This document shows, piece after piece, positions 1 through 64,000 of a DNA stretch of 64,000 nt. The notes beneath the pieces are model-generated. The model worked only from the letters and a program-made list of their open reading frames with translations, did not search any database and was not told the DNA's origin. The translations under genes and the position numbers were made by a program. Positions within the stretch are counted from its first letter, which is position 1, and each line of letters opens with the position of its first letter. The DNA is from an uncultured virus (IMG/VR IMGVR_UViG_3300042261_000615) (Duplodnaviria; Heunggongvirae; Uroviricota; Caudoviricetes): the IMG/VR virus record IMGVR_UViG_3300042261_000615. One strand, 5' to 3'.

Positions 1-47
1 GATAAACAAGCCTTACATAGTTAAAGAATGTTAAATGATGTTAAAGT

Positions 48-626
48 TTATTTGGAAGATACAAATCTACCCGTTTCATCAGTTTTCAATTTTCTATTTT
101 TTAATTGCTGATATCGGTCATTATATAATGTAGTACCATCATCCAATCCATATCTATCAATAAACCAATGTAACGTAAATCTTCCTTTGGCTTTGGATTT
201 CATTAAATTCATAGTTTCATCAGTATGAGTTTTACCATACATACCATTACTTTCACCTGAATTTATTTTTGTCATTTTATCAATCCACTCCGTATATTCA
301 GTAGTTTCTTTTCTATCTTTCCACATATCACCGCCACCACCAACATAAGTATCATTATATCCGGTTTTAACGGAATTATAAGCTAAAATAAGTTGTTCTT
401 CAATTTTTTGAGATTGGTCTGAATCAACTTCACATATAATCTCCTTTATCATATTATCCCAACCATATTTACGTATGGCTTTATGAATTGAATTTTTTGA
501 ATGTTTAGTTAAAGCGTTACACTTATGTTCGTGCATTCTACCTATAAAATTATTAGTCCTACCAATATATACTTTCCCGATTGGAGATTGTATTTTATAA
601 ATCACATCTTTATCCATAGAATTCAT
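48..626 (-). CDS. GIY-YIG homing endonuclease with a NUMOD3-type segment
   Basis: N-terminal IYKIQSPIGKVYIGRT..RM.EH and GYN motifs; NGMYGKTHTDET resembles NUMOD3; lies directly downstream of the major capsid gene. Confidence 0.85.
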   Translation of the reverse strand: MNSMDKDVIYKIQSPIGKVYIGRTNNFIGRMHEHKCNALTKHSKNSIHKAIRKYGWDNMIKEIICEVDSDQSQKIEEQLILAYNSVKTGYNDTYVGGGGDMWKDRKETTEYTEWIDKMTKINSGESNGMYGKTHTDETMNLMKSKAKGRFTLHWFIDRYGLDDGTTLYNDRYQQLKNRKLKTDETGRFVSSK

Positions 627-666
627 TTTATATATATATAAAAAGAGTTTTATGATAAAAGAGCAT

Positions 667-694
667 AAAAAAAAGGGAGATTTCTCTCCCTTTT
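667..694 (-). terminator. Rho-independent terminator after the major capsid gene
   Basis: aaaagggaga-tttc-tctccctttt inverted repeat with an A-run on + (U-run on the minus strand). Confidence 0.8.
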
Positions 695-716
695 AGTTAT
701 TTAGATTCGTTATAGA

Positions 717-2324
717 TTAAATCAAAGATAAATCTTTAACATAAATCTTACCATAATACTCAGGTCTGACCATCTTCTTAGCGTAACGAGTCATTACTCC
801 GCGTCTTGGTGTGAAGTTTTGTGGGTCGTATACCAACGGAGTCATAATCAGCGGAACGTATGGAGCGTATACAGCGCCAGTTTCCAAGAAGTTGTTACCA
901 CGGTAACCCATAAGGATTTCGTTAGAAGTCATATAAGGGTTCTTATATACGGTGTAACGATTGTTCATCGAACCGATTTGAGTAACACCAGCTGCGAATT
1001 GCAATGCATCCTTTTCAGCGTTCACCATGAAACCAGGGATGGATTCAAGGATAGTGCAAACATCAGGAGAAGCAACGATGAAGTTAGCACCACCACGAAG
1101 TGTCAATTGATGGATCTTGTTAGATACCTTATTCAATTTAACACCCAATGTTTGATACCAAGTATTCTTTTGGTAGTAAGGAGTAGTTGCTCCAGTAGAC
1201 CAAGTTCCGTTACCTTGATATTCTTGACCGATAGTTGCTGACCAATAATCGGTAGTCAAAGCGTTTGATTTCAACATGTCAAGGATTTCCAAATCAATTT
1301 CCAAAGAAATGTAATCACTCAACATAGAAGTCAATTCAGCTTCAGCGTCGATAGAGTGGTAAGCGTTCAAGTCTTGCGCAAGTTCAGGAGTCCATACGGC
1401 TTTCAACTTACGAGTCTTAGCAACGATGGCTTCAGACTTCATTTCCAAATCAATTTCTGGAATATCAAGAGGAGTAATAGTACTACCTTCAGACTTATCT
1501 TCAAAGTCACCACGGTTGTAAGCGGCAGGAACTTTACTGTAATAAACGCTTACGCTAGATGTAAGTGTATTAGCCATATTGGTAGATGCTGAAATAAACA
1601 TAGAAGCGCTCGACAACGTAGCGTTGTAGCTATTCAATCCGTTCAAATTAGTTGAGAACGTAGTACCTTCGGTACCTGATACGACGAAAGAACGAACAGT
1701 ATCCAAGTCAGGAGTAGTAAATACGCTGGTTGGGAAGGAAATTTTCTTAACTTCACCAGCAGCAACTGAAGCTGAAAGAGAACCGTTGAAACCGGTGTCA
1801 GCCCAAGATGCGGTAACGACGTTAGCCGACGTTACAGCCACAGTGGATTCGTTAGTTGAATAACTATAACGACCATCACCATAAAGACCGTTTACAGCAG
1901 CATCGGTACGACCAAACAAAGTTCCAGTACCCCCGAATAGAGATTTGCTTGCAAACAATGGGCTACCAGGTTGGTTAGTACCATATTTGAAGTCAAGATA
2001 GAATACAAGACCTGAAGGTAAGTTCATAGGTTGTACACTAACGAATTCCTTTGCAGCGATTTCACCGAAGATACGGCGAACCAAAGGAAGAGCTACACCA
2101 CTCCATTCTTCCGAACCAGCGGAAGTACCAGTTTGAGTTGCTTCATCAAGCAATTGTTTTGCTTGGTTTTCCAAAAGAACAGCCATTTGGCTTTGTTCTC
2201 TGTCTTTAAGGCCTTCAAGAAGACCAGTTTTTTGCCATTTAGTTCTAAGACCACGGGTCTCTGCCAACATAACGGCTTGAGGGTTCTTACCCTCCATCAA
2301 TTTAGATAAATCAAAATTTGCCAT
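717..2324 (-). CDS. Major capsid protein (T4 gp23-like)
   Basis: Motifs VQPMNLPSGLVFYLDF, AKTRKLKAVWTPELAQDLNAYHSIDAEAEL, YAPYVPL and PRRGVMTRYA are typical of the gp23 family. Confidence 0.96.
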   Translation of the reverse strand: MANFDLSKLMEGKNPQAVMLAETRGLRTKWQKTGLLEGLKDREQSQMAVLLENQAKQLLDEATQTGTSAGSEEWSGVALPLVRRIFGEIAAKEFVSVQPMNLPSGLVFYLDFKYGTNQPGSPLFASKSLFGGTGTLFGRTDAAVNGLYGDGRYSYSTNESTVAVTSANVVTASWADTGFNGSLSASVAAGEVKKISFPTSVFTTPDLDTVRSFVVSGTEGTTFSTNLNGLNSYNATLSSASMFISASTNMANTLTSSVSVYYSKVPAAYNRGDFEDKSEGSTITPLDIPEIDLEMKSEAIVAKTRKLKAVWTPELAQDLNAYHSIDAEAELTSMLSDYISLEIDLEILDMLKSNALTTDYWSATIGQEYQGNGTWSTGATTPYYQKNTWYQTLGVKLNKVSNKIHQLTLRGGANFIVASPDVCTILESIPGFMVNAEKDALQFAAGVTQIGSMNNRYTVYKNPYMTSNEILMGYRGNNFLETGAVYAPYVPLIMTPLVYDPQNFTPRRGVMTRYAKKMVRPEYYGKIYVKDLSLI

Positions 2325-2350
2325 TGTTATTTCTTTTTGTTTTTGTTAAA

Positions 2351-3382
2351 TTATTTGATACCTGCCAATTGTTTGAAACGATTAGCCATAGCATCTGAGC
2401 TTTCACTGATGATTTCTTTTTTAGGAGCGGTAGATTTGGTAGCTTTGGAAGCAAAACCTTCAGTCATTGCCTTCTTTACACTAACCTTTCTTTCAGTTCC
2501 GGTAAATTTCATCGATTCAGCCAAAGTAGCGTAAACAAGTTTCACTTCTCTTACAGAATTAGTTCTGTCCAAGTTTTCAACCACTTTAATTTTTTGTTCA
2601 TTTGTTAAATTGTATGAACGGAACAATTTGTTTGAATAAAGAAGTTTTGCATTCAACAGATTTACTTCATTGATAGTATTCTTCAACGATTTGATGGTTT
2701 TATATGCTTCATCAAGTTCAGCTTCCAATTCATCAGTTTTATCTGCTTCTTCTTCTTCTTTAACTTCTTCTTCATCATCACCATATCCCATTTCACGAAG
2801 AATTTCATCCAAATCAATTGTATCATCTTCATCAGAATCTTCTTCCTCTTGTACAGGTTCAGTTTCATCATCTTCGATGTCCAAATCAAGTTCTTCATCA
2901 TCATCTTCTGCAATTTGGTCTTCACCACATTCGGTGCAACCTTCTTCCTCTTCCATTGGTTCTTCTTCATCAGATTCACCTTCCAATTCACGAATGATAG
3001 CTTCAAGATCTAAATCATCTTCATCACCATCAGCAGGCATAGAGCCATCTTCATCACCATCAGGTTCAGTATGACCTTCTTCCTCTTCTTCTTCCATCGG
3101 TTCTTCTTCAGTAGGAAGTTCTTCTTCCTCTTCTTCATCAACCGGTTCTTCAACAGGAGCTTCTTCTTCTTCCTCTTCTTCGGTTACTTCTTCATCACCA
3201 TCAGTTACTTGGTCTAAATCATCATCTTCTTCTGCCATTTCAGCTTGAAGTTTTTTAGATAAAATTGATTGTAGACGTGGAGTAAATGCTTCTTCTAAAG
3301 CGATTTTAGCATTAGCGATTGCAGTTTCACGTACAGCTTTGGCATCAGCGATAGCTTCCTTCAACAATTTTGAATTTGCCAT
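2351..3382 (-). CDS. Prohead scaffolding/core protein (gp22-like role)
   Basis: Very acidic middle region and coiled-coil ends; C-terminal RFKQLAGIK; immediately upstream of the capsid gene. Confidence 0.8.
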   Translation of the reverse strand: MANSKLLKEAIADAKAVRETAIANAKIALEEAFTPRLQSILSKKLQAEMAEEDDDLDQVTDGDEEVTEEEEEEEAPVEEPVDEEEEEELPTEEEPMEEEEEEGHTEPDGDEDGSMPADGDEDDLDLEAIIRELEGESDEEEPMEEEEGCTECGEDQIAEDDDEELDLDIEDDETEPVQEEEDSDEDDTIDLDEILREMGYGDDEEEVKEEEEADKTDELEAELDEAYKTIKSLKNTINEVNLLNAKLLYSNKLFRSYNLTNEQKIKVVENLDRTNSVREVKLVYATLAESMKFTGTERKVSVKKAMTEGFASKATKSTAPKKEIISESSDAMANRFKQLAGIK

Positions 3383-3525
3383 TTTTGTGTTATAGTTTCT
3401 TTGATACTCTGAAGCTATTTGTAGATTATATCAGCTTCAATATAGTTTTGTGATAACATTACAAAATGTAAGTATTTAATATCACAGTCATTAAACCTAA
3501 AGGAAATAGGTTATTTTATTTAATA

Positions 3526-3533
3526 ATAAATAT
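3526..3533 (-). promoter_or_regulatory. Putative late promoter ATATTTAT for scaffold and capsid genes
   Basis: Same motif as found upstream of many operons in this window; follows a terminator. Confidence 0.6.
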
Positions 3534-3595
3534 ACATGATTTTAAGAAAACGTAAAAAAATACAAAAAATAAATTATTATTTTCATTATTTCATT

Positions 3596-3623
3596 AAAAA
3601 GGGGAACTTATTAAGCTCCCCTT
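3596..3623 (-). terminator. Rho-independent terminator
   Basis: aaaaaggggaacttattaagctcccctt hairpin just after the stop at 3634. Confidence 0.7.
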
Positions 3624-3633
3624 ATATCAAAGT

Positions 3634-3948
3634 TCATCGTTCTTGAACAAAAACTTTATTATTTATATGCGTTGCATTCCCACTTCGCATCCAATCTACC
3701 ATAGCGGCGTAATATACTTCATCCTTTAATTGAGAAATGTGGTACACTCCCATACCAGCTGTGGATTTTCCCTTCGGTTCTTTTGTACTAATTGCAGTAT
3801 GCGTACTATCAATATACATTAGATAATACGGATATTTTACACCACGCATCGATACGTAGAATTTAACAACATCGTATTCTGATGGAGCCGATTCGTTCAA
3901 TTTAGATATCTCCTCTCTAATAATTTGCCTTAATTCTGATTTTTTCAT
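3634..3948 (-). CDS. MKKSEL-leader protein (putative internal head protein)
   Basis: Begins MKKSELRQIIREEISKLNE. Confidence 0.7.
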   Translation of the reverse strand: MKKSELRQIIREEISKLNESAPSEYDVVKFYVSMRGVKYPYYLMYIDSTHTAISTKEPKGKSTAGMGVYHISQLKDEVYYAAMVDWMRSGNATHINNKVFVQER

Positions 3949-4079
3949 CGTCCTTGTCCTCTGTATTTTTTAGGCTTTTCTTCTTTTGGGCCATATTTCT
4001 TTTTAATCCGACCCGTCTTATTCTCACCAAATGTAATCTTTTCTGAGTTGGAAGTTGATTTAGTCTTTGTCTTTGCCAT
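3945..4079 (-). CDS. 44-aa basic peptide ending KKYRGQGR (not in the ORF track)
   Basis: Translated by hand as MAKTKTKSTSNSEKITFGENKTGRIKKKYGPKEEKPKKYRGQGR; its TGA overlaps the next ATG (ATGA); similar KxYRGQG peptides occur in T4-like phages. Confidence 0.75.
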   Translation of the reverse strand: MAKTKTKSTSNSEKITFGENKTGRIKKKYGPKEEKPKKYRGQGR

Positions 4080-4112
4080 TTTTTCGATAACTTTTATTGT
4101 TAAACGAAACCT

Positions 4113-4349
4113 TTATTTTTTATTCGAACGTTCTTTGATTACACCATCCGAAAACATTTTATGCAATTTCATAGATGAACTATATTTCTCATCATCCCCC
4201 ATAGATTTGGTAGATGCAGCATCTTTGGATGTATTCGGGTGCTTCTTTATATATTCACGCTTTTCCTCAGGTGATAATTCCGACCACCAATCGGAATGTG
4301 CGTTATTCAATTCTTCTCTGACAATCCGTCTCAATTCTGATTTTTTCAT
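4113..4349 (-). CDS. MKKSEL-leader protein
   Basis: Begins MKKSELRRIVREELN; contains WWSELSPEEKREYIKKHP. Confidence 0.7.
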   Translation of the reverse strand: MKKSELRRIVREELNNAHSDWWSELSPEEKREYIKKHPNTSKDAASTKSMGDDEKYSSSMKLHKMFSDGVIKERSNKK

Positions 4350-4352
4350 AAT

Positions 4353-4709
4353 TTAATCTCCTGTATATTTTTTGTTGCCATAAGTGGATCTTACACTGGA
4401 TGATCCTGATTTGTAATACGTATCCCATTTTGAATTGGAACGTTCTTTGACTGAAAATGATGATGGTTTCCATTGAGTAATTATAGCGTTACCCCATCGT
4501 TTTATAAATCTCGATTTCCATTCGGAAAATCGTGATTCCGAACCAACCCCTAAAGTAGCATCAAAAGTATCAGGGAGCCATACCATACCATCCCTATCCG
4601 TATACTTCGATATAGTAGCCCATGATAATGAACCAACTTTCAATTCAACACTCTCATTGATTCGTTGTATTTCTTCCCTGATAATTTTCTGCAATTCGGA
4701 TTTTTTCAT
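4353..4709 (-). CDS. MKKSEL-leader protein
   Basis: Begins MKKSELQKIIREEIQRINE. Confidence 0.7.
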   Translation of the reverse strand: MKKSELQKIIREEIQRINESVELKVGSLSWATISKYTDRDGMVWLPDTFDATLGVGSESRFSEWKSRFIKRWGNAIITQWKPSSFSVKERSNSKWDTYYKSGSSSVRSTYGNKKYTGD

Positions 4710-5008
4710 TCTTCTATATTAGTATCATCATCGTTTTTATTCTTACCGAATATCTTACCAGCCTCAGCGATTCCAAATGCACCCAATGTAATAATAACAA
4801 AAGAATTGAATACTATATCGTTTATCACTAAATCTTTACCCATAATACCAGTAACAATATCTGCCCCTGCAAACAATACCATAACTGCAAATGCTGCAAA
4901 ACCAACTACTGATTTTTCATTGATATCGTTTGAATCTTTGAACATATCTGAAAATTTGCCCATAGTTCTTTTTCGTTTAATTGTTTCGTTTAACGTAACC
5001 ATTGGCAT
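4706..5008 (-). CDS. Small two-TM membrane protein (holin-like)
   Basis: Two hydrophobic stretches (SVVGFAAFAVMVLFAGA and IVFNSFVIITLGAFGIA) and a charged C-terminus; promoter motif 14 nt upstream. Confidence 0.5.
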   Translation of the reverse strand: MPMVTLNETIKRKRTMGKFSDMFKDSNDINEKSVVGFAAFAVMVLFAGADIVTGIMGKDLVINDIVFNSFVIITLGAFGIAEAGKIFGKNKNDDDTNIEE

Positions 5009-5029
5009 AACTTATTGTTTATATAAATA

Positions 5030-5338
5030 TCACAATTTTTTAATTAAGTATTCAGTATCAATCAATACAGAATACCCACTTCCTTTATGTTTGTAGTCCG
5101 GTGTACATCTTATACCAATACGTTTCCATATATACGAACCCAGCAACGAAGATATATCGGAATTATCCAAATTTTTATTCGATTTGAATGTGTCTATACG
5201 TTGCAAATCATCAGATGTTTTTGGAATAAATGTAAATCCACAGTCGTGTGTACTTATCAAAAAAGTAATACTACCAGCATCCCTAAATGGAATTGCCGCA
5301 GTAATAGATGATTCAGTTATAAGATTTTTTAACTTCAT
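5030..5338 (-). CDS. Hypothetical protein with MKLKNLITE leader
   Basis: Tightly packed ORF; short leader ending in Glu. Confidence 0.6.
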   Translation of the reverse strand: MKLKNLITESSITAAIPFRDAGSITFLISTHDCGFTFIPKTSDDLQRIDTFKSNKNLDNSDISSLLGSYIWKRIGIRCTPDYKHKGSGYSVLIDTEYLIKKL

Positions 5339-5340
5339 AA

Positions 5341-6042
5341 TTAAAATACATTAGGTGTTTTAAGTTTAACCCAACCACCGCCGGGCAAATCAAATAATCT
5401 TGATGGTATATTTAGAATACCATCTTTTGGCAACTTACTATGATATTGACTATCAATATGCAGTACCTTAACAATATAAGTTCTATTTTTATGGTCAGCC
5501 CCCCGCAATTCCACTTCTAACGGTACTGGAGTTCCACCTATTTTAATCTTTCCTTTATAGATATTTCCGATGGTATGACGGGATTCCCCTATTTGGTGTA
5601 TATGTTCCAAATCATCTACATAATCATCTTTGAACGTAGAATCCATCTTATTGTATTGTTTTTTCTTAACAGGTTCATAACCTCTCTTTATCTTATTCCA
5701 ATCATGTTTCCAAGACTGCAATCCAGGTATCTTATCAGTACTGTCATCCCAATCATAAGTCTCCTCCTCGGCGGGGCTACCCAAACGGTCTCCATACATT
5801 GACGCGTGATGGTGCTGATTGAAGTTACGTTCAGCTGTACTATCTTCTTTCCCTGACAACCCTGTGTTGAAATGCGGTGCACCTTCGGTTTTCTGTTTAT
5901 TCACCTCAATGGCTTGCAATTGCTTCACTGCGGACTTGTATGTAGTATGTGTACCAAGCCGTTTTCCACCGGTTTTGGAATATACAACCCATTTACCATC
6001 AATATGACGTATAATCTCAACTAATAAATTCCTTAATTTCAT
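5341..6042 (-). CDS. Hypothetical head-module protein with MKLRNLLVE leader
   Basis: ATGA overlap with the upstream gene; GKWVVYSKTGGKRLGTH motif. Confidence 0.6.
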   Translation of the reverse strand: MKLRNLLVEIIRHIDGKWVVYSKTGGKRLGTHTTYKSAVKQLQAIEVNKQKTEGAPHFNTGLSGKEDSTAERNFNQHHHASMYGDRLGSPAEEETYDWDDSTDKIPGLQSWKHDWNKIKRGYEPVKKKQYNKMDSTFKDDYVDDLEHIHQIGESRHTIGNIYKGKIKIGGTPVPLEVELRGADHKNRTYIVKVLHIDSQYHSKLPKDGILNIPSRLFDLPGGGWVKLKTPNVF

Positions 6043-6350
6043 TTTGATTGGTTACGATATTTTTCCATAATTTTGACTATATTAAGTATAGCGTCATCTT
6101 TAGATTTTTGCCCAGCCTTATAACTATGGTATTCAGTTGCTATCTGTGAATTGAGTTTATATGGTAATGATGGTATTGCCCATTTCAAATATCTAACCAA
6201 CTTATTGTAGTCAGTTACCTTATTTACGTTGTAGTTTATGATACGGTGGCCTATCTCAGTAAATACCTTATCCCAATAATCAGAAAATTTATCCTCATTC
6301 AATTTAGAAAGTTCTTCTCTGATTAACTGTCTCAATTCAGATTTTTTCAT
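6039..6350 (-). CDS. MKKSEL-leader protein
   Basis: Begins MKKSELRQLIREELSKLNE. Confidence 0.7.
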   Translation of the reverse strand: MKKSELRQLIREELSKLNEDKFSDYWDKVFTEIGHRIINYNVNKVTDYNKLVRYLKWAIPSLPYKLNSQIATEYHSYKAGQKSKDDAILNIVKIMEKYRNQSK

Positions 6351-6904
6351 TTCAATATGTAAATATTTCTATCGGTTTTATCACCATCCGATATGGTATT
6401 CAATTTTGATTTTGCATCATTTACATCCGATGCATTTATAAAGAATACAGTACCATGTCCGTTCTTTGCATTTTGTTTATAGGAGTCCGACCAAATTCCG
6501 CCCTTACCTTTATATTTTGCCCGTTGTTTGGCTTTTGGTAGATTATCGTTTATACGGTCAGCCCATAAAACAAACACATCCTCATTCACTTTATCGGATT
6601 GGTCGTAATATCCACTATTAGCCTGCTCAATATAATTTTCAGAATTACTTATATGGTCTTGAATCCAGGCAGGAATATCCTTTTCAGTATCACCAATCTT
6701 TTGTTTCAATTCGGTTGCATATCGGATAATACTATCCAACTGCTTTTGAGCCATAGATACTTCGTGATCACCATCTTCTTTAAGTGGAGCAAACGCTCTA
6801 GCATATGGATTGGAAACAACTTTACCAACCACTGCGTTCAACCTACCTTCAAGCGTATCCGGTCCAGCCGGTCTATAATTAAATAATTCCGTTAGTTTAA
6901 TCAT
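6347..6904 (-). CDS. Head-module protein with MIKLTEL leader
   Basis: DHEVSMAQKQL...IPAWIQDHI motif; first 17 aa identical to the neighbouring gene. Confidence 0.65.
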   Translation of the reverse strand: MIKLTELFNYRPAGPDTLEGRLNAVVGKVVSNPYARAFAPLKEDGDHEVSMAQKQLDSIIRYATELKQKIGDTEKDIPAWIQDHISNSENYIEQANSGYYDQSDKVNEDVFVLWADRINDNLPKAKQRAKYKGKGGIWSDSYKQNAKNGHGTVFFINASDVNDAKSKLNTISDGDKTDRNIYILK

Positions 6905-7212
6905 AATTTCATTTTTTCATATTTATACCAAACTTCGACAATGTTTTCTCCCATTGTTTGTCAGTAACCCAATCATATTTTTCAGAACCAATTTCGTAAT
7001 ATGCGTCATACACCTTACCAAGTTGGTCAATTGTGTACTTTGTCTTTTTTGACAATGCAGTAACAAACTTGTTCTTACTCCATATAGGTAGTTCATTAAC
7101 CAATGCATCGACTAATTTTTCATAATCAGTATTTTCGTTCAGCCGAACCCCATCCGTATCCGGTCCAGCCGGTCTATAATTAAATAATTCCGTTAGTTTA
7201 ATCATAATTTCA
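6854..7212. repeat. Exact 58-bp direct repeat (6854-6911 and 7155-7212)
   Basis: cgtatccggtccagccggtctataattaaataattccgttagtttaatcataatttca occurs twice and encodes the start region plus MIKLTELFNYRPAGPDT. Confidence 0.95.
6909..7205 (-). CDS. Hypothetical protein with MIKLTEL leader (start moved to 7205)
   Basis: ATG at 7205 is the equivalent position, in the 58-bp repeat, of the start at 6904. Confidence 0.65.
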   Translation of the reverse strand: MIKLTELFNYRPAGPDTDGVRLNENTDYEKLVDALVNELPIWSKNKFVTALSKKTKYTIDQLGKVYDAYYEIGSEKYDWVTDKQWEKTLSKFGINMKK

Positions 7213-7554
7213 GTTTTTGGCAAATGCAAAGTTCATATCGATTTCTTCGCCGGTATACTTTCTAATGGTGTGAAATACACCCCAAAATGCTTTGTACACA
7301 TGGCCTGCGTATCTAGGGTAGTCCGACCCGGGTACCTTCCACATCCACTCACCTCCACTCATATGATGTGGATTCATTATGATAATAGTATAACCATCTA
7401 GTAAGTTATCCACAATCTTCTGTTGGGGTGGCGTGAATTTTATATTCTTATTCTTCACTATGTCTTTGAAATCCTGTAAAGTGGTTTTACTTTCCGTAAT
7501 CACCTCTTTTTGCAAAATCTCTCGAATAATTTGCCTTAATTCTGATTTTTTCAT
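7210..7554 (-). CDS. MKKSEL-leader protein
   Basis: Begins MKKSELRQIIREILQKEVITE. Confidence 0.7.
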   Translation of the reverse strand: MKKSELRQIIREILQKEVITESKTTLQDFKDIVKNKNIKFTPPQQKIVDNLLDGYTIIIMNPHHMSGGEWMWKVPGSDYPRYAGHVYKAFWGVFHTIRKYTGEEIDMNFAFAKN

Positions 7555-7556
7555 TA

Positions 7557-8132
7557 TTAGTGCTTTTTAGATTTTTTATTTTCTTTGATACCCAACCGTT
7601 CACGCATAACTTCTTCGGGAATGTCAGCTATTTGGTAATATCTGTTGAGGATATTTCCCATGTCCTCATACAAAGCATGCATTCTTTCATCCAACGCCTT
7701 TGCATCGCTGGATACTTTATCAAACTGCTTTTGCATCTTGTCCAATTCACTCATATTACGTTTTACAGTTACAGCATCAAACCAATCTTCAGTCTCATTC
7801 AAAGTCAACTCCTTAGCAGCCTCAACTATACCACCCAACGTTTTTGATACTTCGACAATATCCGATGGTCTTTGCATTTGTTTTTGATACGAATTGTATG
7901 TTGATATTATTTCCAAAAGCAATCTTTTGGTTTTAGTGTCCAATATTTTATGTTCACCATCCAAATTCTCCTTTAAGCTGAATTTGCCATCGGTAATCTT
8001 AACTTCACTCAAATTTGTCTTTCGAATATCGTTGTAACCCTTAGCTACATGATTTTCGTATTTTGATTTTTTAACATTCAAATCAAATTTGTTTTTATGT
8101 ACATAATCGTATATGTCAAATCCTTTTTTCAT
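7557..8132 (-). CDS. Helical head-module protein (putative prohead core)
   Basis: Coiled-coil with DWFDAVTVKRNM and LYEDMGNILNRYY; located in the head cluster. Confidence 0.55.
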   Translation of the reverse strand: MKKGFDIYDYVHKNKFDLNVKKSKYENHVAKGYNDIRKTNLSEVKITDGKFSLKENLDGEHKILDTKTKRLLLEIISTYNSYQKQMQRPSDIVEVSKTLGGIVEAAKELTLNETEDWFDAVTVKRNMSELDKMQKQFDKVSSDAKALDERMHALYEDMGNILNRYYQIADIPEEVMRERLGIKENKKSKKH

Positions 8133-8138
8133 TGTTAT

Positions 8139-9038
8139 TTATTTTTTATCTAACTTAAAATATATTTCGTTTTTAATTCGGTGGAATGTATCGAATGCCA
8201 ATTTTTCATTTCCTGTAAAATTCATTTTCAACCCAATATCTTTTGAACGAACACCCTGCTTTGCCAACTTCTCAATCTGAGCGGCAATTGGTTTTGATAC
8301 AACCTGAGTTGGAGTATCTACTTCAATTATATGTGCAAATTCTTCGTTTATAGTACTTTCATTTTGTTTGAAGGTATGCAACATATAAACTTTAGTTTTA
8401 CTATTAGTATCTAAAAAATCAATTTTTATAGATTTTATAGATTTATCAATATATCGTAAAACTGTAAGTCTTGGTTGTAATGCTTTCACAATTTCTTTCG
8501 GACTTTTATTATAGTGGTTAGCGAGAGTTATAATTTGAGAATTTTTCTCTAAATCTGCATTAAATGATTCAACTGCCGATTTATAATCAATTTCGTTTAT
8601 CTTACCCTCAAACTTAAAATCTTGCTTTTCCATAGAACCAGCACTCTTTACAGCCAACAACCCCTGTTTTGATTTTGGAATTTTCAAATTAGCAATAAAC
8701 TTTTGCTTCGCATCCCAAAGACTAGTCGCTTCAGTTTCATGTTTCTGCCCATTGTAAAATCCAATGAATTTGGTTTCGGATAATTCGGATACACCTTCCT
8801 TTATCTTAAAATACTTATTGAACTCCTGCCAAACAATTTCGGCTTGGTCACTCTTAATTCTATTTTGCTTTAGTGTATCTTCCAACCCCCGTTTCATATC
8901 AGGTATATTGTTGTTATACTTTTGTTTAAGCATTCTAAATATATTTTTTGATTGAATACGAGTCGAAGCCCATTCATCATATTCGTGCAACTTAGCGATT
9001 TCCTCACCAATTATATTCCGTAATTCTGATTTTTTCAT
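8139..9038 (-). CDS. MKKSEL-leader multi-segment protein
   Basis: Begins MKKSELRNIIGEEIAKLHE; internal IKE, LSE and INE junctions separate short segments. Confidence 0.7.
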   Translation of the reverse strand: MKKSELRNIIGEEIAKLHEYDEWASTRIQSKNIFRMLKQKYNNNIPDMKRGLEDTLKQNRIKSDQAEIVWQEFNKYFKIKEGVSELSETKFIGFYNGQKHETEATSLWDAKQKFIANLKIPKSKQGLLAVKSAGSMEKQDFKFEGKINEIDYKSAVESFNADLEKNSQIITLANHYNKSPKEIVKALQPRLTVLRYIDKSIKSIKIDFLDTNSKTKVYMLHTFKQNESTINEEFAHIIEVDTPTQVVSKPIAAQIEKLAKQGVRSKDIGLKMNFTGNEKLAFDTFHRIKNEIYFKLDKK

Positions 9039-9044
9039 GTTATA

Positions 9045-9668
9045 TTATTCTTTATATTTCCATATATATCCACCAGCCGATTTTTGCTGATTTTTACAAA
9101 CTCGAGTTATGTCACCCTTATCCGTATGTGTTGATTTTCCAGCATCAGATACACTATTATATTCAGCTATAAATATCATAGACTTATCAAACTGTTGTAC
9201 TATTCGTTTTTTAGTACTGCCATCACTCATCTTTTTACGAATTTCATCTGTATAAATTCGATTCTTAGCCGCAGAACTTATTTTCAATCTTGCCTCAATT
9301 GTGTGCGTTTTTCCGAAAATTGGATTTTTATCACCAATACGAGATATGCTCATTTTATTTCTAGTAGTTTCACTAAAAACACGACCTGTATTATGGAATC
9401 CAATTCCAGGGATATTAAAATTTTGATTTAACCCATCATCAATACACTATTGTATCAATTTACTTTCTTCTAAAATAGCAGCATCTCTTGTCAAAAAATC
9501 AGTTCGTAAAATACGTTTAACTAAATTGGATTTATCAGGTTTCCATGCAACCATAGATCCCATATATCTTACATCATCAATAGCATCACCTTTACAAGTT
9601 CTACTCCCTATATAATACTTTCCGGTAGTGGGTTCTGTTATAATGTATGTATAATGTGTATAATCCAT
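9045..9668 (-). pseudogene. GIY-YIG/NUMOD3/NUMOD1 homing endonuclease interrupted by one in-frame TAG (9447-9449)
   Basis: ORF 9447-9668 (YTYIIT..KYYIGSR) and ORF 9045-9353 (NPIFGKTHT; VQQFD..AGGYIWKY) share a frame; the sequence after TAG reads CIDDGLNQNFNIPGIGFHNTGRVFSETTRNK with no other stop. Confidence 0.8.
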
Positions 9669-10261
9669 TAAATTATCTCTGTGATTATCTCACGCATTAA
9701 ATCATGTGCCCTACAAAACTCACCACAAACATCCGTACCAATACTCATCAATGGATTCACACCTTCAGTTATTGGTCTCATAAATGCACCATGAGTTGAT
9801 GGGTTGCTCACAAAGTCCCAGCATAGGAGGTCGAAATCGTCTTGCACTTCAACTCGGCCTTCTCCAATATTACGAGTAGAACCCAATCCACGTGAAGATA
9901 TGCCCAATAAAATACCCGCTCTCAATAATTCTTTCAAAATATTTCCAGATGGAGTTGGCAGTATCTCAACAACACCAATCAAATCATCACCATTCCAATA
10001 GATTTCCCTAATGTTATGGGACACATTCTTCAAATTGATTACAGTTGAGTCTGGATGGTCCAACTCACCTAGAGCACGTCTCTCTTTGATAAGTTGTTCG
10101 TATTTTTTAACTTCCCTATCAAGAATATGGTGTGGATAAACTCTACCATTTTGGTTTTCAGCGCCAGCGCGTTGTAAAACACCACGCACAATTGTTCTAC
10201 CATTTGCATCTTCTTGAAGTTTTCCTTCAAACAGTTGGGTTTCTATTAACAATGATTTCAT
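9668..10261 (-). CDS. Prohead core protease (T4 gp21-like)
   Basis: NQNGRVYP, ALGELDHP, GISSRGLGS and DFVSNPS motifs. Confidence 0.95.
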   Translation of the reverse strand: MKSLLIETQLFEGKLQEDANGRTIVRGVLQRAGAENQNGRVYPHHILDREVKKYEQLIKERRALGELDHPDSTVINLKNVSHNIREIYWNGDDLIGVVEILPTPSGNILKELLRAGILLGISSRGLGSTRNIGEGRVEVQDDFDLLCWDFVSNPSTHGAFMRPITEGVNPLMSIGTDVCGEFCRAHDLMREIITEII

Positions 10262-10788
10262 AGTTTTCTAATTTTTTCGGATATATTCATCAACCGTTCC
10301 CTAATTGAATGTAAATTCTTTTGTGTTCTAACCCAATAATCTTCATTCTTTACACCGCCTTCGGTTTTAATTTTAGAATACCAATTGATAAATGTCTCTA
10401 TTTCCGATAATTGTTTTCGTATATTGCTTATACCTTTTCCAAATTTTGCTTTCGGTGTTGATTCTTCACGTTTCAATTCCAACCAGCGGTTTTCCTTTAC
10501 CAACTGATATCCGAGTTGAGTTGCAATTTCCTTTCTGCGATTGTTATCCTTTTTACCACCCGAAAAAGCATTTGGTGTTAAATAACCAGGAACGGCAGCC
10601 GTACCAGTCATTTCTTCCAAGTCATCATCATCACATTCAACTTCTTCATTTTTTGGAACGCAATTGGGTACTTGTTTACCATCTTTGGATTTCATACCAA
10701 TCATTTCGTAATTGTCCCAGCAGGGTGAATCTTCATTCAACCTATTCAGTTCTTCTCTGATTATAAGTCTTAGTTCGGATTTTTTCAT
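10258..10788 (-). CDS. MKKSEL-leader head protein
   Basis: Begins MKKSELRLIIREELNRLNE; PCWDNYEMIGMK..VPNCVP and PGYLTPNAF motifs. Confidence 0.7.
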   Translation of the reverse strand: MKKSELRLIIREELNRLNEDSPCWDNYEMIGMKSKDGKQVPNCVPKNEEVECDDDDLEEMTGTAAVPGYLTPNAFSGGKKDNNRRKEIATQLGYQLVKENRWLELKREESTPKAKFGKGISNIRKQLSEIETFINWYSKIKTEGGVKNEDYWVRTQKNLHSIRERLMNISEKIRKL

Positions 10789-11651
10789 TTTGCCTTTCCT
10801 TTTAGTTCCTTAATCAGTTCATATGATAACATAATAGCCGATACCTGATTATCATTTACATTCTTAACAATCTTCATTTTTTCCAAAACAGAAATAGTTT
10901 CGGACAGTTTTATCTTAGTGACAGTATCGTTTATTTTGGAATTTATCTTTTTCAATTCGGAAACTATTTTGGGAATTTCGGATGATATATAATCCTTAAA
11001 TTTAGTAGTATTGGATATATTGTTGATATACTCCTTTAACAATCCCTTTTGTTTATCATCCAAATTGGTATACTTCTTATTGAAAGTTTCTACTAGAATC
11101 TTATAAGTAAGTAATCTCAAATCTTTCTCTTGTTTTTTATATGATTCGATGAGTTTGATATTGTCCGAATCTACAGATTTTATTGATTGTTTAGTTGCTA
11201 TGTTCTCAACCAATGTTTGTTTTGAATCAAATATATCTTTGACATCATATTCGGAATTACTGGATTCAAACATCTTATATATAGAAGCCAACACCTTATA
11301 ATTTGAAACGGGCGATGACAAAAATTGCGTTATATCAAATTTTTCAGTTATCGCCTTTACCAGATTATACTTTTCAGTTAGAAGTTTGGATTCATTTATA
11401 CGAGTTCGAGCAATCAATACGGCATCGACAAACTTTTCTGCCTTTTCAGTTGTATTATATTTTTCCTTTTGTAGTAATTCATACAATCTCAACTCTTTAT
11501 TCAATTCAGTGGATGGGGAAAAGTATTTGGCAACAATATGCTTAGCATGTTCATTCTTATCACCGTTCAATACTTCCAATGTTATCTGTCTCACAAGCAA
11601 TTCGAATAGTATCCCCGTATTCTTGTATTTTGAATGTTTAATTTTCTTCAT
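10785..11651 (-). CDS. Head-module protein between portal and protease
   Basis: 288-aa helical ORF beginning KIKHSKYKNTGILFELLVRQIT; promoter motif at 11690-11698. Confidence 0.6.
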   Translation of the reverse strand: MKKIKHSKYKNTGILFELLVRQITLEVLNGDKNEHAKHIVAKYFSPSTELNKELRLYELLQKEKYNTTEKAEKFVDAVLIARTRINESKLLTEKYNLVKAITEKFDITQFLSSPVSNYKVLASIYKMFESSNSEYDVKDIFDSKQTLVENIATKQSIKSVDSDNIKLIESYKKQEKDLRLLTYKILVETFNKKYTNLDDKQKGLLKEYINNISNTTKFKDYISSEIPKIVSELKKINSKINDTVTKIKLSETISVLEKMKIVKNVNDNQVSAIMLSYELIKELKGKAK

Positions 11652-11728
11652 TATTTAATTATAAATTAAGCACAATTTGTAATTATACATATAAATATAA
11701 CGATTTTAATCTTTACTAAAATTTTATG

Positions 11729-13483
11729 TTATTTTATCGTATCCAATATATTATTTTCATCTAAAAAAGTTGTTTCTTCTCCCAATAACTTCTTTTTGGA
11801 AGATATACCATTTATATATTGCGTAGCCGCATGCTTGCCGGCTGTATAATTCTTACCCTCACGCTTCAATTCTTCGGTATTTTCCTTATGCCCCAATGGG
11901 TCTCTACCATATGGATGTTTATCCTTACCGTATGTGTTGCCTTCTTTGGGTCTACCACCCACATCTTGAACTTTTGCCAACTCCTCAATTTCCTGTTCTA
12001 CATTGGTTTGTTGCGGTGGATTTGCGGGGTCTTGCCCTTGCTGTTCTATTGCGTTGTAACGATACATAGATTTCATATCTTGAACTACTTTAGCACGTTC
12101 AAGACTAATATCATCCTTACTCAATCCGAATATATTTTCATACTGCCAATCAGTCGAAAACATTTTCAATTGCTGCATACTATTAGCTAATGTAACCTTT
12201 TCAGACCAAAGATTTATCTTTTCTTGCTCATAAATTGTAGAAGCATTAGTAAGTGATAATTCAAAATTAGTCATTTCAGCATCCGTTATACCCTGTGCAG
12301 CCAAGTGTACTATTGCTATTTTTGTCAATTCACTTACAACAGTTCTTTGAATTCTTTCGATGGTTCGGGCGAATCGAACATCTTCAGCCGCTAAAGTAGC
12401 CTTACCATTTACATTTTCATCATACGCCAAATACGCTTTGGGTATTCGCAGTGCGGCAAATAATTTATGTTTTAGATAATCAATGTCCTCAATTGCCATA
12501 TAATTCAACCCACCCAACGTATCAATTGATGTACCACTGTCACCCCCACGAACTGGTAAATAAAAATCTTCGGTAAGGTTTTGTATGTTATACTTTAAGT
12601 TGTATTCGCCTGTATTTTGGTCTACGAATGGAGTTTTCTTCATCCGATTCATAATCTTTTGCATATAGTTATCAACTTCGGTTGGGTTTATATTACCGAT
12701 GTCGATTTTGAATACACGTTTATCAGGGGCTCTCATAATACGATGTATCAACATAGCATCTTCCATCAATGATAATTGTTTCCAAACACGGCGAGCGCCT
12801 TCAATCATTGACTTACCATATGGTAAAAAATTGGTGTCAGAAAGAAGTCTGAAATGAGCCATTTCATAGTTTTCATAATTAGATTTCCCCAACATATCTT
12901 GCTCCACCTTAAATTTGACATAGTTGGAATTATTAGGGTCTCCACCCTCAATACGTTCGGTATAATATATTGATTGGGGAATAATATTCATAATACCCTG
13001 CCCCTCACCAATCTCAAGTGTCAAAAAGAAATCACCATATTTTACAAGATTGCGTATCCACGGCCACAAATTGAATTCAACATTTAGTACATCATAAAAT
13101 AAATTGTCCAGCAACACTTTGATTTCTTCGTTGGATGACCGTATTTGTAGAACTTCACCAAATTCGTTTTTGGTCGTGGATTCATCTGCAAAAATGTCGA
13201 GCGCTGATGCTATGATTGGGTCGTTATCCATTGCATCATAATCACGGAAAAGTTCCCTACGAACCTGGTGGTATGCCATTGATTGTGCACTGGCCTGTGT
13301 TTCATAATATGAACGTTGTAATTTGGAATATCGGTCACGCAGCATTAATAGGTTTGTGTTTACCTGCCGTTCATCCGTATCTACAACTTTTCGTTTACCA
13401 TCTTTATCAATAGTTACGATTGCCTGCGTTGAAAATAATTTCCTTAAATTATTAAAAAAATTATTATTTTGTTGTTCTGCCAT
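11729..13483 (-). CDS. Portal vertex protein (T4 gp20-like)
   Basis: LMEDAMLIHRIMRAPDKRVFKIDIGN, EDFYLPVRG and IDTLGG motifs. Confidence 0.95.
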   Translation of the reverse strand: MAEQQNNNFFNNLRKLFSTQAIVTIDKDGKRKVVDTDERQVNTNLLMLRDRYSKLQRSYYETQASAQSMAYHQVRRELFRDYDAMDNDPIIASALDIFADESTTKNEFGEVLQIRSSNEEIKVLLDNLFYDVLNVEFNLWPWIRNLVKYGDFFLTLEIGEGQGIMNIIPQSIYYTERIEGGDPNNSNYVKFKVEQDMLGKSNYENYEMAHFRLLSDTNFLPYGKSMIEGARRVWKQLSLMEDAMLIHRIMRAPDKRVFKIDIGNINPTEVDNYMQKIMNRMKKTPFVDQNTGEYNLKYNIQNLTEDFYLPVRGGDSGTSIDTLGGLNYMAIEDIDYLKHKLFAALRIPKAYLAYDENVNGKATLAAEDVRFARTIERIQRTVVSELTKIAIVHLAAQGITDAEMTNFELSLTNASTIYEQEKINLWSEKVTLANSMQQLKMFSTDWQYENIFGLSKDDISLERAKVVQDMKSMYRYNAIEQQGQDPANPPQQTNVEQEIEELAKVQDVGGRPKEGNTYGKDKHPYGRDPLGHKENTEELKREGKNYTAGKHAATQYINGISSKKKLLGEETTFLDENNILDTIK

Positions 13484-13751
13484 ATTCTGTTATTTTTATT
13501 TTTAAGGCGCCGTTTCCTTTCAAAACTCGATGATACTTATTGGATTCTATCAAAATAAAATCACCAACCTTCATAATTTTAGGTAACTGATTATCATATT
13601 GCATATACCAATTATCACATTCCAATATCTCAATTCTACGATTACGTCGGTCACGGTGCCATACCAACTCATTTGGGTCGGTATCCGCATCGAATACTCT
13701 ATAAATAGTATTTCCCTGCTTAATATCGTTATAAGGTTTAGGTGTTTCCAT
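13464..13751 (-). CDS. Small cupin-like protein (WHRD motif)
   Basis: ELVWHRDRRNR...YHRVLKG; likely start is the ATG at 13751 (TAATG overlap). Confidence 0.6.
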   Translation of the reverse strand: METPKPYNDIKQGNTIYRVFDADTDPNELVWHRDRRNRRIEILECDNWYMQYDNQLPKIMKVGDFILIESNKYHRVLKGNGALKIKITEYGRTTK

Positions 13752-14311
13752 TACCAATAAAAGTTTCCTTGTGTTATACCTAAAGACTTCCCATAGCGTG
13801 GAAGATTGCACGACCAGTAGCCAGCCGTTGTCCTATCTTTTTTATCTTCACAATTATGTCTTGCCGCAAATGCCTTTCGTGCCTCCGGATTACTTATCTT
13901 TGTACTCAAACCACCTTTACTATCTCCAAAATTCACTTTGATAATGTTTCCATTATCATTTTTCACATATACTTTATATTTCTTCGGACCGGAACTTCGC
14001 ATTGGTTTATTTAAGTCCACACTCTTACCATTATATTCAGCCTCATTTACAGATTTTATTTCAATCGGAATATCCAATGCAACAATCGTTCCATTATAGT
14101 TTCCAACCTCACCGATGTTAGTCTGTAGCAACCAAATATCATCGGTATTCACAATTTGTAATTCACCACACTCCCATAGATGTCTAGCTTCTCTGACCAA
14201 TGCGTAGTATGAATTACTACCGGGCCTATATACACATTCTGATAATGGTTTTTTGTTATCCAAATGCCACTGCAACCCATCACTTATTTTACGTTTAACT
14301 AATAATTTCAT
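13751..14311 (-). CDS. DUF6321-like phage protein
   Basis: KKYKVYVKN..KVNFGD..ARKAFAARHNC..TAGYWSC. Confidence 0.65.
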   Translation of the reverse strand: MKLLVKRKISDGLQWHLDNKKPLSECVYRPGSNSYYALVREARHLWECGELQIVNTDDIWLLQTNIGEVGNYNGTIVALDIPIEIKSVNEAEYNGKSVDLNKPMRSSGPKKYKVYVKNDNGNIIKVNFGDSKGGLSTKISNPEARKAFAARHNCEDKKDRTTAGYWSCNLPRYGKSLGITQGNFYW

Positions 14312-14357
14312 TTTGGCTATAAGTATCGTATATCTTATAAATATAAAAAAAAATAAA

Positions 14358-15782
14358 TTACAACCACTTACTTAAGTCCTCAACCTCACCCCCAACATTT
14401 ATCTTCCAAGGGTCGTTATCCATAACAGCACTACCCCCATAGATACCACTATATGTTTGCGATGTGATACCCGATATAGTTGCCTTTGTCAAATCAATAC
14501 CTTCCTGCCGTAACCTTAGAGCAGTGTCCCGAACCCACAACCCAATAGAAAGACTCATTACCAAATCATCATTATACCCACGCATTGCCTCAGCTCTGCC
14601 ACCAAGCCAAATAAATGTAAATAACTCATCTATAAGTCTTTGAGAACGTACAGTAATTGATTTTTCCTTAAAATAATCTTCCAATTTTGATATAATAAGT
14701 GGTCTTGATTTTGATGTTGTTGAAAATCCAGCAACCAATCCACGATCCTCAGATCTATATTTATTTGTCATTTGTGTTGAAGTATCTACATATTTCAAAT
14801 CCTTAGACATATAAAAAAGATTTTTATAATTTCGATCTATTACTTGTTGTATAGTAGCCCACCCAATGTTTGCATTTTCTATCACAAGCAACGCATCGTT
14901 GTATTCAGTTGCAAGTGATACCAAAAAATTACCAAAATCCTTAGTATCCATCTTACCCCTATATTCCGCAACTTGTGCTGAATTGGATACATCAAGTACA
15001 TGACATGCTGAATAGTCTGCACCATCACCTCTGGCAACGTCAGCTACCACCATATATGTCTTGTTAAAATCGGGGTATTCCCACTTCCATAAATTACCAT
15101 CAATACCACCCTTTTCGATTGGTGGTATTACATACGTTTCTTTATAAAACATCAGCAATTCCGGATCAATCACAGTATCACCGGAACTCACGAAATCTGC
15201 GTCACATTCTTGAGCGGCTTTCTTATGTCCTAACAATACTTCCTGGTCATCTCTCCATTTCTGGTCTCGTTCCGGATGAACAGTCCAATGTAATTTAATC
15301 GGATTAAATAGTTGATTCCCCTCTTCAGATTGAACCCACGTACGATGAAACCAATTACCAACACCATTTGGGGTTGAAAGTGCGATACAACTACCACCAG
15401 TGGATAACGTTGATTGTGCAGATGTCCAAATTTCATCAATATCTTCAATGAACGCACAATTATGACTTACAATTCCATCCGAAATATATTCACCATTGAG
15501 TTCCACGTCAGTAATACCATAAACTGTGAATACCCCATCTTCATATGAAATGTCGGAAACTACCTTGCCACCACACAATTCATCACCAATAATAATATTA
15601 CTCGCTTCCAAAAACTCACCAGTCGGAAATTTGAAAAGATGGTTGTCCGTACATTTTGTCGATGTCCCATCAGTGAACGATATTGTAAACAACACATCCA
15701 CTGCCGTGCAGTGTATACCGATAAAGTCGCTAAATCCGTCGGGCGTTTCGATCTGCCAATCATTTATTTGCTTATATATCAT
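14358..15782 (-). CDS. terL: Terminase large subunit, C-terminal half, preceded by a 108-aa C-intein
   Basis: Intein blocks (CTDNHLF; VYGITDV; GIVSHN) followed by CAFI, LSTPNG, ADVARGDGADYS and NDDLVMS terminase motifs. Confidence 0.93.
   Translation of the reverse strand: MIYKQINDWQIETPDGFSDFIGIHCTAVDVLFTISFTDGTSTKCTDNHLFKFPTGEFLEASNIIIGDELCGGKVVSDISYEDGVFTVYGITDVELNGEYISDGIVSHNCAFIEDIDEIWTSAQSTLSTGGSCIALSTPNGVGNWFHRTWVQSEEGNQLFNPIKLHWTVHPERDQKWRDDQEVLLGHKKAAQECDADFVSSGDTVIDPELLMFYKETYVIPPIEKGGIDGNLWKWEYPDFNKTYMVVADVARGDGADYSACHVLDVSNSAQVAEYRGKMDTKDFGNFLVSLATEYNDALLVIENANIGWATIQQVIDRNYKNLFYMSKDLKYVDTSTQMTNKYRSEDRGLVAGFSTTSKSRPLIISKLEDYFKEKSITVRSQRLIDELFTFIWLGGRAEAMRGYNDDLVMSLSIGLWVRDTALRLRQEGIDLTKATISGITSQTYSGIYGGSAVMDNDPWKINVGGEVEDLSKWL
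15459..15782 (-). mobile_element. Split intein C-fragment (IntC, 108 aa) of terL
   Basis: Contains the block B TxxH motif and ends SHN followed by Cys+1. Confidence 0.9.
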
Positions 15783-17229
15783 TTTTGAAAGTATATTTAT
15801 TGTTAAACAATATCTTATAGGGTAGATATCCGTTAGTAGTACTGTACATTTGAGCTGCTATAACTTTGGTAAGAAATTCCCCCGATTCCAGCGATTCCCA
15901 ATACCATTTATGCTTACCCTTTATTTCAATCAATCTGAACCTATCATTTTGTTTTATTTTGAAATCAACTCGATATATTCTAGCTACCCCACCCAATGTA
16001 TATTCAACCGCGTCACCATCGAATATCTCAATATTGTTCTCCTCACAATATTGAATGAATCGTAATTCGGGTTTCGACTGGTAGTGTATCACATTGCCAT
16101 TTTTCAAAGTGTATTCATGAAGTCTATAACTATGAGATTGTGCTGTCATGCATTTATTATACACATCCACATTTTGCATTGGGTTTTCTACACCATATTT
16201 TAGTATACTCGATTCCTTATATTTTTGCCTAAACTCATCTGTTTGAAAGTATGCACCCACACCGTACTTTTTTTGATTGCTCTTTTTAATTAAATCTTGA
16301 ACCCATGCAAGTTGTGAAACATTTTCTACTTGATATTTGTCAAGCAATGCAGACTTACGGTTCACCTTCTGTTTTTCAACAACCCATTCAATTTGGTTTA
16401 TGTCATCAACCCCATATATACGTTGCAGCACTCTCTTGTTCTGGAGTGCTGTTATACCCCCATACCTATCCAAATTCGTTTTTTGTACTTTTTCAAGTAT
16501 GTCGGTGTTTTGCAATGGGTACTCTACCCCATATTTCTCTAAATTCGTTGCCTTTATGCGTGATGATAGTATAGGTGAACCGTGTAGTGTACCCCCATAA
16601 CGGGCAACCGATGTATCCAAACTTTTTTGTTTTATTTCCGGCAATTGCTGACCCCACTCAACACCATACCTATCCATATTTGTACTGATAGTTGTTTCCT
16701 TGACCTGTTTCGATTTTGTGTGATGATCAACACCATATTTGGCAAGTACAGTCTTAATGTATTTAGTCTTGTATTCATCGGTAGCGGTCGAAAACACACC
16801 GTTATGATTTTTTATATTGGTGGCAATCATTTGTTCAACATTATTATAATTTCTGTCACCATATCGTTCAAATTTAGTTACTTTAACTTTTTCTGCGATA
16901 CCGGCTACTTTACTAATATTATCGACACCATATTTAGCAAGTACTGCTTTTTTCGTATTTTCAGACTTGCGCTTACGTACCATCGGATTCTCACAACTGC
17001 ATTTGAATGAACAATGTCGTTCATATCCCCTCACCACCGATATGAATTTGGTCGGATTGGTGCACGATGGGTTCTCGCATATATTCAACGTATCCGATGA
17101 TTCATATTTTTTATAGTATTCTTCAAGAGAATATATTTCTCCTTTTTTAATATGAAAATAACTGATATGGTTTGAAAGCCCTTCGGCGCTTTTACATTCC
17201 TTGTTGCAAATTCTACATTTCAAATCCAT
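15772..17229 (-). CDS. Free-standing endonuclease between the terL halves (zinc finger, KYGV repeats, PD-(D/E)xK domain)
   Basis: CRIC..H...H zinc finger; about 10 KYGV/RYG repeats; C-terminal YQSKPE..YRVDF..LIEIKG; start placed at 17229 (MDLKCRIC), downstream of the promoter motif at 17268-17276. Confidence 0.8.
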   Translation of the reverse strand: MDLKCRICNKECKSAEGLSNHISYFHIKKGEIYSLEEYYKKYESSDTLNICENPSCTNPTKFISVVRGYERHCSFKCSCENPMVRKRKSENTKKAVLAKYGVDNISKVAGIAEKVKVTKFERYGDRNYNNVEQMIATNIKNHNGVFSTATDEYKTKYIKTVLAKYGVDHHTKSKQVKETTISTNMDRYGVEWGQQLPEIKQKSLDTSVARYGGTLHGSPILSSRIKATNLEKYGVEYPLQNTDILEKVQKTNLDRYGGITALQNKRVLQRIYGVDDINQIEWVVEKQKVNRKSALLDKYQVENVSQLAWVQDLIKKSNQKKYGVGAYFQTDEFRQKYKESSILKYGVENPMQNVDVYNKCMTAQSHSYRLHEYTLKNGNVIHYQSKPELRFIQYCEENNIEIFDGDAVEYTLGGVARIYRVDFKIKQNDRFRLIEIKGKHKWYWESLESGEFLTKVIAAQMYSTTNGYLPYKILFNNKYTFKNDI

Positions 17230-17302
17230 TTTTGCGGATGTTAGATTGTCTGATACGTTATCTTTATTATAAATATAGACAAAATAAATTTCCGTTATTT
17301 TA

Positions 17303-17911
17303 TCATAAATAATCGGTGGATTCATATAATTCACCGAGTTTCACCACTCTAACTTCCCCCGTTTCTTTGTTTCGGATAGAAATTTCTGTTTCAAAATTTT
17401 GGCATTCGTCAATTACGAGCAGCGACAGCGCCTCGCTTCTTCCGGCATCCGGAGATGATGCGATTGCTTTAATTTGAGAACCATTACTTAACTTCAAAGA
17501 TAACTTGTTATCCTCCATAGCACCCCCCTTCAACCAAGTAGGTAGCAAATCATGCATTACCCTCACCTTAGTTACAAGGTTTTTAGCAACGTCCTGTTTT
17601 GTAGCAATAACCAATACGTTGAAATCCGAATTGAACAGCATCTTCCATAATGCATATCCAGCAGACAATGTGGATATACCAGTCTGGCGAGATTTTAATA
17701 CAATATTGTAACGATTAGTTGCAAATTCCATCAATGTTTTCTCCTGAAATGGGTACAATTGAAATTGGATTTTACCCCGTACTGGATGTTGAATCATGCA
17801 GTACTTCTTCATAAAATGTACAGGATCTTGACTACATTTTACATATTCTTCAGCTACAATCTGTTTTAATGATTTTTTGGGTTGTATTATATTTGGATTC
17901 AGGTTAGCCAT
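17303..17911 (-). CDS. terL: Terminase large subunit, N-terminal half, ending in a 33-aa N-intein
   Basis: LYPFQ, KSRQTGIST (Walker A region) and LLVIDE (Walker B), followed directly by CQNFETEISI. Confidence 0.93.
   Translation of the reverse strand: MANLNPNIIQPKKSLKQIVAEEYVKCSQDPVHFMKKYCMIQHPVRGKIQFQLYPFQEKTLMEFATNRYNIVLKSRQTGISTLSAGYALWKMLFNSDFNVLVIATKQDVAKNLVTKVRVMHDLLPTWLKGGAMEDNKLSLKLSNGSQIKAIASSPDAGRSEALSLLVIDECQNFETEISIRNKETGEVRVVKLGELYESTDYL
17306..17404 (-). mobile_element. Split intein N-fragment (IntN, 33 aa) of terL
   Basis: Block A-like C..FET.I.I and V.LGELY, then stop. Confidence 0.88.
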
Positions 17912-17920
17912 ATTCGTTCT

Positions 17921-18598
17921 TTAATTATTTAGTGGGGTTACAATATCATAGTTTTTATCCTTTAACGATTCCCACGCAATTTTTCTTAGTTCTATAACTT
18001 CGTCCAATTCTTTTTGTACAATTTCCATATCCTGTGAAATTTGTGTACGTAACTCATCAGCATCCATCTCCATGCGCCACGTTTCAGTAGTTCCATTTTC
18101 GTTTATGTACTCATACTCTTGCTTAACGTCATTATATGCTTGTTTTAAGTTTGCCAAAATATCTATACCATGACTAATCATATTTGAATACATACGATAT
18201 GTCTCATATTCAGTCCACAATCCATCCAACTTTATTTGCATCTCACGCTTCGTTAGACATGACAGACAAAAACCAGTCTTACCTATCAGTTTCTTATCAA
18301 CGGAAGTATATTCGAATGTTTTACAGTCGGAAGATTTACATTCACCAAGTTCAGATAGGTATTGGCGAACTTCTGACATAGTTTCGGATATACTATTAGA
18401 GCGTATCCTGCCAAAAGATTTCTGCTCCCATCGGATTCCATCATCATCTACCCACACATCACCCACGTTCCTATGTATATCAGTTGTTTCAGATGGAAAG
18501 GCAAATTGTTTCGATTTATCATATTCACCAGTAAACACCATATCGGCCAATTTTCGGCGGGTAGGGTGCATAAAACTACGTTTGAACTCTGTACTCAT
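17921..18598 (-). CDS. Hypothetical protein upstream of terL
   Basis: 225 aa; VGDVWVD..WEQK and CxxC pairs; promoter motif at 18621-18629. Confidence 0.55.
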   Translation of the reverse strand: MSTEFKRSFMHPTRRKLADMVFTGEYDKSKQFAFPSETTDIHRNVGDVWVDDDGIRWEQKSFGRIRSNSISETMSEVRQYLSELGECKSSDCKTFEYTSVDKKLIGKTGFCLSCLTKREMQIKLDGLWTEYETYRMYSNMISHGIDILANLKQAYNDVKQEYEYINENGTTETWRMEMDADELRTQISQDMEIVQKELDEVIELRKIAWESLKDKNYDIVTPLNN

Positions 18599-18648
18599 AT
18601 TTGTATATCAATTTAATATATATAAATATATACAATATGAAAAACAAT

Positions 18649-18679
18649 AAAAAAAGAGTGTAATTTTCATTACACTCTT
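18649..18679 (-). terminator. Rho-independent terminator
   Basis: aagagtgtaa-ttttca-ttacactctt inverted repeat with an A-run. Confidence 0.75.
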
Positions 18680-18701
18680 AGTAGATTTAATGGTTAGATA
18701 A

Positions 18702-18968
18702 TTACTTAGTCCCACCTTTCCAATTGCGTTTTGCCCTTATGGCAAACGTAATTTGATGTTCTTTTTTCTTTATTTCCTCAGGAACAGATTCACCTTTTTC
18801 TTGATAAGTTTTACTACGTTTTTTCAACGTTTCCAATTCACCTTGCAATTGTGCAATAGTTTTCCCAGCATGTTCTCCAGTTTGTTTAATATCAGTGTCG
18901 GTATCCCATGCTTCACGCATTCGTTTCATTTCCTCACGAATAATTGTTCTTAGTTCTGATTTTTTCAT
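18702..18968 (-). CDS. MKKSEL-leader protein
   Basis: Begins MKKSELRTIIREEMKRMRE. Confidence 0.7.
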   Translation of the reverse strand: MKKSELRTIIREEMKRMREAWDTDTDIKQTGEHAGKTIAQLQGELETLKKRSKTYQEKGESVPEEIKKKEHQITFAIRAKRNWKGGTK

Positions 18969-19051
18969 AGTTTTTAAGTGTTTTTATTGGTAAATACCAA
19001 TGTTATTGACTGATTTATTGGTTATTGTTGGAAATTCCCAACATTTATGAA

Positions 19052-22000
19052 TTATTTTTCATACATTATCCCTAAAAGCTGATTTAATGCAGAGAAAGCG
19101 CCGGTGAGCTTCCAGATTTTACCACTATCCTTTGGATATTCAAATACAATTCCTTCGTTTGGTACAATCTTATCAAATCCACCAATTGATTGTAATCGTT
19201 TTAATTCCAGTTTTAGTTTCTCAATCTTTTTAATATCACCACTTGCTCTAATTGTATTTATAGTATCTTTCAATCGTTGTCCAATCTGCCGTTTTGCTTC
19301 ATCTGGATTTACTGTTAATACAGATTGCATAAATGATAATACATCAGAACCAACTCCTAAAAATATACTTTCAAATTTCATTATGTTTTCTTTGGATATT
19401 TTGGTTTTATCTTCACGTTCAATCTTTTCAGCCCACACCCGCAACGTATCATCTTTTATATCCTTAATTCTGAAACTTTTATCATTAAATGCCCAACGTT
19501 TAACCAATCCAACTTTTTGGTCATTTGGTAATGATTTTGCGTTCTTTTCAACGAAGTCAGTCCACCACGCCTGATGATAATCAGCTACACCATCACTATC
19601 CTTTAACTTAAATTCATTTTGTAAATGAGATATCATACTCAAATACTTTGGTTGTAGTTTCATCAATTCTTCATTCTTCGGTAGTTGATTTACAGGAGGT
19701 CCTTGTATTTTATACTTTTGCTGTACATGCTGATTTACCTGTTTAATCATACCAGCTAATATTCTAGCTGCCTCCACATCTTGAGATATGATATCACCAT
19801 TCACATCATATTCAAATATCGAATGGAATACCAATAGAGCCTGCCCATATGGGATTACATTTACCGATTCCGGATATATAACTTCGATATTCATAAATTT
19901 ATGACCATTATTGAATATTTTCGTTCTTTGCTTTTCCGATAATGCAGCAATTGCTTTTGAAAGGTCTTGCATTGCAAAGTTGTAAGCATCGGTTAATCCA
20001 CCCCGTCCACCAAACTTATCAGCAACATCCGATATAGACATTGCATTCTGCCCGAAATCACGTGTATGACTTTTATTGCGGGCAGCAATTATCTTTCCGT
20101 TTTTCCAAGATATTGACATCGCCTGACCATCGGTCTTTTCTTTGGTCACACCCAACTCACCAGTCAAAGCGTTTTTTACAATATTCTTCAAATCACCAAA
20201 TGTCAAATTCATTTCAATATCAAAAACGTGAGCCATATGGCCGTATGCCCCACCCTCTTCAAGTATATGTACGTCTTCCTTAATGGATTTCTTATATTTG
20301 TTAGTGTGTTTGTCAAACGATTCCCAACCTTCGCTATCCATCAAATCCAAATTGCTTTCATCGGTGATGTCGGTATCTTCTTCATCAAAAGCACCACTTA
20401 TCAAATACCCGGTCTGGTTTGCCAAATTACTTACTTCGGCAACGGTTTTATAATTGGTAGTACCAACAGTACTACCGGTTTTTATCCTATCAACCATTTG
20501 TACTTTATCAAACCCGCCACGATCTTGAGTGAATTTTTTGGAATCTTTCGGATTGTTTGTATAATATATTTTACCTTTTACAAATGATTTCAATTTTTTA
20601 TCAACATCAGCCAATTCATCCTGATTCATATATTTGTTATACACCAACACATCCAATATCGTAACATCGTTTACCAAAAGTTCATTCCAATACATAGAGT
20701 AACTCTGATTAAACATGTCAACATCATGCTTAATAAAATCAATTATTTCATTCTTATGTTTAACGATGAAATCTTCACCAAGTTCAATAGTTCGTTTTAT
20801 ATATTGTTGTTTTTGAGTAGGAGACCATCGTTTTGCATTACCTTTACTGAATGGTAATTCCGTATTTAACGCATTATCCATATAATCGGAATACTGATTT
20901 ACCAGTGTACCACTCATTATACGTGGTACATCCACCCAACGACGCCCGTGTTCATCAGGTCGAGTCATCAAATCAACCAATGAATTTATAAGAAGTTTTC
21001 CTTGAACTTGATATATTATACCACCATTAGTTTGTATACCATGCATTTTGTCCAACAAATAATCAGCCATATATGTAAATGTGGATAATGATTTGCGACT
21101 ACCTGTCAATTTTTTAACACCATCTATATTCTTAGCATCACTAACATGGAATGATACAATATTAGTATCACCATATAAAGCCTTACCTATCTTCGATGTT
21201 ACAGGTATACGATACCGCAATGTGTGTTGTAATGTTTTTTCTTGCCAAGTTACATCTTCGTTTATACCAGTTCGTTTCAATTTTTTAATATCAGTAACAC
21301 CAACCTGCCCTCCGTATAGTTTCTTATACTCATAATCCCTAATGAATGTACGTTTATCAAACCCACCCCGATCTTTAACAAATTTAATAATGTCCGCACT
21401 ATTATCGGTATAATGTACCGTGCCAGATGCTATACTTTCCAACATTTCGAATTGTGAAAATCGCTGCGAATCTGTGAACATTGGTTGGAATACAATAGCA
21501 TCTCTAACCTTTATATCTGATATAGCAACCTCATTCCACTGCGTATGTTGCGCTAGACTATTGGATTCGCCAAATTTGTTCAATTCTTTAAGAGCGTCAT
21601 CTTTATGTTTTTTACAAAAATCATATGCAAAATCGATATATATCTGTATAAATTTCCGTTTGTCGGCGCCAGACATGGTTTCAATTCCAACCACTCTATC
21701 ATTTGATATCTGTATATCTGCAAATATGGATTTTATTTTCCGGTTGAATCCACTTACAAATTTGTCTGAAATGTCGGAATTGAACATATAATATGCAGAT
21801 GTCCACCTACGACCGGATTCATCCGGCATAGTCATCAAATCAACAATTGAAACTGCATTTAGTTTTCCTTCAATTTGTAAAATAATACCCCCACTAGTTT
21901 GTACACCATAAGCCTTACGCAAATAAAAATCATCAAGATATGTAAATCCGGAAATGGATTTCTTCTTACCCAACAAATTTTTAATACCTGATATACCGTT

Positions 22001-25000
22001 ACCATCCGTTATATGAAATGCATTGATATAAATACCCCCATATAATATATTCGCCAATTCCGATGATAGTGGAATATTATAGTTCCGAATCATATTAATG
22101 GTCTTGTCTTCCCAAGCAACTTCATCCAAATGTTCAACACCTTCTATAGTATAAACCGGAGTATTACTTAAAAAGTTTTTCTTACGCATTATGGTTTTAG
22201 CAATAATCTTATTGGATTGACGTAAAAACGGTATGTTTATATTAGTACGTTTATCGGATACTACAAACTCTTTATACTTTGTCAAAAAATCGATAAAATT
22301 TTGTTTATGATGGGCCAACCGGTCAAAGAACCATTGTAGTTCACCATCGGTTATTTCCACTTTGTTTCTCGGATCATTCAATCGTTGGAAAAAATGGTCT
22401 GTTTCGTGTTTAGCGGTTACAATATCAATTGGGGATAGTTTTGTATCAGCATGCTTTTCAACTGCTTTCAATGCTGGCAAAGCCATTTCATCAACATCAA
22501 TTTCATTTGGGTCCTCAGTTACATCATCATTTGTGTATCTAATACTAGTGCCATTGTTAGCATGTGCAACCAACTCAGTAATTGATTCTGCATATAACGA
22601 ATATTCTTTGTCGGAAACCCATTTACCAATATCTTTACCACTTAAAGTATTAGGCGCATCAGATCCTTTTACACTTAAATTGAAATTGACAAATTTATTC
22701 AAATCCAAATTTATGAGCTTACCAAACTTTATTATTTGGGCATTGGTAAGTGTAGTTACTGATTGGTTTCGTTTATACTGAAATATTGATTTTGAATCAA
22801 ATTTTTGTAATGATATCAAAAATGAAATATTCTTACATTCATCCAACGTATATTTAAGATGATGTAATGTTTTGAAAACCGAATCACTATTATTCTCTCT
22901 GAGAATATAAGCTAGCAATACGATATAATCATTATCATCAATATATGGTTTTGATATTTTCAAATTAGGTAATATCAAATTTATATATCCCAATTCACTC
23001 AGTATATTCAAATAATGTTTGGTAGATTTTGCTTTATTGATTGATTTTATAAACTCATCACGAATACGTTCAGGACTTACTCCCGAAAGAGATGTATTTG
23101 ATTTCAACGCAGAATATGTATCCGTATCCATAACACCACCCATTTGAGCATAGAACCTCAAAGCTCTCAACTTTCTTAAAGGGTCTTCATCAAACCTAAC
23201 ACCGGCGTCACCAACTGTTCTAATCTTTTTATTATGTAAGTCGGAAATCCCACCAACCAAATCAACAATCTCATGCCGGTCAATATCATAAAACAACGCA
23301 TTTATTGTCAAATCACGTCTGCGTACATCACCCGCTATATCAGTATAATCTACTGCATCCGGTCGTCTACCCTTTCCAATATCCTTTCTAAATGTAGCAA
23401 TTTCGTTACCATTTACGATAACAACCCCAAATGATTTACCAACTTCAGTACTATGAAACCCCTCTTTTTTTGCGATATCCAACACTTCATCAGGTTTGGC
23501 ATCCGTAGCTAAATCAAAATCCTTTGGTGATTTTCCAAGTATTGCATCACGAACAGCACCCCCAACCACATATAATTTCTTACCATGTTTCTTAAACGCA
23601 GTATATATTTTCATTATATCAGATGGTATATTCATTTTTAATTTAGTATCGCCCGCTGATTCGGATATACCACCACCCAACGCATATGGTTCATTATAAG
23701 TTTGAGATGGTGTAGATTTATCCAATTTCTTTCTCAAACGTTTTATTTCCTTTTCATGTGCAGCAAGTTGTTCAGCCGATGGGTATCCCATATACAACCC
23801 CAATGCTTCATCAACCAAATCATTTATCTCATCATCAGACAAGAAAGATTCCGTTTTTTCAGTACCAACACGTCTAAACGTTGTTGCCTGTCTGCCATTT
23901 ATCGTAGGCATGCCATTTTCATCCTCACCAATATCTGTTACCACAACTTTTTTGTTTTTGAATTTACCCATTAAAACAGTATCACCAACATTTACATCCA
24001 AATTTATATCTTCAGCCGTCATCTCTTTTTTTGCTTTTTCAGCAAAGTTAGACGGTTTTTCAATTGGTTCGTTATGAAATCCCTTACTCTGAATAACAGG
24101 TTGTTTTTTATTTAAGTATTTTGATTTATCAGTTTTTGGATTTTTCAAAAACTCATCAGGTGGAATTATACCCAAATCCAAAATATAGTTTCCCTTTATT
24201 TTATCACCATGATCATTCAGTGGTATTTCTTTATTTCTGATTTTCTCAAGTCCGTTCTTTTCTATGGGCAGTATCGACCACCCATCAAGTTGACCTATAT
24301 ATGGTTCAGGGTCATCAAATTCATCCCAATCCATATTCCAATAATTTCCTGTGGTTGCGTTCCCATCATTAGGAAATGCCTCACCTCCGGATGCCTCATA
24401 TATAACACTTTCACCTAATTTTGAAAGCCTATCCGATATAAGTTTGTATATCGTTTCATTGAATTTCGGATATGCTTTCAAAAAGTTTTTTCTTTTTTCA
24501 GAATCAGTACCATTTGATAACCAACTTCTAACATCAGTACCACTTATTGGATTTGATTGAGCGGGTGATGCATAAACATATCCCTTTTCATCATAGCCGT
24601 ATTCAACCACCCCCTTATATGGGATAAAATATTTTCCACCCAATCTAGCCTCATCCTTTTCACCCACCACAGTTATCAACCCCGTTGTTTTGGCATTATA
24701 TTTATCCAAAATTTCGGTTGGGACATATGGATTTTTAATCATAACAATTTTATTGTCTGGAATTCCAAACATCTTTGTCATAATCAACTTCTTTTCTGCG
24801 AAATTGAAAGGGGATTTCTTATTATCGGTAACATTTGATGTTGCTATATATACTTTGTCCTTACCGAACTTTTTTACTAAATTGGTATATGTAGCATAAT
24901 GCCCTTTATGGAATGGTTGGAAACGGCCGGAATAGACCACAATATAATCCATACCAGCATCCTCATTTATAATCGTTTCTACTAAAAAATTCGTAAGTCT

Positions 25001-25006
25001 ATTCAT
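19052..25006 (-). CDS. Multidomain protein: HIGH nucleotidyltransferase, CCA-adding/poly(A) polymerase-type domain, two paralogous unknown domains, and a KxDG ligase-like (DUF6267-like) domain
   Basis: YSGRFQPFHKGH; VGGAVRD, DFDLAT, RRDLTINAL, EDPLRKLRA; EKTDG..AARNK..EGIVF..KLTG; start placed at 25006 (MNRLTNFLVE), 19 nt from a promoter motif. Confidence 0.85.
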   Translation of the reverse strand: MNRLTNFLVETIINEDAGMDYIVVYSGRFQPFHKGHYATYTNLVKKFGKDKVYIATSNVTDNKKSPFNFAEKKLIMTKMFGIPDNKIVMIKNPYVPTEILDKYNAKTTGLITVVGEKDEARLGGKYFIPYKGVVEYGYDEKGYVYASPAQSNPISGTDVRSWLSNGTDSEKRKNFLKAYPKFNETIYKLISDRLSKLGESVIYEASGGEAFPNDGNATTGNYWNMDWDEFDDPEPYIGQLDGWSILPIEKNGLEKIRNKEIPLNDHGDKIKGNYILDLGIIPPDEFLKNPKTDKSKYLNKKQPVIQSKGFHNEPIEKPSNFAEKAKKEMTAEDINLDVNVGDTVLMGKFKNKKVVVTDIGEDENGMPTINGRQATTFRRVGTEKTESFLSDDEINDLVDEALGLYMGYPSAEQLAAHEKEIKRLRKKLDKSTPSQTYNEPYALGGGISESAGDTKLKMNIPSDIMKIYTAFKKHGKKLYVVGGAVRDAILGKSPKDFDLATDAKPDEVLDIAKKEGFHSTEVGKSFGVVIVNGNEIATFRKDIGKGRRPDAVDYTDIAGDVRRRDLTINALFYDIDRHEIVDLVGGISDLHNKKIRTVGDAGVRFDEDPLRKLRALRFYAQMGGVMDTDTYSALKSNTSLSGVSPERIRDEFIKSINKAKSTKHYLNILSELGYINLILPNLKISKPYIDDNDYIVLLAYILRENNSDSVFKTLHHLKYTLDECKNISFLISLQKFDSKSIFQYKRNQSVTTLTNAQIIKFGKLINLDLNKFVNFNLSVKGSDAPNTLSGKDIGKWVSDKEYSLYAESITELVAHANNGTSIRYTNDDVTEDPNEIDVDEMALPALKAVEKHADTKLSPIDIVTAKHETDHFFQRLNDPRNKVEITDGELQWFFDRLAHHKQNFIDFLTKYKEFVVSDKRTNINIPFLRQSNKIIAKTIMRKKNFLSNTPVYTIEGVEHLDEVAWEDKTINMIRNYNIPLSSELANILYGGIYINAFHITDGNGISGIKNLLGKKKSISGFTYLDDFYLRKAYGVQTSGGIILQIEGKLNAVSIVDLMTMPDESGRRWTSAYYMFNSDISDKFVSGFNRKIKSIFADIQISNDRVVGIETMSGADKRKFIQIYIDFAYDFCKKHKDDALKELNKFGESNSLAQHTQWNEVAISDIKVRDAIVFQPMFTDSQRFSQFEMLESIASGTVHYTDNSADIIKFVKDRGGFDKRTFIRDYEYKKLYGGQVGVTDIKKLKRTGINEDVTWQEKTLQHTLRYRIPVTSKIGKALYGDTNIVSFHVSDAKNIDGVKKLTGSRKSLSTFTYMADYLLDKMHGIQTNGGIIYQVQGKLLINSLVDLMTRPDEHGRRWVDVPRIMSGTLVNQYSDYMDNALNTELPFSKGNAKRWSPTQKQQYIKRTIELGEDFIVKHKNEIIDFIKHDVDMFNQSYSMYWNELLVNDVTILDVLVYNKYMNQDELADVDKKLKSFVKGKIYYTNNPKDSKKFTQDRGGFDKVQMVDRIKTGSTVGTTNYKTVAEVSNLANQTGYLISGAFDEEDTDITDESNLDLMDSEGWESFDKHTNKYKKSIKEDVHILEEGGAYGHMAHVFDIEMNLTFGDLKNIVKNALTGELGVTKEKTDGQAMSISWKNGKIIAARNKSHTRDFGQNAMSISDVADKFGGRGGLTDAYNFAMQDLSKAIAALSEKQRTKIFNNGHKFMNIEVIYPESVNVIPYGQALLVFHSIFEYDVNGDIISQDVEAARILAGMIKQVNQHVQQKYKIQGPPVNQLPKNEELMKLQPKYLSMISHLQNEFKLKDSDGVADYHQAWWTDFVEKNAKSLPNDQKVGLVKRWAFNDKSFRIKDIKDDTLRVWAEKIEREDKTKISKENIMKFESIFLGVGSDVLSFMQSVLTVNPDEAKRQIGQRLKDTINTIRASGDIKKIEKLKLELKRLQSIGGFDKIVPNEGIVFEYPKDSGKIWKLTGAFSALNQLLGIMYEK

Positions 25007-25048
25007 AAATTGCGGCTTATATGATATAAATATAACAATCCCAAAATT

Positions 25049-25088
25049 AAAAAAAAATAGTGTAATCCGAATCATCAAATTACACTAT
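25049..25088 (-). terminator. Probable terminator
   Basis: atagtgtaat ... attacactat inverted repeat next to an A-run. Confidence 0.6.
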
Positions 25089-25109
25089 CATACACACCGA
25101 ACTTAAAAG

Positions 25110-25394
25110 TTACTCACCATCTTCAATCGTAACATCTCCTGTTTGAAGATTGATTTGACCGGTAGGATATTTATCCCGCAATTCCTGAATGATTTTATTA
25201 AATTTAGAATTGGTTTCATCAACCTCACCCTCTATTTGGGTTCTAAGGGTTTCCAATCTTTCAGTTTCTTTCTTCAAATCACGCAATCTCAAATGTAGTT
25301 CTCCAATGTTAGATGCCGATTTTACAACTTTGTCTTGCAATTGTGCAAGTTCCGTTAATGTTTCTTGTGATAATTTTTCTACTTTTGTTGCCAT
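25110..25394 (-). CDS. Small coiled-coil protein
   Basis: Heptad-rich, ending KYPTGQINLQTG; promoter motif at 25423-25431. Confidence 0.6.
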   Translation of the reverse strand: MATKVEKLSQETLTELAQLQDKVVKSASNIGELHLRLRDLKKETERLETLRTQIEGEVDETNSKFNKIIQELRDKYPTGQINLQTGDVTIEDGE

Positions 25395-25436
25395 ATGACT
25401 TTTTTTAATTATATAATCTGTATATAAATATATATA

Positions 25437-25503
25437 TTTTAATAAAAAACGTAAAAATTTACCAAATATTATCAGATTTACTGTCTAATTCTTAATCAAA
25501 TAT
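25437..25503 (-). pseudogene. Degenerate copy of the 3' end and downstream flank of a GT25 gene
   Basis: Similar to 26172-26238; translates IFD*ELDSKSDNIW* versus IFDQILNNKSDNIW*. Confidence 0.7.
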
Positions 25504-25520
25504 AGCGCAATACATTATGA

Positions 25521-26147
25521 TTACGATTTAAGTGGGATATACGTTGAAATATCTGATTTATTATTTAACAATTGATCAAATATACCAGGTTGGTAATAGT
25601 ATTTTTTTATGTTTTTTAATTGCATCAACCACCCATCTATAGGAATCGGGGTATTGGTAATACATTGAGGAAATGTTCCCAACATATTAATAGCGTAGCT
25701 GTGTGTGAATGGTTTACCGTTCGTCTTAGCAACACTTCCCATACTATCAAATCTAGCAAACCTGGTCATTCCATCCGCATTACGGATAGCAGCTCTTAAG
25801 TTATCAAAATAAAACAAATCCCATTCATTGTTTTCTAAGAAAGAGAAACACTTAGATAAATGGGATTCCGCCTCACTACGAATTGAATGATTTTCAGTGT
25901 TAAAACAGAAATCATCTTCAAATATTAGAATACGTTTATAATTATTTTTCAATGCATCGTTATAAATAGCAAAATGACTTTTACGGCATCCATCAATTCC
26001 ATTCCTACCCGATATACCATTAAATATTTGATAGTTACTTATTTCTAACATATTCAACATCTCCAGACTATTTGCTAATCTATCTGTTCTATGCGGTAAA
26101 TTTATCACATAAACTTTATCAAAAAATTCATCAAAATATTTTTTCAT
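25521..26147 (-). CDS. Glycosyltransferase family 25
   Basis: VYVINLPHRTDR, GCRKSH, ILIFEDD and THSYAI motifs. Confidence 0.85.
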   Translation of the reverse strand: MKKYFDEFFDKVYVINLPHRTDRLANSLEMLNMLEISNYQIFNGISGRNGIDGCRKSHFAIYNDALKNNYKRILIFEDDFCFNTENHSIRSEAESHLSKCFSFLENNEWDLFYFDNLRAAIRNADGMTRFARFDSMGSVAKTNGKPFTHSYAINMLGTFPQCITNTPIPIDGWLMQLKNIKKYYYQPGIFDQLLNNKSDISTYIPLKS

Positions 26148-26193
26148 ATACCGAATTTTGTTGCTATTATTTTTTAATAAAAACGTAAAGATT

Positions 26194-26838
26194 TTACCAA
26201 ATATTATCGGATTTATTATTTAATATTTGGTCAAATATTCCATACGAATAATAAAATCGTTTTGTATTTGGTAAGTTATCCAAACCATAATCGTTTCGGT
26301 GAAATGAATCGGTCTGAAATTCTACTAATCGTTTGAATACGGATTTTGATAATGCATAACTATGTGCAAACCTTTTATGTTTTACTTCTGTAACTTTATC
26401 CGTTTTAGGTAATCTAATTATTTCGGTAGTCTCATTTTTAGAATCCTTTCTCATTATTGCAATATTGTCAAAATAGAATATGTCCCATTCATTGTTCTTC
26501 AAAAAATCAAAACACGATTGCAGATGATATTCTAAGTTATCAACAATTGTAGGATATGACTGGTTGAGGATGGCATCATCTTCAAAAATACATATATTAT
26601 CGTAATTATTAAGTATAGCATCATTCACACACTCCATATGTGCTAACTTGCACGATAACCCACTATTACTCAGTACATACGTACTGTGTAAATGAGTACT
26701 ATCTATTGGGGTTATTCTCTTATAGTTGTGAATGCCAACCAATTCAAACATATTCATAATAGATTCATACCTATCAGTACGATGTGGTAAGTTTATAAAA
26801 TATACCATATCAAAATAATCATCAAAATACGTACCCAT
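26194..26838 (-). CDS. Glycosyltransferase family 25 (paralog)
   Basis: YFINLPHRTDR, SCKLAH, ICIFEDD and AHSYAL motifs; start placed at MGTYFDD. Confidence 0.85.
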   Translation of the reverse strand: MGTYFDDYFDMVYFINLPHRTDRYESIMNMFELVGIHNYKRITPIDSTHLHSTYVLSNSGLSCKLAHMECVNDAILNNYDNICIFEDDAILNQSYPTIVDNLEYHLQSCFDFLKNNEWDIFYFDNIAIMRKDSKNETTEIIRLPKTDKVTEVKHKRFAHSYALSKSVFKRLVEFQTDSFHRNDYGLDNLPNTKRFYYSYGIFDQILNNKSDNIW

Positions 26839-26840
26839 AA

Positions 26841-29800
26841 TTACATAGCCAACAGTACTGCATAAAACCATGTACCTGAACTATCGGATGTCCCCTGTAG
26901 TAGATTCTTACTAGACCCCGCATTATGGTAATATGTAAAATCCGCATAATCGGTAGACCCGTTAAAATACACAATCCTGGTGCCTGTAAGCGATATCCCT
27001 GATGTATTGCTTAACGGTAGTTGTACAATCATAATGGTAGCCCCGTTTTTTCGTAACTGTATGTTGCATTGTCCGGTTGATGTACCGGGATTTTCGAGCC
27101 AGCTACCCACACTAATATTGTAATAACCCGCAACATTGGGCGTAAACCTTTTTGTAGATGGGTCCCACCAGCTTTTGTCATCGTACTGGTCTACAAATGA
27201 TATAACAGTATCAGAACCGGTAGATATACTTTGATTTCCAGCTAAGATTCCTTGTACAAAGTATGGATTCGAAGTAGGTATTGTAGCTGTAATAGAACCT
27301 GTTACAATTAAGTTTCCGTTTACGTCGAGGGTTGAGTTTGGGGTACTCTTACCAATCCCTACTTTTGCAGTTGTCACAGCATCTGTTTTGGGATTTCCAG
27401 TAGTTGTGCCATAACTACCCGTTACGAAAATTACACCACCCAAATTCATTGCATTTGCAGTCCCGGCAGGTAGTGAAATATTAGTACCGATTATTACATT
27501 GTTTGTACCAATGCTATTACTTCCGGCGGATGTATCGTAACCTACATTGTACCCAATCAGCGTACAATAACTTGCGTTTATTGCACTCATACCAGCATAT
27601 GTTCCTATAAAGTTTGAATCATGTGCATTTGATGCGGCGTACCCCGATTGTTCTCCTATAAAATTTGAATTATTTGCATAAACGGATCCCACACCGGCGC
27701 TATACCCTATAAAATTTGAGTGATAAGCCTCAACCGCCCCATTACCAGTTAAATTTCCGATGAAGTTTGAACTAAACCCATTAGTATACCCACCGGTCTC
27801 AGCTACCTGAAGACCTGCTGAATTACCAATAAAGTTTGAATAATCTGCATACGTCGGATTGGACCCGGCAATTCCCGCATTTGTTCCAATAAAGTTCGAA
27901 TCATGCGCATAACCAGCCCCCTCACCGGCATGAAACCCTATAAAATTCGATTTATAAGCCTCCGTTGCACTATATCCGGCATAATTCCCTATGAGGTTTG
28001 AACTAAATCCATCGCCATAACCGCCGGTAATTCCTGTATAAGACCCGGCGTAATTTCCTATGAAGTTTGAATAATCGGGATAAATCGGGTTCGAAGCGCC
28101 GGACCCCGCCCCATTTCCTATGAAGTTTGAAGAAACTGCCCCAACGGCACTCTCGCCAGCATAGGTCCCAATAAAGTTTGAATTAGATGCATCCGTTGCA
28201 TTGTATCCGGCGCTACTCCCTATGAAGTTTGAATACGATGCATTTGTAGCACTACTTCCAGCACTGTTCCCAAAAAAGTTTGAATAAAATGCGTTCGTTG
28301 CGCTATCTCCGGCAGCATATCCTAAGAAGTTCGAATCATATGCACTGAGTGCGCCATACCCAGTATAATGCCCCAGAAAGTTTGAATTAGCTGCATTTGT
28401 AGCATTGATTCCAGCACTCTCCCCCAAGAAGTTTGAATAGGATGCGTTGGTTGCGTTATCCCCGGCATTAAGTCCTAAGAAGTTTGAATAAGGTGCGTTG
28501 GTTGCACCATTTCCCGCGTTAACTCCGATAGCAAGGAGATTATCGATTATAGGATTAACTTGAAAGTATACAGAACTTCCATTTTGTACCTTGAGTGTAG
28601 AAGTGGTTGTTAGTGAGCCGGTTACAATTGCGTTACCATTCACATCTAGTTTTACAATGGGATTGGGTGTTCCAATACCAACATTACCTCTAAGTATAGT
28701 CTTTGTTATCGAAGTGTTTCCTAAAGTTACACTATTACTTCCATTACCAGTAGCGTCATACCCAATTACAATCTCATTTGTGTCTGAACTTGCACTGGCT
28801 TTAGTATTTACTCCCAACAGTACAGAATTACTCAACGCAGTAAGATTTGCACTACCACTATCATACCTACCCGCATCATTTCCAATAGCAACATTATTAC
28901 TTGTGTTGGTTATGTTAAATAATGCACCCCTACCAATAGCTGTATTTACTACACCCGATTGATTGCTGTACAATGCAAGACTACCGATAGCAATATTATA
29001 GTAACCAGTGGTATTGTTGTACAAACTCCCATACCCAACCGATGTATTATCACCGCCGGTGGAATTCCTAAACAATGCAACTGAACCGATAGCTGTATTG
29101 TAGTTTCCCTTATTATCTGACGGTGTTGCCGAGCCCTTAAGTGCATTATATCCCACAGATACATTATAATTATCCCAAGCCGATAGTGAACTCGATGCAT
29201 ACATCTGAGACTCATGTCCGATTGCTACAGCTCTACCCCCTACTACCGATGAGTATAGTGCGCTATTGCCAATAGCAATATTATAACTACCAGATACGTT
29301 GGCGAATAACGCTTCGGGTCCTATCGCAGTATTGGCTACACCTGTAAGATTGTTTCTAGCGGAATGGTATCCGTAGAAACTATTCCACCCACCGGTGGTA
29401 GTAAGGTATCCAGCAGCGTGTCCAACAGCGGTATTGTAGTTTGCTGTAGTATTAGATAACATTGAAGTATACCCAACAGCAGTATTATAGTTACCCGTAT
29501 TGTTTGCGGCAGTTGTAGACCCGCGTAGTGATTGATACCCAATCGATGTATTATAGTTTGTCCACGCCACAGCTGAACTTGTTACATATCGTTGAGATTG
29601 ATATCCAACGGCTACACCATTATTACCAGCAACATTAGCACGTAGTGATTCATATCCAATAGCAGTATTGTAACTGCCTGATATAGCATCCAACATTGAA
29701 TAGTAACCCAGTGTAACGTTACCAGAACCTATCTTATTCAGATAATTAGATGCTCTACCAACTGCGGTGTTTTGATTACCGATTGTGTTAGCTCTTAGTG

Positions 29801-32800
29801 CGAAATGCCCCAAACCGACATTATCAGTACCAGTTGTATTAAGCGATAACGCATCACGGCCTATCGATGTGTTATTACCACCGGAAGTATTTACATACAT
29901 AGATTGATAACCGACCGCAGTATTATCAAGACCACTATTGTTTGCGGGAGTTGAAGATCCCATCAGTGATTGATATCCTATGGATGTATTTGTATTAGTC
30001 CATGTTGATGTTGAACTTGATACATAACGTTGGGATTCATTACCGATGGCTACCCCAAAGTTACCGTATCGGTTTTCACGTAGTGCTGCTACCCCGATAG
30101 CGACATTAGAACTACCTGATGTATTTTGGTATAATGAAGTTCTACCAATAGCTGTGTTCTGTGAACCTTCAGAGCTTACCTGTAGTGCGTATGTCCCAAC
30201 CGCTGTATTATATGAACCGACTGTATTGACGGATAATGCGCTTGTACCAATAGCTGTATTCTCCCCCCCAACTGAGTTAAGTTGTAAGGTAGTGTATCCG
30301 AGAGCGGTATTAAAATTACCGGTATTGTTTACAGCAGTTATAGACCCACGTAACGATTGGTATCCAACTGATGTGTTATAATTTGTCCATGATGTCGCTG
30401 AACTGGTTACATATCGCTGAGATTGTTCACCGATAGCGAGGCCGTAGTTACCAGCCACATTTGATTCTAACGTAAGTGACCCAATGGCAATATTAGAAAT
30501 ACCGGTTGTTGTACTTGTCGCTGCTGATGCACCAATTGTTATGTTTGATGCGCCGGTTGTTATCGCATCACCACTGTATGGTCCGATACCAATATTATAA
30601 TACCCTTTTGTTAATGATGTTAGACTGTACACCCCAACTGCCGTATTGTAGGATGCCTCATACGTATTAGTAGCAGTACTACCCATTGTTAAATTACCGG
30701 CATAAACCCCCAAAAATGTATTAAATCCGTCGGTAGTTATAGTTCCATTATTACCATAGTTGAAATTGTGTAAGAATCGGATACCATCTTTATATACCAA
30801 TCCGTATTGAGATATGTTCGTAGTATTTGAAGTATAGATACTACCAGAAAATGTTTTTATAGAACCTGTTATAATCTGATCTCCGTTAAAGATATTACTT
30901 CCCGTTGTAGCGAATACTGATGCGTGAAGCCCGTCTAATAAATCCGCGTTGGATGCATATGAGGCAGTTCCTAAAATCGAACCAGTTATACCACCATATA
31001 CTATAGTTTTTCCAGTAACAACAAAGTTAGATATATTTCCCTCCATTAAACTACCAATAATAACTTGTGAGAAGCTATTATCGGGATTAATATTTATACC
31101 CTCAGTATAATCCGTAGTGATTATATTTCCGAACGGGTCTGATATATAAACACTATTATTTGAATGGATACTATTTCCGGCTAACGTTATATCTTCACCA
31201 TAGGTTGAACCTTGTGCGTATACAGCATCTGTTGTGGTGAGAGATCCCGTTATAATTGCATTTCCGTTTACATCTAAGGTTGCGTTTGTAGTATCTTTGT
31301 TGATACCAACACTATATGTAGATGGATTAGCAAATAGTGTAGGTGTATCATATGGGGCAGTTGTTAAACGAATAGACCCCTCAGATGAAATATACAGATT
31401 ACTGCTATCATAATTTATACCGTAGAAGGTATAACCCGAACCATAATCCATACTAAGACCGCCAGCGTATACTGTGGTATGGTAGTTGGGTATTGTGTTT
31501 GTGTTGAATATCAACGATTCACCATCCAGATACGATGTAGAACTCCCAATCACAGATGATATTGATGCACCATTAGTACTCAGAATTACATCTCCGGATG
31601 TTTGGATAGATCCAGTTATAATCTGAGTTCCGTTAAAGATATTACTTCCAGTAGTGGCGAATATGGAAGAATCTTTACCATCCAATAAATCTGCGTTGGA
31701 TGCTGATACGGTATTGATTGCATAGGATGACGTACCTAACAATGAACCAGTTATAGATCCATTAACTCTCAAACTACCAGTCACTTGCATTACATCATCA
31801 GCAGTGTCACCGAATTTACTGCTACCACTTGCGTATATTATAGATGCGGATACATATTGGGTATGAAATTCCTTTGCCGTCAGTATTCCACTTATTGTCA
31901 GAGATCCTGTTATGGTTTGATTACCTATAAATGTATTACTTCCCGTAGTAGCGAATACGGAAGCATGGTATCCATCCAATAAATCTGCGTTGGAAGCAGA
32001 TAGAGTGTTAGTTGCATAAGAAGCAGTTCCTAAAAGGGAGCCGGTTATACCACCGGATACATTCAATGAACCTGTAATTGTAGTAATCCGTTTAATATCA
32101 ACCGGCACATTAAATGTAGCCGAACTACTTATTATATTAAATGGGGATTCACCCTCAGCAATGTTATAAAGTTGAAAATTATCGTTACTATATCTAAGAT
32201 AACCATTTATGTCAATAGTCCCATTTGAGAATATTTGGTTGCCTATAAATGTATTACTTCCCGTAGTAGCGAATGTGGTAGAATCCTTACCATCCAATAA
32301 ATCTGCGTTGGATGCATATGATGCGGATGTTGGATTACCATTAACCCAAACACCACTGTTATATATCAAAGCCTGTCCGTTTGTGGCACTAGTTATCGTT
32401 ACATCAGATAATCCATCCAAAGTAGTAGCACCACCACCTCCACCGCCGCCGGATGCCGCAGTACTTCTAAATAATCCAGCTGGTACGATAGTATTGTTTA
32501 CCGTATCGGATAAATTAGTTGCATTTCCCCTGGCAACAATATACCCCACAAATACGTATTGGTGAGTGGAGTATGCTGCTTCTGTGAATGAATCGGTTGA
32601 TAGATTTGCCAATGCACTACTAAGACTTGCATACAATGTTCCACCATAATAAACGTGAGCACGCAATGTAAATGGGTTGAAAAATACACGCTGTATTGTC
32701 CATTCATTACTCTTTACAGTGTCCAACGTACCACTACCATTATCATAATGAGATACATCAATTACAGTATAGAACGAACCACCATTGTTATCTGTATTAA

Positions 32801-35800
32801 ATCCACCCGAATTATTACGATATACACGCGCCAGAGATGCCGTATAAACAGTATCCGTTGCTTTTGTAGATATACGGTCTGGATATTGTTGATAAAATCC
32901 GCCAAGTATGAATGATTCTCCCGAACTAACATTCAAAGAAAGACCAGTAGATTGCGCAGATACAGTCAGTCCACTCAACTTCAATGGACCGAATGCATTC
33001 ATAAACGAATATGCTTGTGAGCTTTGATTATAAGTAGTCTTTACATTATTAGCAATACTGGTAACTAAATCTCGACCGGTATGGTTTATCATACCCAACG
33101 GAATTGATTGTCTATATTGCGTTTCCGAAAAGAAGGTATCGTGCTGTTGTTGTGCTACCCCGTTACTATCAATGTAAATATATGTAGCTTGATATGATGC
33201 AGTATATGGTGATACATTAATAGTTTGTGCAGGCCAATTAACCTGTTGTATGATTGGATTCAATTCAGAACCAGTAGTTGCGTTGGATGTGAATAAAAGA
33301 CCAGACCCGGATGAAATCAAAACCGAACCAGAACCAACTACGCTTAAAGTACCCCCATATATAAGTCCGCTACCAAGCTGTCCTTCAACCCATTTCCACT
33401 TTACAAGATTACCGTCTTGCCGTATATATAAATCATCCTTTAATGCGGTATTCGATGCGCTTACGAATAAGAATGTATTTGTAGATTGTAACCCTAATGG
33501 GTCTGGGTCTACAGTTGGATTCAATCGTATACTTCCGGTTACGTTTACAGTACCATTTACGTCCAAAGTATAGTTTGGGGTGGATGTAGCAACACCTACC
33601 TTTGCAGTTGTTACGGCATCTGTTTTCGGGTTTCCAGTAGTTGTAGCATAACTCCCCGTTACGAAAATTGTACCACCCAAGTTCATTGCGTTTTTAGTGC
33701 CGGGTGGTAGTGAGATATTAGTACCAATTATTATATTATTTGAACCAATGGTATTTAATGTTGATGATGGACTAAATCCAGCATGATATCCTATAAGAGT
33801 TGAATAAGATGCGCTTGCGGCACGTTGTCCAGCACTATCGCCTATGAATATAGATTGGCTGGCATAGTAGGCATCCTTACCAGCCTCCTCACCAATAAAG
33901 TTAGAATTTGATGCACTATATGCAGTATCACCAGCCTTCTTTCCTATAAAATTCGATACATATGCATTCGAAGCATCCCTACCAGAATTAGTACCTATGA
34001 AATTTGAATCATACGCTACAGATGCCCGTTGGCCTGCGCCATAACCGATTGAGTTCAAATTATATGCCGATGGTGTATTATCTCCTGAAAAAACTCCCAA
34101 TAGTGTAGAATTTACAGCACCACGGTTTGCTTGAAAATAGTTTGCGCCATCCGAATCGGATATTGATATATTGCCGGTAGACCGTAACGAACCCGATACA
34201 ACAATAGCATCTGCTCCAGTTGTAGAATATGCAACTATTGCTGGGATGAGTTTATCGTTGGAATAAAATTCAGATTTTCCTTTTGAAATTAGTACAGTAT
34301 TAGTAGTTTCATCCCGGTCGAACCGTATATACTGATTGGCGGATGTTATTACTTGAATACCGTCATCCGTTATTTGTGTTATATTTTGGTCTTTTTCAAG
34401 TTGGGTGGGTAACGTATCAGCTGTAAATAATGTAGATATATAACAGTCATACCCACTATCATAATGTGCCGATTGGCTAACTATAAGTGTAAACTCATAA
34501 TAATCATATTGACTAGAATCTATTGAAACTGCAGTTGATATGGATGGAATATCATATCTATCATATGGGAAAAAACTTATACTCCGATTATCAGAATATA
34601 TCAAGGTTTCATCGGTCGTACTATTACTAGTATTTGTGTTTAATTTATACACACTTAGATACAAACTAGAACTAACAGATAAATTAGAAACTCCCGATGA
34701 TAATAATCCAAATAATTGAAACGTATTCACTGTTATAACTCCACTGTATTGCCCACTGTCCAAAGTGGTTGATACCGCCAGTTCACCCCCATACACAACC
34801 CTTTGAAAATTTGGATTACCTGAATTTAACGTTATTCCCATCTCAGTACCGCTAGCGTCAAACGCACCAACAATTAACGCTTCAGTTGGTGTATATAAAC
34901 TTCCCTGTATTACTTCAACTCGTTTTACCAAACTACTATCATAAATTTCCATACCAGGAGCGCTAGCTGTTGGGGTGAGAACGACCCTATCATTTGGACT
35001 TACAATACTACCACTTGTAATTTTCCAGTTTCCAATATTACCGGCGGTGGCATATATCGTACCCATAACATTCAGCGTTTCTTCCGCTGCATCCCAGAAC
35101 AAATAACCACCGTTGTTGCTACCAGTCAGATAAAAATTACCGTTATCAGCCATATAAGTTTTCCACTGCCCATTAGCATAGAATCCCAAATGAGTCTGAC
35201 CGGTATATAGCCCACTAGCACTTCCCGTTAGAGGTGGTTTCACTATCTTACCGGTGGTATCGGTGAAAATCCTACTATCCAAATCGTATATAATGGTATT
35301 TGTCGATATATTTCCCAACGTAAATGTATGGGAAGTATCTATATCGGTAGGTATATAGTTGTTGTTTATATCATAGAATTGGAATTTGAAATCAAATGTC
35401 TCCGAACTCAATGTTCTTGGCAATGATTCTATAATAGTTAATGAATCTGGTGAAAACGAAGTTTCTTGCGATGCTTTCAAACTCACGTCGGATATGAACC
35501 ATTGGGTATCACCGGTTACTTCAAAGTATAATTTTGCATTTGTAATATTACCCACTATCAAATTTTCCGAAATATTTGTTTTTTGATAATAGGACGATTC
35601 GGCTGATAATTGAACAATATCCTGGGTTATAGCGCTACCCAAAAAAGAACCGCTTACAGTATTAGACCCGCTCAAATAGATACGAACACTTCCGTTATTA
35701 CTACCAGATGCCCTCAAATTAAAATTAAGAGTATGTTCTACTCCTGAGGTCAATCCGTCTATTATATTCTTTGTATAAAATGGAGTTTTAGGTTGGGTAG

Positions 35801-36938
35801 CGACCAATTTAGCAGAATTATACAAATACGACTGGTTGAATTCAGCCGTCATATCATTAGATGAAGTCCAATAAGTATTTAATACATTTGGGGTAAACAA
35901 CCCATAGGTCTGCTTTATAGTTTCAGATGCGTCCAAATCAACCAAAAGTTCAGTGGATTCCAACTGAATATCTTCCACAAACTCATAATCATGCAATTGT
36001 GATTGTGATTTTCGGAATACCTTCACACGAGCAACATCACCAACCGCAGTTTCCAAATCCGTTAGATAAATTTTAGCAAACGACCCCGTCAATGATGATG
36101 AGCCGGATATTGATGTATATGAATAATCAACGGAATATGGTTGGTTGGAAAATGTAGATACAAATTCACCACTCGAAGTATATGGTTGCGTTACAATTAC
36201 TTCACTACTATTTATAACTTCAGATATTTTAGCAGAATATGATAGTGATGGTATATTCACATATTGACCAATCATATCAGTACTCCACACACTTGAACCT
36301 GATATTCTTAATTTATAAGATGTGGTATCATTATAATTCAATACCGATTGATTTTCCAATGGTGATATTGGTATACCCGATACCGAACCTGATTGAGTTG
36401 TAGATGTAGTGGTGGTTACATAAAGAGGTCGGGTTATTTCAGTTATCGTTGCCTTTGGTTGTTTATAAAATATCACCCCATCCTCATTTCTGAGAGTAGG
36501 GATTACCTTAAATTCACGATGCCATCTAACATTATATGCATCAACCCATTCAGATGGTATTTGTAATGTATTACCATAATCATCCGTATAACTATCCAAT
36601 TCACCAAGTATAGTAATGCTAGCTACACCGACTGGCGTATCCTCATAAATATATACTGCAACAGGTATTGATGGTCCGTTTGTATATTGTATAGCAGATT
36701 TAAGAGGTTCATAATATATAGGATTACCATTTACATCCAATATCTGAATTTTAAGTTCCGATGATGGCTTTAAGTATTCCGAACCTTCAATATAAAATCC
36801 GTTCTTACCACCTGTAAATGTATCCTTAAATTCGGTTATTCTAAAATAATCGGATTTTGGATTTGTATCAGTTATAAAAACTTGATATGAAGATAGTTTT
36901 TGCGGTAGTATGTCACCATACTTCTTAATTCTTGCCAT
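26841..36938 (-). CDS. Giant tail fibre/adhesin-like virion protein (3365 aa)
   Basis: Arrays of NTAVG..AL..N..G and SNFIG..AG beta-roll repeats; four NADLLDG..FATTGSN repeats; C1q-like C-terminus (FTPNVAGYYNI). Confidence 0.8.
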   Translation of the reverse strand: MARIKKYGDILPQKLSSYQVFITDTNPKSDYFRITEFKDTFTGGKNGFYIEGSEYLKPSSELKIQILDVNGNPIYYEPLKSAIQYTNGPSIPVAVYIYEDTPVGVASITILGELDSYTDDYGNTLQIPSEWVDAYNVRWHREFKVIPTLRNEDGVIFYKQPKATITEITRPLYVTTTTSTTQSGSVSGIPISPLENQSVLNYNDTTSYKLRISGSSVWSTDMIGQYVNIPSLSYSAKISEVINSSEVIVTQPYTSSGEFVSTFSNQPYSVDYSYTSISGSSSLTGSFAKIYLTDLETAVGDVARVKVFRKSQSQLHDYEFVEDIQLESTELLVDLDASETIKQTYGLFTPNVLNTYWTSSNDMTAEFNQSYLYNSAKLVATQPKTPFYTKNIIDGLTSGVEHTLNFNLRASGSNNGSVRIYLSGSNTVSGSFLGSAITQDIVQLSAESSYYQKTNISENLIVGNITNAKLYFEVTGDTQWFISDVSLKASQETSFSPDSLTIIESLPRTLSSETFDFKFQFYDINNNYIPTDIDTSHTFTLGNISTNTIIYDLDSRIFTDTTGKIVKPPLTGSASGLYTGQTHLGFYANGQWKTYMADNGNFYLTGSNNGGYLFWDAAEETLNVMGTIYATAGNIGNWKITSGSIVSPNDRVVLTPTASAPGMEIYDSSLVKRVEVIQGSLYTPTEALIVGAFDASGTEMGITLNSGNPNFQRVVYGGELAVSTTLDSGQYSGVITVNTFQLFGLLSSGVSNLSVSSSLYLSVYKLNTNTSNSTTDETLIYSDNRSISFFPYDRYDIPSISTAVSIDSSQYDYYEFTLIVSQSAHYDSGYDCYISTLFTADTLPTQLEKDQNITQITDDGIQVITSANQYIRFDRDETTNTVLISKGKSEFYSNDKLIPAIVAYSTTGADAIVVSGSLRSTGNISISDSDGANYFQANRGAVNSTLLGVFSGDNTPSAYNLNSIGYGAGQRASVAYDSNFIGTNSGRDASNAYVSNFIGKKAGDTAYSASNSNFIGEEAGKDAYYASQSIFIGDSAGQRAASASYSTLIGYHAGFSPSSTLNTIGSNNIIIGTNISLPPGTKNAMNLGGTIFVTGSYATTTGNPKTDAVTTAKVGVATSTPNYTLDVNGTVNVTGSIRLNPTVDPDPLGLQSTNTFLFVSASNTALKDDLYIRQDGNLVKWKWVEGQLGSGLIYGGTLSVVGSGSVLISSGSGLLFTSNATTGSELNPIIQQVNWPAQTINVSPYTASYQATYIYIDSNGVAQQQHDTFFSETQYRQSIPLGMINHTGRDLVTSIANNVKTTYNQSSQAYSFMNAFGPLKLSGLTVSAQSTGLSLNVSSGESFILGGFYQQYPDRISTKATDTVYTASLARVYRNNSGGFNTDNNGGSFYTVIDVSHYDNGSGTLDTVKSNEWTIQRVFFNPFTLRAHVYYGGTLYASLSSALANLSTDSFTEAAYSTHQYVFVGYIVARGNATNLSDTVNNTIVPAGLFRSTAASGGGGGGGATTLDGLSDVTITSATNGQALIYNSGVWVNGNPTSASYASNADLLDGKDSTTFATTGSNTFIGNQIFSNGTIDINGYLRYSNDNFQLYNIAEGESPFNIISSSATFNVPVDIKRITTITGSLNVSGGITGSLLGTASYATNTLSASNADLLDGYHASVFATTGSNTFIGNQTITGSLTISGILTAKEFHTQYVSASIIYASGSSKFGDTADDVMQVTGSLRVNGSITGSLLGTSSYAINTVSASNADLLDGKDSSIFATTGSNIFNGTQIITGSIQTSGDVILSTNGASISSVIGSSTSYLDGESLIFNTNTIPNYHTTVYAGGLSMDYGSGYTFYGINYDSSNLYISSEGSIRLTTAPYDTPTLFANPSTYSVGINKDTTNATLDVNGNAIITGSLTTTDAVYAQGSTYGEDITLAGNSIHSNNSVYISDPFGNIITTDYTEGININPDNSFSQVIIGSLMEGNISNFVVTGKTIVYGGITGSILGTASYASNADLLDGLHASVFATTGSNIFNGDQIITGSIKTFSGSIYTSNTTNISQYGLVYKDGIRFLHNFNYGNNGTITTDGFNTFLGVYAGNLTMGSTATNTYEASYNTAVGVYSLTSLTKGYYNIGIGPYSGDAITTGASNITIGASAATSTTTGISNIAIGSLTLESNVAGNYGLAIGEQSQRYVTSSATSWTNYNTSVGYQSLRGSITAVNNTGNFNTALGYTTLQLNSVGGENTAIGTSALSVNTVGSYNTAVGTYALQVSSEGSQNTAIGRTSLYQNTSGSSNVAIGVAALRENRYGNFGVAIGNESQRYVSSSTSTWTNTNTSIGYQSLMGSSTPANNSGLDNTAVGYQSMYVNTSGGNNTSIGRDALSLNTTGTDNVGLGHFALRANTIGNQNTAVGRASNYLNKIGSGNVTLGYYSMLDAISGSYNTAIGYESLRANVAGNNGVAVGYQSQRYVTSSAVAWTNYNTSIGYQSLRGSTTAANNTGNYNTAVGYTSMLSNTTANYNTAVGHAAGYLTTTGGWNSFYGYHSARNNLTGVANTAIGPEALFANVSGSYNIAIGNSALYSSVVGGRAVAIGHESQMYASSSLSAWDNYNVSVGYNALKGSATPSDNKGNYNTAIGSVALFRNSTGGDNTSVGYGSLYNNTTGYYNIAIGSLALYSNQSGVVNTAIGRGALFNITNTSNNVAIGNDAGRYDSGSANLTALSNSVLLGVNTKASASSDTNEIVIGYDATGNGSNSVTLGNTSITKTILRGNVGIGTPNPIVKLDVNGNAIVTGSLTTTSTLKVQNGSSVYFQVNPIIDNLLAIGVNAGNGATNAPYSNFLGLNAGDNATNASYSNFLGESAGINATNAANSNFLGHYTGYGALSAYDSNFLGYAAGDSATNAFYSNFFGNSAGSSATNASYSNFIGSSAGYNATDASNSNFIGTYAGESAVGAVSSNFIGNGAGSGASNPIYPDYSNFIGNYAGSYTGITGGYGDGFSSNLIGNYAGYSATEAYKSNFIGFHAGEGAGYAHDSNFIGTNAGIAGSNPTYADYSNFIGNSAGLQVAETGGYTNGFSSNFIGNLTGNGAVEAYHSNFIGYSAGVGSVYANNSNFIGEQSGYAASNAHDSNFIGTYAGMSAINASYCTLIGYNVGYDTSAGSNSIGTNNVIIGTNISLPAGTANAMNLGGVIFVTGSYGTTTGNPKTDAVTTAKVGIGKSTPNSTLDVNGNLIVTGSITATIPTSNPYFVQGILAGNQSISTGSDTVISFVDQYDDKSWWDPSTKRFTPNVAGYYNISVGSWLENPGTSTGQCNIQLRKNGATIMIVQLPLSNTSGISLTGTRIVYFNGSTDYADFTYYHNAGSSKNLLQGTSDSSGTWFYAVLLAM

Positions 36939-36958
36939 AGTCTATACATTGTTATGCG

Positions 36959-36994
36959 TATAAATATGCTAAAACTTCATTTGTAAATATTTAT
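36959..36994. promoter_or_regulatory. Divergent pair of ATATTTAT motifs
   Basis: Minus-strand copy at 36959-36967 precedes the fibre gene; plus-strand copy at 36987-36994 precedes the plus-strand gene. Confidence 0.7.
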
Positions 36995-37013
36995 TCTATA
37001 TAATTCCATAGAA

Positions 37014-37202
37014 ATGAAAAAATATACTACCATCCAAATGGAGCGTGATTTATATGATATGGTGAAACCATATTGTAAAGAAAATGGATATACGATTTCA
37101 GGGTACATACACCGACTTATACTAAAAGACATGTTACCCAAACAAAAATCCGTTATATCTCCCGTAAATGTACTTCATGTAAACAAAAAACCCACTCCAT
37201 AA
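37014..37202 (+). CDS. Small ribbon-helix-helix-like DNA-binding protein
   Basis: MKKYTTIQMERDLYDMVKPYCKENGYTISGYIHRLI fits a strand-helix-helix pattern; has its own promoter motif and terminator. Confidence 0.65.
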   Translation: MKKYTTIQMERDLYDMVKPYCKENGYTISGYIHRLILKDMLPKQKSVISPVNVLHVNKKPTP

Positions 37203-37220
37203 CGAAGTGGGTTTCATTTT
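37185..37220. terminator. Bidirectional terminator between convergent genes
   Basis: aaaaaacccactcc-ataac-gaagtgggtttcatttt. Confidence 0.75.
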
Positions 37221-39515
37221 TTAGTACTTTATCTTGCTAAATCCGTTCTCCTTTTTAATATCAATCAACCCGTCGACTATATCACGCAGTGAATCCACAT
37301 GCGATATCAACAATATAAAATCAAATTGAGTTTTCATATATGAGAACAGACTGTATAAGGATGCCAAATTATCACTATCCAATGCACCCATTCCCTCATC
37401 TATCACAAGAAAGTTTGGCCGTGGTAGGTTGCAAATGTTAATTAACGCAACCCGAATTGCCAATCCACTTATGAACCGTTCCATACCACTGCACATTTCC
37501 AATGCCCACTCCTGGTCATCATATACTATCCTCGCATTGATGTTCTTACCATCAGTATCCATAACAATATGAAAATCGACTATCTGACCTAAAATATTGT
37601 TTATCTCATCTTCAATAAGTGGTAATGCGTTTGATATCAACTGATATGGGACACCATCCCTCTGAATGGATTCCATATATAAAGTATATAGTTTATTTTT
37701 TGTTTCAAGCTCCCTCACCTCATTGATACTTTTTTTGATAGTATCGATTGTTGATTTTATAGAACCGATTTCAGCTGTTGTTTTTAACAAGTCACGCTTA
37801 ATCAATGTTATTTTAGCATCATATTGTCGTTTTGATGCATTCAAATCCAATATTTCCGAATTAAGTCTCTTATTGTTTGATATAACACCTTCATTGGCAT
37901 AATACTTTTGAATATTATCATCAATTGATTGATACTGAGTTCTATATAAAGTAAGTCTGGTCTGTATACCACCCAATTCAGCCTCCAACTTTTCCTTTTT
38001 CATAATTGCAGGTTGATATTTAGGTCTAAGCTTATTCAATTCATCCCACACCGTTTCAACATTCGATAATTCAGCAGATTGAGTTTGTAATTCCGATAAT
38101 TCACTTTGTAATTTGGATAATTCGGATTTCTGAGAAGTTACGATACCTTTAGTTTCTATGGCATCCTTCACAAACACATTATTCATACAAAACTTACAAT
38201 TTGGGTCATACTCATGCTTATCCAAATGTTGTAATTTTTGTTCATTGGAATCCAATGATTGCCGCAATAATGTAATCTGCTGACGTACTCTGGATATTTT
38301 TTTAGAATGTTCATCCCATCGTAGCTTCGCTGTATCGGTTGGAATTCCGTTCACAAACTTACGGTCTTCAATGGATTTTGATATTTGTAATATGGTGCTG
38401 GCATAATCCGATATACTACCCACTTTAGTTTCAATTTCAACCAATGATGCGGATAACGATGATGATACATTATATAAATCAGATGTAAGAGTATCCAAAT
38501 CCAAATTATCGACTGTGGGAACGATTTCCGTTGTCAATTCAACGATTTTTTCATCAATGCTACGTACTTCTTCCTCAATTGATTTCAGTTCAGCATCCAG
38601 TCGGTTAAACTCATTCTTTTTGGTTTTAAGAAGCAATTGGTTATCGCTAAGTTCTGTTGAAAAATCCTTTTTTTTGAAATTGCGAATCATTACTGATACG
38701 TCCTTAGTGTCCTCAATAGCAGCATCATGTAACTTATCAAAAATATTCAATCCCATAAACTGGGAAAGTAATTCCTTACGTTCCGTTTGAGATTTATCTA
38801 TAAATAAGGCATTGTTTCCCTGAACTGATAGTGCAGTCAATATGAAATCATCATACCTACCAACATATTGTTCTATTATTGCGTTAGTGTCCCGTCGTTC
38901 ATTACCATTCAACGATTCAATTTGGCCGTTTACAACTTTTGAGAATTGAACATCCACCTTCACGTTCCGACCCTTATTTACAGTACGAGCTTCTCGGCGT
39001 ATCATATAATCCGTACCATCTATTTCAAAATCCAGTTGACAATTAAATGATGATTTTTGATTATTCATAATAGCAGATGCTTTGAATGCCCGACTACATT
39101 TATCAAATAGACAAAATGATATAGCGTCTAGAATGGATGAATTGTGAGATAATATTCCATTTGAATAATATTGGTTTACGTCAGCAACTTGTATATCGTA
39201 TAAATCCATCTTCACTGGTAACAGTTGTATCGATTTTACAGCAGAATTACCAGCATCCGTTTGTATTATCTGCCCCGGAACAAGTTTAATAGTTTTTATA
39301 AATTTACCGTTTTTAGCCTTAATCAAGTGATCAGGAGAACATTCCAAACATTTATCATTTTCAGTTTTTACGCAAAGTACATCCGAATTTTTTGCAGTCA
39401 CATCACAGTATTCAATATGCTTATACCCATATGGAGTATTTACGGATATGCCTATATCACCATATTTCCGATATATATCATATATCTGTTGAATTGTTAT
39501 AGTTTTTTTCATCAT
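37221..39515 (-). CDS. sbcC: SbcC/Rad50/gp46-like ATPase, C-terminal part, preceded by a 125-aa C-intein
   Basis: Intein CSPDH..YDIQV..GILSHN then SSILDAI; Q-loop SVQG; CKFC zinc hook; CSGME signature; VIDEGMGALD; ISH. Confidence 0.92.
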   Translation of the reverse strand: MMKKTITIQQIYDIYRKYGDIGISVNTPYGYKHIEYCDVTAKNSDVLCVKTENDKCLECSPDHLIKAKNGKFIKTIKLVPGQIIQTDAGNSAVKSIQLLPVKMDLYDIQVADVNQYYSNGILSHNSSILDAISFCLFDKCSRAFKASAIMNNQKSSFNCQLDFEIDGTDYMIRREARTVNKGRNVKVDVQFSKVVNGQIESLNGNERRDTNAIIEQYVGRYDDFILTALSVQGNNALFIDKSQTERKELLSQFMGLNIFDKLHDAAIEDTKDVSVMIRNFKKKDFSTELSDNQLLLKTKKNEFNRLDAELKSIEEEVRSIDEKIVELTTEIVPTVDNLDLDTLTSDLYNVSSSLSASLVEIETKVGSISDYASTILQISKSIEDRKFVNGIPTDTAKLRWDEHSKKISRVRQQITLLRQSLDSNEQKLQHLDKHEYDPNCKFCMNNVFVKDAIETKGIVTSQKSELSKLQSELSELQTQSAELSNVETVWDELNKLRPKYQPAIMKKEKLEAELGGIQTRLTLYRTQYQSIDDNIQKYYANEGVISNNKRLNSEILDLNASKRQYDAKITLIKRDLLKTTAEIGSIKSTIDTIKKSINEVRELETKNKLYTLYMESIQRDGVPYQLISNALPLIEDEINNILGQIVDFHIVMDTDGKNINARIVYDDQEWALEMCSGMERFISGLAIRVALINICNLPRPNFLVIDEGMGALDSDNLASLYSLFSYMKTQFDFILLISHVDSLRDIVDGLIDIKKENGFSKIKY
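39141..39515 (-). mobile_element. Split intein C-fragment (IntC, about 125 aa) of sbcC
   Basis: Block B (SPDH), block F (LYDIQV) and block G (SHN) followed by Ser+1. Confidence 0.9.
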
Positions 39516-40687
39516 AAAAGCTTTTTGATATTATCGATTATAAATTGTATATCATTGGATATCAGCACATTGATATTTTTATTCAAACAATATTGTCGTT
39601 TTTCTTCGATTCGGTAATCATAATGTTTCTTTCCAGTCAACCCAGCATATTCAATATAGTAATCGTATTTCGTTAAATAAAAATCATATCTAAAATTAGT
39701 ATCATCTGCATATTTTTTATCATATAAAAAATCAACATTATTCATACTTAAAAATTTTGCGATTTCGTATTCACCCTTAGACTGATACACCGTACCATCG
39801 TATTCAATCATCGAACCATATTTATGCTTTTTATAATCAGATATACCATATTTCAACATCATTTTAGAATGAATAATGTCGATATTATCGACATTAACAT
39901 TAAAAATATATTGGATTAACGTATTTTTAAGAAATCGATATAAGTGAATATACTTCGGACTTATATCCGTAATATTTTCAATGACATCATCTATATTATT
40001 ATATTGTATCGCTTTCAGTACAATGTCTTTGAATACCCCATCTTTATAAAAATTACGTGTGAGATATACCGACATCCAATCGTTCCCATATTGTTTAATT
40101 ATAGTATCAATACTATTAGATTTTTTTAATTCATTAATGCGAGCCTTCTCCGAATCGGATTTTTTATTTAATGTAGATTGCCATCGAAACTGTCTATCAT
40201 TGAATTTTTCAGTACCATCAACTTCACCATATCGGTAGATGTACTTATCCAATGATGTATTATTTTGAAATTGTTTGAGTTTATTTTTACCTTCTTCTTC
40301 CGATAAACCTTGAGTAACTACCCAATATTCAATACATCGTTTATTTTTACAGCGGGTTTCATATGATGCAGTTTTTCCTTTACTGCCTTTTGTTATAAAT
40401 TCATAATATTTTTGCTTACCTACAGTTTCTCCAAATTTATGAGTCCAGTACATTATATTATACGATCTACGAATAGCAATGTTATACTTAGCTTCATCAA
40501 TAGTATATCCGCGCCGCACCCAATATTCAATTGTATATGGTGATGTAACTTTCCATGTGAATTTCAAATTATATTGTTTTTCATATTTTGCTATATAATA
40601 TGATGATGTTCGTAATAAATCGCACAAGTGTCGTTTACTAGTGCTTTCATTATATGCATTCAATAATGTATCTTTACTAATTTCCAT
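39512..40687 (-). CDS. Free-standing endonuclease between the sbcC halves (PD-(D/E)xK/Vsr-like)
   Basis: EYW..G repeats; C-terminal YQSKGEYEI..FRYDFYL..YIEYAG; promoter motif at 40702-40710; ATGA overlap with the IntC gene. Confidence 0.78.
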   Translation of the reverse strand: MEISKDTLLNAYNESTSKRHLCDLLRTSSYYIAKYEKQYNLKFTWKVTSPYTIEYWVRRGYTIDEAKYNIAIRRSYNIMYWTHKFGETVGKQKYYEFITKGSKGKTASYETRCKNKRCIEYWVVTQGLSEEEGKNKLKQFQNNTSLDKYIYRYGEVDGTEKFNDRQFRWQSTLNKKSDSEKARINELKKSNSIDTIIKQYGNDWMSVYLTRNFYKDGVFKDIVLKAIQYNNIDDVIENITDISPKYIHLYRFLKNTLIQYIFNVNVDNIDIIHSKMMLKYGISDYKKHKYGSMIEYDGTVYQSKGEYEIAKFLSMNNVDFLYDKKYADDTNFRYDFYLTKYDYYIEYAGLTGKKHYDYRIEEKRQYCLNKNINVLISNDIQFIIDNIKKLL

Positions 40688-40747
40688 AATTTAGTTTTAC
40701 ATATAAATATAACACAAATGGAAAAACATCAATATATTTTTACTCAT

Positions 40748-43039
40748 TTATTTCAATTCATCCGGCAAAAATCCTAATTTGGATATAATATCAGCTTCAT
40801 CAAATTCAACATCAATTTGAGTGGTTGGGTTTACACATTTTCCAGTGGCGTTCATTGCAAACAACCCCATAAGACCACCCAATTTGGTAAAATCTATCGA
40901 ATTATCCTCACCATATGAAAACATATTACTGAACTCAAACCTTTTTGGTTTCCAATTTATATTTCGTTGAACATCATCTAACGTTATCTTAACATTATTG
41001 TCAATATTTATACCACGTATGGTTTTCAATTCAGAATCGGTTATATTAGGGTAGATGCGTTTTATATAATCAACTATCAATTCATTCTGATGCGATACAT
41101 CAGTAAGATTTTCAAAATCAAACTTCTTTATAGTTGTCGATTTTGCTTTGTTGTATGAATCGGTACGTATTATAGTAAAATCCGATATTCCATATTTTAT
41201 TTTTATCTCAGCAATAACATTTGCAGTTTCAGCAACACCAGTATTGGATAGTTTTACACGCACCCTAGCTTTTGGTGGTATATTATCTACGTCAGGAACC
41301 ACCCCCGCATCTACATACATAGTATAATACCCATAATCGTTTGGAATATCCACAGCCTCCCATTCCAGTGTATCCATATCCCACACTACCATACCATGCC
41401 CATCCAAACTTTCACCAAAATTTTGCTGAATTGTGCTTGATGGATATACGATTTTACACCCAGATGGTGATATGAGTTGCTGCCGCTTGTGTATATCCCC
41501 AGCAAAAACTGCATCGTATCCATCGAATATATCTGTGGTGAAATGTCTACTACTTACAACATAACCGACATCAGTTGTGGAGTTATCAACAGGACCATGA
41601 AATAGTGCAACCTTCAACCGAGCAGCATCGAAAATAGGGTCATTGGGCGATGGCCAATTACTTCGTTTATCAAAAATACTAAATACGGCAAATGCAACAT
41701 CGTCTACATAGTGTACCGTAGTATCCCGTAGATATGTGAAATTTGGTAAGTTTAATGCATCAACAATAGGAGTAAGTGCATCCAAACGGTCGGTATTATT
41801 CATGTTACAGTTTCCCGATATCGAAATTTTATCGTTATACCTTATCAACAAATTCTCGTTTGGTACGCTCAGACAATATACCATACCATCATATGCAACG
41901 GTATCTATCTTTCGTATTTGGGAGTTTCTAACTGTATTTGAATCCGTACACGACGCATTGTATTGTTTTTTGGAATTAGTATATCTGCCATATGATATCT
42001 TACTACTTAATCTAGACGTATATCCGCATAACCTAGCAATAGTAACCAATAAATCGATACTCTGTTTATTTATTGATGAAAATCTCCAATAATTTTTAGC
42101 AAGAGTATTACCATCACCATTTAGATAACCAGATATGAATGATTTAAGGAAACTGTTATCTTGTTGTAAAATTGATAGTGGTATCTCCTTTATACCATTG
42201 AAAAACTTACAAACATCTTTGGCTAATTCGGAATATATACTTATATAAACAGTACCATCTTCTTTAGCCTTAACGTTATATTTGTAGTGTAATTCATCGA
42301 GTATGTTACATAAATAATCAATCTTTCGTTTCTTTTTCAAATGAAATTGTACTCGACACGCACCATTGACACCCTTATCAGTTCTTAATACAAATGTACC
42401 ATCTGCGAATGAAAATCCCAACAATTTTGCAAACGCATTGGGTATATAGTTAGCTACAATTCCATTCAGTGGAATCGGAGTTCTAAGTTTTATATCCTTT
42501 GCCTGCTTTTTATAAAACCTATTAGGATATGTAGTATAGGTGTGCAATATATTATGAGTCGGTGTAACTATTTGTTCAACATCCTTACCAACAAAATGTA
42601 TCAATTCACCGATGTGTCGTTTTTCAATTGTATTGAGGGGTGATTGATATTCGATTTCACGTGTATAGATGTTAAAAGTAGCTACGGGTTGTCTATCATC
42701 ATTTGAACGATTTCGATTTATATAATCATCCAACCTAACCCAACCAGTTGTAGTAAGTACCTCATGTTCAGGAGTAAAGCAATCGTGATTGCCTGCTATC
42801 AAAATAGTAGGGCATAGATTGGAACATTCGGTAAACAACCAACTTATTTGACTTATAAGTTCGGGAGATAACTCCAATTTGGAGTGTGCAACATCACCCC
42901 CAATATATATAATAGAATCGTCTGTACCTCGTTTTCGTATTTCAGAGAATAATCTTTCAAACACCTGTCTATATTCAGTATGCCGTTTAACATTACGCCA
43001 ATGCAAATCTGATATATGGTAAACTCTCTTTAATTTCAT
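40748..43039 (-). CDS. sbcD: SbcD/Mre11/gp47-like nuclease with a cis intein, fused to the SbcC N-terminus and ending in a 29-aa N-intein
   Basis: Metallophosphoesterase motifs SDLH, GGD, GNHD, FHG and GDIH; then FSNMFSYG..NATGK Walker A followed by CVNPTTQI. Confidence 0.9.
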   Translation of the reverse strand: MKLKRVYHISDLHWRNVKRHTEYRQVFERLFSEIRKRGTDDSIIYIGGDVAHSKLELSPELISQISWLFTECSNLCPTILIAGNHDCFTPEHEVLTTTGWVRLDDYINRNRSNDDRQPVATFNIYTREIEYQSPLNTIEKRHIGELIHFVGKDVEQIVTPTHNILHTYTTYPNRFYKKQAKDIKLRTPIPLNGIVANYIPNAFAKLLGFSFADGTFVLRTDKGVNGACRVQFHLKKKRKIDYLCNILDELHYKYNVKAKEDGTVYISIYSELAKDVCKFFNGIKEIPLSILQQDNSFLKSFISGYLNGDGNTLAKNYWRFSSINKQSIDLLVTIARLCGYTSRLSSKISYGRYTNSKKQYNASCTDSNTVRNSQIRKIDTVAYDGMVYCLSVPNENLLIRYNDKISISGNCNMNNTDRLDALTPIVDALNLPNFTYLRDTTVHYVDDVAFAVFSIFDKRSNWPSPNDPIFDAARLKVALFHGPVDNSTTDVGYVVSSRHFTTDIFDGYDAVFAGDIHKRQQLISPSGCKIVYPSSTIQQNFGESLDGHGMVVWDMDTLEWEAVDIPNDYGYYTMYVDAGVVPDVDNIPPKARVRVKLSNTGVAETANVIAEIKIKYGISDFTIIRTDSYNKAKSTTIKKFDFENLTDVSHQNELIVDYIKRIYPNITDSELKTIRGINIDNNVKITLDDVQRNINWKPKRFEFSNMFSYGEDNSIDFTKLGGLMGLFAMNATGKCVNPTTQIDVEFDEADIISKLGFLPDELK
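40751..40837 (-). mobile_element. Split intein N-fragment (IntN, 29 aa) at the SbcC Walker A
   Basis: GK|CVNPTTQIDV is block A-like, followed by a stop. Confidence 0.85.
41810..42781 (-). mobile_element. Contiguous intein (324 aa) with a LAGLIDADG endonuclease in sbcD
   Basis: GNHD|CFTPEHEVLT; VTPTH; LLGFSFADG and FISGYLNGDG; VYCLSVP; ISGN|C. Confidence 0.92.
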
Positions 43040-43971
43040 ATATTGTTTAGTTTTGTTAAAATAAGTTCATCCCATTTCGTATCCGGTGAACTTTTTATGA
43101 GTTCTGTGACTTTTTCAAACCCCATGTCACCAGCATCCTCATTGATAGGTATTATATTCTTTACAGTTATACCATTCTTTATAAACCAATCAGTATGTGT
43201 AGTAGACGCTGATACAGCATCAGCATCCAATAGTATATTCACATGATTAACCCCCTCCTCTAAAATCTTATTTTTAAGTTTAGGTAATAGAAATTTACCA
43301 AGCATAGGTACAACATTCCGTTTTACTGAAAATGCATCAAATGCGCCCTCTACGAGAGTAATTGGTTCAGACCATACTATATGATTTTCGAACATAATCA
43401 CATCCCGGCTAACTGGTGGATTTTTGTATTTCATAGTATCATCGAATATAGCTCTGGCTACAAAATAATTAAGATTACCATCGCAATCATAGGATGGGAC
43501 TATTATTCGGTTTGCATATAATCCATCTTCACAATATCCAATATTGTACTTAACAATATCAGCCATTTCAATACCACGTTTTTTAAGATATGATATTGCC
43601 TGATTATATAATGGATTTAATGATTTTGGTTTATTGAATAATTGCTTAAATTCCTTTGGAAGTTGAAGATGTATTTCGATGTCATCCGTTTGTAGAATAT
43701 TATCATCGGAATCCCCATAGATATCACGAATGGTTTGCAAATCCCTATTATCTACGTTTAACCTACGCAACAATGAAGTGATTTTTCTACCCTTTGAGTT
43801 GCAGACCCAACAGTGCCATTTTTCGGTATCTAAATTTACTTGAAGTTTGGGTTTATGGTGATGACAAAAAGGGCATAGATGTTTTTGTTCATTTCCTTTA
43901 CTGGAAATACCCACACCCAATGCCCCATCTAAAATTGATATTACTTTCAGCTTGTTCCGACTATTCAGCAT
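43036..43971 (-). CDS. DNA primase (zinc-binding and Toprim domains)
   Basis: CPFCHH..WHCWVC; RIIVPS; KYKNP; LVEGAFDA; LDADA. Confidence 0.9.
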   Translation of the reverse strand: MLNSRNKLKVISILDGALGVGISSKGNEQKHLCPFCHHHKPKLQVNLDTEKWHCWVCNSKGRKITSLLRRLNVDNRDLQTIRDIYGDSDDNILQTDDIEIHLQLPKEFKQLFNKPKSLNPLYNQAISYLKKRGIEMADIVKYNIGYCEDGLYANRIIVPSYDCDGNLNYFVARAIFDDTMKYKNPPVSRDVIMFENHIVWSEPITLVEGAFDAFSVKRNVVPMLGKFLLPKLKNKILEEGVNHVNILLDADAVSASTTHTDWFIKNGITVKNIIPINEDAGDMGFEKVTELIKSSPDTKWDELILTKLNNI

Positions 43972-44022
43972 AACTATATATTTCGGTACAAAGATAAGTA
44001 AAATTTTTCAATTATACAAATT

Positions 44023-44226
44023 TTAATAGCCGGAAGTTTTTACATCAATTAAAAATTCAGATAAATAATCCATTTTTGCTGCAATATCTTCAACCGATAT
44101 AATTCCCGATTTTGCCATCGAACTAAGTTCCCTTAGTGATTCAGCCGCAACTTTGAGTGCATCATCTTTTGAATTTAGGAAAGCATCTGAAATTTTGTAC
44201 TTAATACATACGTCTGATAGTGTCAT
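44023..44226 (-). CDS. Hypothetical protein
   Basis: 67-aa ORF in gene order. Confidence 0.55.
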   Translation of the reverse strand: MTLSDVCIKYKISDAFLNSKDDALKVAAESLRELSSMAKSGIISVEDIAAKMDYLSEFLIDVKTSGY

Positions 44227-44247
44227 AACTTTTAATTTTAATTGTAT

Positions 44248-44655
44248 TTATAATATATCCCTATGAAAAAATTTACCAGCAATATTGCTGTTATACGAAG
44301 TATCATCAGCTAAAACATCATATTTGAACTGATAATATACTTCCCAATATGAAAGTGATTTTTTGGAAAAACAAAATCGTATGATTTCACGTTTGAACTC
44401 GTCGGATTTTCCCGATTTCACCATTTGCTTTATTTCATCGTTTGATGAATAATATGTCTGCCAATCCGATTCTTTGGTGATTACACGCTTACGGTTCTTT
44501 CCTTTAAGTGGGGGTTTGCGTGTTGTAGATGTAAGTGATTTTTTACCAATATAAAATTTACCAGTTGGCATATGGGTTATCATATAAACAAACCCAACTG
44601 CCCCATCTGGCACACTATCGTTTATAACATCTTTATTTTCAAATAACCAATTCAT
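44248..44655 (-). CDS. Small GIY-YIG family nuclease
   Basis: GFVYMIT..GKFYIGKK..ESDWQTYYSS..FKREI..YNSNI. Confidence 0.8.
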   Translation of the reverse strand: MNWLFENKDVINDSVPDGAVGFVYMITHMPTGKFYIGKKSLTSTTRKPPLKGKNRKRVITKESDWQTYYSSNDEIKQMVKSGKSDEFKREIIRFCFSKKSLSYWEVYYQFKYDVLADDTSYNSNIAGKFFHRDIL

Positions 44656-44661
44656 TCAATT

Positions 44662-44853
44662 TTAATTTCGTTTAGCGGTATCCGAATATTTTTTAGTATT
44701 CAGAGACCCACCCCGAGCTTTCTTAAGTTTGGGTTCATCTTTCGACAAATCTTTACCCCCATCTATACTTATAGGTGTTTTATCCAAATCAATACCCTTA
44801 AGTTCACTTTGAGATGGCTTCATTTTTTTTAACAAGTCTACTAGTGCTGACAT
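44662..44853 (-). CDS. Small hypothetical protein
   Basis: 63-aa ORF ending KKYSD; in gene order. Confidence 0.55.
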   Translation of the reverse strand: MSALVDLLKKMKPSQSELKGIDLDKTPISIDGGKDLSKDEPKLKKARGGSLNTKKYSDTAKRN

Positions 44854-44897
44854 ATTTTAGTTCTTTAATATAATAATAAGTATATACTAACTTAGTT

Positions 44898-45743
44898 TTA
44901 CGTATCAAATCTAATTATAAAATTTACAGGATAATCCGATAACGATTTTATTGGTTGGGGTAGTTTAGCAACGGCAACCATATTCAGCGAATCATCATAC
45001 AATCCTATTGTTGTAATAAAAGGCGCCAAATATGACCCAGTTGGGTCTGATTTAGAATATTTTTCATAATCACCAAATCCGCCGGTAACATTGGGATTAT
45101 ATGATGAAGTTATAGTATTCCATTTAACAAATGGAGTGTCAGCGATTACGTCAACTGCGGTTTTGTTTGTGGAATAATTGAATTCATTTGGTAGTACCGA
45201 TATATATATCTCATTTTCATATATCGTTTTTGTTGATTTGAATTTCAAATCAAAATTTGATAAAGTAGAACCACTAACTACATTTTTAGTAAGTACAATA
45301 ACACCATTGTTATAAAAAACATTACCCATAATATCACCAGAACCATTTACCAAATTCGAATACGAATCATCAGTCAACGTACCGGTATCATCAGTCAATA
45401 TAACACTACCTTCCTTTACAGATTCCCCATACATAATTTGAGGTATTATCAATACACCAATATTTGATTCAATTTCACGTTCATCGGATGCATATGATTT
45501 CCGCTTTCCGATTTCAAACAAAGCGGATGCGGTTGATTGGCCAGCATAATAATTGGTCTTTATCGATGCATATATTATATCCTTAGAGTATCCAGCATTT
45601 GTTGGGTCGGGTGTTATATCCAATATACTACCGGTATTTTCAGTACCGAACATAGCAGGTATATCCGATGAATCCAGAGACCATTGTTTATATACTTTGA
45701 ACGGTCTAACATTGATGTCGGATAGTGGTATACTTTTTATCAT
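44898..45743 (-). CDS. Virion baseplate/tail structural protein
   Basis: EFNYSTN..PFITTIGLYDD..VAVAKLPQPI motif shared with the neighbour; promoter motif at 45764-45772. Confidence 0.6.
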   Translation of the reverse strand: MIKSIPLSDINVRPFKVYKQWSLDSSDIPAMFGTENTGSILDITPDPTNAGYSKDIIYASIKTNYYAGQSTASALFEIGKRKSYASDEREIESNIGVLIIPQIMYGESVKEGSVILTDDTGTLTDDSYSNLVNGSGDIMGNVFYNNGVIVLTKNVVSGSTLSNFDLKFKSTKTIYENEIYISVLPNEFNYSTNKTAVDVIADTPFVKWNTITSSYNPNVTGGFGDYEKYSKSDPTGSYLAPFITTIGLYDDSLNMVAVAKLPQPIKSLSDYPVNFIIRFDT

Positions 45744-45781
45744 AATTCATCTAAACATATAGATATAAATATCTAAAAAAT

Positions 45782-45810
45782 AAAAAACCCCCCAAACAAT
45801 GTGGGGGGTT
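45782..45810 (-). terminator. Rho-independent terminator
   Basis: aaaaaaccccccaaacaatgtggggggtt. Confidence 0.8.
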
Positions 45811-45827
45811 CGTATTCTTAAAGATTA

Positions 45828-47027
45828 TCAAAAACTTAATTTTATTTTCAATAGAACTTCCTTATCAAATCCCTTTGGTATAGGTTGGGATGTTTTAGCA
45901 ACTGCTATCAATTCATTATAATCGTTATACAACCCGATTGTAGTTATGAATGTCTTCGGGTCGGTATCAAACGACCTTTCCGCAAAATATCCATTGGCAT
46001 CAACGTATGTAGGATTGTTTGAATAGTTGAACTCTCTGTTATTAACCCGCACAAAGTAATGTGTCGTTTTAACGTTTTCAGTACGCCTTGCTTGGAAATC
46101 GCCACCTAAGTTAATGGATTGTGCTAACAATTTTTGATTGAATCGGTTGGATGTTGTAAGTAGACTACCACTGAGATTACCCATAGTACCAATATCACCA
46201 ACCGTATTACCGATTGCAATGGGGTTCAACACAATAATCGCCTTATCTGAAAAGAATTTACCATATCCTTGGGCATTACCATTATCATACCAATTAAGTA
46301 CAGTCGCATCGTTTTGAGTACCTAAATTAAGCGAACCTGATGCGATATCAAATACAGTACCAGTCTTTCCAAAAGTATCACCGAATTTTTTACCACTATT
46401 ATCGATAAATGTAAATTTACCCTTAGATCCTGAAAGAGTCAGTGACCAGTTACCAGCATCCATCGTTTCACGATACTGAGAACGCCCAATATTAATTACA
46501 TATATATCATTGGAGATTTCCTGTAAATTATCGTCAGCAGTGAACGTAAATGTACTACCACTATCCAGAAGTAATGCCGCATATTGTGCATAAGTTGCTT
46601 TCGTTGCTAAAAGAGCAGTATCACTTTGTTGTAGTGATACCGAACCGCTACCATATTTATGACCATATGCAACCGAATATTGAACTTCGGCAGTCGAATC
46701 GCTCTGAGGATTCTTATTGTATATGTTGTAATAGTATTGAGCGCTAACCGATGCTGTTTGGGCTGATGATGTATATACTGATGTCAATGAACCAGCATCA
46801 CCACTCCAAAGTCCAGCAGTAACAACCTCAACCTTACCATCAACCATATCTGATGTTGCAAACCGTTTATATATACCGGTGGTTGTAGCTTGAGTCGATA
46901 GTTGTTGGGAAGCTGGTAAATAATGATTAAGTGTACTAACTATAGTATCCATATCAACCCTGCCATTACTGTTATTAAGTATGGATTGTAATTGGGAAAC
47001 TAAATATGAATCGTTAATTATTGCCAT
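45828..47027 (-). CDS. Virion baseplate/tail structural protein
   Basis: EFNYSNNPT..TFITTIGLYND..LIAVAKTSQPI; C-terminal domain paralogous to 44898-45743. Confidence 0.6.
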   Translation of the reverse strand: MAIINDSYLVSQLQSILNNSNGRVDMDTIVSTLNHYLPASQQLSTQATTTGIYKRFATSDMVDGKVEVVTAGLWSGDAGSLTSVYTSSAQTASVSAQYYYNIYNKNPQSDSTAEVQYSVAYGHKYGSGSVSLQQSDTALLATKATYAQYAALLLDSGSTFTFTADDNLQEISNDIYVINIGRSQYRETMDAGNWSLTLSGSKGKFTFIDNSGKKFGDTFGKTGTVFDIASGSLNLGTQNDATVLNWYDNGNAQGYGKFFSDKAIIVLNPIAIGNTVGDIGTMGNLSGSLLTTSNRFNQKLLAQSINLGGDFQARRTENVKTTHYFVRVNNREFNYSNNPTYVDANGYFAERSFDTDPKTFITTIGLYNDYNELIAVAKTSQPIPKGFDKEVLLKIKLSF

Positions 47028-47052
47028 TTTATTTAAGATTTATATATTACGT

Positions 47053-47691
47053 TTATTGTTGTACAGGGGTATCTGGCACATATTTAATACTGACAGGAAT
47101 TGTTATGGATGCACCAGTTTCATTTCCATAAATTGTCAATGTAGTTGTCAAATCTTGTGTTAGATTTTTATTTGGTGTAAATGAAAATGCCATACCAGAT
47201 ACAACCGTTGCCGTTTTAGATACAGTACCTGTATAAATTGAACTATCGAATGTAGCAGTTGCTGCACGAGATACAACCAATGTACCAGCAGTATTATTAG
47301 CCAATACCGCCGTATATCCATACGTATTATTGCCAGATGGATTTGTAGATGGGGATATTTGAGTTGCACCTGCTTTTTGATTAACCACCATTGAAGTGTA
47401 ACCCAATGATACTATAGGTATTCGTGTAGTACCAGCGGGTAAAGTCACCAATTTATATCGTAATGCATATTGTTCGTGCGGATTAGCCTCAGTAATCGGA
47501 ATAGCCCGTATAATAGAATCATAATATGCAGATCCAAGCGGGTGGGCTGGTTCATATAATGTATAATCAATTTCGTCATCACCTAATGCGAATTTGGTTA
47601 TACCAAGATTTTGTCCTTGTGCCAATTTTTGTCTACCTTTAGTAGTTAGAATTGCATCAACTGTGATTTCTGAATTATCAAGATATGCCAT
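47053..47691 (-). CDS. Virion baseplate/tail structural protein
   Basis: DAILTTKGRQKLA..ITKFALGDDEIDY resembles tail-collar N-terminal motifs; promoter motif at 47730-47738. Confidence 0.6.
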   Translation of the reverse strand: MAYLDNSEITVDAILTTKGRQKLAQGQNLGITKFALGDDEIDYTLYEPAHPLGSAYYDSIIRAIPITEANPHEQYALRYKLVTLPAGTTRIPIVSLGYTSMVVNQKAGATQISPSTNPSGNNTYGYTAVLANNTAGTLVVSRAATATFDSSIYTGTVSKTATVVSGMAFSFTPNKNLTQDLTTTLTIYGNETGASITIPVSIKYVPDTPVQQ

Positions 47692-47759
47692 TTTTCTATT
47701 ATATTAAAAAATTATTGTTTTTATACAAATATAAATATAGATAAAAATAATTTTCAAAA

Positions 47760-50700
47760 TTATTCCACATCAAGTATTGGATTTCCCGAATTTCGTTTTA
47801 TCTTAGAAACCTTTACTATATTTGGGTTTACGGTAAATATTTCCACAGGCGGTAGTTTATCGATTGTAGTATATTGTGTTTGAGTAGATCCTTTATAGAA
47901 AGAACGTTTCATACCTTCCGTTAAATTGTTTACGAACTTATAATGAGTTGGCAGATACCCATTTACCAACGATACATTTACAATATTATCAGATAACGCC
48001 GGTGTTATACTACCGCTATATGGCAATACTGTAACAACCTTATTGTAAAACGTAGTGGGAACGTATTCGTATTTTATTTGACCCGAACCAGTAGGGTATC
48101 CATCAGTTTGGGTGTATATACGTTTGGAAGATGCCTCAGTAACTACATATACTCGTTTACGATTTGGTATAACACTACCAGTCGCATCATATGAAATTGC
48201 CGTATTACCATATATATCATATGTATTCATAGTGGCAATTCCGTTTGGAGCATACAACCCAAACCCAACATTGGTAATATCATTCGGATTCATGCCGATT
48301 TGTACTATATTTCCGATGACAAACTCCTCATACATAGATGTATCTGTTATTGGAGAATCTACATATGCTTCATATGTTTCGTATAAAGTTGATATTAATA
48401 TATTGTCATTTTCATCTATAGTCGTATCATAAAATGGGGTTTCCGATACGATTGCAGTTTCCACTCCCAATTCGGTATCATAAAATGAAGTTTCCGATAC
48501 GATTTCAGTTTCCACTCCCAATTCGGTATCATAAAATGGGGTTTCCGATACAAACACAATATCATCAGATGCATCCAGTACACCATCCAATTGGGAGTTA
48601 TCGCCTAAAATTATTATATCCGATTGTGTATTTATAAACGCATCATTAGTATCTATCTCACTTTCGGTAGGTTTCCATTGTACCTTATTACGTTCCAAAT
48701 AGTGAGGTTCTATCAATAATCCAGTCGATACCTTTGCTCTAGCGGGAACCAAATCTTTAATTACATCAAACAACGATTTGTCGATTGCCTTAACAAGTTG
48801 AATATATTCATTGATATTTCTATTAAGTCTTTCAAAATAATAGTGTCTAATCGTATCCAATTGTTTATAAGAGGTGTTAAACTCATCTGAAGGATCCCCT
48901 ATATAGTCATCTATATGAAATTCACCAAAAGCCTTTAATATATCCATATTTAGCTCCTTGTTAGGAGAAAAATACAATCCAAGTCTATTGGAATCCAATG
49001 GTATAGTATCCAACGATTTTTTAGTAGATCTATGTTTATATGATAAATCATCTATCAATTCAACATCTTCAATACGTATCTTATTGTTATATGAAATACC
49101 AACAGATGGTACATCGGCAGTAACCGTTCGTCTATAAACTTCATATTGGTATGGGTATTGGGATGCTGAAGGGAATGAATATGCGGTAGCATATGGTGAC
49201 GCGTATGACTGGTTGATTGCAACATTCTTTATATGTGTATCGGATGTTCTATCCTTCGGATATTCAAAATCCAACCTAAACACTAAATCCGATGTGGATG
49301 ATGTATATGAGTTACCGTTGATAGCATCGGGAAATAATGTATGATTATCGAATTTGGATTTTTCAAGTGGAACTGTCCATAATCTAAATTCATCTACATT
49401 ACCAACAAACGTACTACCAATAGTAAGTGTATTACCACTATTCCAACTTACATTTGAACTGGATAACGACATACTTACAGAATTTAGTATTCGATCCCCA
49501 CCTTCGGTTGCATAAAATATTTCAAATATGGAGCCGGTGGATACGTATGGATACCTATTTACCAAAATATGTGAATAATTTGTAGTAAATATAGGATATT
49601 CATCCGATGCCATAGATGCACTATAACTACCAGATACCGTATTGAATAATAAATACCCATACGAACCAGTAGTTTGTACGATATCCAATGAAAAGTTACT
49701 ACCGGTTAATAAATTGCAATTTGATATTGTAGTTGGTTTTATACGTAATTCAATTGCTTCAGGGTATGTACCGGTTATAGTTGGTTTCCAATCGACAAAT
49801 ATTTTGGAATTGGTATCTAATAATACGGCCGCAGTGGTATCATCAAATGTAAATTTAGAACTACCCATATTATCAACATCCGTAGTACCACCAAACTCCA
49901 TAATAGTCAATAACGTTTCAGGTACACCATAGCACGCCATTATTGCTTTTATAGACCGGGACGTACCCTTATTCTTCAAAAGATATGGTAGATTATTCAG
50001 TATGCGTCTCCAGACTTCAGTCCTAGCCGTATCTAACGGCATACCATACTTATCAGTACCATCTTTTAACTTACCGATAACACTTTCCCATAAATTATTA
50101 GCACTGAATGGTATCTTAGTATCCCAACCAAATGATTGTAGTAAATGGTATATCAATTTATCAGGAAGACCACCCTTATCATTGCCATATTCAAGTTTTT
50201 TAACACGCTGCAATGATTGTATGTTTGCCCACAATAAATCAAAATGCTGACCTATCATATCAAGAAATATGATAAAATCCGAATTTTCAGTATCGGTTTT
50301 CAAATACAATGGAATATTATTGACCAAATAATCAACATTATCCCTATCATATAACGCACATTCATATATATTAGCATCATACCATTGTATTGCTAATGAT
50401 GATGATGTTGAAAGATGCAACCCATTTATATCTTTAGGATACGCAAACGAACTACTAACCGAGTATAAAAAGTTTTCATACCCATCGAAAGTTCGTTTTA
50501 ATTCTATTATTTTATTCGTATAACCGTCAGCTTCAATTTTAGCGGATGGGGCTGGTATAATCGTTGAACCCGATATTAAATTATTATATTTTCCTTGATA
50601 ATACTCAATTAACGATAGTTTGTAGTAAAAATTCTTTGTACGTTCTTCAGCTGAACTGAAATGTACAAAGTTTGAATACGCGATAGTAGAACCGCTAACA

Positions 50701-52277
50701 TATTGTATATCAAGCTGCGTTGTGTCAATACTATTAGTCTCACCGAATTTTACCAACAAATCGTTTGAAGTGGTCGACCCGCTCGCCAATAATGTATCAT
50801 ATCCAGATAGTGTCGTCCCATACTCCACTCCCAATGAGAAATTTGGTCCACGTAGTTTATGGCAGTATCCCTCCGTATCGGATGTCAGAGTTACGGTTTC
50901 TATAATAGGATTTGATTGCAATTTGGAAATCCAAACTTGCTGATTTATCTTTACATTAGTAGGTAATGGTTCATACATCTTAACCACCAAACTATCCGCA
51001 CTACCAGTCCACGCCGCAACCAATGCGTCATTTCCATCACCCAAATGCAATAAATGGGTCAAATATTTGGAAGTACCACTATCGAAAACCGTAGTATCAT
51101 ATTGACTTTCAAATGCCGCTACAAATCTATCTATAACAACACCCCGTGGTATAACTTTATCACTTTTAATAAATTGTACTGTAAATTTTTCATTTTTACC
51201 ATATATACCGGATTTGATATTATATGGTGTCATTGATAATGGTATATTTATAGAATTTTTATTCGAGTCTATTTGTAGTGATGCGAATTGCAACAACTGC
51301 TTTACATTTAATTTTACAGAACCGGATGATACCAAATTGGATATGTATAACTCACCATCTACATACAATTTAACCATATCAGTACTAACACTGTCCCAAC
51401 TTACTGAAAAATCAGTATCAGTTTCAACGTAATCAGCCCCCCTCATCACAGATGGATACTTTATATTATAGATATCGGGCACAACAATAGTGTCGGTATC
51501 TGTAACATTTAACACTATTGTTTCAATCGTATCATCTGTTGATGATGATGCAACTACTTTGACGGTGTAGATACCTATTTTGTTAAATAACGTATGTGGT
51601 ATACTCATAGCAACATCGGATGACCCGGTGACAGCATATGTCTTAGAATACGTGCCCATATATAAAGTCAAACTATCTGTATTATGTATTTGTGTGACAT
51701 GTATAGGTGTATCTGATTTATCCAAAATACTAACAGCATTATCGTATTTTACCTTAAATGATGGTTTAACCGATACAGTCTCCGGCTCAATATCAATTAA
51801 GATTGTATAATCTCCGTTTGGTAAGTTGTTTATAGTAGTGGACAAACTTTCATCCACAGATGCTGTGATATATTTATTCACAATAATTGGAGATGATTTA
51901 GTGGTTAATGTTTCCGGTATAACACCTTCAACATCCAACGTCATGACATAGTTTCCAGGTGATAATGTGTTTATAGTGGGCGACAAACTTTCATCCACAG
52001 ATGCTGTGATATATTTATTCACAATAATTGGAGATACTTTAATGGTTGGGGATGTTGGCAATTGTACTGGTGCATTCGGCGGTTCTACAATTTGTTCCGG
52101 TTGGGGGAGTTCAAATGTTTCCGGTATAACACCTTCAACGTCCAACGTTATGACATAGTTTCCAGGTGATAATGTGTTTATAGTGGGCGACAAAGTCTCA
52201 TCAGCCGTTTCAGCTGAATAGTATTTGTTCACATTATCAGTTGAACTTATATCTAATTGGGTTGGTGTGGTACTCAT
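47760..52277 (-). CDS. Large baseplate wedge-like protein with a LamG-like domain
   Basis: DMIGQHFD..RRILNNLPYLLKNKGT (P2 gpI/gp7-like); FVGNVDEFRLW; promoter motif at 52309-52317. Confidence 0.65.
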   Translation of the reverse strand: MSTTPTQLDISSTDNVNKYYSAETADETLSPTINTLSPGNYVITLDVEGVIPETFELPQPEQIVEPPNAPVQLPTSPTIKVSPIIVNKYITASVDESLSPTINTLSPGNYVMTLDVEGVIPETLTTKSSPIIVNKYITASVDESLSTTINNLPNGDYTILIDIEPETVSVKPSFKVKYDNAVSILDKSDTPIHVTQIHNTDSLTLYMGTYSKTYAVTGSSDVAMSIPHTLFNKIGIYTVKVVASSSTDDTIETIVLNVTDTDTIVVPDIYNIKYPSVMRGADYVETDTDFSVSWDSVSTDMVKLYVDGELYISNLVSSGSVKLNVKQLLQFASLQIDSNKNSINIPLSMTPYNIKSGIYGKNEKFTVQFIKSDKVIPRGVVIDRFVAAFESQYDTTVFDSGTSKYLTHLLHLGDGNDALVAAWTGSADSLVVKMYEPLPTNVKINQQVWISKLQSNPIIETVTLTSDTEGYCHKLRGPNFSLGVEYGTTLSGYDTLLASGSTTSNDLLVKFGETNSIDTTQLDIQYVSGSTIAYSNFVHFSSAEERTKNFYYKLSLIEYYQGKYNNLISGSTIIPAPSAKIEADGYTNKIIELKRTFDGYENFLYSVSSSFAYPKDINGLHLSTSSSLAIQWYDANIYECALYDRDNVDYLVNNIPLYLKTDTENSDFIIFLDMIGQHFDLLWANIQSLQRVKKLEYGNDKGGLPDKLIYHLLQSFGWDTKIPFSANNLWESVIGKLKDGTDKYGMPLDTARTEVWRRILNNLPYLLKNKGTSRSIKAIMACYGVPETLLTIMEFGGTTDVDNMGSSKFTFDDTTAAVLLDTNSKIFVDWKPTITGTYPEAIELRIKPTTISNCNLLTGSNFSLDIVQTTGSYGYLLFNTVSGSYSASMASDEYPIFTTNYSHILVNRYPYVSTGSIFEIFYATEGGDRILNSVSMSLSSSNVSWNSGNTLTIGSTFVGNVDEFRLWTVPLEKSKFDNHTLFPDAINGNSYTSSTSDLVFRLDFEYPKDRTSDTHIKNVAINQSYASPYATAYSFPSASQYPYQYEVYRRTVTADVPSVGISYNNKIRIEDVELIDDLSYKHRSTKKSLDTIPLDSNRLGLYFSPNKELNMDILKAFGEFHIDDYIGDPSDEFNTSYKQLDTIRHYYFERLNRNINEYIQLVKAIDKSLFDVIKDLVPARAKVSTGLLIEPHYLERNKVQWKPTESEIDTNDAFINTQSDIIILGDNSQLDGVLDASDDIVFVSETPFYDTELGVETEIVSETSFYDTELGVETAIVSETPFYDTTIDENDNILISTLYETYEAYVDSPITDTSMYEEFVIGNIVQIGMNPNDITNVGFGLYAPNGIATMNTYDIYGNTAISYDATGSVIPNRKRVYVVTEASSKRIYTQTDGYPTGSGQIKYEYVPTTFYNKVVTVLPYSGSITPALSDNIVNVSLVNGYLPTHYKFVNNLTEGMKRSFYKGSTQTQYTTIDKLPPVEIFTVNPNIVKVSKIKRNSGNPILDVE
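48424..48551. repeat. 51-bp tandem repeat (about 2.5 copies) encoding VSETPFYDTELGVETxI
   Basis: gtatcataaaatg..gtttccgatac recurs at 48424, 48475 and 48526. Confidence 0.9.
51827..52194. repeat. Interleaved near-exact duplications in the 5' part of the baseplate gene
   Basis: 51907-51987 matches 52114-52194 (TINTLSPGNYV.TLDVEGVIPET); about 51841-51895 matches 51982-52036 (SPIIVNKYITASVDESLS). Confidence 0.9.
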
Positions 52278-52369
52278 ATCGGTGTATTACGGCAAATAGG
52301 TTATATTATATAAATATTTGATATTCAAATATTGCTAGATATAACCGATATAAATTATTTTTTAGTGCG

Positions 52370-52765
52370 TTAAACGATTGTATTACTCACATAGGATGAT
52401 CCACTTATACCAACACCTTTCAGACGATATTTAACCAAATCCGATGATTTTAATTCAATTGAGTTTATAGCTTGGGTGAATGTACGGATATCACTAGTAC
52501 TACCAAGTGCAATAGTATCCCCATTTACTTTTATAGAAACCGAATTTGTGTCGGCAGTTCCAGTTAACTTAAATGTTATAGTGGTTGTAGCAAGGTTTCG
52601 GGTTATATCATCAGTACCACCAGTACCACTAATACCACCAGTATCGGTACGACCACCTCCACCAAACGTAGTTACTGGGTATACATTGCCAGTACCACCC
52701 CCATATGGATATGTATCACCTTCAGTGGTTGGTACAATATCGATTTGTTTTTGAATTAGTGTCAT
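52370..52765 (-). CDS. Gly/Thr-rich hypothetical structural protein
   Basis: 131-aa ORF in the structural cluster. Confidence 0.5.
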   Translation of the reverse strand: MTLIQKQIDIVPTTEGDTYPYGGGTGNVYPVTTFGGGGRTDTGGISGTGGTDDITRNLATTTITFKLTGTADTNSVSIKVNGDTIALGSTSDIRTFTQAINSIELKSSDLVKYRLKGVGISGSSYVSNTIV

Positions 52766-52801
52766 ATTAATATATTTTTAGAGTATTATGTAAATTATTA
52801 T

Positions 52802-53800
52802 TTATTCTGACTGAATTAGTTGGTTTAACTTATAATCGAAACTCAACTCCGCATCAGATTGCGTTGGTTTTTTAATTTCCGAATATTTCAATACAGGGTC
52901 TGACGTATCATAGTGTGTACTACCCGATATGGTGTGTGTTTGAGTCACATTATCAATACTAGCACTTACAGCTTGAGTATATGTTGTGGTAGAATTTATG
53001 GATGTAGTTATGAGCATATCATCCAAAATCACGCGAAATGTATCCGAACATATTTTTTTAGTCTGGTCAATTGATAGTCCAACCCCATTCCTCTTAGAAA
53101 ATTCATCAAAGATTTTTGATAAAAATGTATTGTAAACCTTACCACTAAACTCATCTATGTTATTAATGTTATATTCCGATTTAAGTCTATCTACAAACGC
53201 AGATGTATATTCGGATATCAACCAACTTGATATTTTAGTTGGATGTATGTTATCTATAAATGATTTAAGAGACAGCATGATGTCCCCCTTAAATGTACCA
53301 TCGGAAATCATTACCGAAAATCTTTCATCCAAATCATAGATACTACTTAGTTCGGTTTTAAGTGGTAGTAATCGTACTTCTCGACGTGATGGTGATATCT
53401 CCTTAATCCATAATTTATCGTCAACCCCATTACTACCTACCCTTCGATTTATAAGCGTTATTTGCGTTTTGAATATACCATTCAAGTAACCAGCTTCATT
53501 TAGAAGACGTTCAACATCCACAAAATATTCAGGAGTTTGGGATTGCACCAAAGTAGTACCCTCATTTATCAGTATATACTCAAGAATGTTTTCAGTTGTC
53601 ATTGGTATATAACGAACAACCCCATAATCAGCCTGCGGAAGCTGATTATTGTTGATGTCGTATACGATAAACTCTATTACATCCGCATCGGAGAATCCGA
53701 AAAATGAAGATAATTCACCTTTTTCAAAAATCTTACGGTCCTCATCTTTGATGAAATAGGCCTTATTATTTAGTATATTCTTAAAATTTTGTATAGCCAT
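52802..53800 (-). CDS. Hypothetical virion protein
   Basis: IEFIVYD and LWIKEISPSRREVRL motifs; within the baseplate cluster. Confidence 0.55.
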   Translation of the reverse strand: MAIQNFKNILNNKAYFIKDEDRKIFEKGELSSFFGFSDADVIEFIVYDINNNQLPQADYGVVRYIPMTTENILEYILINEGTTLVQSQTPEYFVDVERLLNEAGYLNGIFKTQITLINRRVGSNGVDDKLWIKEISPSRREVRLLPLKTELSSIYDLDERFSVMISDGTFKGDIMLSLKSFIDNIHPTKISSWLISEYTSAFVDRLKSEYNINNIDEFSGKVYNTFLSKIFDEFSKRNGVGLSIDQTKKICSDTFRVILDDMLITTSINSTTTYTQAVSASIDNVTQTHTISGSTHYDTSDPVLKYSEIKKPTQSDAELSFDYKLNQLIQSE

Positions 53801-53810
53801 TGTTATAAAT

Positions 53811-54857
53811 TTATTTTTTCAAATCAAGAGTATTATAAACAGTTGCGTTTGTACTAAATTTATTACCATTTACAGTATGGAATGCAGTCGATAACGTTAC
53901 ACTAGCCAATGATGTATTAGATGTAAGTGTGAGAGACCCCCTATAATCACCATCCGTATCACTTCTTTTGATATTTGCCATATTTTTAGCTGAAAGAACG
54001 ATATCATATGATGAGTTGGATTTCACAATTACCGATGATGGCATATTTAATATATTCACAGCAGCTCCTGAGGTTTTGAGATTTATCACAATATCTGTTG
54101 ATGAATAATTATAAATATTCAAAGTAGGGCCGTTTATCCATGTCGCAACATTTACATTACTACCAGCCTGCATTGCCTCAAATACTATATTTTGTAATGA
54201 TGGTTCAGATACCTCAACAACCTTTACAGCAAAATCTTTGGCTACTTTATAACCCTCCTGTATTTTGGAAGTTCTACCAAATAACTGTTCTTTAAGTGAT
54301 ATTATTTCATCTTCATGTATCTTATTTATAGCGGATATGGATACTCTTTGTATAACTTCGGATGTGGATTTTTGTATAGCATTTTGCAAATCAATAGCTG
54401 AGGTCTTTACTCGTGTTGTGGATAACATCGATTGATTTTGAGCCGATGCTGCCAACAACGATTGGGCATCCAAATCAACACGTAAACTTTGAGTAACTAT
54501 ATATAATTCCGATATTTTTGCATTTAACGCATCAATCGTTACAGATTGATTTTTAATTATATCTTTACTTTTATTATGCGAAGTCTGTTCATCAGTCCAC
54601 CAAACTCTTGGTACTAAATCATCTTTAGATGCCGATACTTTGGGTATCAGTTCAAATATTGAAGTATCGACTGTTTTTATAAGTTCAGTATTATCATAGT
54701 TTGGCCGAGTGAGTCTTGCAGAAATGATGCCATCATCATCAACAGATCCACTAAAAATATGCACACCAAAACTATTTTTGGTGGTAATATTTATAGAACC
54801 GCTTTGTTTAATACGTTCTACCTTAACTGCGTTTTTTAATCCAGAAGTATCAGACAT
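53811..54857 (-). CDS. Hypothetical virion protein (coiled coil plus Ig-like C-terminus)
   Basis: TAATG coupling with the upstream gene; beta-rich C-terminus. Confidence 0.5.
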   Translation of the reverse strand: MSDTSGLKNAVKVERIKQSGSINITTKNSFGVHIFSGSVDDDGIISARLTRPNYDNTELIKTVDTSIFELIPKVSASKDDLVPRVWWTDEQTSHNKSKDIIKNQSVTIDALNAKISELYIVTQSLRVDLDAQSLLAASAQNQSMLSTTRVKTSAIDLQNAIQKSTSEVIQRVSISAINKIHEDEIISLKEQLFGRTSKIQEGYKVAKDFAVKVVEVSEPSLQNIVFEAMQAGSNVNVATWINGPTLNIYNYSSTDIVINLKTSGAAVNILNMPSSVIVKSNSSYDIVLSAKNMANIKRSDTDGDYRGSLTLTSNTSLASVTLSTAFHTVNGNKFSTNATVYNTLDLKK

Positions 54858-55924
54858 TAATTTTCAATTATCTTAAACGTTAGGTTATCATCAAAGTAAA
54901 CATCATTGTCATTGATTGTGGTTTTGAATTGTATTTTATATGTACGACCACTCACCCAATTGCATAAATTGATTTTTATATAATTTGTAGTACCATCGCA
55001 ACTTATTTTTGAATAATCCGAAAATGGTATTATAATATCATCCGTTAAATTATCTTTTATTTGATAATATGTTTGGGCTGGTAACGAGTAGTTTATATCA
55101 TATTGAAACGTATCCGAAAATATTTTTAATGGATATAAATATCTAGCAAATATGTTGAGTTTTGGAATATCACCCACCATATATTGCTTTTTCAAATTAG
55201 ATACACCTATTTTTATTTCATCGTTAGATAATGTTTGCATAGATCCAGTACTATAAATTTGGTCATCCCACCCTATATACAATTTTGGTTGATGTATTGT
55301 ATGGGTTTCCTTTGAGAAGAATTTTATAGAGCCATATTCACTTAAATCATTTTCCGTATCAAAACTATGTTTAAGTATTAATCCATTATTCGGAATTGAA
55401 CCGGATAACCAACTTTGAAGTATTGGTTTTATATCCATACTAATATCCGATGATTCGTAGTTAAATGATTGTTGCATGTAGGGTGTTATATACCAAACCC
55501 CGCCATACCCCATATAACTACCCGTTGTATTTGGGGCAAATGAACTGCCGGATAACCATTGTGATTCAGCAAATCCATCTCTATAATTCCAAGTAACACC
55601 CTCAATACTTATACCATCACCGAATGTACCAATACCCATATTCCAACTTCCTGATATTGGATACGCATACAAAGTGTAATCCAATGGTATTTCATTACTC
55701 TCACTTTCACGCAATGTCATTACAGCCGTATCCAATACAATATCACCATTTGATATTGATTGAGATATGTGGTTGATATCAAATTGTATAATCGCTCTAC
55801 TTACATATTTAGTATCACCTGAATATAACTTACTTATATCCAAAATCTGGTCCAATCCAGTATTTTGATTAGATTGTTGTAAATACACAGTTGCATCTTT
55901 AGATGCGGTTATAAAATAAATCAT
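54857..55924 (-). CDS. Baseplate-associated protein (DNRLRE-like domain)
   Basis: KDATVY..NTGLDQIL..SRAIIQFD..PNNGLILK..FFSKET..PKL. Confidence 0.55.
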   Translation of the reverse strand: MIYFITASKDATVYLQQSNQNTGLDQILDISKLYSGDTKYVSRAIIQFDINHISQSISNGDIVLDTAVMTLRESESNEIPLDYTLYAYPISGSWNMGIGTFGDGISIEGVTWNYRDGFAESQWLSGSSFAPNTTGSYMGYGGVWYITPYMQQSFNYESSDISMDIKPILQSWLSGSIPNNGLILKHSFDTENDLSEYGSIKFFSKETHTIHQPKLYIGWDDQIYSTGSMQTLSNDEIKIGVSNLKKQYMVGDIPKLNIFARYLYPLKIFSDTFQYDINYSLPAQTYYQIKDNLTDDIIIPFSDYSKISCDGTTNYIKINLCNWVSGRTYKIQFKTTINDNDVYFDDNLTFKIIEN

Positions 55925-57966
55925 TATTTAATCCTCCCCTTTATATCTGAATCCGGATATTTGACCTCCCAAATAGATGGGTCTAAACTTGGATATATCA
56001 TTTTGTTTTTAGTAGCGGCTTCAATATCATATGAGTTGTTGTTATACTCCGTACCACATTTATTTGTTATACTTAAATCCGTAACAGCGGATACCCCATC
56101 TACATTAGCTAACAATAATTCAATTTCACTTAAATTTATAACTTGATTGAAGTTCCAGTTATCAATGTTAAAGTACGATTTCAAAGCATTGACGCAATCT
56201 GTTAAAACTTGAGCTTTATTATAATTTGCATAAACAGTTATCTCAAAATCCACACCAATATTTATGATGAATCCATCTATTATATTTATAGCATCCGTTA
56301 AAATACGATAATCTCCGAAATATGTCTTTAGATTTTCCTTAACCGCCCGATTTAGTTGAGTCAAATTTTTATTATTATCATAACCCAACACGTATAGATT
56401 GATTGCTAATGGATTACTTTGTTCGGTTATATTTGAAGTTTTGCCCTGAACAAACTTATTAATATCATCTTTTACAGATTGTATTGTTTGTGTTTGGTTG
56501 GATGATTTAGCCGTATTTATATACCCCATAACCAAATTGGTAAATTCCTGTAAATAATTTGGATTTGATAAAACGGCTTCCGGTGAATTAGTATCCAATA
56601 CTACGTCGGATACCGCAAATGCTTTAGAAACACTACCATATTTTGTTGGCATTGAAAGTGCCCGTATTTGGTAATCAGCGGCAGTTACTGCTCTATTTTG
56701 TGCACCAAAGAATGCCAAAGAGTTTTCACGGATTTCATCAATTGATTCACCACCCCGACCACCAGTAGCGGGTATTTCGTTATCAATAGCTACACTTTCT
56801 TTTATATTTGTATATAACGCTAATTCTTGTGGGGTGAATCTAGTAGTATCATCATCAAATGCTATTGAGTTTATTTTTTTGAGTTGGCCGGATTGAACAT
56901 TAGAATTTATACCACCCCCAACCATATAGGTTACTGTTAGTTCGGTATTTGATGGACTACTACCATATGTGTTTGTTTTCAAAAAATTGGTAGGATCGTA
57001 TGATTCACCCAATTTATTTATTGAATTTGGCAATCCCAACCCCACATTCTTTAATGTTGGTATAATACTTTCATCATGCACAGTTTCATCACTATATCCA
57101 AATTGTATGCGAGTAGTCCCATCTTCATTAACATTCACAACATATCGTCTTGATGTTTTAATCATCTTCAAAATGTATGGTACAGTTTGATTAAATTGAT
57201 ATAAATCAGGGTCGTTAGTTTGTGTATTTGCATAATCTTGATAAACAAGTTCTTGAGCTAAATATGGAACTTCATAATATGAGTTACCCTCAGAATCCAT
57301 AATTTTGGTTATACCAATCACATCCGTATCGCGCAGGTCTATATATTTATAAGGTGAGTAACTGCTAAATGTAAATGTATCCGTCTTTTCAATAGCAGAT
57401 ATTGCAGATACTGTCTTTTTCATCAGATATAGCACAGTTTCACCAGTATTGGAATCAACAGAATACACACTTTGTTCACGATTGGTAGCATCGTTGAAAT
57501 CAACAACATCGGTTGTCATAAATTGCACACCATCGGTATTAGATATGCTCGTCATACCAGCCTTTATACGCAGCAAATACGTCGCATCTGGTTTATTATT
57601 AACACCAGTACCAATGGCGGGTACTAATTGATATACCGATAATGTGGTTATCGCAGGTGATGTTACTTTTGGTTTATATCCTAAATATTTAGATAATGCT
57701 ACAACACTTTGAGCATCTTCAGCATACGGCATAAGTGATTCCTTCAAAGTATCATCAATATAATATGACAATACATCCCCAATATATGAAGCCATTTCAA
57801 TGAACATCATACCCGGCGATGATTCGTTAAAATCAGAGTAAGTTTTTGGAAAATATGTCTTAGCATACTCTATAAGATTACCTCTAAAGTTTTGAAAATC
57901 TTTATTCAAATACTTTATATCACGCCCATTATTCTTAAAAATCTTATTTGTAGGTGTTAATGCCAT
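55924..57966 (-). CDS. Baseplate wedge protein (T4 gp6-like)
   Basis: YSDFNESSPGMMFIEM, ATGGRGGESIDEIR and QNRAVTAADY motifs. Confidence 0.88.
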   Translation of the reverse strand: MALTPTNKIFKNNGRDIKYLNKDFQNFRGNLIEYAKTYFPKTYSDFNESSPGMMFIEMASYIGDVLSYYIDDTLKESLMPYAEDAQSVVALSKYLGYKPKVTSPAITTLSVYQLVPAIGTGVNNKPDATYLLRIKAGMTSISNTDGVQFMTTDVVDFNDATNREQSVYSVDSNTGETVLYLMKKTVSAISAIEKTDTFTFSSYSPYKYIDLRDTDVIGITKIMDSEGNSYYEVPYLAQELVYQDYANTQTNDPDLYQFNQTVPYILKMIKTSRRYVVNVNEDGTTRIQFGYSDETVHDESIIPTLKNVGLGLPNSINKLGESYDPTNFLKTNTYGSSPSNTELTVTYMVGGGINSNVQSGQLKKINSIAFDDDTTRFTPQELALYTNIKESVAIDNEIPATGGRGGESIDEIRENSLAFFGAQNRAVTAADYQIRALSMPTKYGSVSKAFAVSDVVLDTNSPEAVLSNPNYLQEFTNLVMGYINTAKSSNQTQTIQSVKDDINKFVQGKTSNITEQSNPLAINLYVLGYDNNKNLTQLNRAVKENLKTYFGDYRILTDAINIIDGFIINIGVDFEITVYANYNKAQVLTDCVNALKSYFNIDNWNFNQVINLSEIELLLANVDGVSAVTDLSITNKCGTEYNNNSYDIEAATKNKMIYPSLDPSIWEVKYPDSDIKGRIK

Positions 57967-58400
57967 TATAGTTGTCCTCCGATATTAAATGTAACTGTAT
58001 TCAACGTCGGATTGTTTGCCACTTTGAATGTCAGTTGTACGTTTATAGTATATGTATCTCTATTGTAGGAATTGTTGTTTATATCTATCGATTGAATATT
58101 AATATATGGTAGCCAAAATGATACATCGTTACGAATAGCATCACTAATTCTATCAACAATACTCTCATCATTTGGTTCAAACACAAATTGCCTAAATGTG
58201 TTACCAAAATTTGGTTGCATCAGACGTTCTCCTTTTTCAGTAAGTAGTAGATTCAACAAATTTGATTTAGCCTGCGCATCAGTTGTAAAACTTTGATTAA
58301 ACGCAGTATTGGTAATCTGTATCGGTAATGTTATACCAATAGCATAATCCCTGAATGTGGGTAAATCCTGTATTTGTTTATTACCTAATACTACAGCCAT
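57966..58400 (-). CDS. Baseplate wedge/sheath initiator (gp25-like)
   Basis: NLLNLLLTEKGERLMQPNFG..FEP..WLPYI. Confidence 0.9.
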   Translation of the reverse strand: MAVVLGNKQIQDLPTFRDYAIGITLPIQITNTAFNQSFTTDAQAKSNLLNLLLTEKGERLMQPNFGNTFRQFVFEPNDESIVDRISDAIRNDVSFWLPYINIQSIDINNNSYNRDTYTINVQLTFKVANNPTLNTVTFNIGGQL

Positions 58401-58900
58401 TATTTATTAAATCTTTTTACTAATTGTGAATAATCCCTATTCATTGCATTTAATACAACTTCCGCATTTGGATTTTGTATATCCAAAGGTCTGCCATCAG
58501 GGCTGGTTGTTGTTACATTCATCATATCACCATATCCAAATTTAGAGGCGATTATTTGTCGACCGGCAACAGATTGCATATCGGATGAACCAAAGTTCAT
58601 AGTACGGAAATCAGAATCTCCCATATCACCGGCGATACCTCCCGCAGTCTCATTCAAAACATCATTTAATAATGGGTTGCTGGAATATCTTTTTTTAACT
58701 TTTGGTTTAGATTCGGTTATTGTGGCATCATCTTCTAAAATAGCCTTTGCCATTGATAATGGTGATTTTTGAACATTTTTTGAAATTTTCATTTCAGCCA
58801 TAATCTCCTTTCTAACAGATGCTTTAATAGCAGGAAGTTGTTTTTTAACCTCTTCTTCTACAAGAATTTGTATAGCTTTTAACAATTTATTGGTATCCAT
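58400..58900 (-). CDS. Hypothetical protein
   Basis: LLKAIQILVEEEV leader; LNDVLNETA; AMNRDYSQLVK; promoter motif at 58926-58934. Confidence 0.55.
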   Translation of the reverse strand: MDTNKLLKAIQILVEEEVKKQLPAIKASVRKEIMAEMKISKNVQKSPLSMAKAILEDDATITESKPKVKKRYSSNPLLNDVLNETAGGIAGDMGDSDFRTMNFGSSDMQSVAGRQIIASKFGYGDMMNVTTTSPDGRPLDIQNPNAEVVLNAMNRDYSQLVKRFNK

Positions 58901-58952
58901 ATTGTTTTTATGTTGTCTATTATTATATAAATATCTAAATGTTTAGTTTTTA

Positions 58953-60371
58953 TTACAAAGCATCAACCATTTTAGCATATTCATCTACTATAGATATTAT
59001 TTTAGAGAAAAATTGTGATGTTGTATTTCTACTCAAAGTGCGGCCGGCGACCATATTTGTTATTAACAAATTAGCGTCTAATTGATTTGTAGGATTCCGG
59101 TCTGTCATATTCAACCCTCTATTGATATACCACGCCGACGCATCGACTGATATATCAATATTCCGGCTAAGTATATCAGGATCTGATATTATTTGCAATG
59201 TACCAAGTTTACCACGTTTCGCATAAGATGTATAATTTGCGACACCAGTGATTTGTATCATTCCCCGACCCCGATATTTATACCCACCCACATCAGAATA
59301 CATAAAATTCCCCATACTCTCCGGAGTTTGTTTAATTCTATCTATTTGGGTATCGGATAATCCCTTAGTTTTTGTTGCGAATATGCTACGGATTCTGTCA
59401 TTTGAAGTGTTTGAATAATTCAGTTGTTCGGTAGTATTCATAGCACGAGTCTCTTTTAACGATACAGCCTTTACTGCTGTTATAATATACTCATTCGTTA
59501 TACCATATCTTTTTAGAGCAGCTTCCAACTTATCCAAGTTACGTTTAACATCAGCGCTTATATACTTAACACTGGTTGTGTATGATGTATCATTAAATTC
59601 GGCTATAGTATTTAACAATATACTCTTATCGGATAATAACTTATATTGATAGTTTGCACTTTCGATTAACAATTCCTCCTCACTTTTTTCAATATCATCA
59701 TTTTGCAACACTTCGGTTGTATTTTCAATATTATTCTTATATATTTTCGCAGAAGATTCAACATCAGCTGATGTATGGGGGATATCATCAGATTGTATAC
59801 CAATATTAGCGATTGGTGCAGTTATAGTATATCCGGTCCAATCTATTATACCAGGAGCCGGCTGACCTGCGGGTGGATATACTGATGTTGTGGTTATAAC
59901 ACCCGAAACCGTCAATAAGTGGGTTTGTGCGGTTGTTATAAAATAACCGATAATCAAATTAATATCCAAATTAGGAGATACGATATTTGTGGATTGCCAT
60001 TGACCGGCGTTCGTTACAATATTGGATACGACTGATATATTAGATGTCGAACCGGGAGCTGGTAACAATGGTATCGGAATGGTGTTCATTATAGCACCAC
60101 CCCAATACGCCATAACACCTTTACCAAGTTCACCAACCAAATCATATTCGGATGTATACGATGTACCACCATCTAATGCAACCTTAAATAATTGTTTTAG
60201 TATATCAACATTACCATTTTTCAGTGATATACTATGTATAGTATCATGCCCACGCTTAACCGCCGCATCATATTCTACCGCCAAAAGGTTAGCAATCTGT
60301 TCCGTACTATTTACATTCTTAGTATCGGACATCACACGCAATACATTATCTTTGAATATTTGCCAAGACAT
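58953..60371 (-). CDS. Virion-associated protein with a C-terminal GH19 (lysozyme/chitinase) domain
   Basis: KET....EQLNYS, GYKYRGRGMIQITGVANY, DPDIL and SAWY motifs. Confidence 0.8.
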   Translation of the reverse strand: MSWQIFKDNVLRVMSDTKNVNSTEQIANLLAVEYDAAVKRGHDTIHSISLKNGNVDILKQLFKVALDGGTSYTSEYDLVGELGKGVMAYWGGAIMNTIPIPLLPAPGSTSNISVVSNIVTNAGQWQSTNIVSPNLDINLIIGYFITTAQTHLLTVSGVITTTSVYPPAGQPAPGIIDWTGYTITAPIANIGIQSDDIPHTSADVESSAKIYKNNIENTTEVLQNDDIEKSEEELLIESANYQYKLLSDKSILLNTIAEFNDTSYTTSVKYISADVKRNLDKLEAALKRYGITNEYIITAVKAVSLKETRAMNTTEQLNYSNTSNDRIRSIFATKTKGLSDTQIDRIKQTPESMGNFMYSDVGGYKYRGRGMIQITGVANYTSYAKRGKLGTLQIISDPDILSRNIDISVDASAWYINRGLNMTDRNPTNQLDANLLITNMVAGRTLSRNTTSQFFSKIISIVDEYAKMVDAL

Positions 60372-61588
60372 TATGATGTTTTATTTAATGTGCTCTTAAT
60401 CTCTTTAAGACGTGATTTTATATCTGAAAATGTCTGTCTGTTTTCAGGCCCCTCCGCTGTTGGTCCGGATGGTGTTTTGAATATTTGTTTATTTATAGCA
60501 TCTATTAATTCACCTAATAACTTCTCAAGGGTATCACCTTTGACTATTGGTTCTAATTTACTCTCATCAGTATCACCTAAATTTATATGACCAGTTCCAC
60601 TTGAAATATTTACGTTTTTATCATTCGTTGTAATAGTGATAGTATCATTCACAATACCATTTATACCACCGCCATTTTGAAAATACAGCCCACCATCAGA
60701 TCTAAAACCATAATCGCCCTTTGAAAAAAACATGAGTTCTGCTGTTTTAGCAGACATTATTATTCGTCCGGAGTTTATAAGAGTTTGGTTGTGCCCCTCC
60801 AACTTTTTCAATTGTTCTTTGAAATAATCGGAATCCTTTTGAATATCAGTTATAAACTCCGATTTCACTTCAGGTGATGTCAATGCTATAATACCCCCAT
60901 CAGTATTTACATTTTCAACAGATGGAACTGCCAATGTATCATATCCTCTTGATTCAGCATTTTCACCATTACGTAAAATGAGTGATGGTGAAAACTTATT
61001 GTCTGAGTTGTTGTAAGCAGACATACGTATTGACTGGCCAAACCTAGATTCAAACAATATATCCCCCTCAAATAATTTAAGTTTGTGAATATCTGTAGTT
61101 GCTTGAAAGTGTTCACCATACCCATCAAACTCATCATCAGAGTTTTGGGATCTAGCTATTCCAGTTGATGATGTTTTTTTATACGTATCAGAATCACGCT
61201 GAGTATTCGAACTTTTACCACTAATAGTATCGCTTATAGTGGTATCTGATGAATTCACATTTGGTGTTATATCAAATGAGTTTCGTTTATAATAGTATAA
61301 ATTGGTTTCGGATTGAATAATCTCCACATATTCGTTTCTCAATGGTAGAGATTTGTAATTTTTGTCATACGGATAGGCTAGAAAACATTTACCTTTATCC
61401 GTATTCGGTTTATTAAAAAACTGAAATTGGATACATCCTATGTATTGTACAGGGGCATCCGTACCCTCAGCTATTGGATGGGTTTCATCCAATATAACAT
61501 CATATACAATCCCAACATGATCAATTTGTTTCTTATTTAATGTTTGGGTTTTTTGTACCTGTACTAATTGAGCATTTTGAAGTGCCAT
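60371..61588 (-). CDS. Baseplate hub/central spike protein (gp5/gpV-like)
   Basis: OB-fold-like LPLRNEYV; EGDILFESRFGQSIR; INSGRI beta-helix region; EPIVKGDTL..TPSGP. Confidence 0.65.
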   Translation of the reverse strand: MALQNAQLVQVQKTQTLNKKQIDHVGIVYDVILDETHPIAEGTDAPVQYIGCIQFQFFNKPNTDKGKCFLAYPYDKNYKSLPLRNEYVEIIQSETNLYYYKRNSFDITPNVNSSDTTISDTISGKSSNTQRDSDTYKKTSSTGIARSQNSDDEFDGYGEHFQATTDIHKLKLFEGDILFESRFGQSIRMSAYNNSDNKFSPSLILRNGENAESRGYDTLAVPSVENVNTDGGIIALTSPEVKSEFITDIQKDSDYFKEQLKKLEGHNQTLINSGRIIMSAKTAELMFFSKGDYGFRSDGGLYFQNGGGINGIVNDTITITTNDKNVNISSGTGHINLGDTDESKLEPIVKGDTLEKLLGELIDAINKQIFKTPSGPTAEGPENRQTFSDIKSRLKEIKSTLNKTS

Positions 61589-61590
61589 AG

Positions 61591-61992
61591 TTATTTGATG
61601 ATATTATGCAGTTCTTCTAATTCATTTTGGAGTTCATCAACTTCATCCGATGTGATATCGGAAGATTTTATATCTTGAAAATCCTTTAACAATTGTTCCT
61701 TCTCAGCGGCTGATAGAAATCCATCCTGCCCTTCACTTTTATTATCAGCCATCATTATCTTTTGTGCAATCTGAGCCAATTTAAGTAATTGTTCATCATT
61801 ACGAACTGATGTTTCCAATAATCCGGATAAAACCGGTCCAACCGATGGCATATCATGCGGTGTTTTAACCAATGCCCGTATGTCGTTTATCAATTCGCTT
61901 ATACGTTTCTTTTTTTGGTTCTGATTTACATAAATATCTTGAAACAACGAACTCAACGATTTCCCCTTAAATAACTCAAAATCATTTTTCAT
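61591..61992 (-). CDS. Helical hypothetical protein
   Basis: FKGKSLSSLFQDIY..VRNDEQLLKLA. Confidence 0.55.
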   Translation of the reverse strand: MKNDFELFKGKSLSSLFQDIYVNQNQKKKRISELINDIRALVKTPHDMPSVGPVLSGLLETSVRNDEQLLKLAQIAQKIMMADNKSEGQDGFLSAAEKEQLLKDFQDIKSSDITSDEVDELQNELEELHNIIK

Positions 61993-61994
61993 AC

Positions 61995-62627
61995 TTATTT
62001 TCTAAATTTTAGTTTCCAATATACACCTGCCCCAATATAAGGAGTTACCCCATTACCAGTATTAGAAATACCCAATGTAGTCTGATATATTACATCATTT
62101 TTTGTTTTTAATATAAGGCCGGCTCCGACCGAATTGAACAGATTCACCTTATCAACACTACCATTTATACCATAATATAATTGTGTTTTGGGTTTTACAG
62201 GTATCTTTATTGTAATAGTATTTTCAACTTTATTTACTTTATACGACCATTTCCGATTCAAAATATTGTTTTTCTGTAACGTATCCAACACAGATGCATA
62301 TCCTAAGTTTTCATCAAAATATACAGTATCCTTATACACATTCTTTGCAAAAAAATCTCTCAAAATAAGTGCAGTATCAACCGGCACATCTTTGGGAATT
62401 TCCACATAAATGGTAGTATCCTTCAATATATCCTTTCCTTTTTTATATATAACACTGTCAATCGTTATGGTATCACTTACCATAGTTGTATCGGCTGTCA
62501 TAGGGATTTGATTATCATTAAGATTGGATATATGTCGTTGTTGTAATAGTAATATCACTATTAGTACCAAAATTATGATATTTGGCAGTTTCAATAATTT
62601 GTTTGTAAAATTGTTAGTTGCTTTCAT
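61995..62627 (-). CDS. Membrane-anchored envelope protein (possibly spanin-like)
   Basis: N-terminal TM; many D-T/S-hydrophobic motifs; C-terminal amphipathic beta strands ending YIGAGVYWKL; start placed at 62627, 19 nt from the promoter motif. Confidence 0.55.
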   Translation of the reverse strand: MKATNNFTNKLLKLPNIIILVLIVILLLQQRHISNLNDNQIPMTADTTMVSDTITIDSVIYKKGKDILKDTTIYVEIPKDVPVDTALILRDFFAKNVYKDTVYFDENLGYASVLDTLQKNNILNRKWSYKVNKVENTITIKIPVKPKTQLYYGINGSVDKVNLFNSVGAGLILKTKNDVIYQTTLGISNTGNGVTPYIGAGVYWKLKFRK

Positions 62628-62735
62628 ATTTATTAAAGTTATATATATAAATATATTTTTTTTAAGTTTAAGACATAAAAAAAGGATATCCAATATATAA
62701 ATATCAAATATCCCTTTTTATGAAAAGATGAAACA

Positions 62736-63470
62736 TCAGTCATCATCACCAACAAATGGACTCTGCCAAAACGTAGTATCATTCATATCAACAAACCCCT
62801 CATCCAAATATTGATTCAATATACGCGTTTGGTGTTTTTTCATTTCATTCACCACCTTTGTAATATAATGAGTTTTACAATCAGTCATTTCACGTATGAG
62901 TAGATATAAATGTTTCTTATTATAATTCTCTATATATTTGCTTCGTCTGAACAATTCAAGAACCGCATCTGCTATTTGTATATCACGTTTTTTTATGAAA
63001 ACATTTGTAAGATTCCGGTCCCAATACTCCAGCATCAATTGAGTAAATTCTTCATACTCATCAGATATTTGATTTTCATAAAAATCATCCTCCGGATTCC
63101 AATTCTCTGGCATTTCAGACATCAGTGATGTCTGTTTGAAACGTTTATAGTTTCCAGTATTTTTAAGTATTAAATGATTTTTAGCTATTATACTGAAGTA
63201 TGAGAATGATTTACCCTTTCCAGCTTCATACATATGAATTTTTTCCAACAAAATCGATACAACTTCGTTTTGCATATCCTGTTTAGAAATATCTATATAT
63301 GGAAATTTGAATGTATTTATCATATATTCAGATAACTTCTCAAATGGATACTTTATTCGTTGTGTGTATATTTTATTTTTTATTGAAAAATCATCCGTTG
63401 AATTGTATTCAATAATAGCAGTTTCAGTCGCATCAGTCCAATATATATCTTTCTTTCTCTTACGCGGCAT
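62736..63470 (-). CDS. Late-transcription sigma factor (T4 gp55-like)
   Basis: YWTDATETAIIEYN..DMQNE..YEAGKGKSFSYFSIIAKN matches sigma region 2 as in gp55. Confidence 0.75.
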   Translation of the reverse strand: MPRKRKKDIYWTDATETAIIEYNSTDDFSIKNKIYTQRIKYPFEKLSEYMINTFKFPYIDISKQDMQNEVVSILLEKIHMYEAGKGKSFSYFSIIAKNHLILKNTGNYKRFKQTSLMSEMPENWNPEDDFYENQISDEYEEFTQLMLEYWDRNLTNVFIKKRDIQIADAVLELFRRSKYIENYNKKHLYLLIREMTDCKTHYITKVVNEMKKHQTRILNQYLDEGFVDMNDTTFWQSPFVGDDD

Positions 63471-63471
63471 A

Positions 63472-63747
63472 TTAAAGTTCTGAGTTATATTGTTCTATCA
63501 TAATTTTAAGTTGTGTAAATACTGCACCGACTTCATCATCAGATTCAAACGAACCACGTATATCAACTTCACGCATCATATTCAAAAGTTCTTGCGATTT
63601 TTCTTTATTGTATTCAATTTCATCTGTTAACTCTTGCATTTGTTTGGCCATAATGTCATTTTGATTGACTTTGCGCAATCCGGCTATTACCAATAGTACA
63701 TTCAAAAGTACTGATAGTACCAATAATGTTGTTATTAAAATATCCAT
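63472..63747 (-). CDS. Small membrane-anchored coiled-coil protein
   Basis: N-terminal TM; GSFESDDEVG motif. Confidence 0.6.
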   Translation of the reverse strand: MDILITTLLVLSVLLNVLLVIAGLRKVNQNDIMAKQMQELTDEIEYNKEKSQELLNMMREVDIRGSFESDDEVGAVFTQLKIMIEQYNSEL

Positions 63748-63757
63748 ATTTATATTG

Positions 63758-63997
63758 TTAGTAAGAACCGCTTGTATACATATTTACAATATGCCGAATA
63801 CGTAAATCGGCATATGATATATATTCATTTATAGGAAATTCCCGTTCAATAGAATTTGGTCCGTATCCCATAGCCGAAGCCATACGTTTACAAACTATCT
63901 TGAATTCTGATATATCCAAATCATTTGGAATTGTCAATTGAATAACCGATGCCTCACGATTATCGCAATCATCTGCATAATATACTAACCTACCCAT
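63758..63997 (-). CDS. Hypothetical protein (may be cut by the window edge)
   Basis: EFKIVCKRMASAMGY; start lies 3 nt from the window end. Confidence 0.5.
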   Translation of the reverse strand: MGRLVYYADDCDNREASVIQLTIPNDLDISEFKIVCKRMASAMGYGPNSIEREFPINEYISYADLRIRHIVNMYTSGSY

Positions 63998-64000
63998 ACA

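Follow-up and report, generated by a model that had tools for sequence, protein, structure and literature searches.

Why should eight ORFs that have little else in common begin with the same short leader, and why are most of them packed around the gene of a head protease? The 64,000 nucleotides analysed here (the window) are a structural region of an uncultured freshwater "Far-T4" myovirus, in which the genes for the gp20-family portal protein (11729..13483; Pfam PF07230, E 1.1e-69), the gp21-family prohead serine protease (9668..10261; PF03420 Peptidase_S77, E 3.6e-27) and the gp23-family major capsid protein (717..2324; PF07068, E 5.8e-78) keep their T4 order, all on the minus strand, together with an acidic scaffold protein, gp22-like by position (2351..3382, minus). 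The closest cultured capsid proteins are those of Microcystis phage Mel-JY01 (52%), Flavobacterium phage immuto (50%) and Rhodothermus phage RM378 (41%), and the DNA runs that hold the window's sequence are from freshwater and lakes only. Seven of the eight leader ORFs are found in the interval from the portal gene to the scaffold gene, around the Peptidase_S77 gene. The tightly packed unit opens with a conserved head-module protein of 288 aa and unknown function (10785..11651, minus; homologues in 79 related loci, no Pfam or PHROG family), and from there through the ORF at 5030 the intergenic spacing is −4 to +6 nt, a homing-endonuclease insert excepted. We believe, with a probability of roughly 0.7, that the leader is a propeptide that targets proteins to the capsid and is cut off by the head protease; judged by its sequences, the leader system is a variant of the T4 internal-protein system.

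An earlier note on this DNA had reported the common start, and a regex search of the ORF list, covering all ATG starts on both strands, returned exactly eight ORFs beginning MKKSEL(R/Q)x(I/L)(I/V)(R/G)E, all on the minus strand. As the note had also remarked, the leader is visible in the DNA: the pattern ATGAAAAAATCNGAA has 8 exact matches in the window, every one at the start of a leader ORF, and a single one-mismatch site (50269-50283, plus strand) that is not a leader ORF; shuffles expect 0.18, and 9 was reached in 0 of 100 of them. In a DNA alignment of the eight ORFs (A1), ATGAAAAAATC is invariant in 8/8, the 30 nt upstream of the starts show no conservation, and the conserved residues are written with several codons (Ser4 TCA, TCC or TCT; Leu6 TTA, TTG or CTA; Arg7 AGG, AGA or CGG; Arg11 AGA, AGG, CGA or CGT; Glu12 GAG or GAA). 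Since the codons differ at synonymous sites, the peptide is the level at which the leader is conserved. All eight leaders contain [IV]-x-E12, and the further Glu that had been described for most of them, at about residues 19-21, closes an [LIVM]-x-E, the type of motif at which T4 gp21 cuts, in seven (LNE three times, INE, LHE, MRE and ITE); the exception, the ORF starting at 4349, has VRE12 only and lacks a distal hydrophobic-x-Glu at residues 17-21. The spacing of the hydrophobic residues (6, 9, 10, 14 and 17/18) fits one face of a helix.

Past the leader the proteins are unrelated, as had been claimed: beyond residue 22 they form eight separate BLASTP clusters, none reaches the Pfam cut-off and seven have no PHROG, and no cargo could be placed in a named Ip family. 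What they share is basicity, with all eight cargos at pI 8.3-9.7 (7.7-32.5 kDa), compared with a pI above 8 in 11 of 40 other ORFs. The ORF of 104 aa (3634..3948) consists of MKKSELRQIIREEISKLNE and an 85-aa cargo of pI 8.8, and has no Pfam or PHROG family and no relative among the 81 related loci; that of 78 aa (4113..4349), which starts MKKSELRRIVRE, had no match but itself when 5.8 billion proteins of comparable length were searched. They are followed by ORFs of 118 aa (4353..4709; MKKSELQKIIREEIQRINE, then a cargo of pI 9.7), 103 aa (6039..6350; MKKSELRQLIREELSKLNE, cargo pI 9.5), whose sole match among related loci, in L059, is at the level of the leader, and 114 aa (7210..7554; MKKSELRQIIREILQKEVITE, cargo pI 9.2). 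The 299-aa ORF (8139..9038) carries behind MKKSELRNIIGEEIAKLHE a modular cargo of 280 aa, the same modules being found inside other head-module proteins of relatives; residues 229-298 of the ORF share 77% identity with residues 275-344 of a 459-aa protein from locus L079. The 88-aa ORF (18702..18968; MKKSELRTIIREEMKRMRE, then a cargo starting AWDTDTD) is located upstream of small-terminase-side genes and adjoins the gene of a 1984-aa enzyme. The remaining ORF, of 176 aa (10258..10788), encodes a core prohead-module protein and overlaps both neighbours, one of them the S77 protease gene, by 4 nt. It is built of the leader, a PCWxxY module, a stretch ending DLEE, MTGTAAVPGYLTPNAF and a C-terminal helical hairpin, has homologues in 81/81 related loci, and a leader-like N-terminus is present in all 62 distinct orthologues. 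AlphaFold2 predicts its leader as a separate helix (residues 3-19; block pLDDT 82 and 74), and residues 21-80 have low confidence. Of the expanded cargo set proposed in the earlier note, the shared leader on otherwise unrelated proteins is confirmed, but this gene is no accessory cargo.

The other short Glu-containing starts that had been named are all present on neighbouring minus-strand genes. MKLKNLITE precedes the cargo of a 102-aa ORF (5030..5338), and MKLRNLLVE, followed by IIRHIDGKWVVY, opens a 233-aa ORF (5341..6042; PHROG 3684, of unknown function) whose cargo stands under an MKKSEL leader in other phages. MIKLTE occurs twice, followed both times by LFNYRPAGPD, in an ORF of 185 aa (6347..6904; homologues in 35 related loci) and in its N-terminal paralogue of 98 aa, counted from ATG (6909..7205). 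The protease starts MKSLLIE, the scaffold MANSKLLKE and the capsid protein MANFDLSKLME. The 1984-aa multi-domain protein (19052..25006), with a cytidylyltransferase-like domain (PF01467) and a poly(A)/CCA-polymerase head domain (PF01743), also has a short leader, MNRLTNFLVE (LVE10), its relatives starting MNGLSQFLVE or MNRLAQFLIE, and is possibly a large cargo. A conserved 191-aa head-module protein (7557..8132; homologues in 78 related loci) has no leader. Altogether, 18 of 20 ORFs that lie from capsid to portal have a hydrophobic-x-Glu in their first 24 residues; for ORFs from the rest of the window the figure is 9 of 40 (Fisher 6e-7). A point against the propeptide reading is that the motif is short and the proteins are rich in Glu and Lys.

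The N-terminal LLIE of the protease aligns with the N-terminal LLIE of T4 gp21. T4 gp23 is described as having a 65-residue propeptide that is cut after residue 65 (PMC9026906), where the T4 record reads LTE/A (the slash marking the cut), and E61 and A62 of the predicted maturation site of the window's capsid protein, LDE61/A, are invariant in an alignment of four capsid sequences (A2). Because this site aligns with T4 LTE65/A, the specificity of the protease is probably as in T4.

The leader also appears to copy part of the scaffold. Its LxxI(I/L)RE motif is held by two scaffold islands, DLEAIIRELE (residues 126-132, nt 2987-3007) and DLDEILREM (residues 191-197, nt 2792-2812), and among the 20,394 residues encoded in the window L..[IV][ILV]RE is found 9 times, in six leaders, twice in the scaffold and once elsewhere (shuffles 0.08). 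Of 27 distinct scaffolds, 25 have at least one match to the strict motif and 22 have two; when 26 of them were aligned with the window's own, the invariant columns were D125, L126, I129, I130, E132, L133 and E134 in the first island and D190, L191, E193, I194, L195 and E197 in the second. By its letters, then, the tag repeats two conserved scaffold islands, and from this repetition we infer that cargo might enter by mimicry of a scaffold contact. The leader, MKKSEL(R/K/Q)xI(I/V)REE(I/L)xxhxE (19-20 residues; h, hydrophobic), is most likely an amphipathic-helix propeptide. Proteins that bear it would be recruited to the scaffolding core as the prohead assembles, and the leader would then be cut off by the gp21-type (S77) protease after Glu, at I-R-E12 and/or L-x-E19/20; a cut within LxxI(I/L)RE might free scaffold and cargo alike; the small basic cargos would then stay inside the capsid and exit with the DNA at infection. 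The core of this idea, a T4-like targeting tag, a gp21-type protease and unrelated head-module proteins, fits every computational test run and is to that extent partly supported; core binding, cleavage, retention in the head, injection and any function of the cargos are inferred.

Across related phages the cargo varies while the leader stays. A pattern scan of IMG/VR gave at least 128 distinct tagged ORFs in at least 131 stretches, and 133 distinct cargos among the matches listed fell into at least 105 clusters, 92 of them singletons, with a Pfam family in 1 of 125 cargos. Over 124 tagged ORFs among these matches, positions that the search pattern had left free were nevertheless conserved (E13 in 77, I/V/L14 in 119, L/I18 in 62 and E20 in 62), information fell to background beyond residue 20, and the first hydrophobic-x-Glu past residue 12 ended at residues 15-21 in 104, the rate in cargos being 1.7% per position. 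Among the matches listed the leader ORFs are often in tandem, and in two database clusters the leader is present twice inside one ORF. An S77 protease is encoded on the five largest leader contigs among the matches listed, including all three of 90% completeness or more, as well as on 11 of 31 leader-bearing fragments (9-58% complete); the 20 without a match are weak contrary evidence, since they are only 9-41% complete. Of 9 leader starts in a 292-kb record, 8 are no more than 9 kb from the protease gene, and in a 163-kb record the leader ORFs are 13 to 55 kb from it. L059 is the only one of the 80 closest protease loci with the exact MKKSEL leader, the other 79 having looser leader-like N-termini; the link between tag and protease lineage is therefore loose. 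On these sequence counts the tag is lineage-wide, with more than 100 cargo families, and not special to the phage of the window.

Cargo modules recur within longer head-module proteins of relatives, and the Glu junctions there occupy the same position. The cargo of the 88-aa ORF shares 77% identity with residues 147-215 of a 440-aa protein from locus L052, and the homology starts directly after MRE19 here and directly after KIKFE there. A cargo with the motif IDGKW keeps its junction under two different leaders, LVE9/IIRHIDGKW in the 233-aa ORF and IRE16/TIRKVDGKY in L135, and a module of this type comes after AIYE in one relative of the 1984-aa protein. The PCWxGY module is preceded by hydrophobic-x-Glu in 27 of 29 distinct contexts, and among cargo families with internal matches the motif is at most 3 residues from the mapped junction in 10 of 14 (null 18%). 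It could be that the hydrophobic-x-Glu ahead of a module is part of the module and not a cutting site.

The resemblance to the capsid-targeting sequence of T4 (IPI, IPII, IPIII, Alt and gp24, where gp21 removes it) is one of design: in both a short N-terminal leader ending in L/I-x-E stands on unrelated small basic proteins, and the protease is of the S77 family. T4 IPI has ITE at residues 17-19, the length of the window leader, and the leaders of IPII and IPIII (MKTYQEFIAE) and gp24 (MAKINELLRE) share this build. Read side by side, the window leader and the T4 sequences (MKTYQEFIAE, MKTFKEF) have in common only the M-K start and the final hydrophobic-x-Glu; the window leader is twice as long as the 10-residue IPII/III sequence, with two candidate cutting sites, its genes are inside the head operon whereas the T4 ip genes are far from the head genes, and its copy of a scaffold motif also sets the window leader apart. 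The T4 internal proteins are described as basic and of about 8, 10 and 20 kDa (PMC9026906), which the cargos resemble in both respects. The polymorphic ip loci of T-even phages, as reported, comprise at least 10 families known by their signal sequence, and like the window tag show many unrelated cargos, tandem hot spots and fast turnover (PMC12373910); the scale here (at least 105 cargo clusters) and the lineage and hosts (aquatic Far-T4) differ. An anti-defence role of the cargos would follow only by analogy with Ip1-3, each of which is stated to inhibit one GmrSD variant (PMC12373910). The ejection proteins of the giant phages phiKZ, 201phi2-1 and SPN3US are likewise head-internal, with N-terminal propeptides that a gp21 homologue cuts after Glu at a short motif, but those described are mostly 80-130 residues long and form paralogue families, in contrast to a single short, portable tag shared by unrelated proteins (PMC5694885, PMC9026906). 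Encapsulin cargo-loading peptides are short and portable and direct unrelated cargo into an HK97-fold shell; they usually bind the shell protein directly and stay uncleaved, whereas removal is predicted for the window leader.

Among the alternatives, the one that survives best, although we consider it unlikely, is that the leader proteins belong to the scaffold or core as accessory components, in the manner of T4 gp67 and gp68; they would aid in building the prohead or setting its size, then be cut up and leave the head instead of being injected. The universal 176-aa member (81/81 loci) and the 288-aa ORF lie between portal and protease, the place of T4 genes 67 and 68, whose small products have L-I-E-type motifs near the N-terminus but show no sequence likeness to the two ORFs on side-by-side reading; the leader copies the scaffold islands, and T4 core proteins are described as being cut to fragments that exit the head (PMC9026906). 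Against this, four of the eight cargos have no relative in the 81 closely related loci and 92 of the at least 105 clusters are singletons, a turnover that would be surprising in assembly parts and is characteristic of arms-race genes, those of T-even ip among them (PMC12373910), and the cargos are basic and of 8-33 kDa, like the retained T4 internal proteins, while the scaffold is acidic.

Somewhat less probable still is that the leader is an amphipathic helix of general use, serving oligomerisation, membrane contact or the binding of a host target and unconnected with the capsid. One-face spacing and the predicted helix 3-19 would suit it, as would a leader-bearing family encoded beside baseplate genes and the distances in the 163-kb record; distance from the protease is, however, no argument, because the T4 ip genes are also far from the head genes, and the tight coupling to head genes in the window, the end of conservation at a protease-type motif, the junctions conserved in fused forms and S77 in 3/3 near-complete carriers all speak against it. 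That the shared start acts as DNA or RNA, either as an A-rich translation-initiation cassette (A-rich starts favour initiation) or as a joint for cassette-swap recombination, with the peptide a by-product, would agree with the invariant ATGAAAAAATC and the frequent tandems but is very improbable given synonymous variation past codon 4 with residues kept, conservation of residues 13, 14, 18 and 20 over 124 ORFs, leaders internal to ORFs and the same peptide motif in the scaffold.

A wider and distinctly more doubtful proposal may be put forward: MKKSELxxIIREE..hxE might serve a large aquatic T4-type clade as its universal, portable tag for loading the head, mimicking the scaffold LxxIIRE contact helix, the motif serving as both address and cutting site, and the more than 100 unrelated, mostly basic, family-less cargos might be injected effectors. 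Were this true, the cargos, as free genes or polyprotein strings, would form a large, unexplored store of proteins for host takeover in the first minute and for anti-defence, and such effectors could be found from sequence alone via the tag. Counting against the capsid-targeting reading, a relative of window ORF 58400-58900, an ORF located beside baseplate genes, has an MKKSEL leader in other phages, so that either this is a head protein encoded elsewhere or the tag is used more widely.

Exactly eight ORFs in the window begin with MKKSEL when every ATG on both strands is searched by regular expression, the same eight that the earlier note had named (3948-3634, 4349-4113, 4709-4353, 6350-6039, 7554-7210, 9038-8139, 10788-10258 and 18968-18702, all on the minus strand). 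Past this shared leader the sequences had been described as unrelated, and the eight cargos (the remainder of each protein) do fall into eight separate BLASTP clusters; no Pfam family reaches its cut-off on any of these ORFs and seven of them have no PHROG assignment. Most leaders had also been said to reach a further Glu at about residue 19-21. This holds for seven of the eight, in which an [LIM]-x-E triplet ends there, and fails for ORF 4349, where there is no distal hydrophobic-x-Glu (h-x-E), the candidate cutting motif of the T4 gp21-type (S77) prohead protease, a point against a cut leader. Judging from the sequences, we consider that the leader is a capsid-targeting peptide removed by the protease, with a probability of about 0.7.

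One alternative would be a recent repeat at the DNA level. The pattern ATGAAAAAATCNGAA matches exactly at the eight leader starts and nowhere else, and with one unrelated site at one mismatch there are nine matches, compared to 0.18 expected from shuffles (0 of 100 reached nine). To this extent the leader is conserved as DNA, as previously claimed, but the codons vary synonymously (Ser4 TCA/TCC/TCT, Leu6 TTA/TTG/CTA, Arg7 AGG/AGA/CGG, Arg11 AGA/AGG/CGA/CGT) and the 30 nt 5' of the leader starts showed no likeness in a DNA alignment. Conserved residues written in differing codons speak for selection on the peptide and not for a recent DNA repeat.

The long ORFs of the window are all on the minus strand. 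By Pfam they include a gp23-type major capsid protein (717-2324, PF07068, E 5.8e-78), a T4 gp21-type prohead serine protease (9668-10261, PF03420 Peptidase_S77, E 3.6e-27) and a T4-type portal (11729-13483, PF07230, E 1.1e-69), and a very acidic protein of 343 residues at 2351-3382 corresponds in position to the T4 scaffold gene 22. The closest capsid proteins in the phage collection were those of an uncultured phage (53%), Microcystis phage Mel-JY01 (52%), Flavobacterium phage vB_FspM_immuto (50%) and Rhodothermus phage RM378 (41%), and because of these neighbours we place the phage in the "Far-T4" group. The stretch was present in three DNA runs from two studies, from freshwater and lake water only, one of them possibly its source; there were no RNA runs among the sequencing runs listed. 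Gene spacing is -4 to +6 nt all the way from the 288-aa ORF that follows the portal to ORF 5030, except where a GIY-YIG/NUMOD3 endonuclease has been inserted after the protease, and the 176-aa leader ORF (10788-10258) overlaps each neighbour, including the protease gene, by 4 nt. Between capsid and portal, 18 of 20 ORFs have an h-x-E in their first 24 residues vs. 9 of the window's 40 ORFs outside this region (Fisher 6e-7). In addition to the eight leader ORFs, two ORFs have 9-residue leaders (MKLKNLITE and MKLRNLLVE) and two have MIKLTE, built like those of T4 gp24 (MAKINELLRE) and Alt (MELITE).

Homing-endonuclease ORFs of the GIY-YIG/NUMOD3 type were found downstream of the capsid gene (48-626, minus strand) and, in two pieces (9045-9353 and 9447-9668, minus strand), between the protease gene and the 299-aa leader ORF (9038-8139). 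On the gene strand, the T4 late promoter TATAAATA was absent upstream of the leader ORFs. It is over-represented in the window as a whole (39 matches vs. 18.5 expected), with intergenic copies mostly on the plus strand (e.g., 5022, 11690, 14336, 18621, 25423, 36959, 40702, 45764, 47730, 52309, 58926 and 62646), so that the gene strand reads TATTTATA. Minus-strand structural genes begin 14-39 nt downstream of these copies, which may represent a promoter-like element of this lineage.

The T4 protease gp21 is described in a review as cutting after L/I-x-E, removing 65 residues of gp23 (PMC9026906). In the T4 record, gp23 residues 63-65 are LTE, followed by A, and in a four-way alignment this LTE|A shares columns with LDE61|A of the window's capsid protein, the E and A being invariant. 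The window's protease also keeps the N-terminal LLIE of T4 gp21, a motif that the same review names "LIE-9" (PMC9026906). On account of the aligned gp23 site and the retained LLIE, the cutting specificity of the S77 protease is probably the same as in T4.

To see how far the leader extends beyond this phage, the 80 closest protease loci (72-81% identity, out of at least 595 relatives) were taken from IMG/VR. Among these best 80 the exact leader was found in only one (L059); in the other loci head-module proteins start with looser versions, e.g., MDNSKLKAIIGELIKE, MTSKLRELIDELLEE and MKEQLRKIVRETMKE. The orthologues of the 176-aa ORF carry a leader-like N-terminus with h-x-E in 62 out of 62 distinct sequences, with L-(D/E)-E immediately before a conserved M(T/S)xTGxVxGY motif. 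Scanning IMG/VR with a degenerate 36-nt leader pattern retrieved at least 131 stretches, with the leader on at least 128 distinct ORFs. In 124 of the listed ORFs, each of at least 40 residues, positions that the pattern leaves free are still conserved (E13 in 77, I/V/L14 in 119, L/I18 in 62 and E20 in 62), and information content is at background level directly after residue 20. The first h-x-E past residue 12 ends at residues 15-21 in 104 of these 124, the rate in cargos being 1.7% per position. Among the matches listed, 133 distinct cargos, the window's included, formed at least 105 BLASTP clusters, 92 of them singletons, and a Pfam family (a DUF) was found in one of 125 cargos. The leader stays while the cargo varies, a pattern that the earlier note had proposed to look for in related phages.

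Names were of little help. Of 8000 candidates scored when a leader profile was compared with longer proteins from a 5.8-billion-protein collection, 212 matched at E ≤10, nearly all of these without Pfam domains or useful names, and the database clusters with the leader are called "hypothetical protein", apart from a few plainly wrong automatic names. When 50,697 phage records were searched by tblastn with the 104-aa leader ORF (E up to 10), there was no match, and hence no cultured phage with the exact leader. The record nearest to the window (19 kb) has no leader start, and RM378 and Mel-JY01 have no clear MKKSEL leaders. The nearest cultured relative in which similar leaders were seen is vB_FspM_immuto, with two MKKSQ.. 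ORFs starting MKKSQLRQIIKE.. and MKKSQIVKAVQE.. (6293 and 16460 of its locus, L001).

The protease accompanies the leader in the most complete genomes. S77 is encoded on all five of the largest leader contigs, including the three rated ≥90% complete, and on 11 of 31 further ones (≥20 kb, rated 9-58% complete); in the other 20 fragments, 9-41% complete, no S77 was seen, a weak point against our reading given how incomplete they are. Eight of the nine leader starts in a 292-kb record are no more than 9 kb from the protease gene, the four starts of a 163-kb record are scattered, and three other records have one each. Another adverse observation is a 166-aa ORF of the window (58400-58900, minus strand) starting MDTNKLLKAIQILVEEEV, which adjoins gp25-like baseplate genes and is homologous (E 1e-10) to MKKSEL-leader ORFs of other phages.

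The junctions between leader and cargo are where modules are exchanged. The 88-aa ORF (18968-18702) has a cargo with 77% identity to a segment (residues 147-215) of a 440-aa protein whose gene lies just upstream of that for the protease in a related phage (L052), and the homology begins directly after MRE19 in the window and KIKFE in the relative. The C-terminal module of the 299-aa ORF is also found inside a 459-aa protein of L079, and in L050 a leader ORF has the next module of that protein as its cargo. A module PCW(K/D)GY..G.K.K.GK.VPNCVP (residues 20-52 of the 176-aa ORF) moves among head-module proteins of related phages and matches seven PHROGs without assigned function. It stands behind LNE19 in the 176-aa ORF, and in 27 of 29 distinct contexts, including a 10-residue leader (MIKLQTLLNE|ESPCW) and many internal sites, it is preceded by h-x-E within three residues. 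For cargo families with internal matches in longer proteins, an h-x-E lies within three residues of the junction in 10 out of 14 (null 18%); the 88-aa ORF family is among the four misses because its junction is K-F-E. An IDGKW-type cargo follows LVE9| in the window and, at aligned positions, IRE16| under a MKKSEL leader in L135. In two database clusters the whole MKKSEL leader occurs twice in one ORF; these proteins of 407-413 aa (P0105 and P0068) have it internally, after ..LKENT and ..PHNT, and look like fusions of leader-cargo units. The family is called "ribosomal protein S20" in one source, surely wrongly. Free genes and polyprotein-like fusions thus swap modules at junctions marked by Glu, which is what cutting sites would lead one to expect, with the caveat that the h-x-E could belong to the modules themselves.

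The leader also resembles the scaffold. The motif L..[IV][ILV]RE occurs nine times in the 20,394 ORF residues of the window (0.08 in shuffles): in six leaders, twice in the scaffold (DLEAIIRELE and DLDEILREM) and once in a 1984-aa protein. The two scaffold sites stand out as conserved islands against acidic sequence that otherwise varies. A strict match is present at least once in 25 of 27 distinct scaffolds and twice in 22, and the island columns are invariant in an alignment of 26 of these with that of the window. We infer that the leader may use a contact also used by the scaffold and that, I-R-E being within the shared motif, a single cut could free scaffold and cargo alike. Complex prediction for the scaffold alignment and the N-terminal 42 residues of leader proteins scored 0.00 and was counted neither way.

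All eight cargos are basic (pI 8.3-9.7, 7.7-32.5 kDa), with pI >8 found in 11 of the 40 other ORFs of the window; the T4 internal proteins are likewise given as basic, of about 8, 10 and 20 kDa (PMC9026906). Four of the eight have no relatives in 81 related loci, and ORF 4349 has none among similar-length proteins of the 5.8-billion-protein collection. The 176-aa ORF, unlike the other leader ORFs, is a core gene present in all 81 loci. Its AlphaFold2 model (mean pLDDT 61.7, pTM 0.29) consists of helices plus disorder; in it the leader forms a helix of its own (3-19), residues 21-80 are of low confidence and the C-terminus is a helical hairpin. For the ORF 3948 cargo, the ESM Atlas gave no usable feature match and only low-TM structural neighbours, from a poor model (pLDDT 0.47). 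The 1984-aa protein beside the 88-aa ORF, with a cytidylyltransferase-like domain and a poly(A)/CCA-polymerase head domain, starts with the short leader MNRLTNFLVE, and since its relatives are likewise short-leader proteins it may be a large cargo.

One leader on unrelated proteins is also the logic of the T4 capsid targeting sequence (CTS) and the polymorphic ip loci of T-even phages. The T4 Ip1-3 are reported to have the leader alone in common, each recently shown to disarm one restriction enzyme, a variant of GmrSD (PMC12373910), and a more distant likeness is found in ejection proteins of giant phages, described as having Glu-cut propeptides (PMC5694885). The MKKSEL leader is unlike the T4 CTS in sequence, which counts against our reading. 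The system differs from T4 in the tag itself, in the length of this tag and its two candidate cutting sites, in its resemblance to the scaffold and its location within the head operon, and in the range of cargo and the exchange with polyproteins. The earlier proposal of T4-like, capsid-targeted and injected cargo, possibly anti-defence, is thus supported in part, for targeting and removal, by gene context, junctions and the link to S77. In a term search, the main text of the Far-T4 paper did not contain "internal protein", "prohead", "gp21", "gp22" or "scaffold" (PMC4360716), and the T4 10-residue tag is described as already in use for loading foreign proteins into capsids (PMC9026906). The literature searches gave no description of the present leader. 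To our knowledge, the cargo recruitment step in T4 is still unsolved. A tag unrelated to that of T4, on more than 100 cargo families of abundant uncultured freshwater and marine phages, would, if the reading is true, provide a sequence-only handle for proteins that phages deliver with their DNA, a pointer to cargo recruitment by scaffold mimicry and a new packaging tag for engineering.

The large terminase requires a separate comment. An iterated HMM of the leader, built on the 80 protease loci, drifted to the N-terminal helix of this protein (KKSLKEIIAEEYKKC) and was discarded; in the window the terminase N-terminus KKSLKQIVAEEY (residues 11-23 of 17303-17911, minus strand) resembles the leader, and the iterated HMM caught it in many relatives. 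The likeness is probably a coincidence involving a conserved TerL helix, and by eye we take KKSLKEIIAEEYKKC to match REMVEEWKKC of T4 gp17. The gene itself is in pieces (14358-17911, minus strand): by Pfam, an N-terminal ATPase part (17303-17911), with an intein-like stretch at its end, is followed by a free-standing ORF of 517 aa that carries DUF7487 (15772-17325), and the C-terminal part (14358-15782) begins with an intein-like stretch ending in ..VSHNC. Relatives have a single TerL of 527-534 aa, and the window's version resembles a "fractured gene" containing a split intein. Sub-threshold intein-splicing matches were also seen in the Metallophos (gp47-like) ORF (40748-43039, minus strand) and at the N-terminus of the SMC_N (gp46-like) ORF (37221-39515, minus strand), with a 391-aa ORF between the two (within 37221-43039, minus strand). 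A 3365-aa ORF at 26841-36938 (minus strand) contains long runs of short repeats, NTA(I/V)G..(A/S)L, and is presumably a giant fibre or surface protein.
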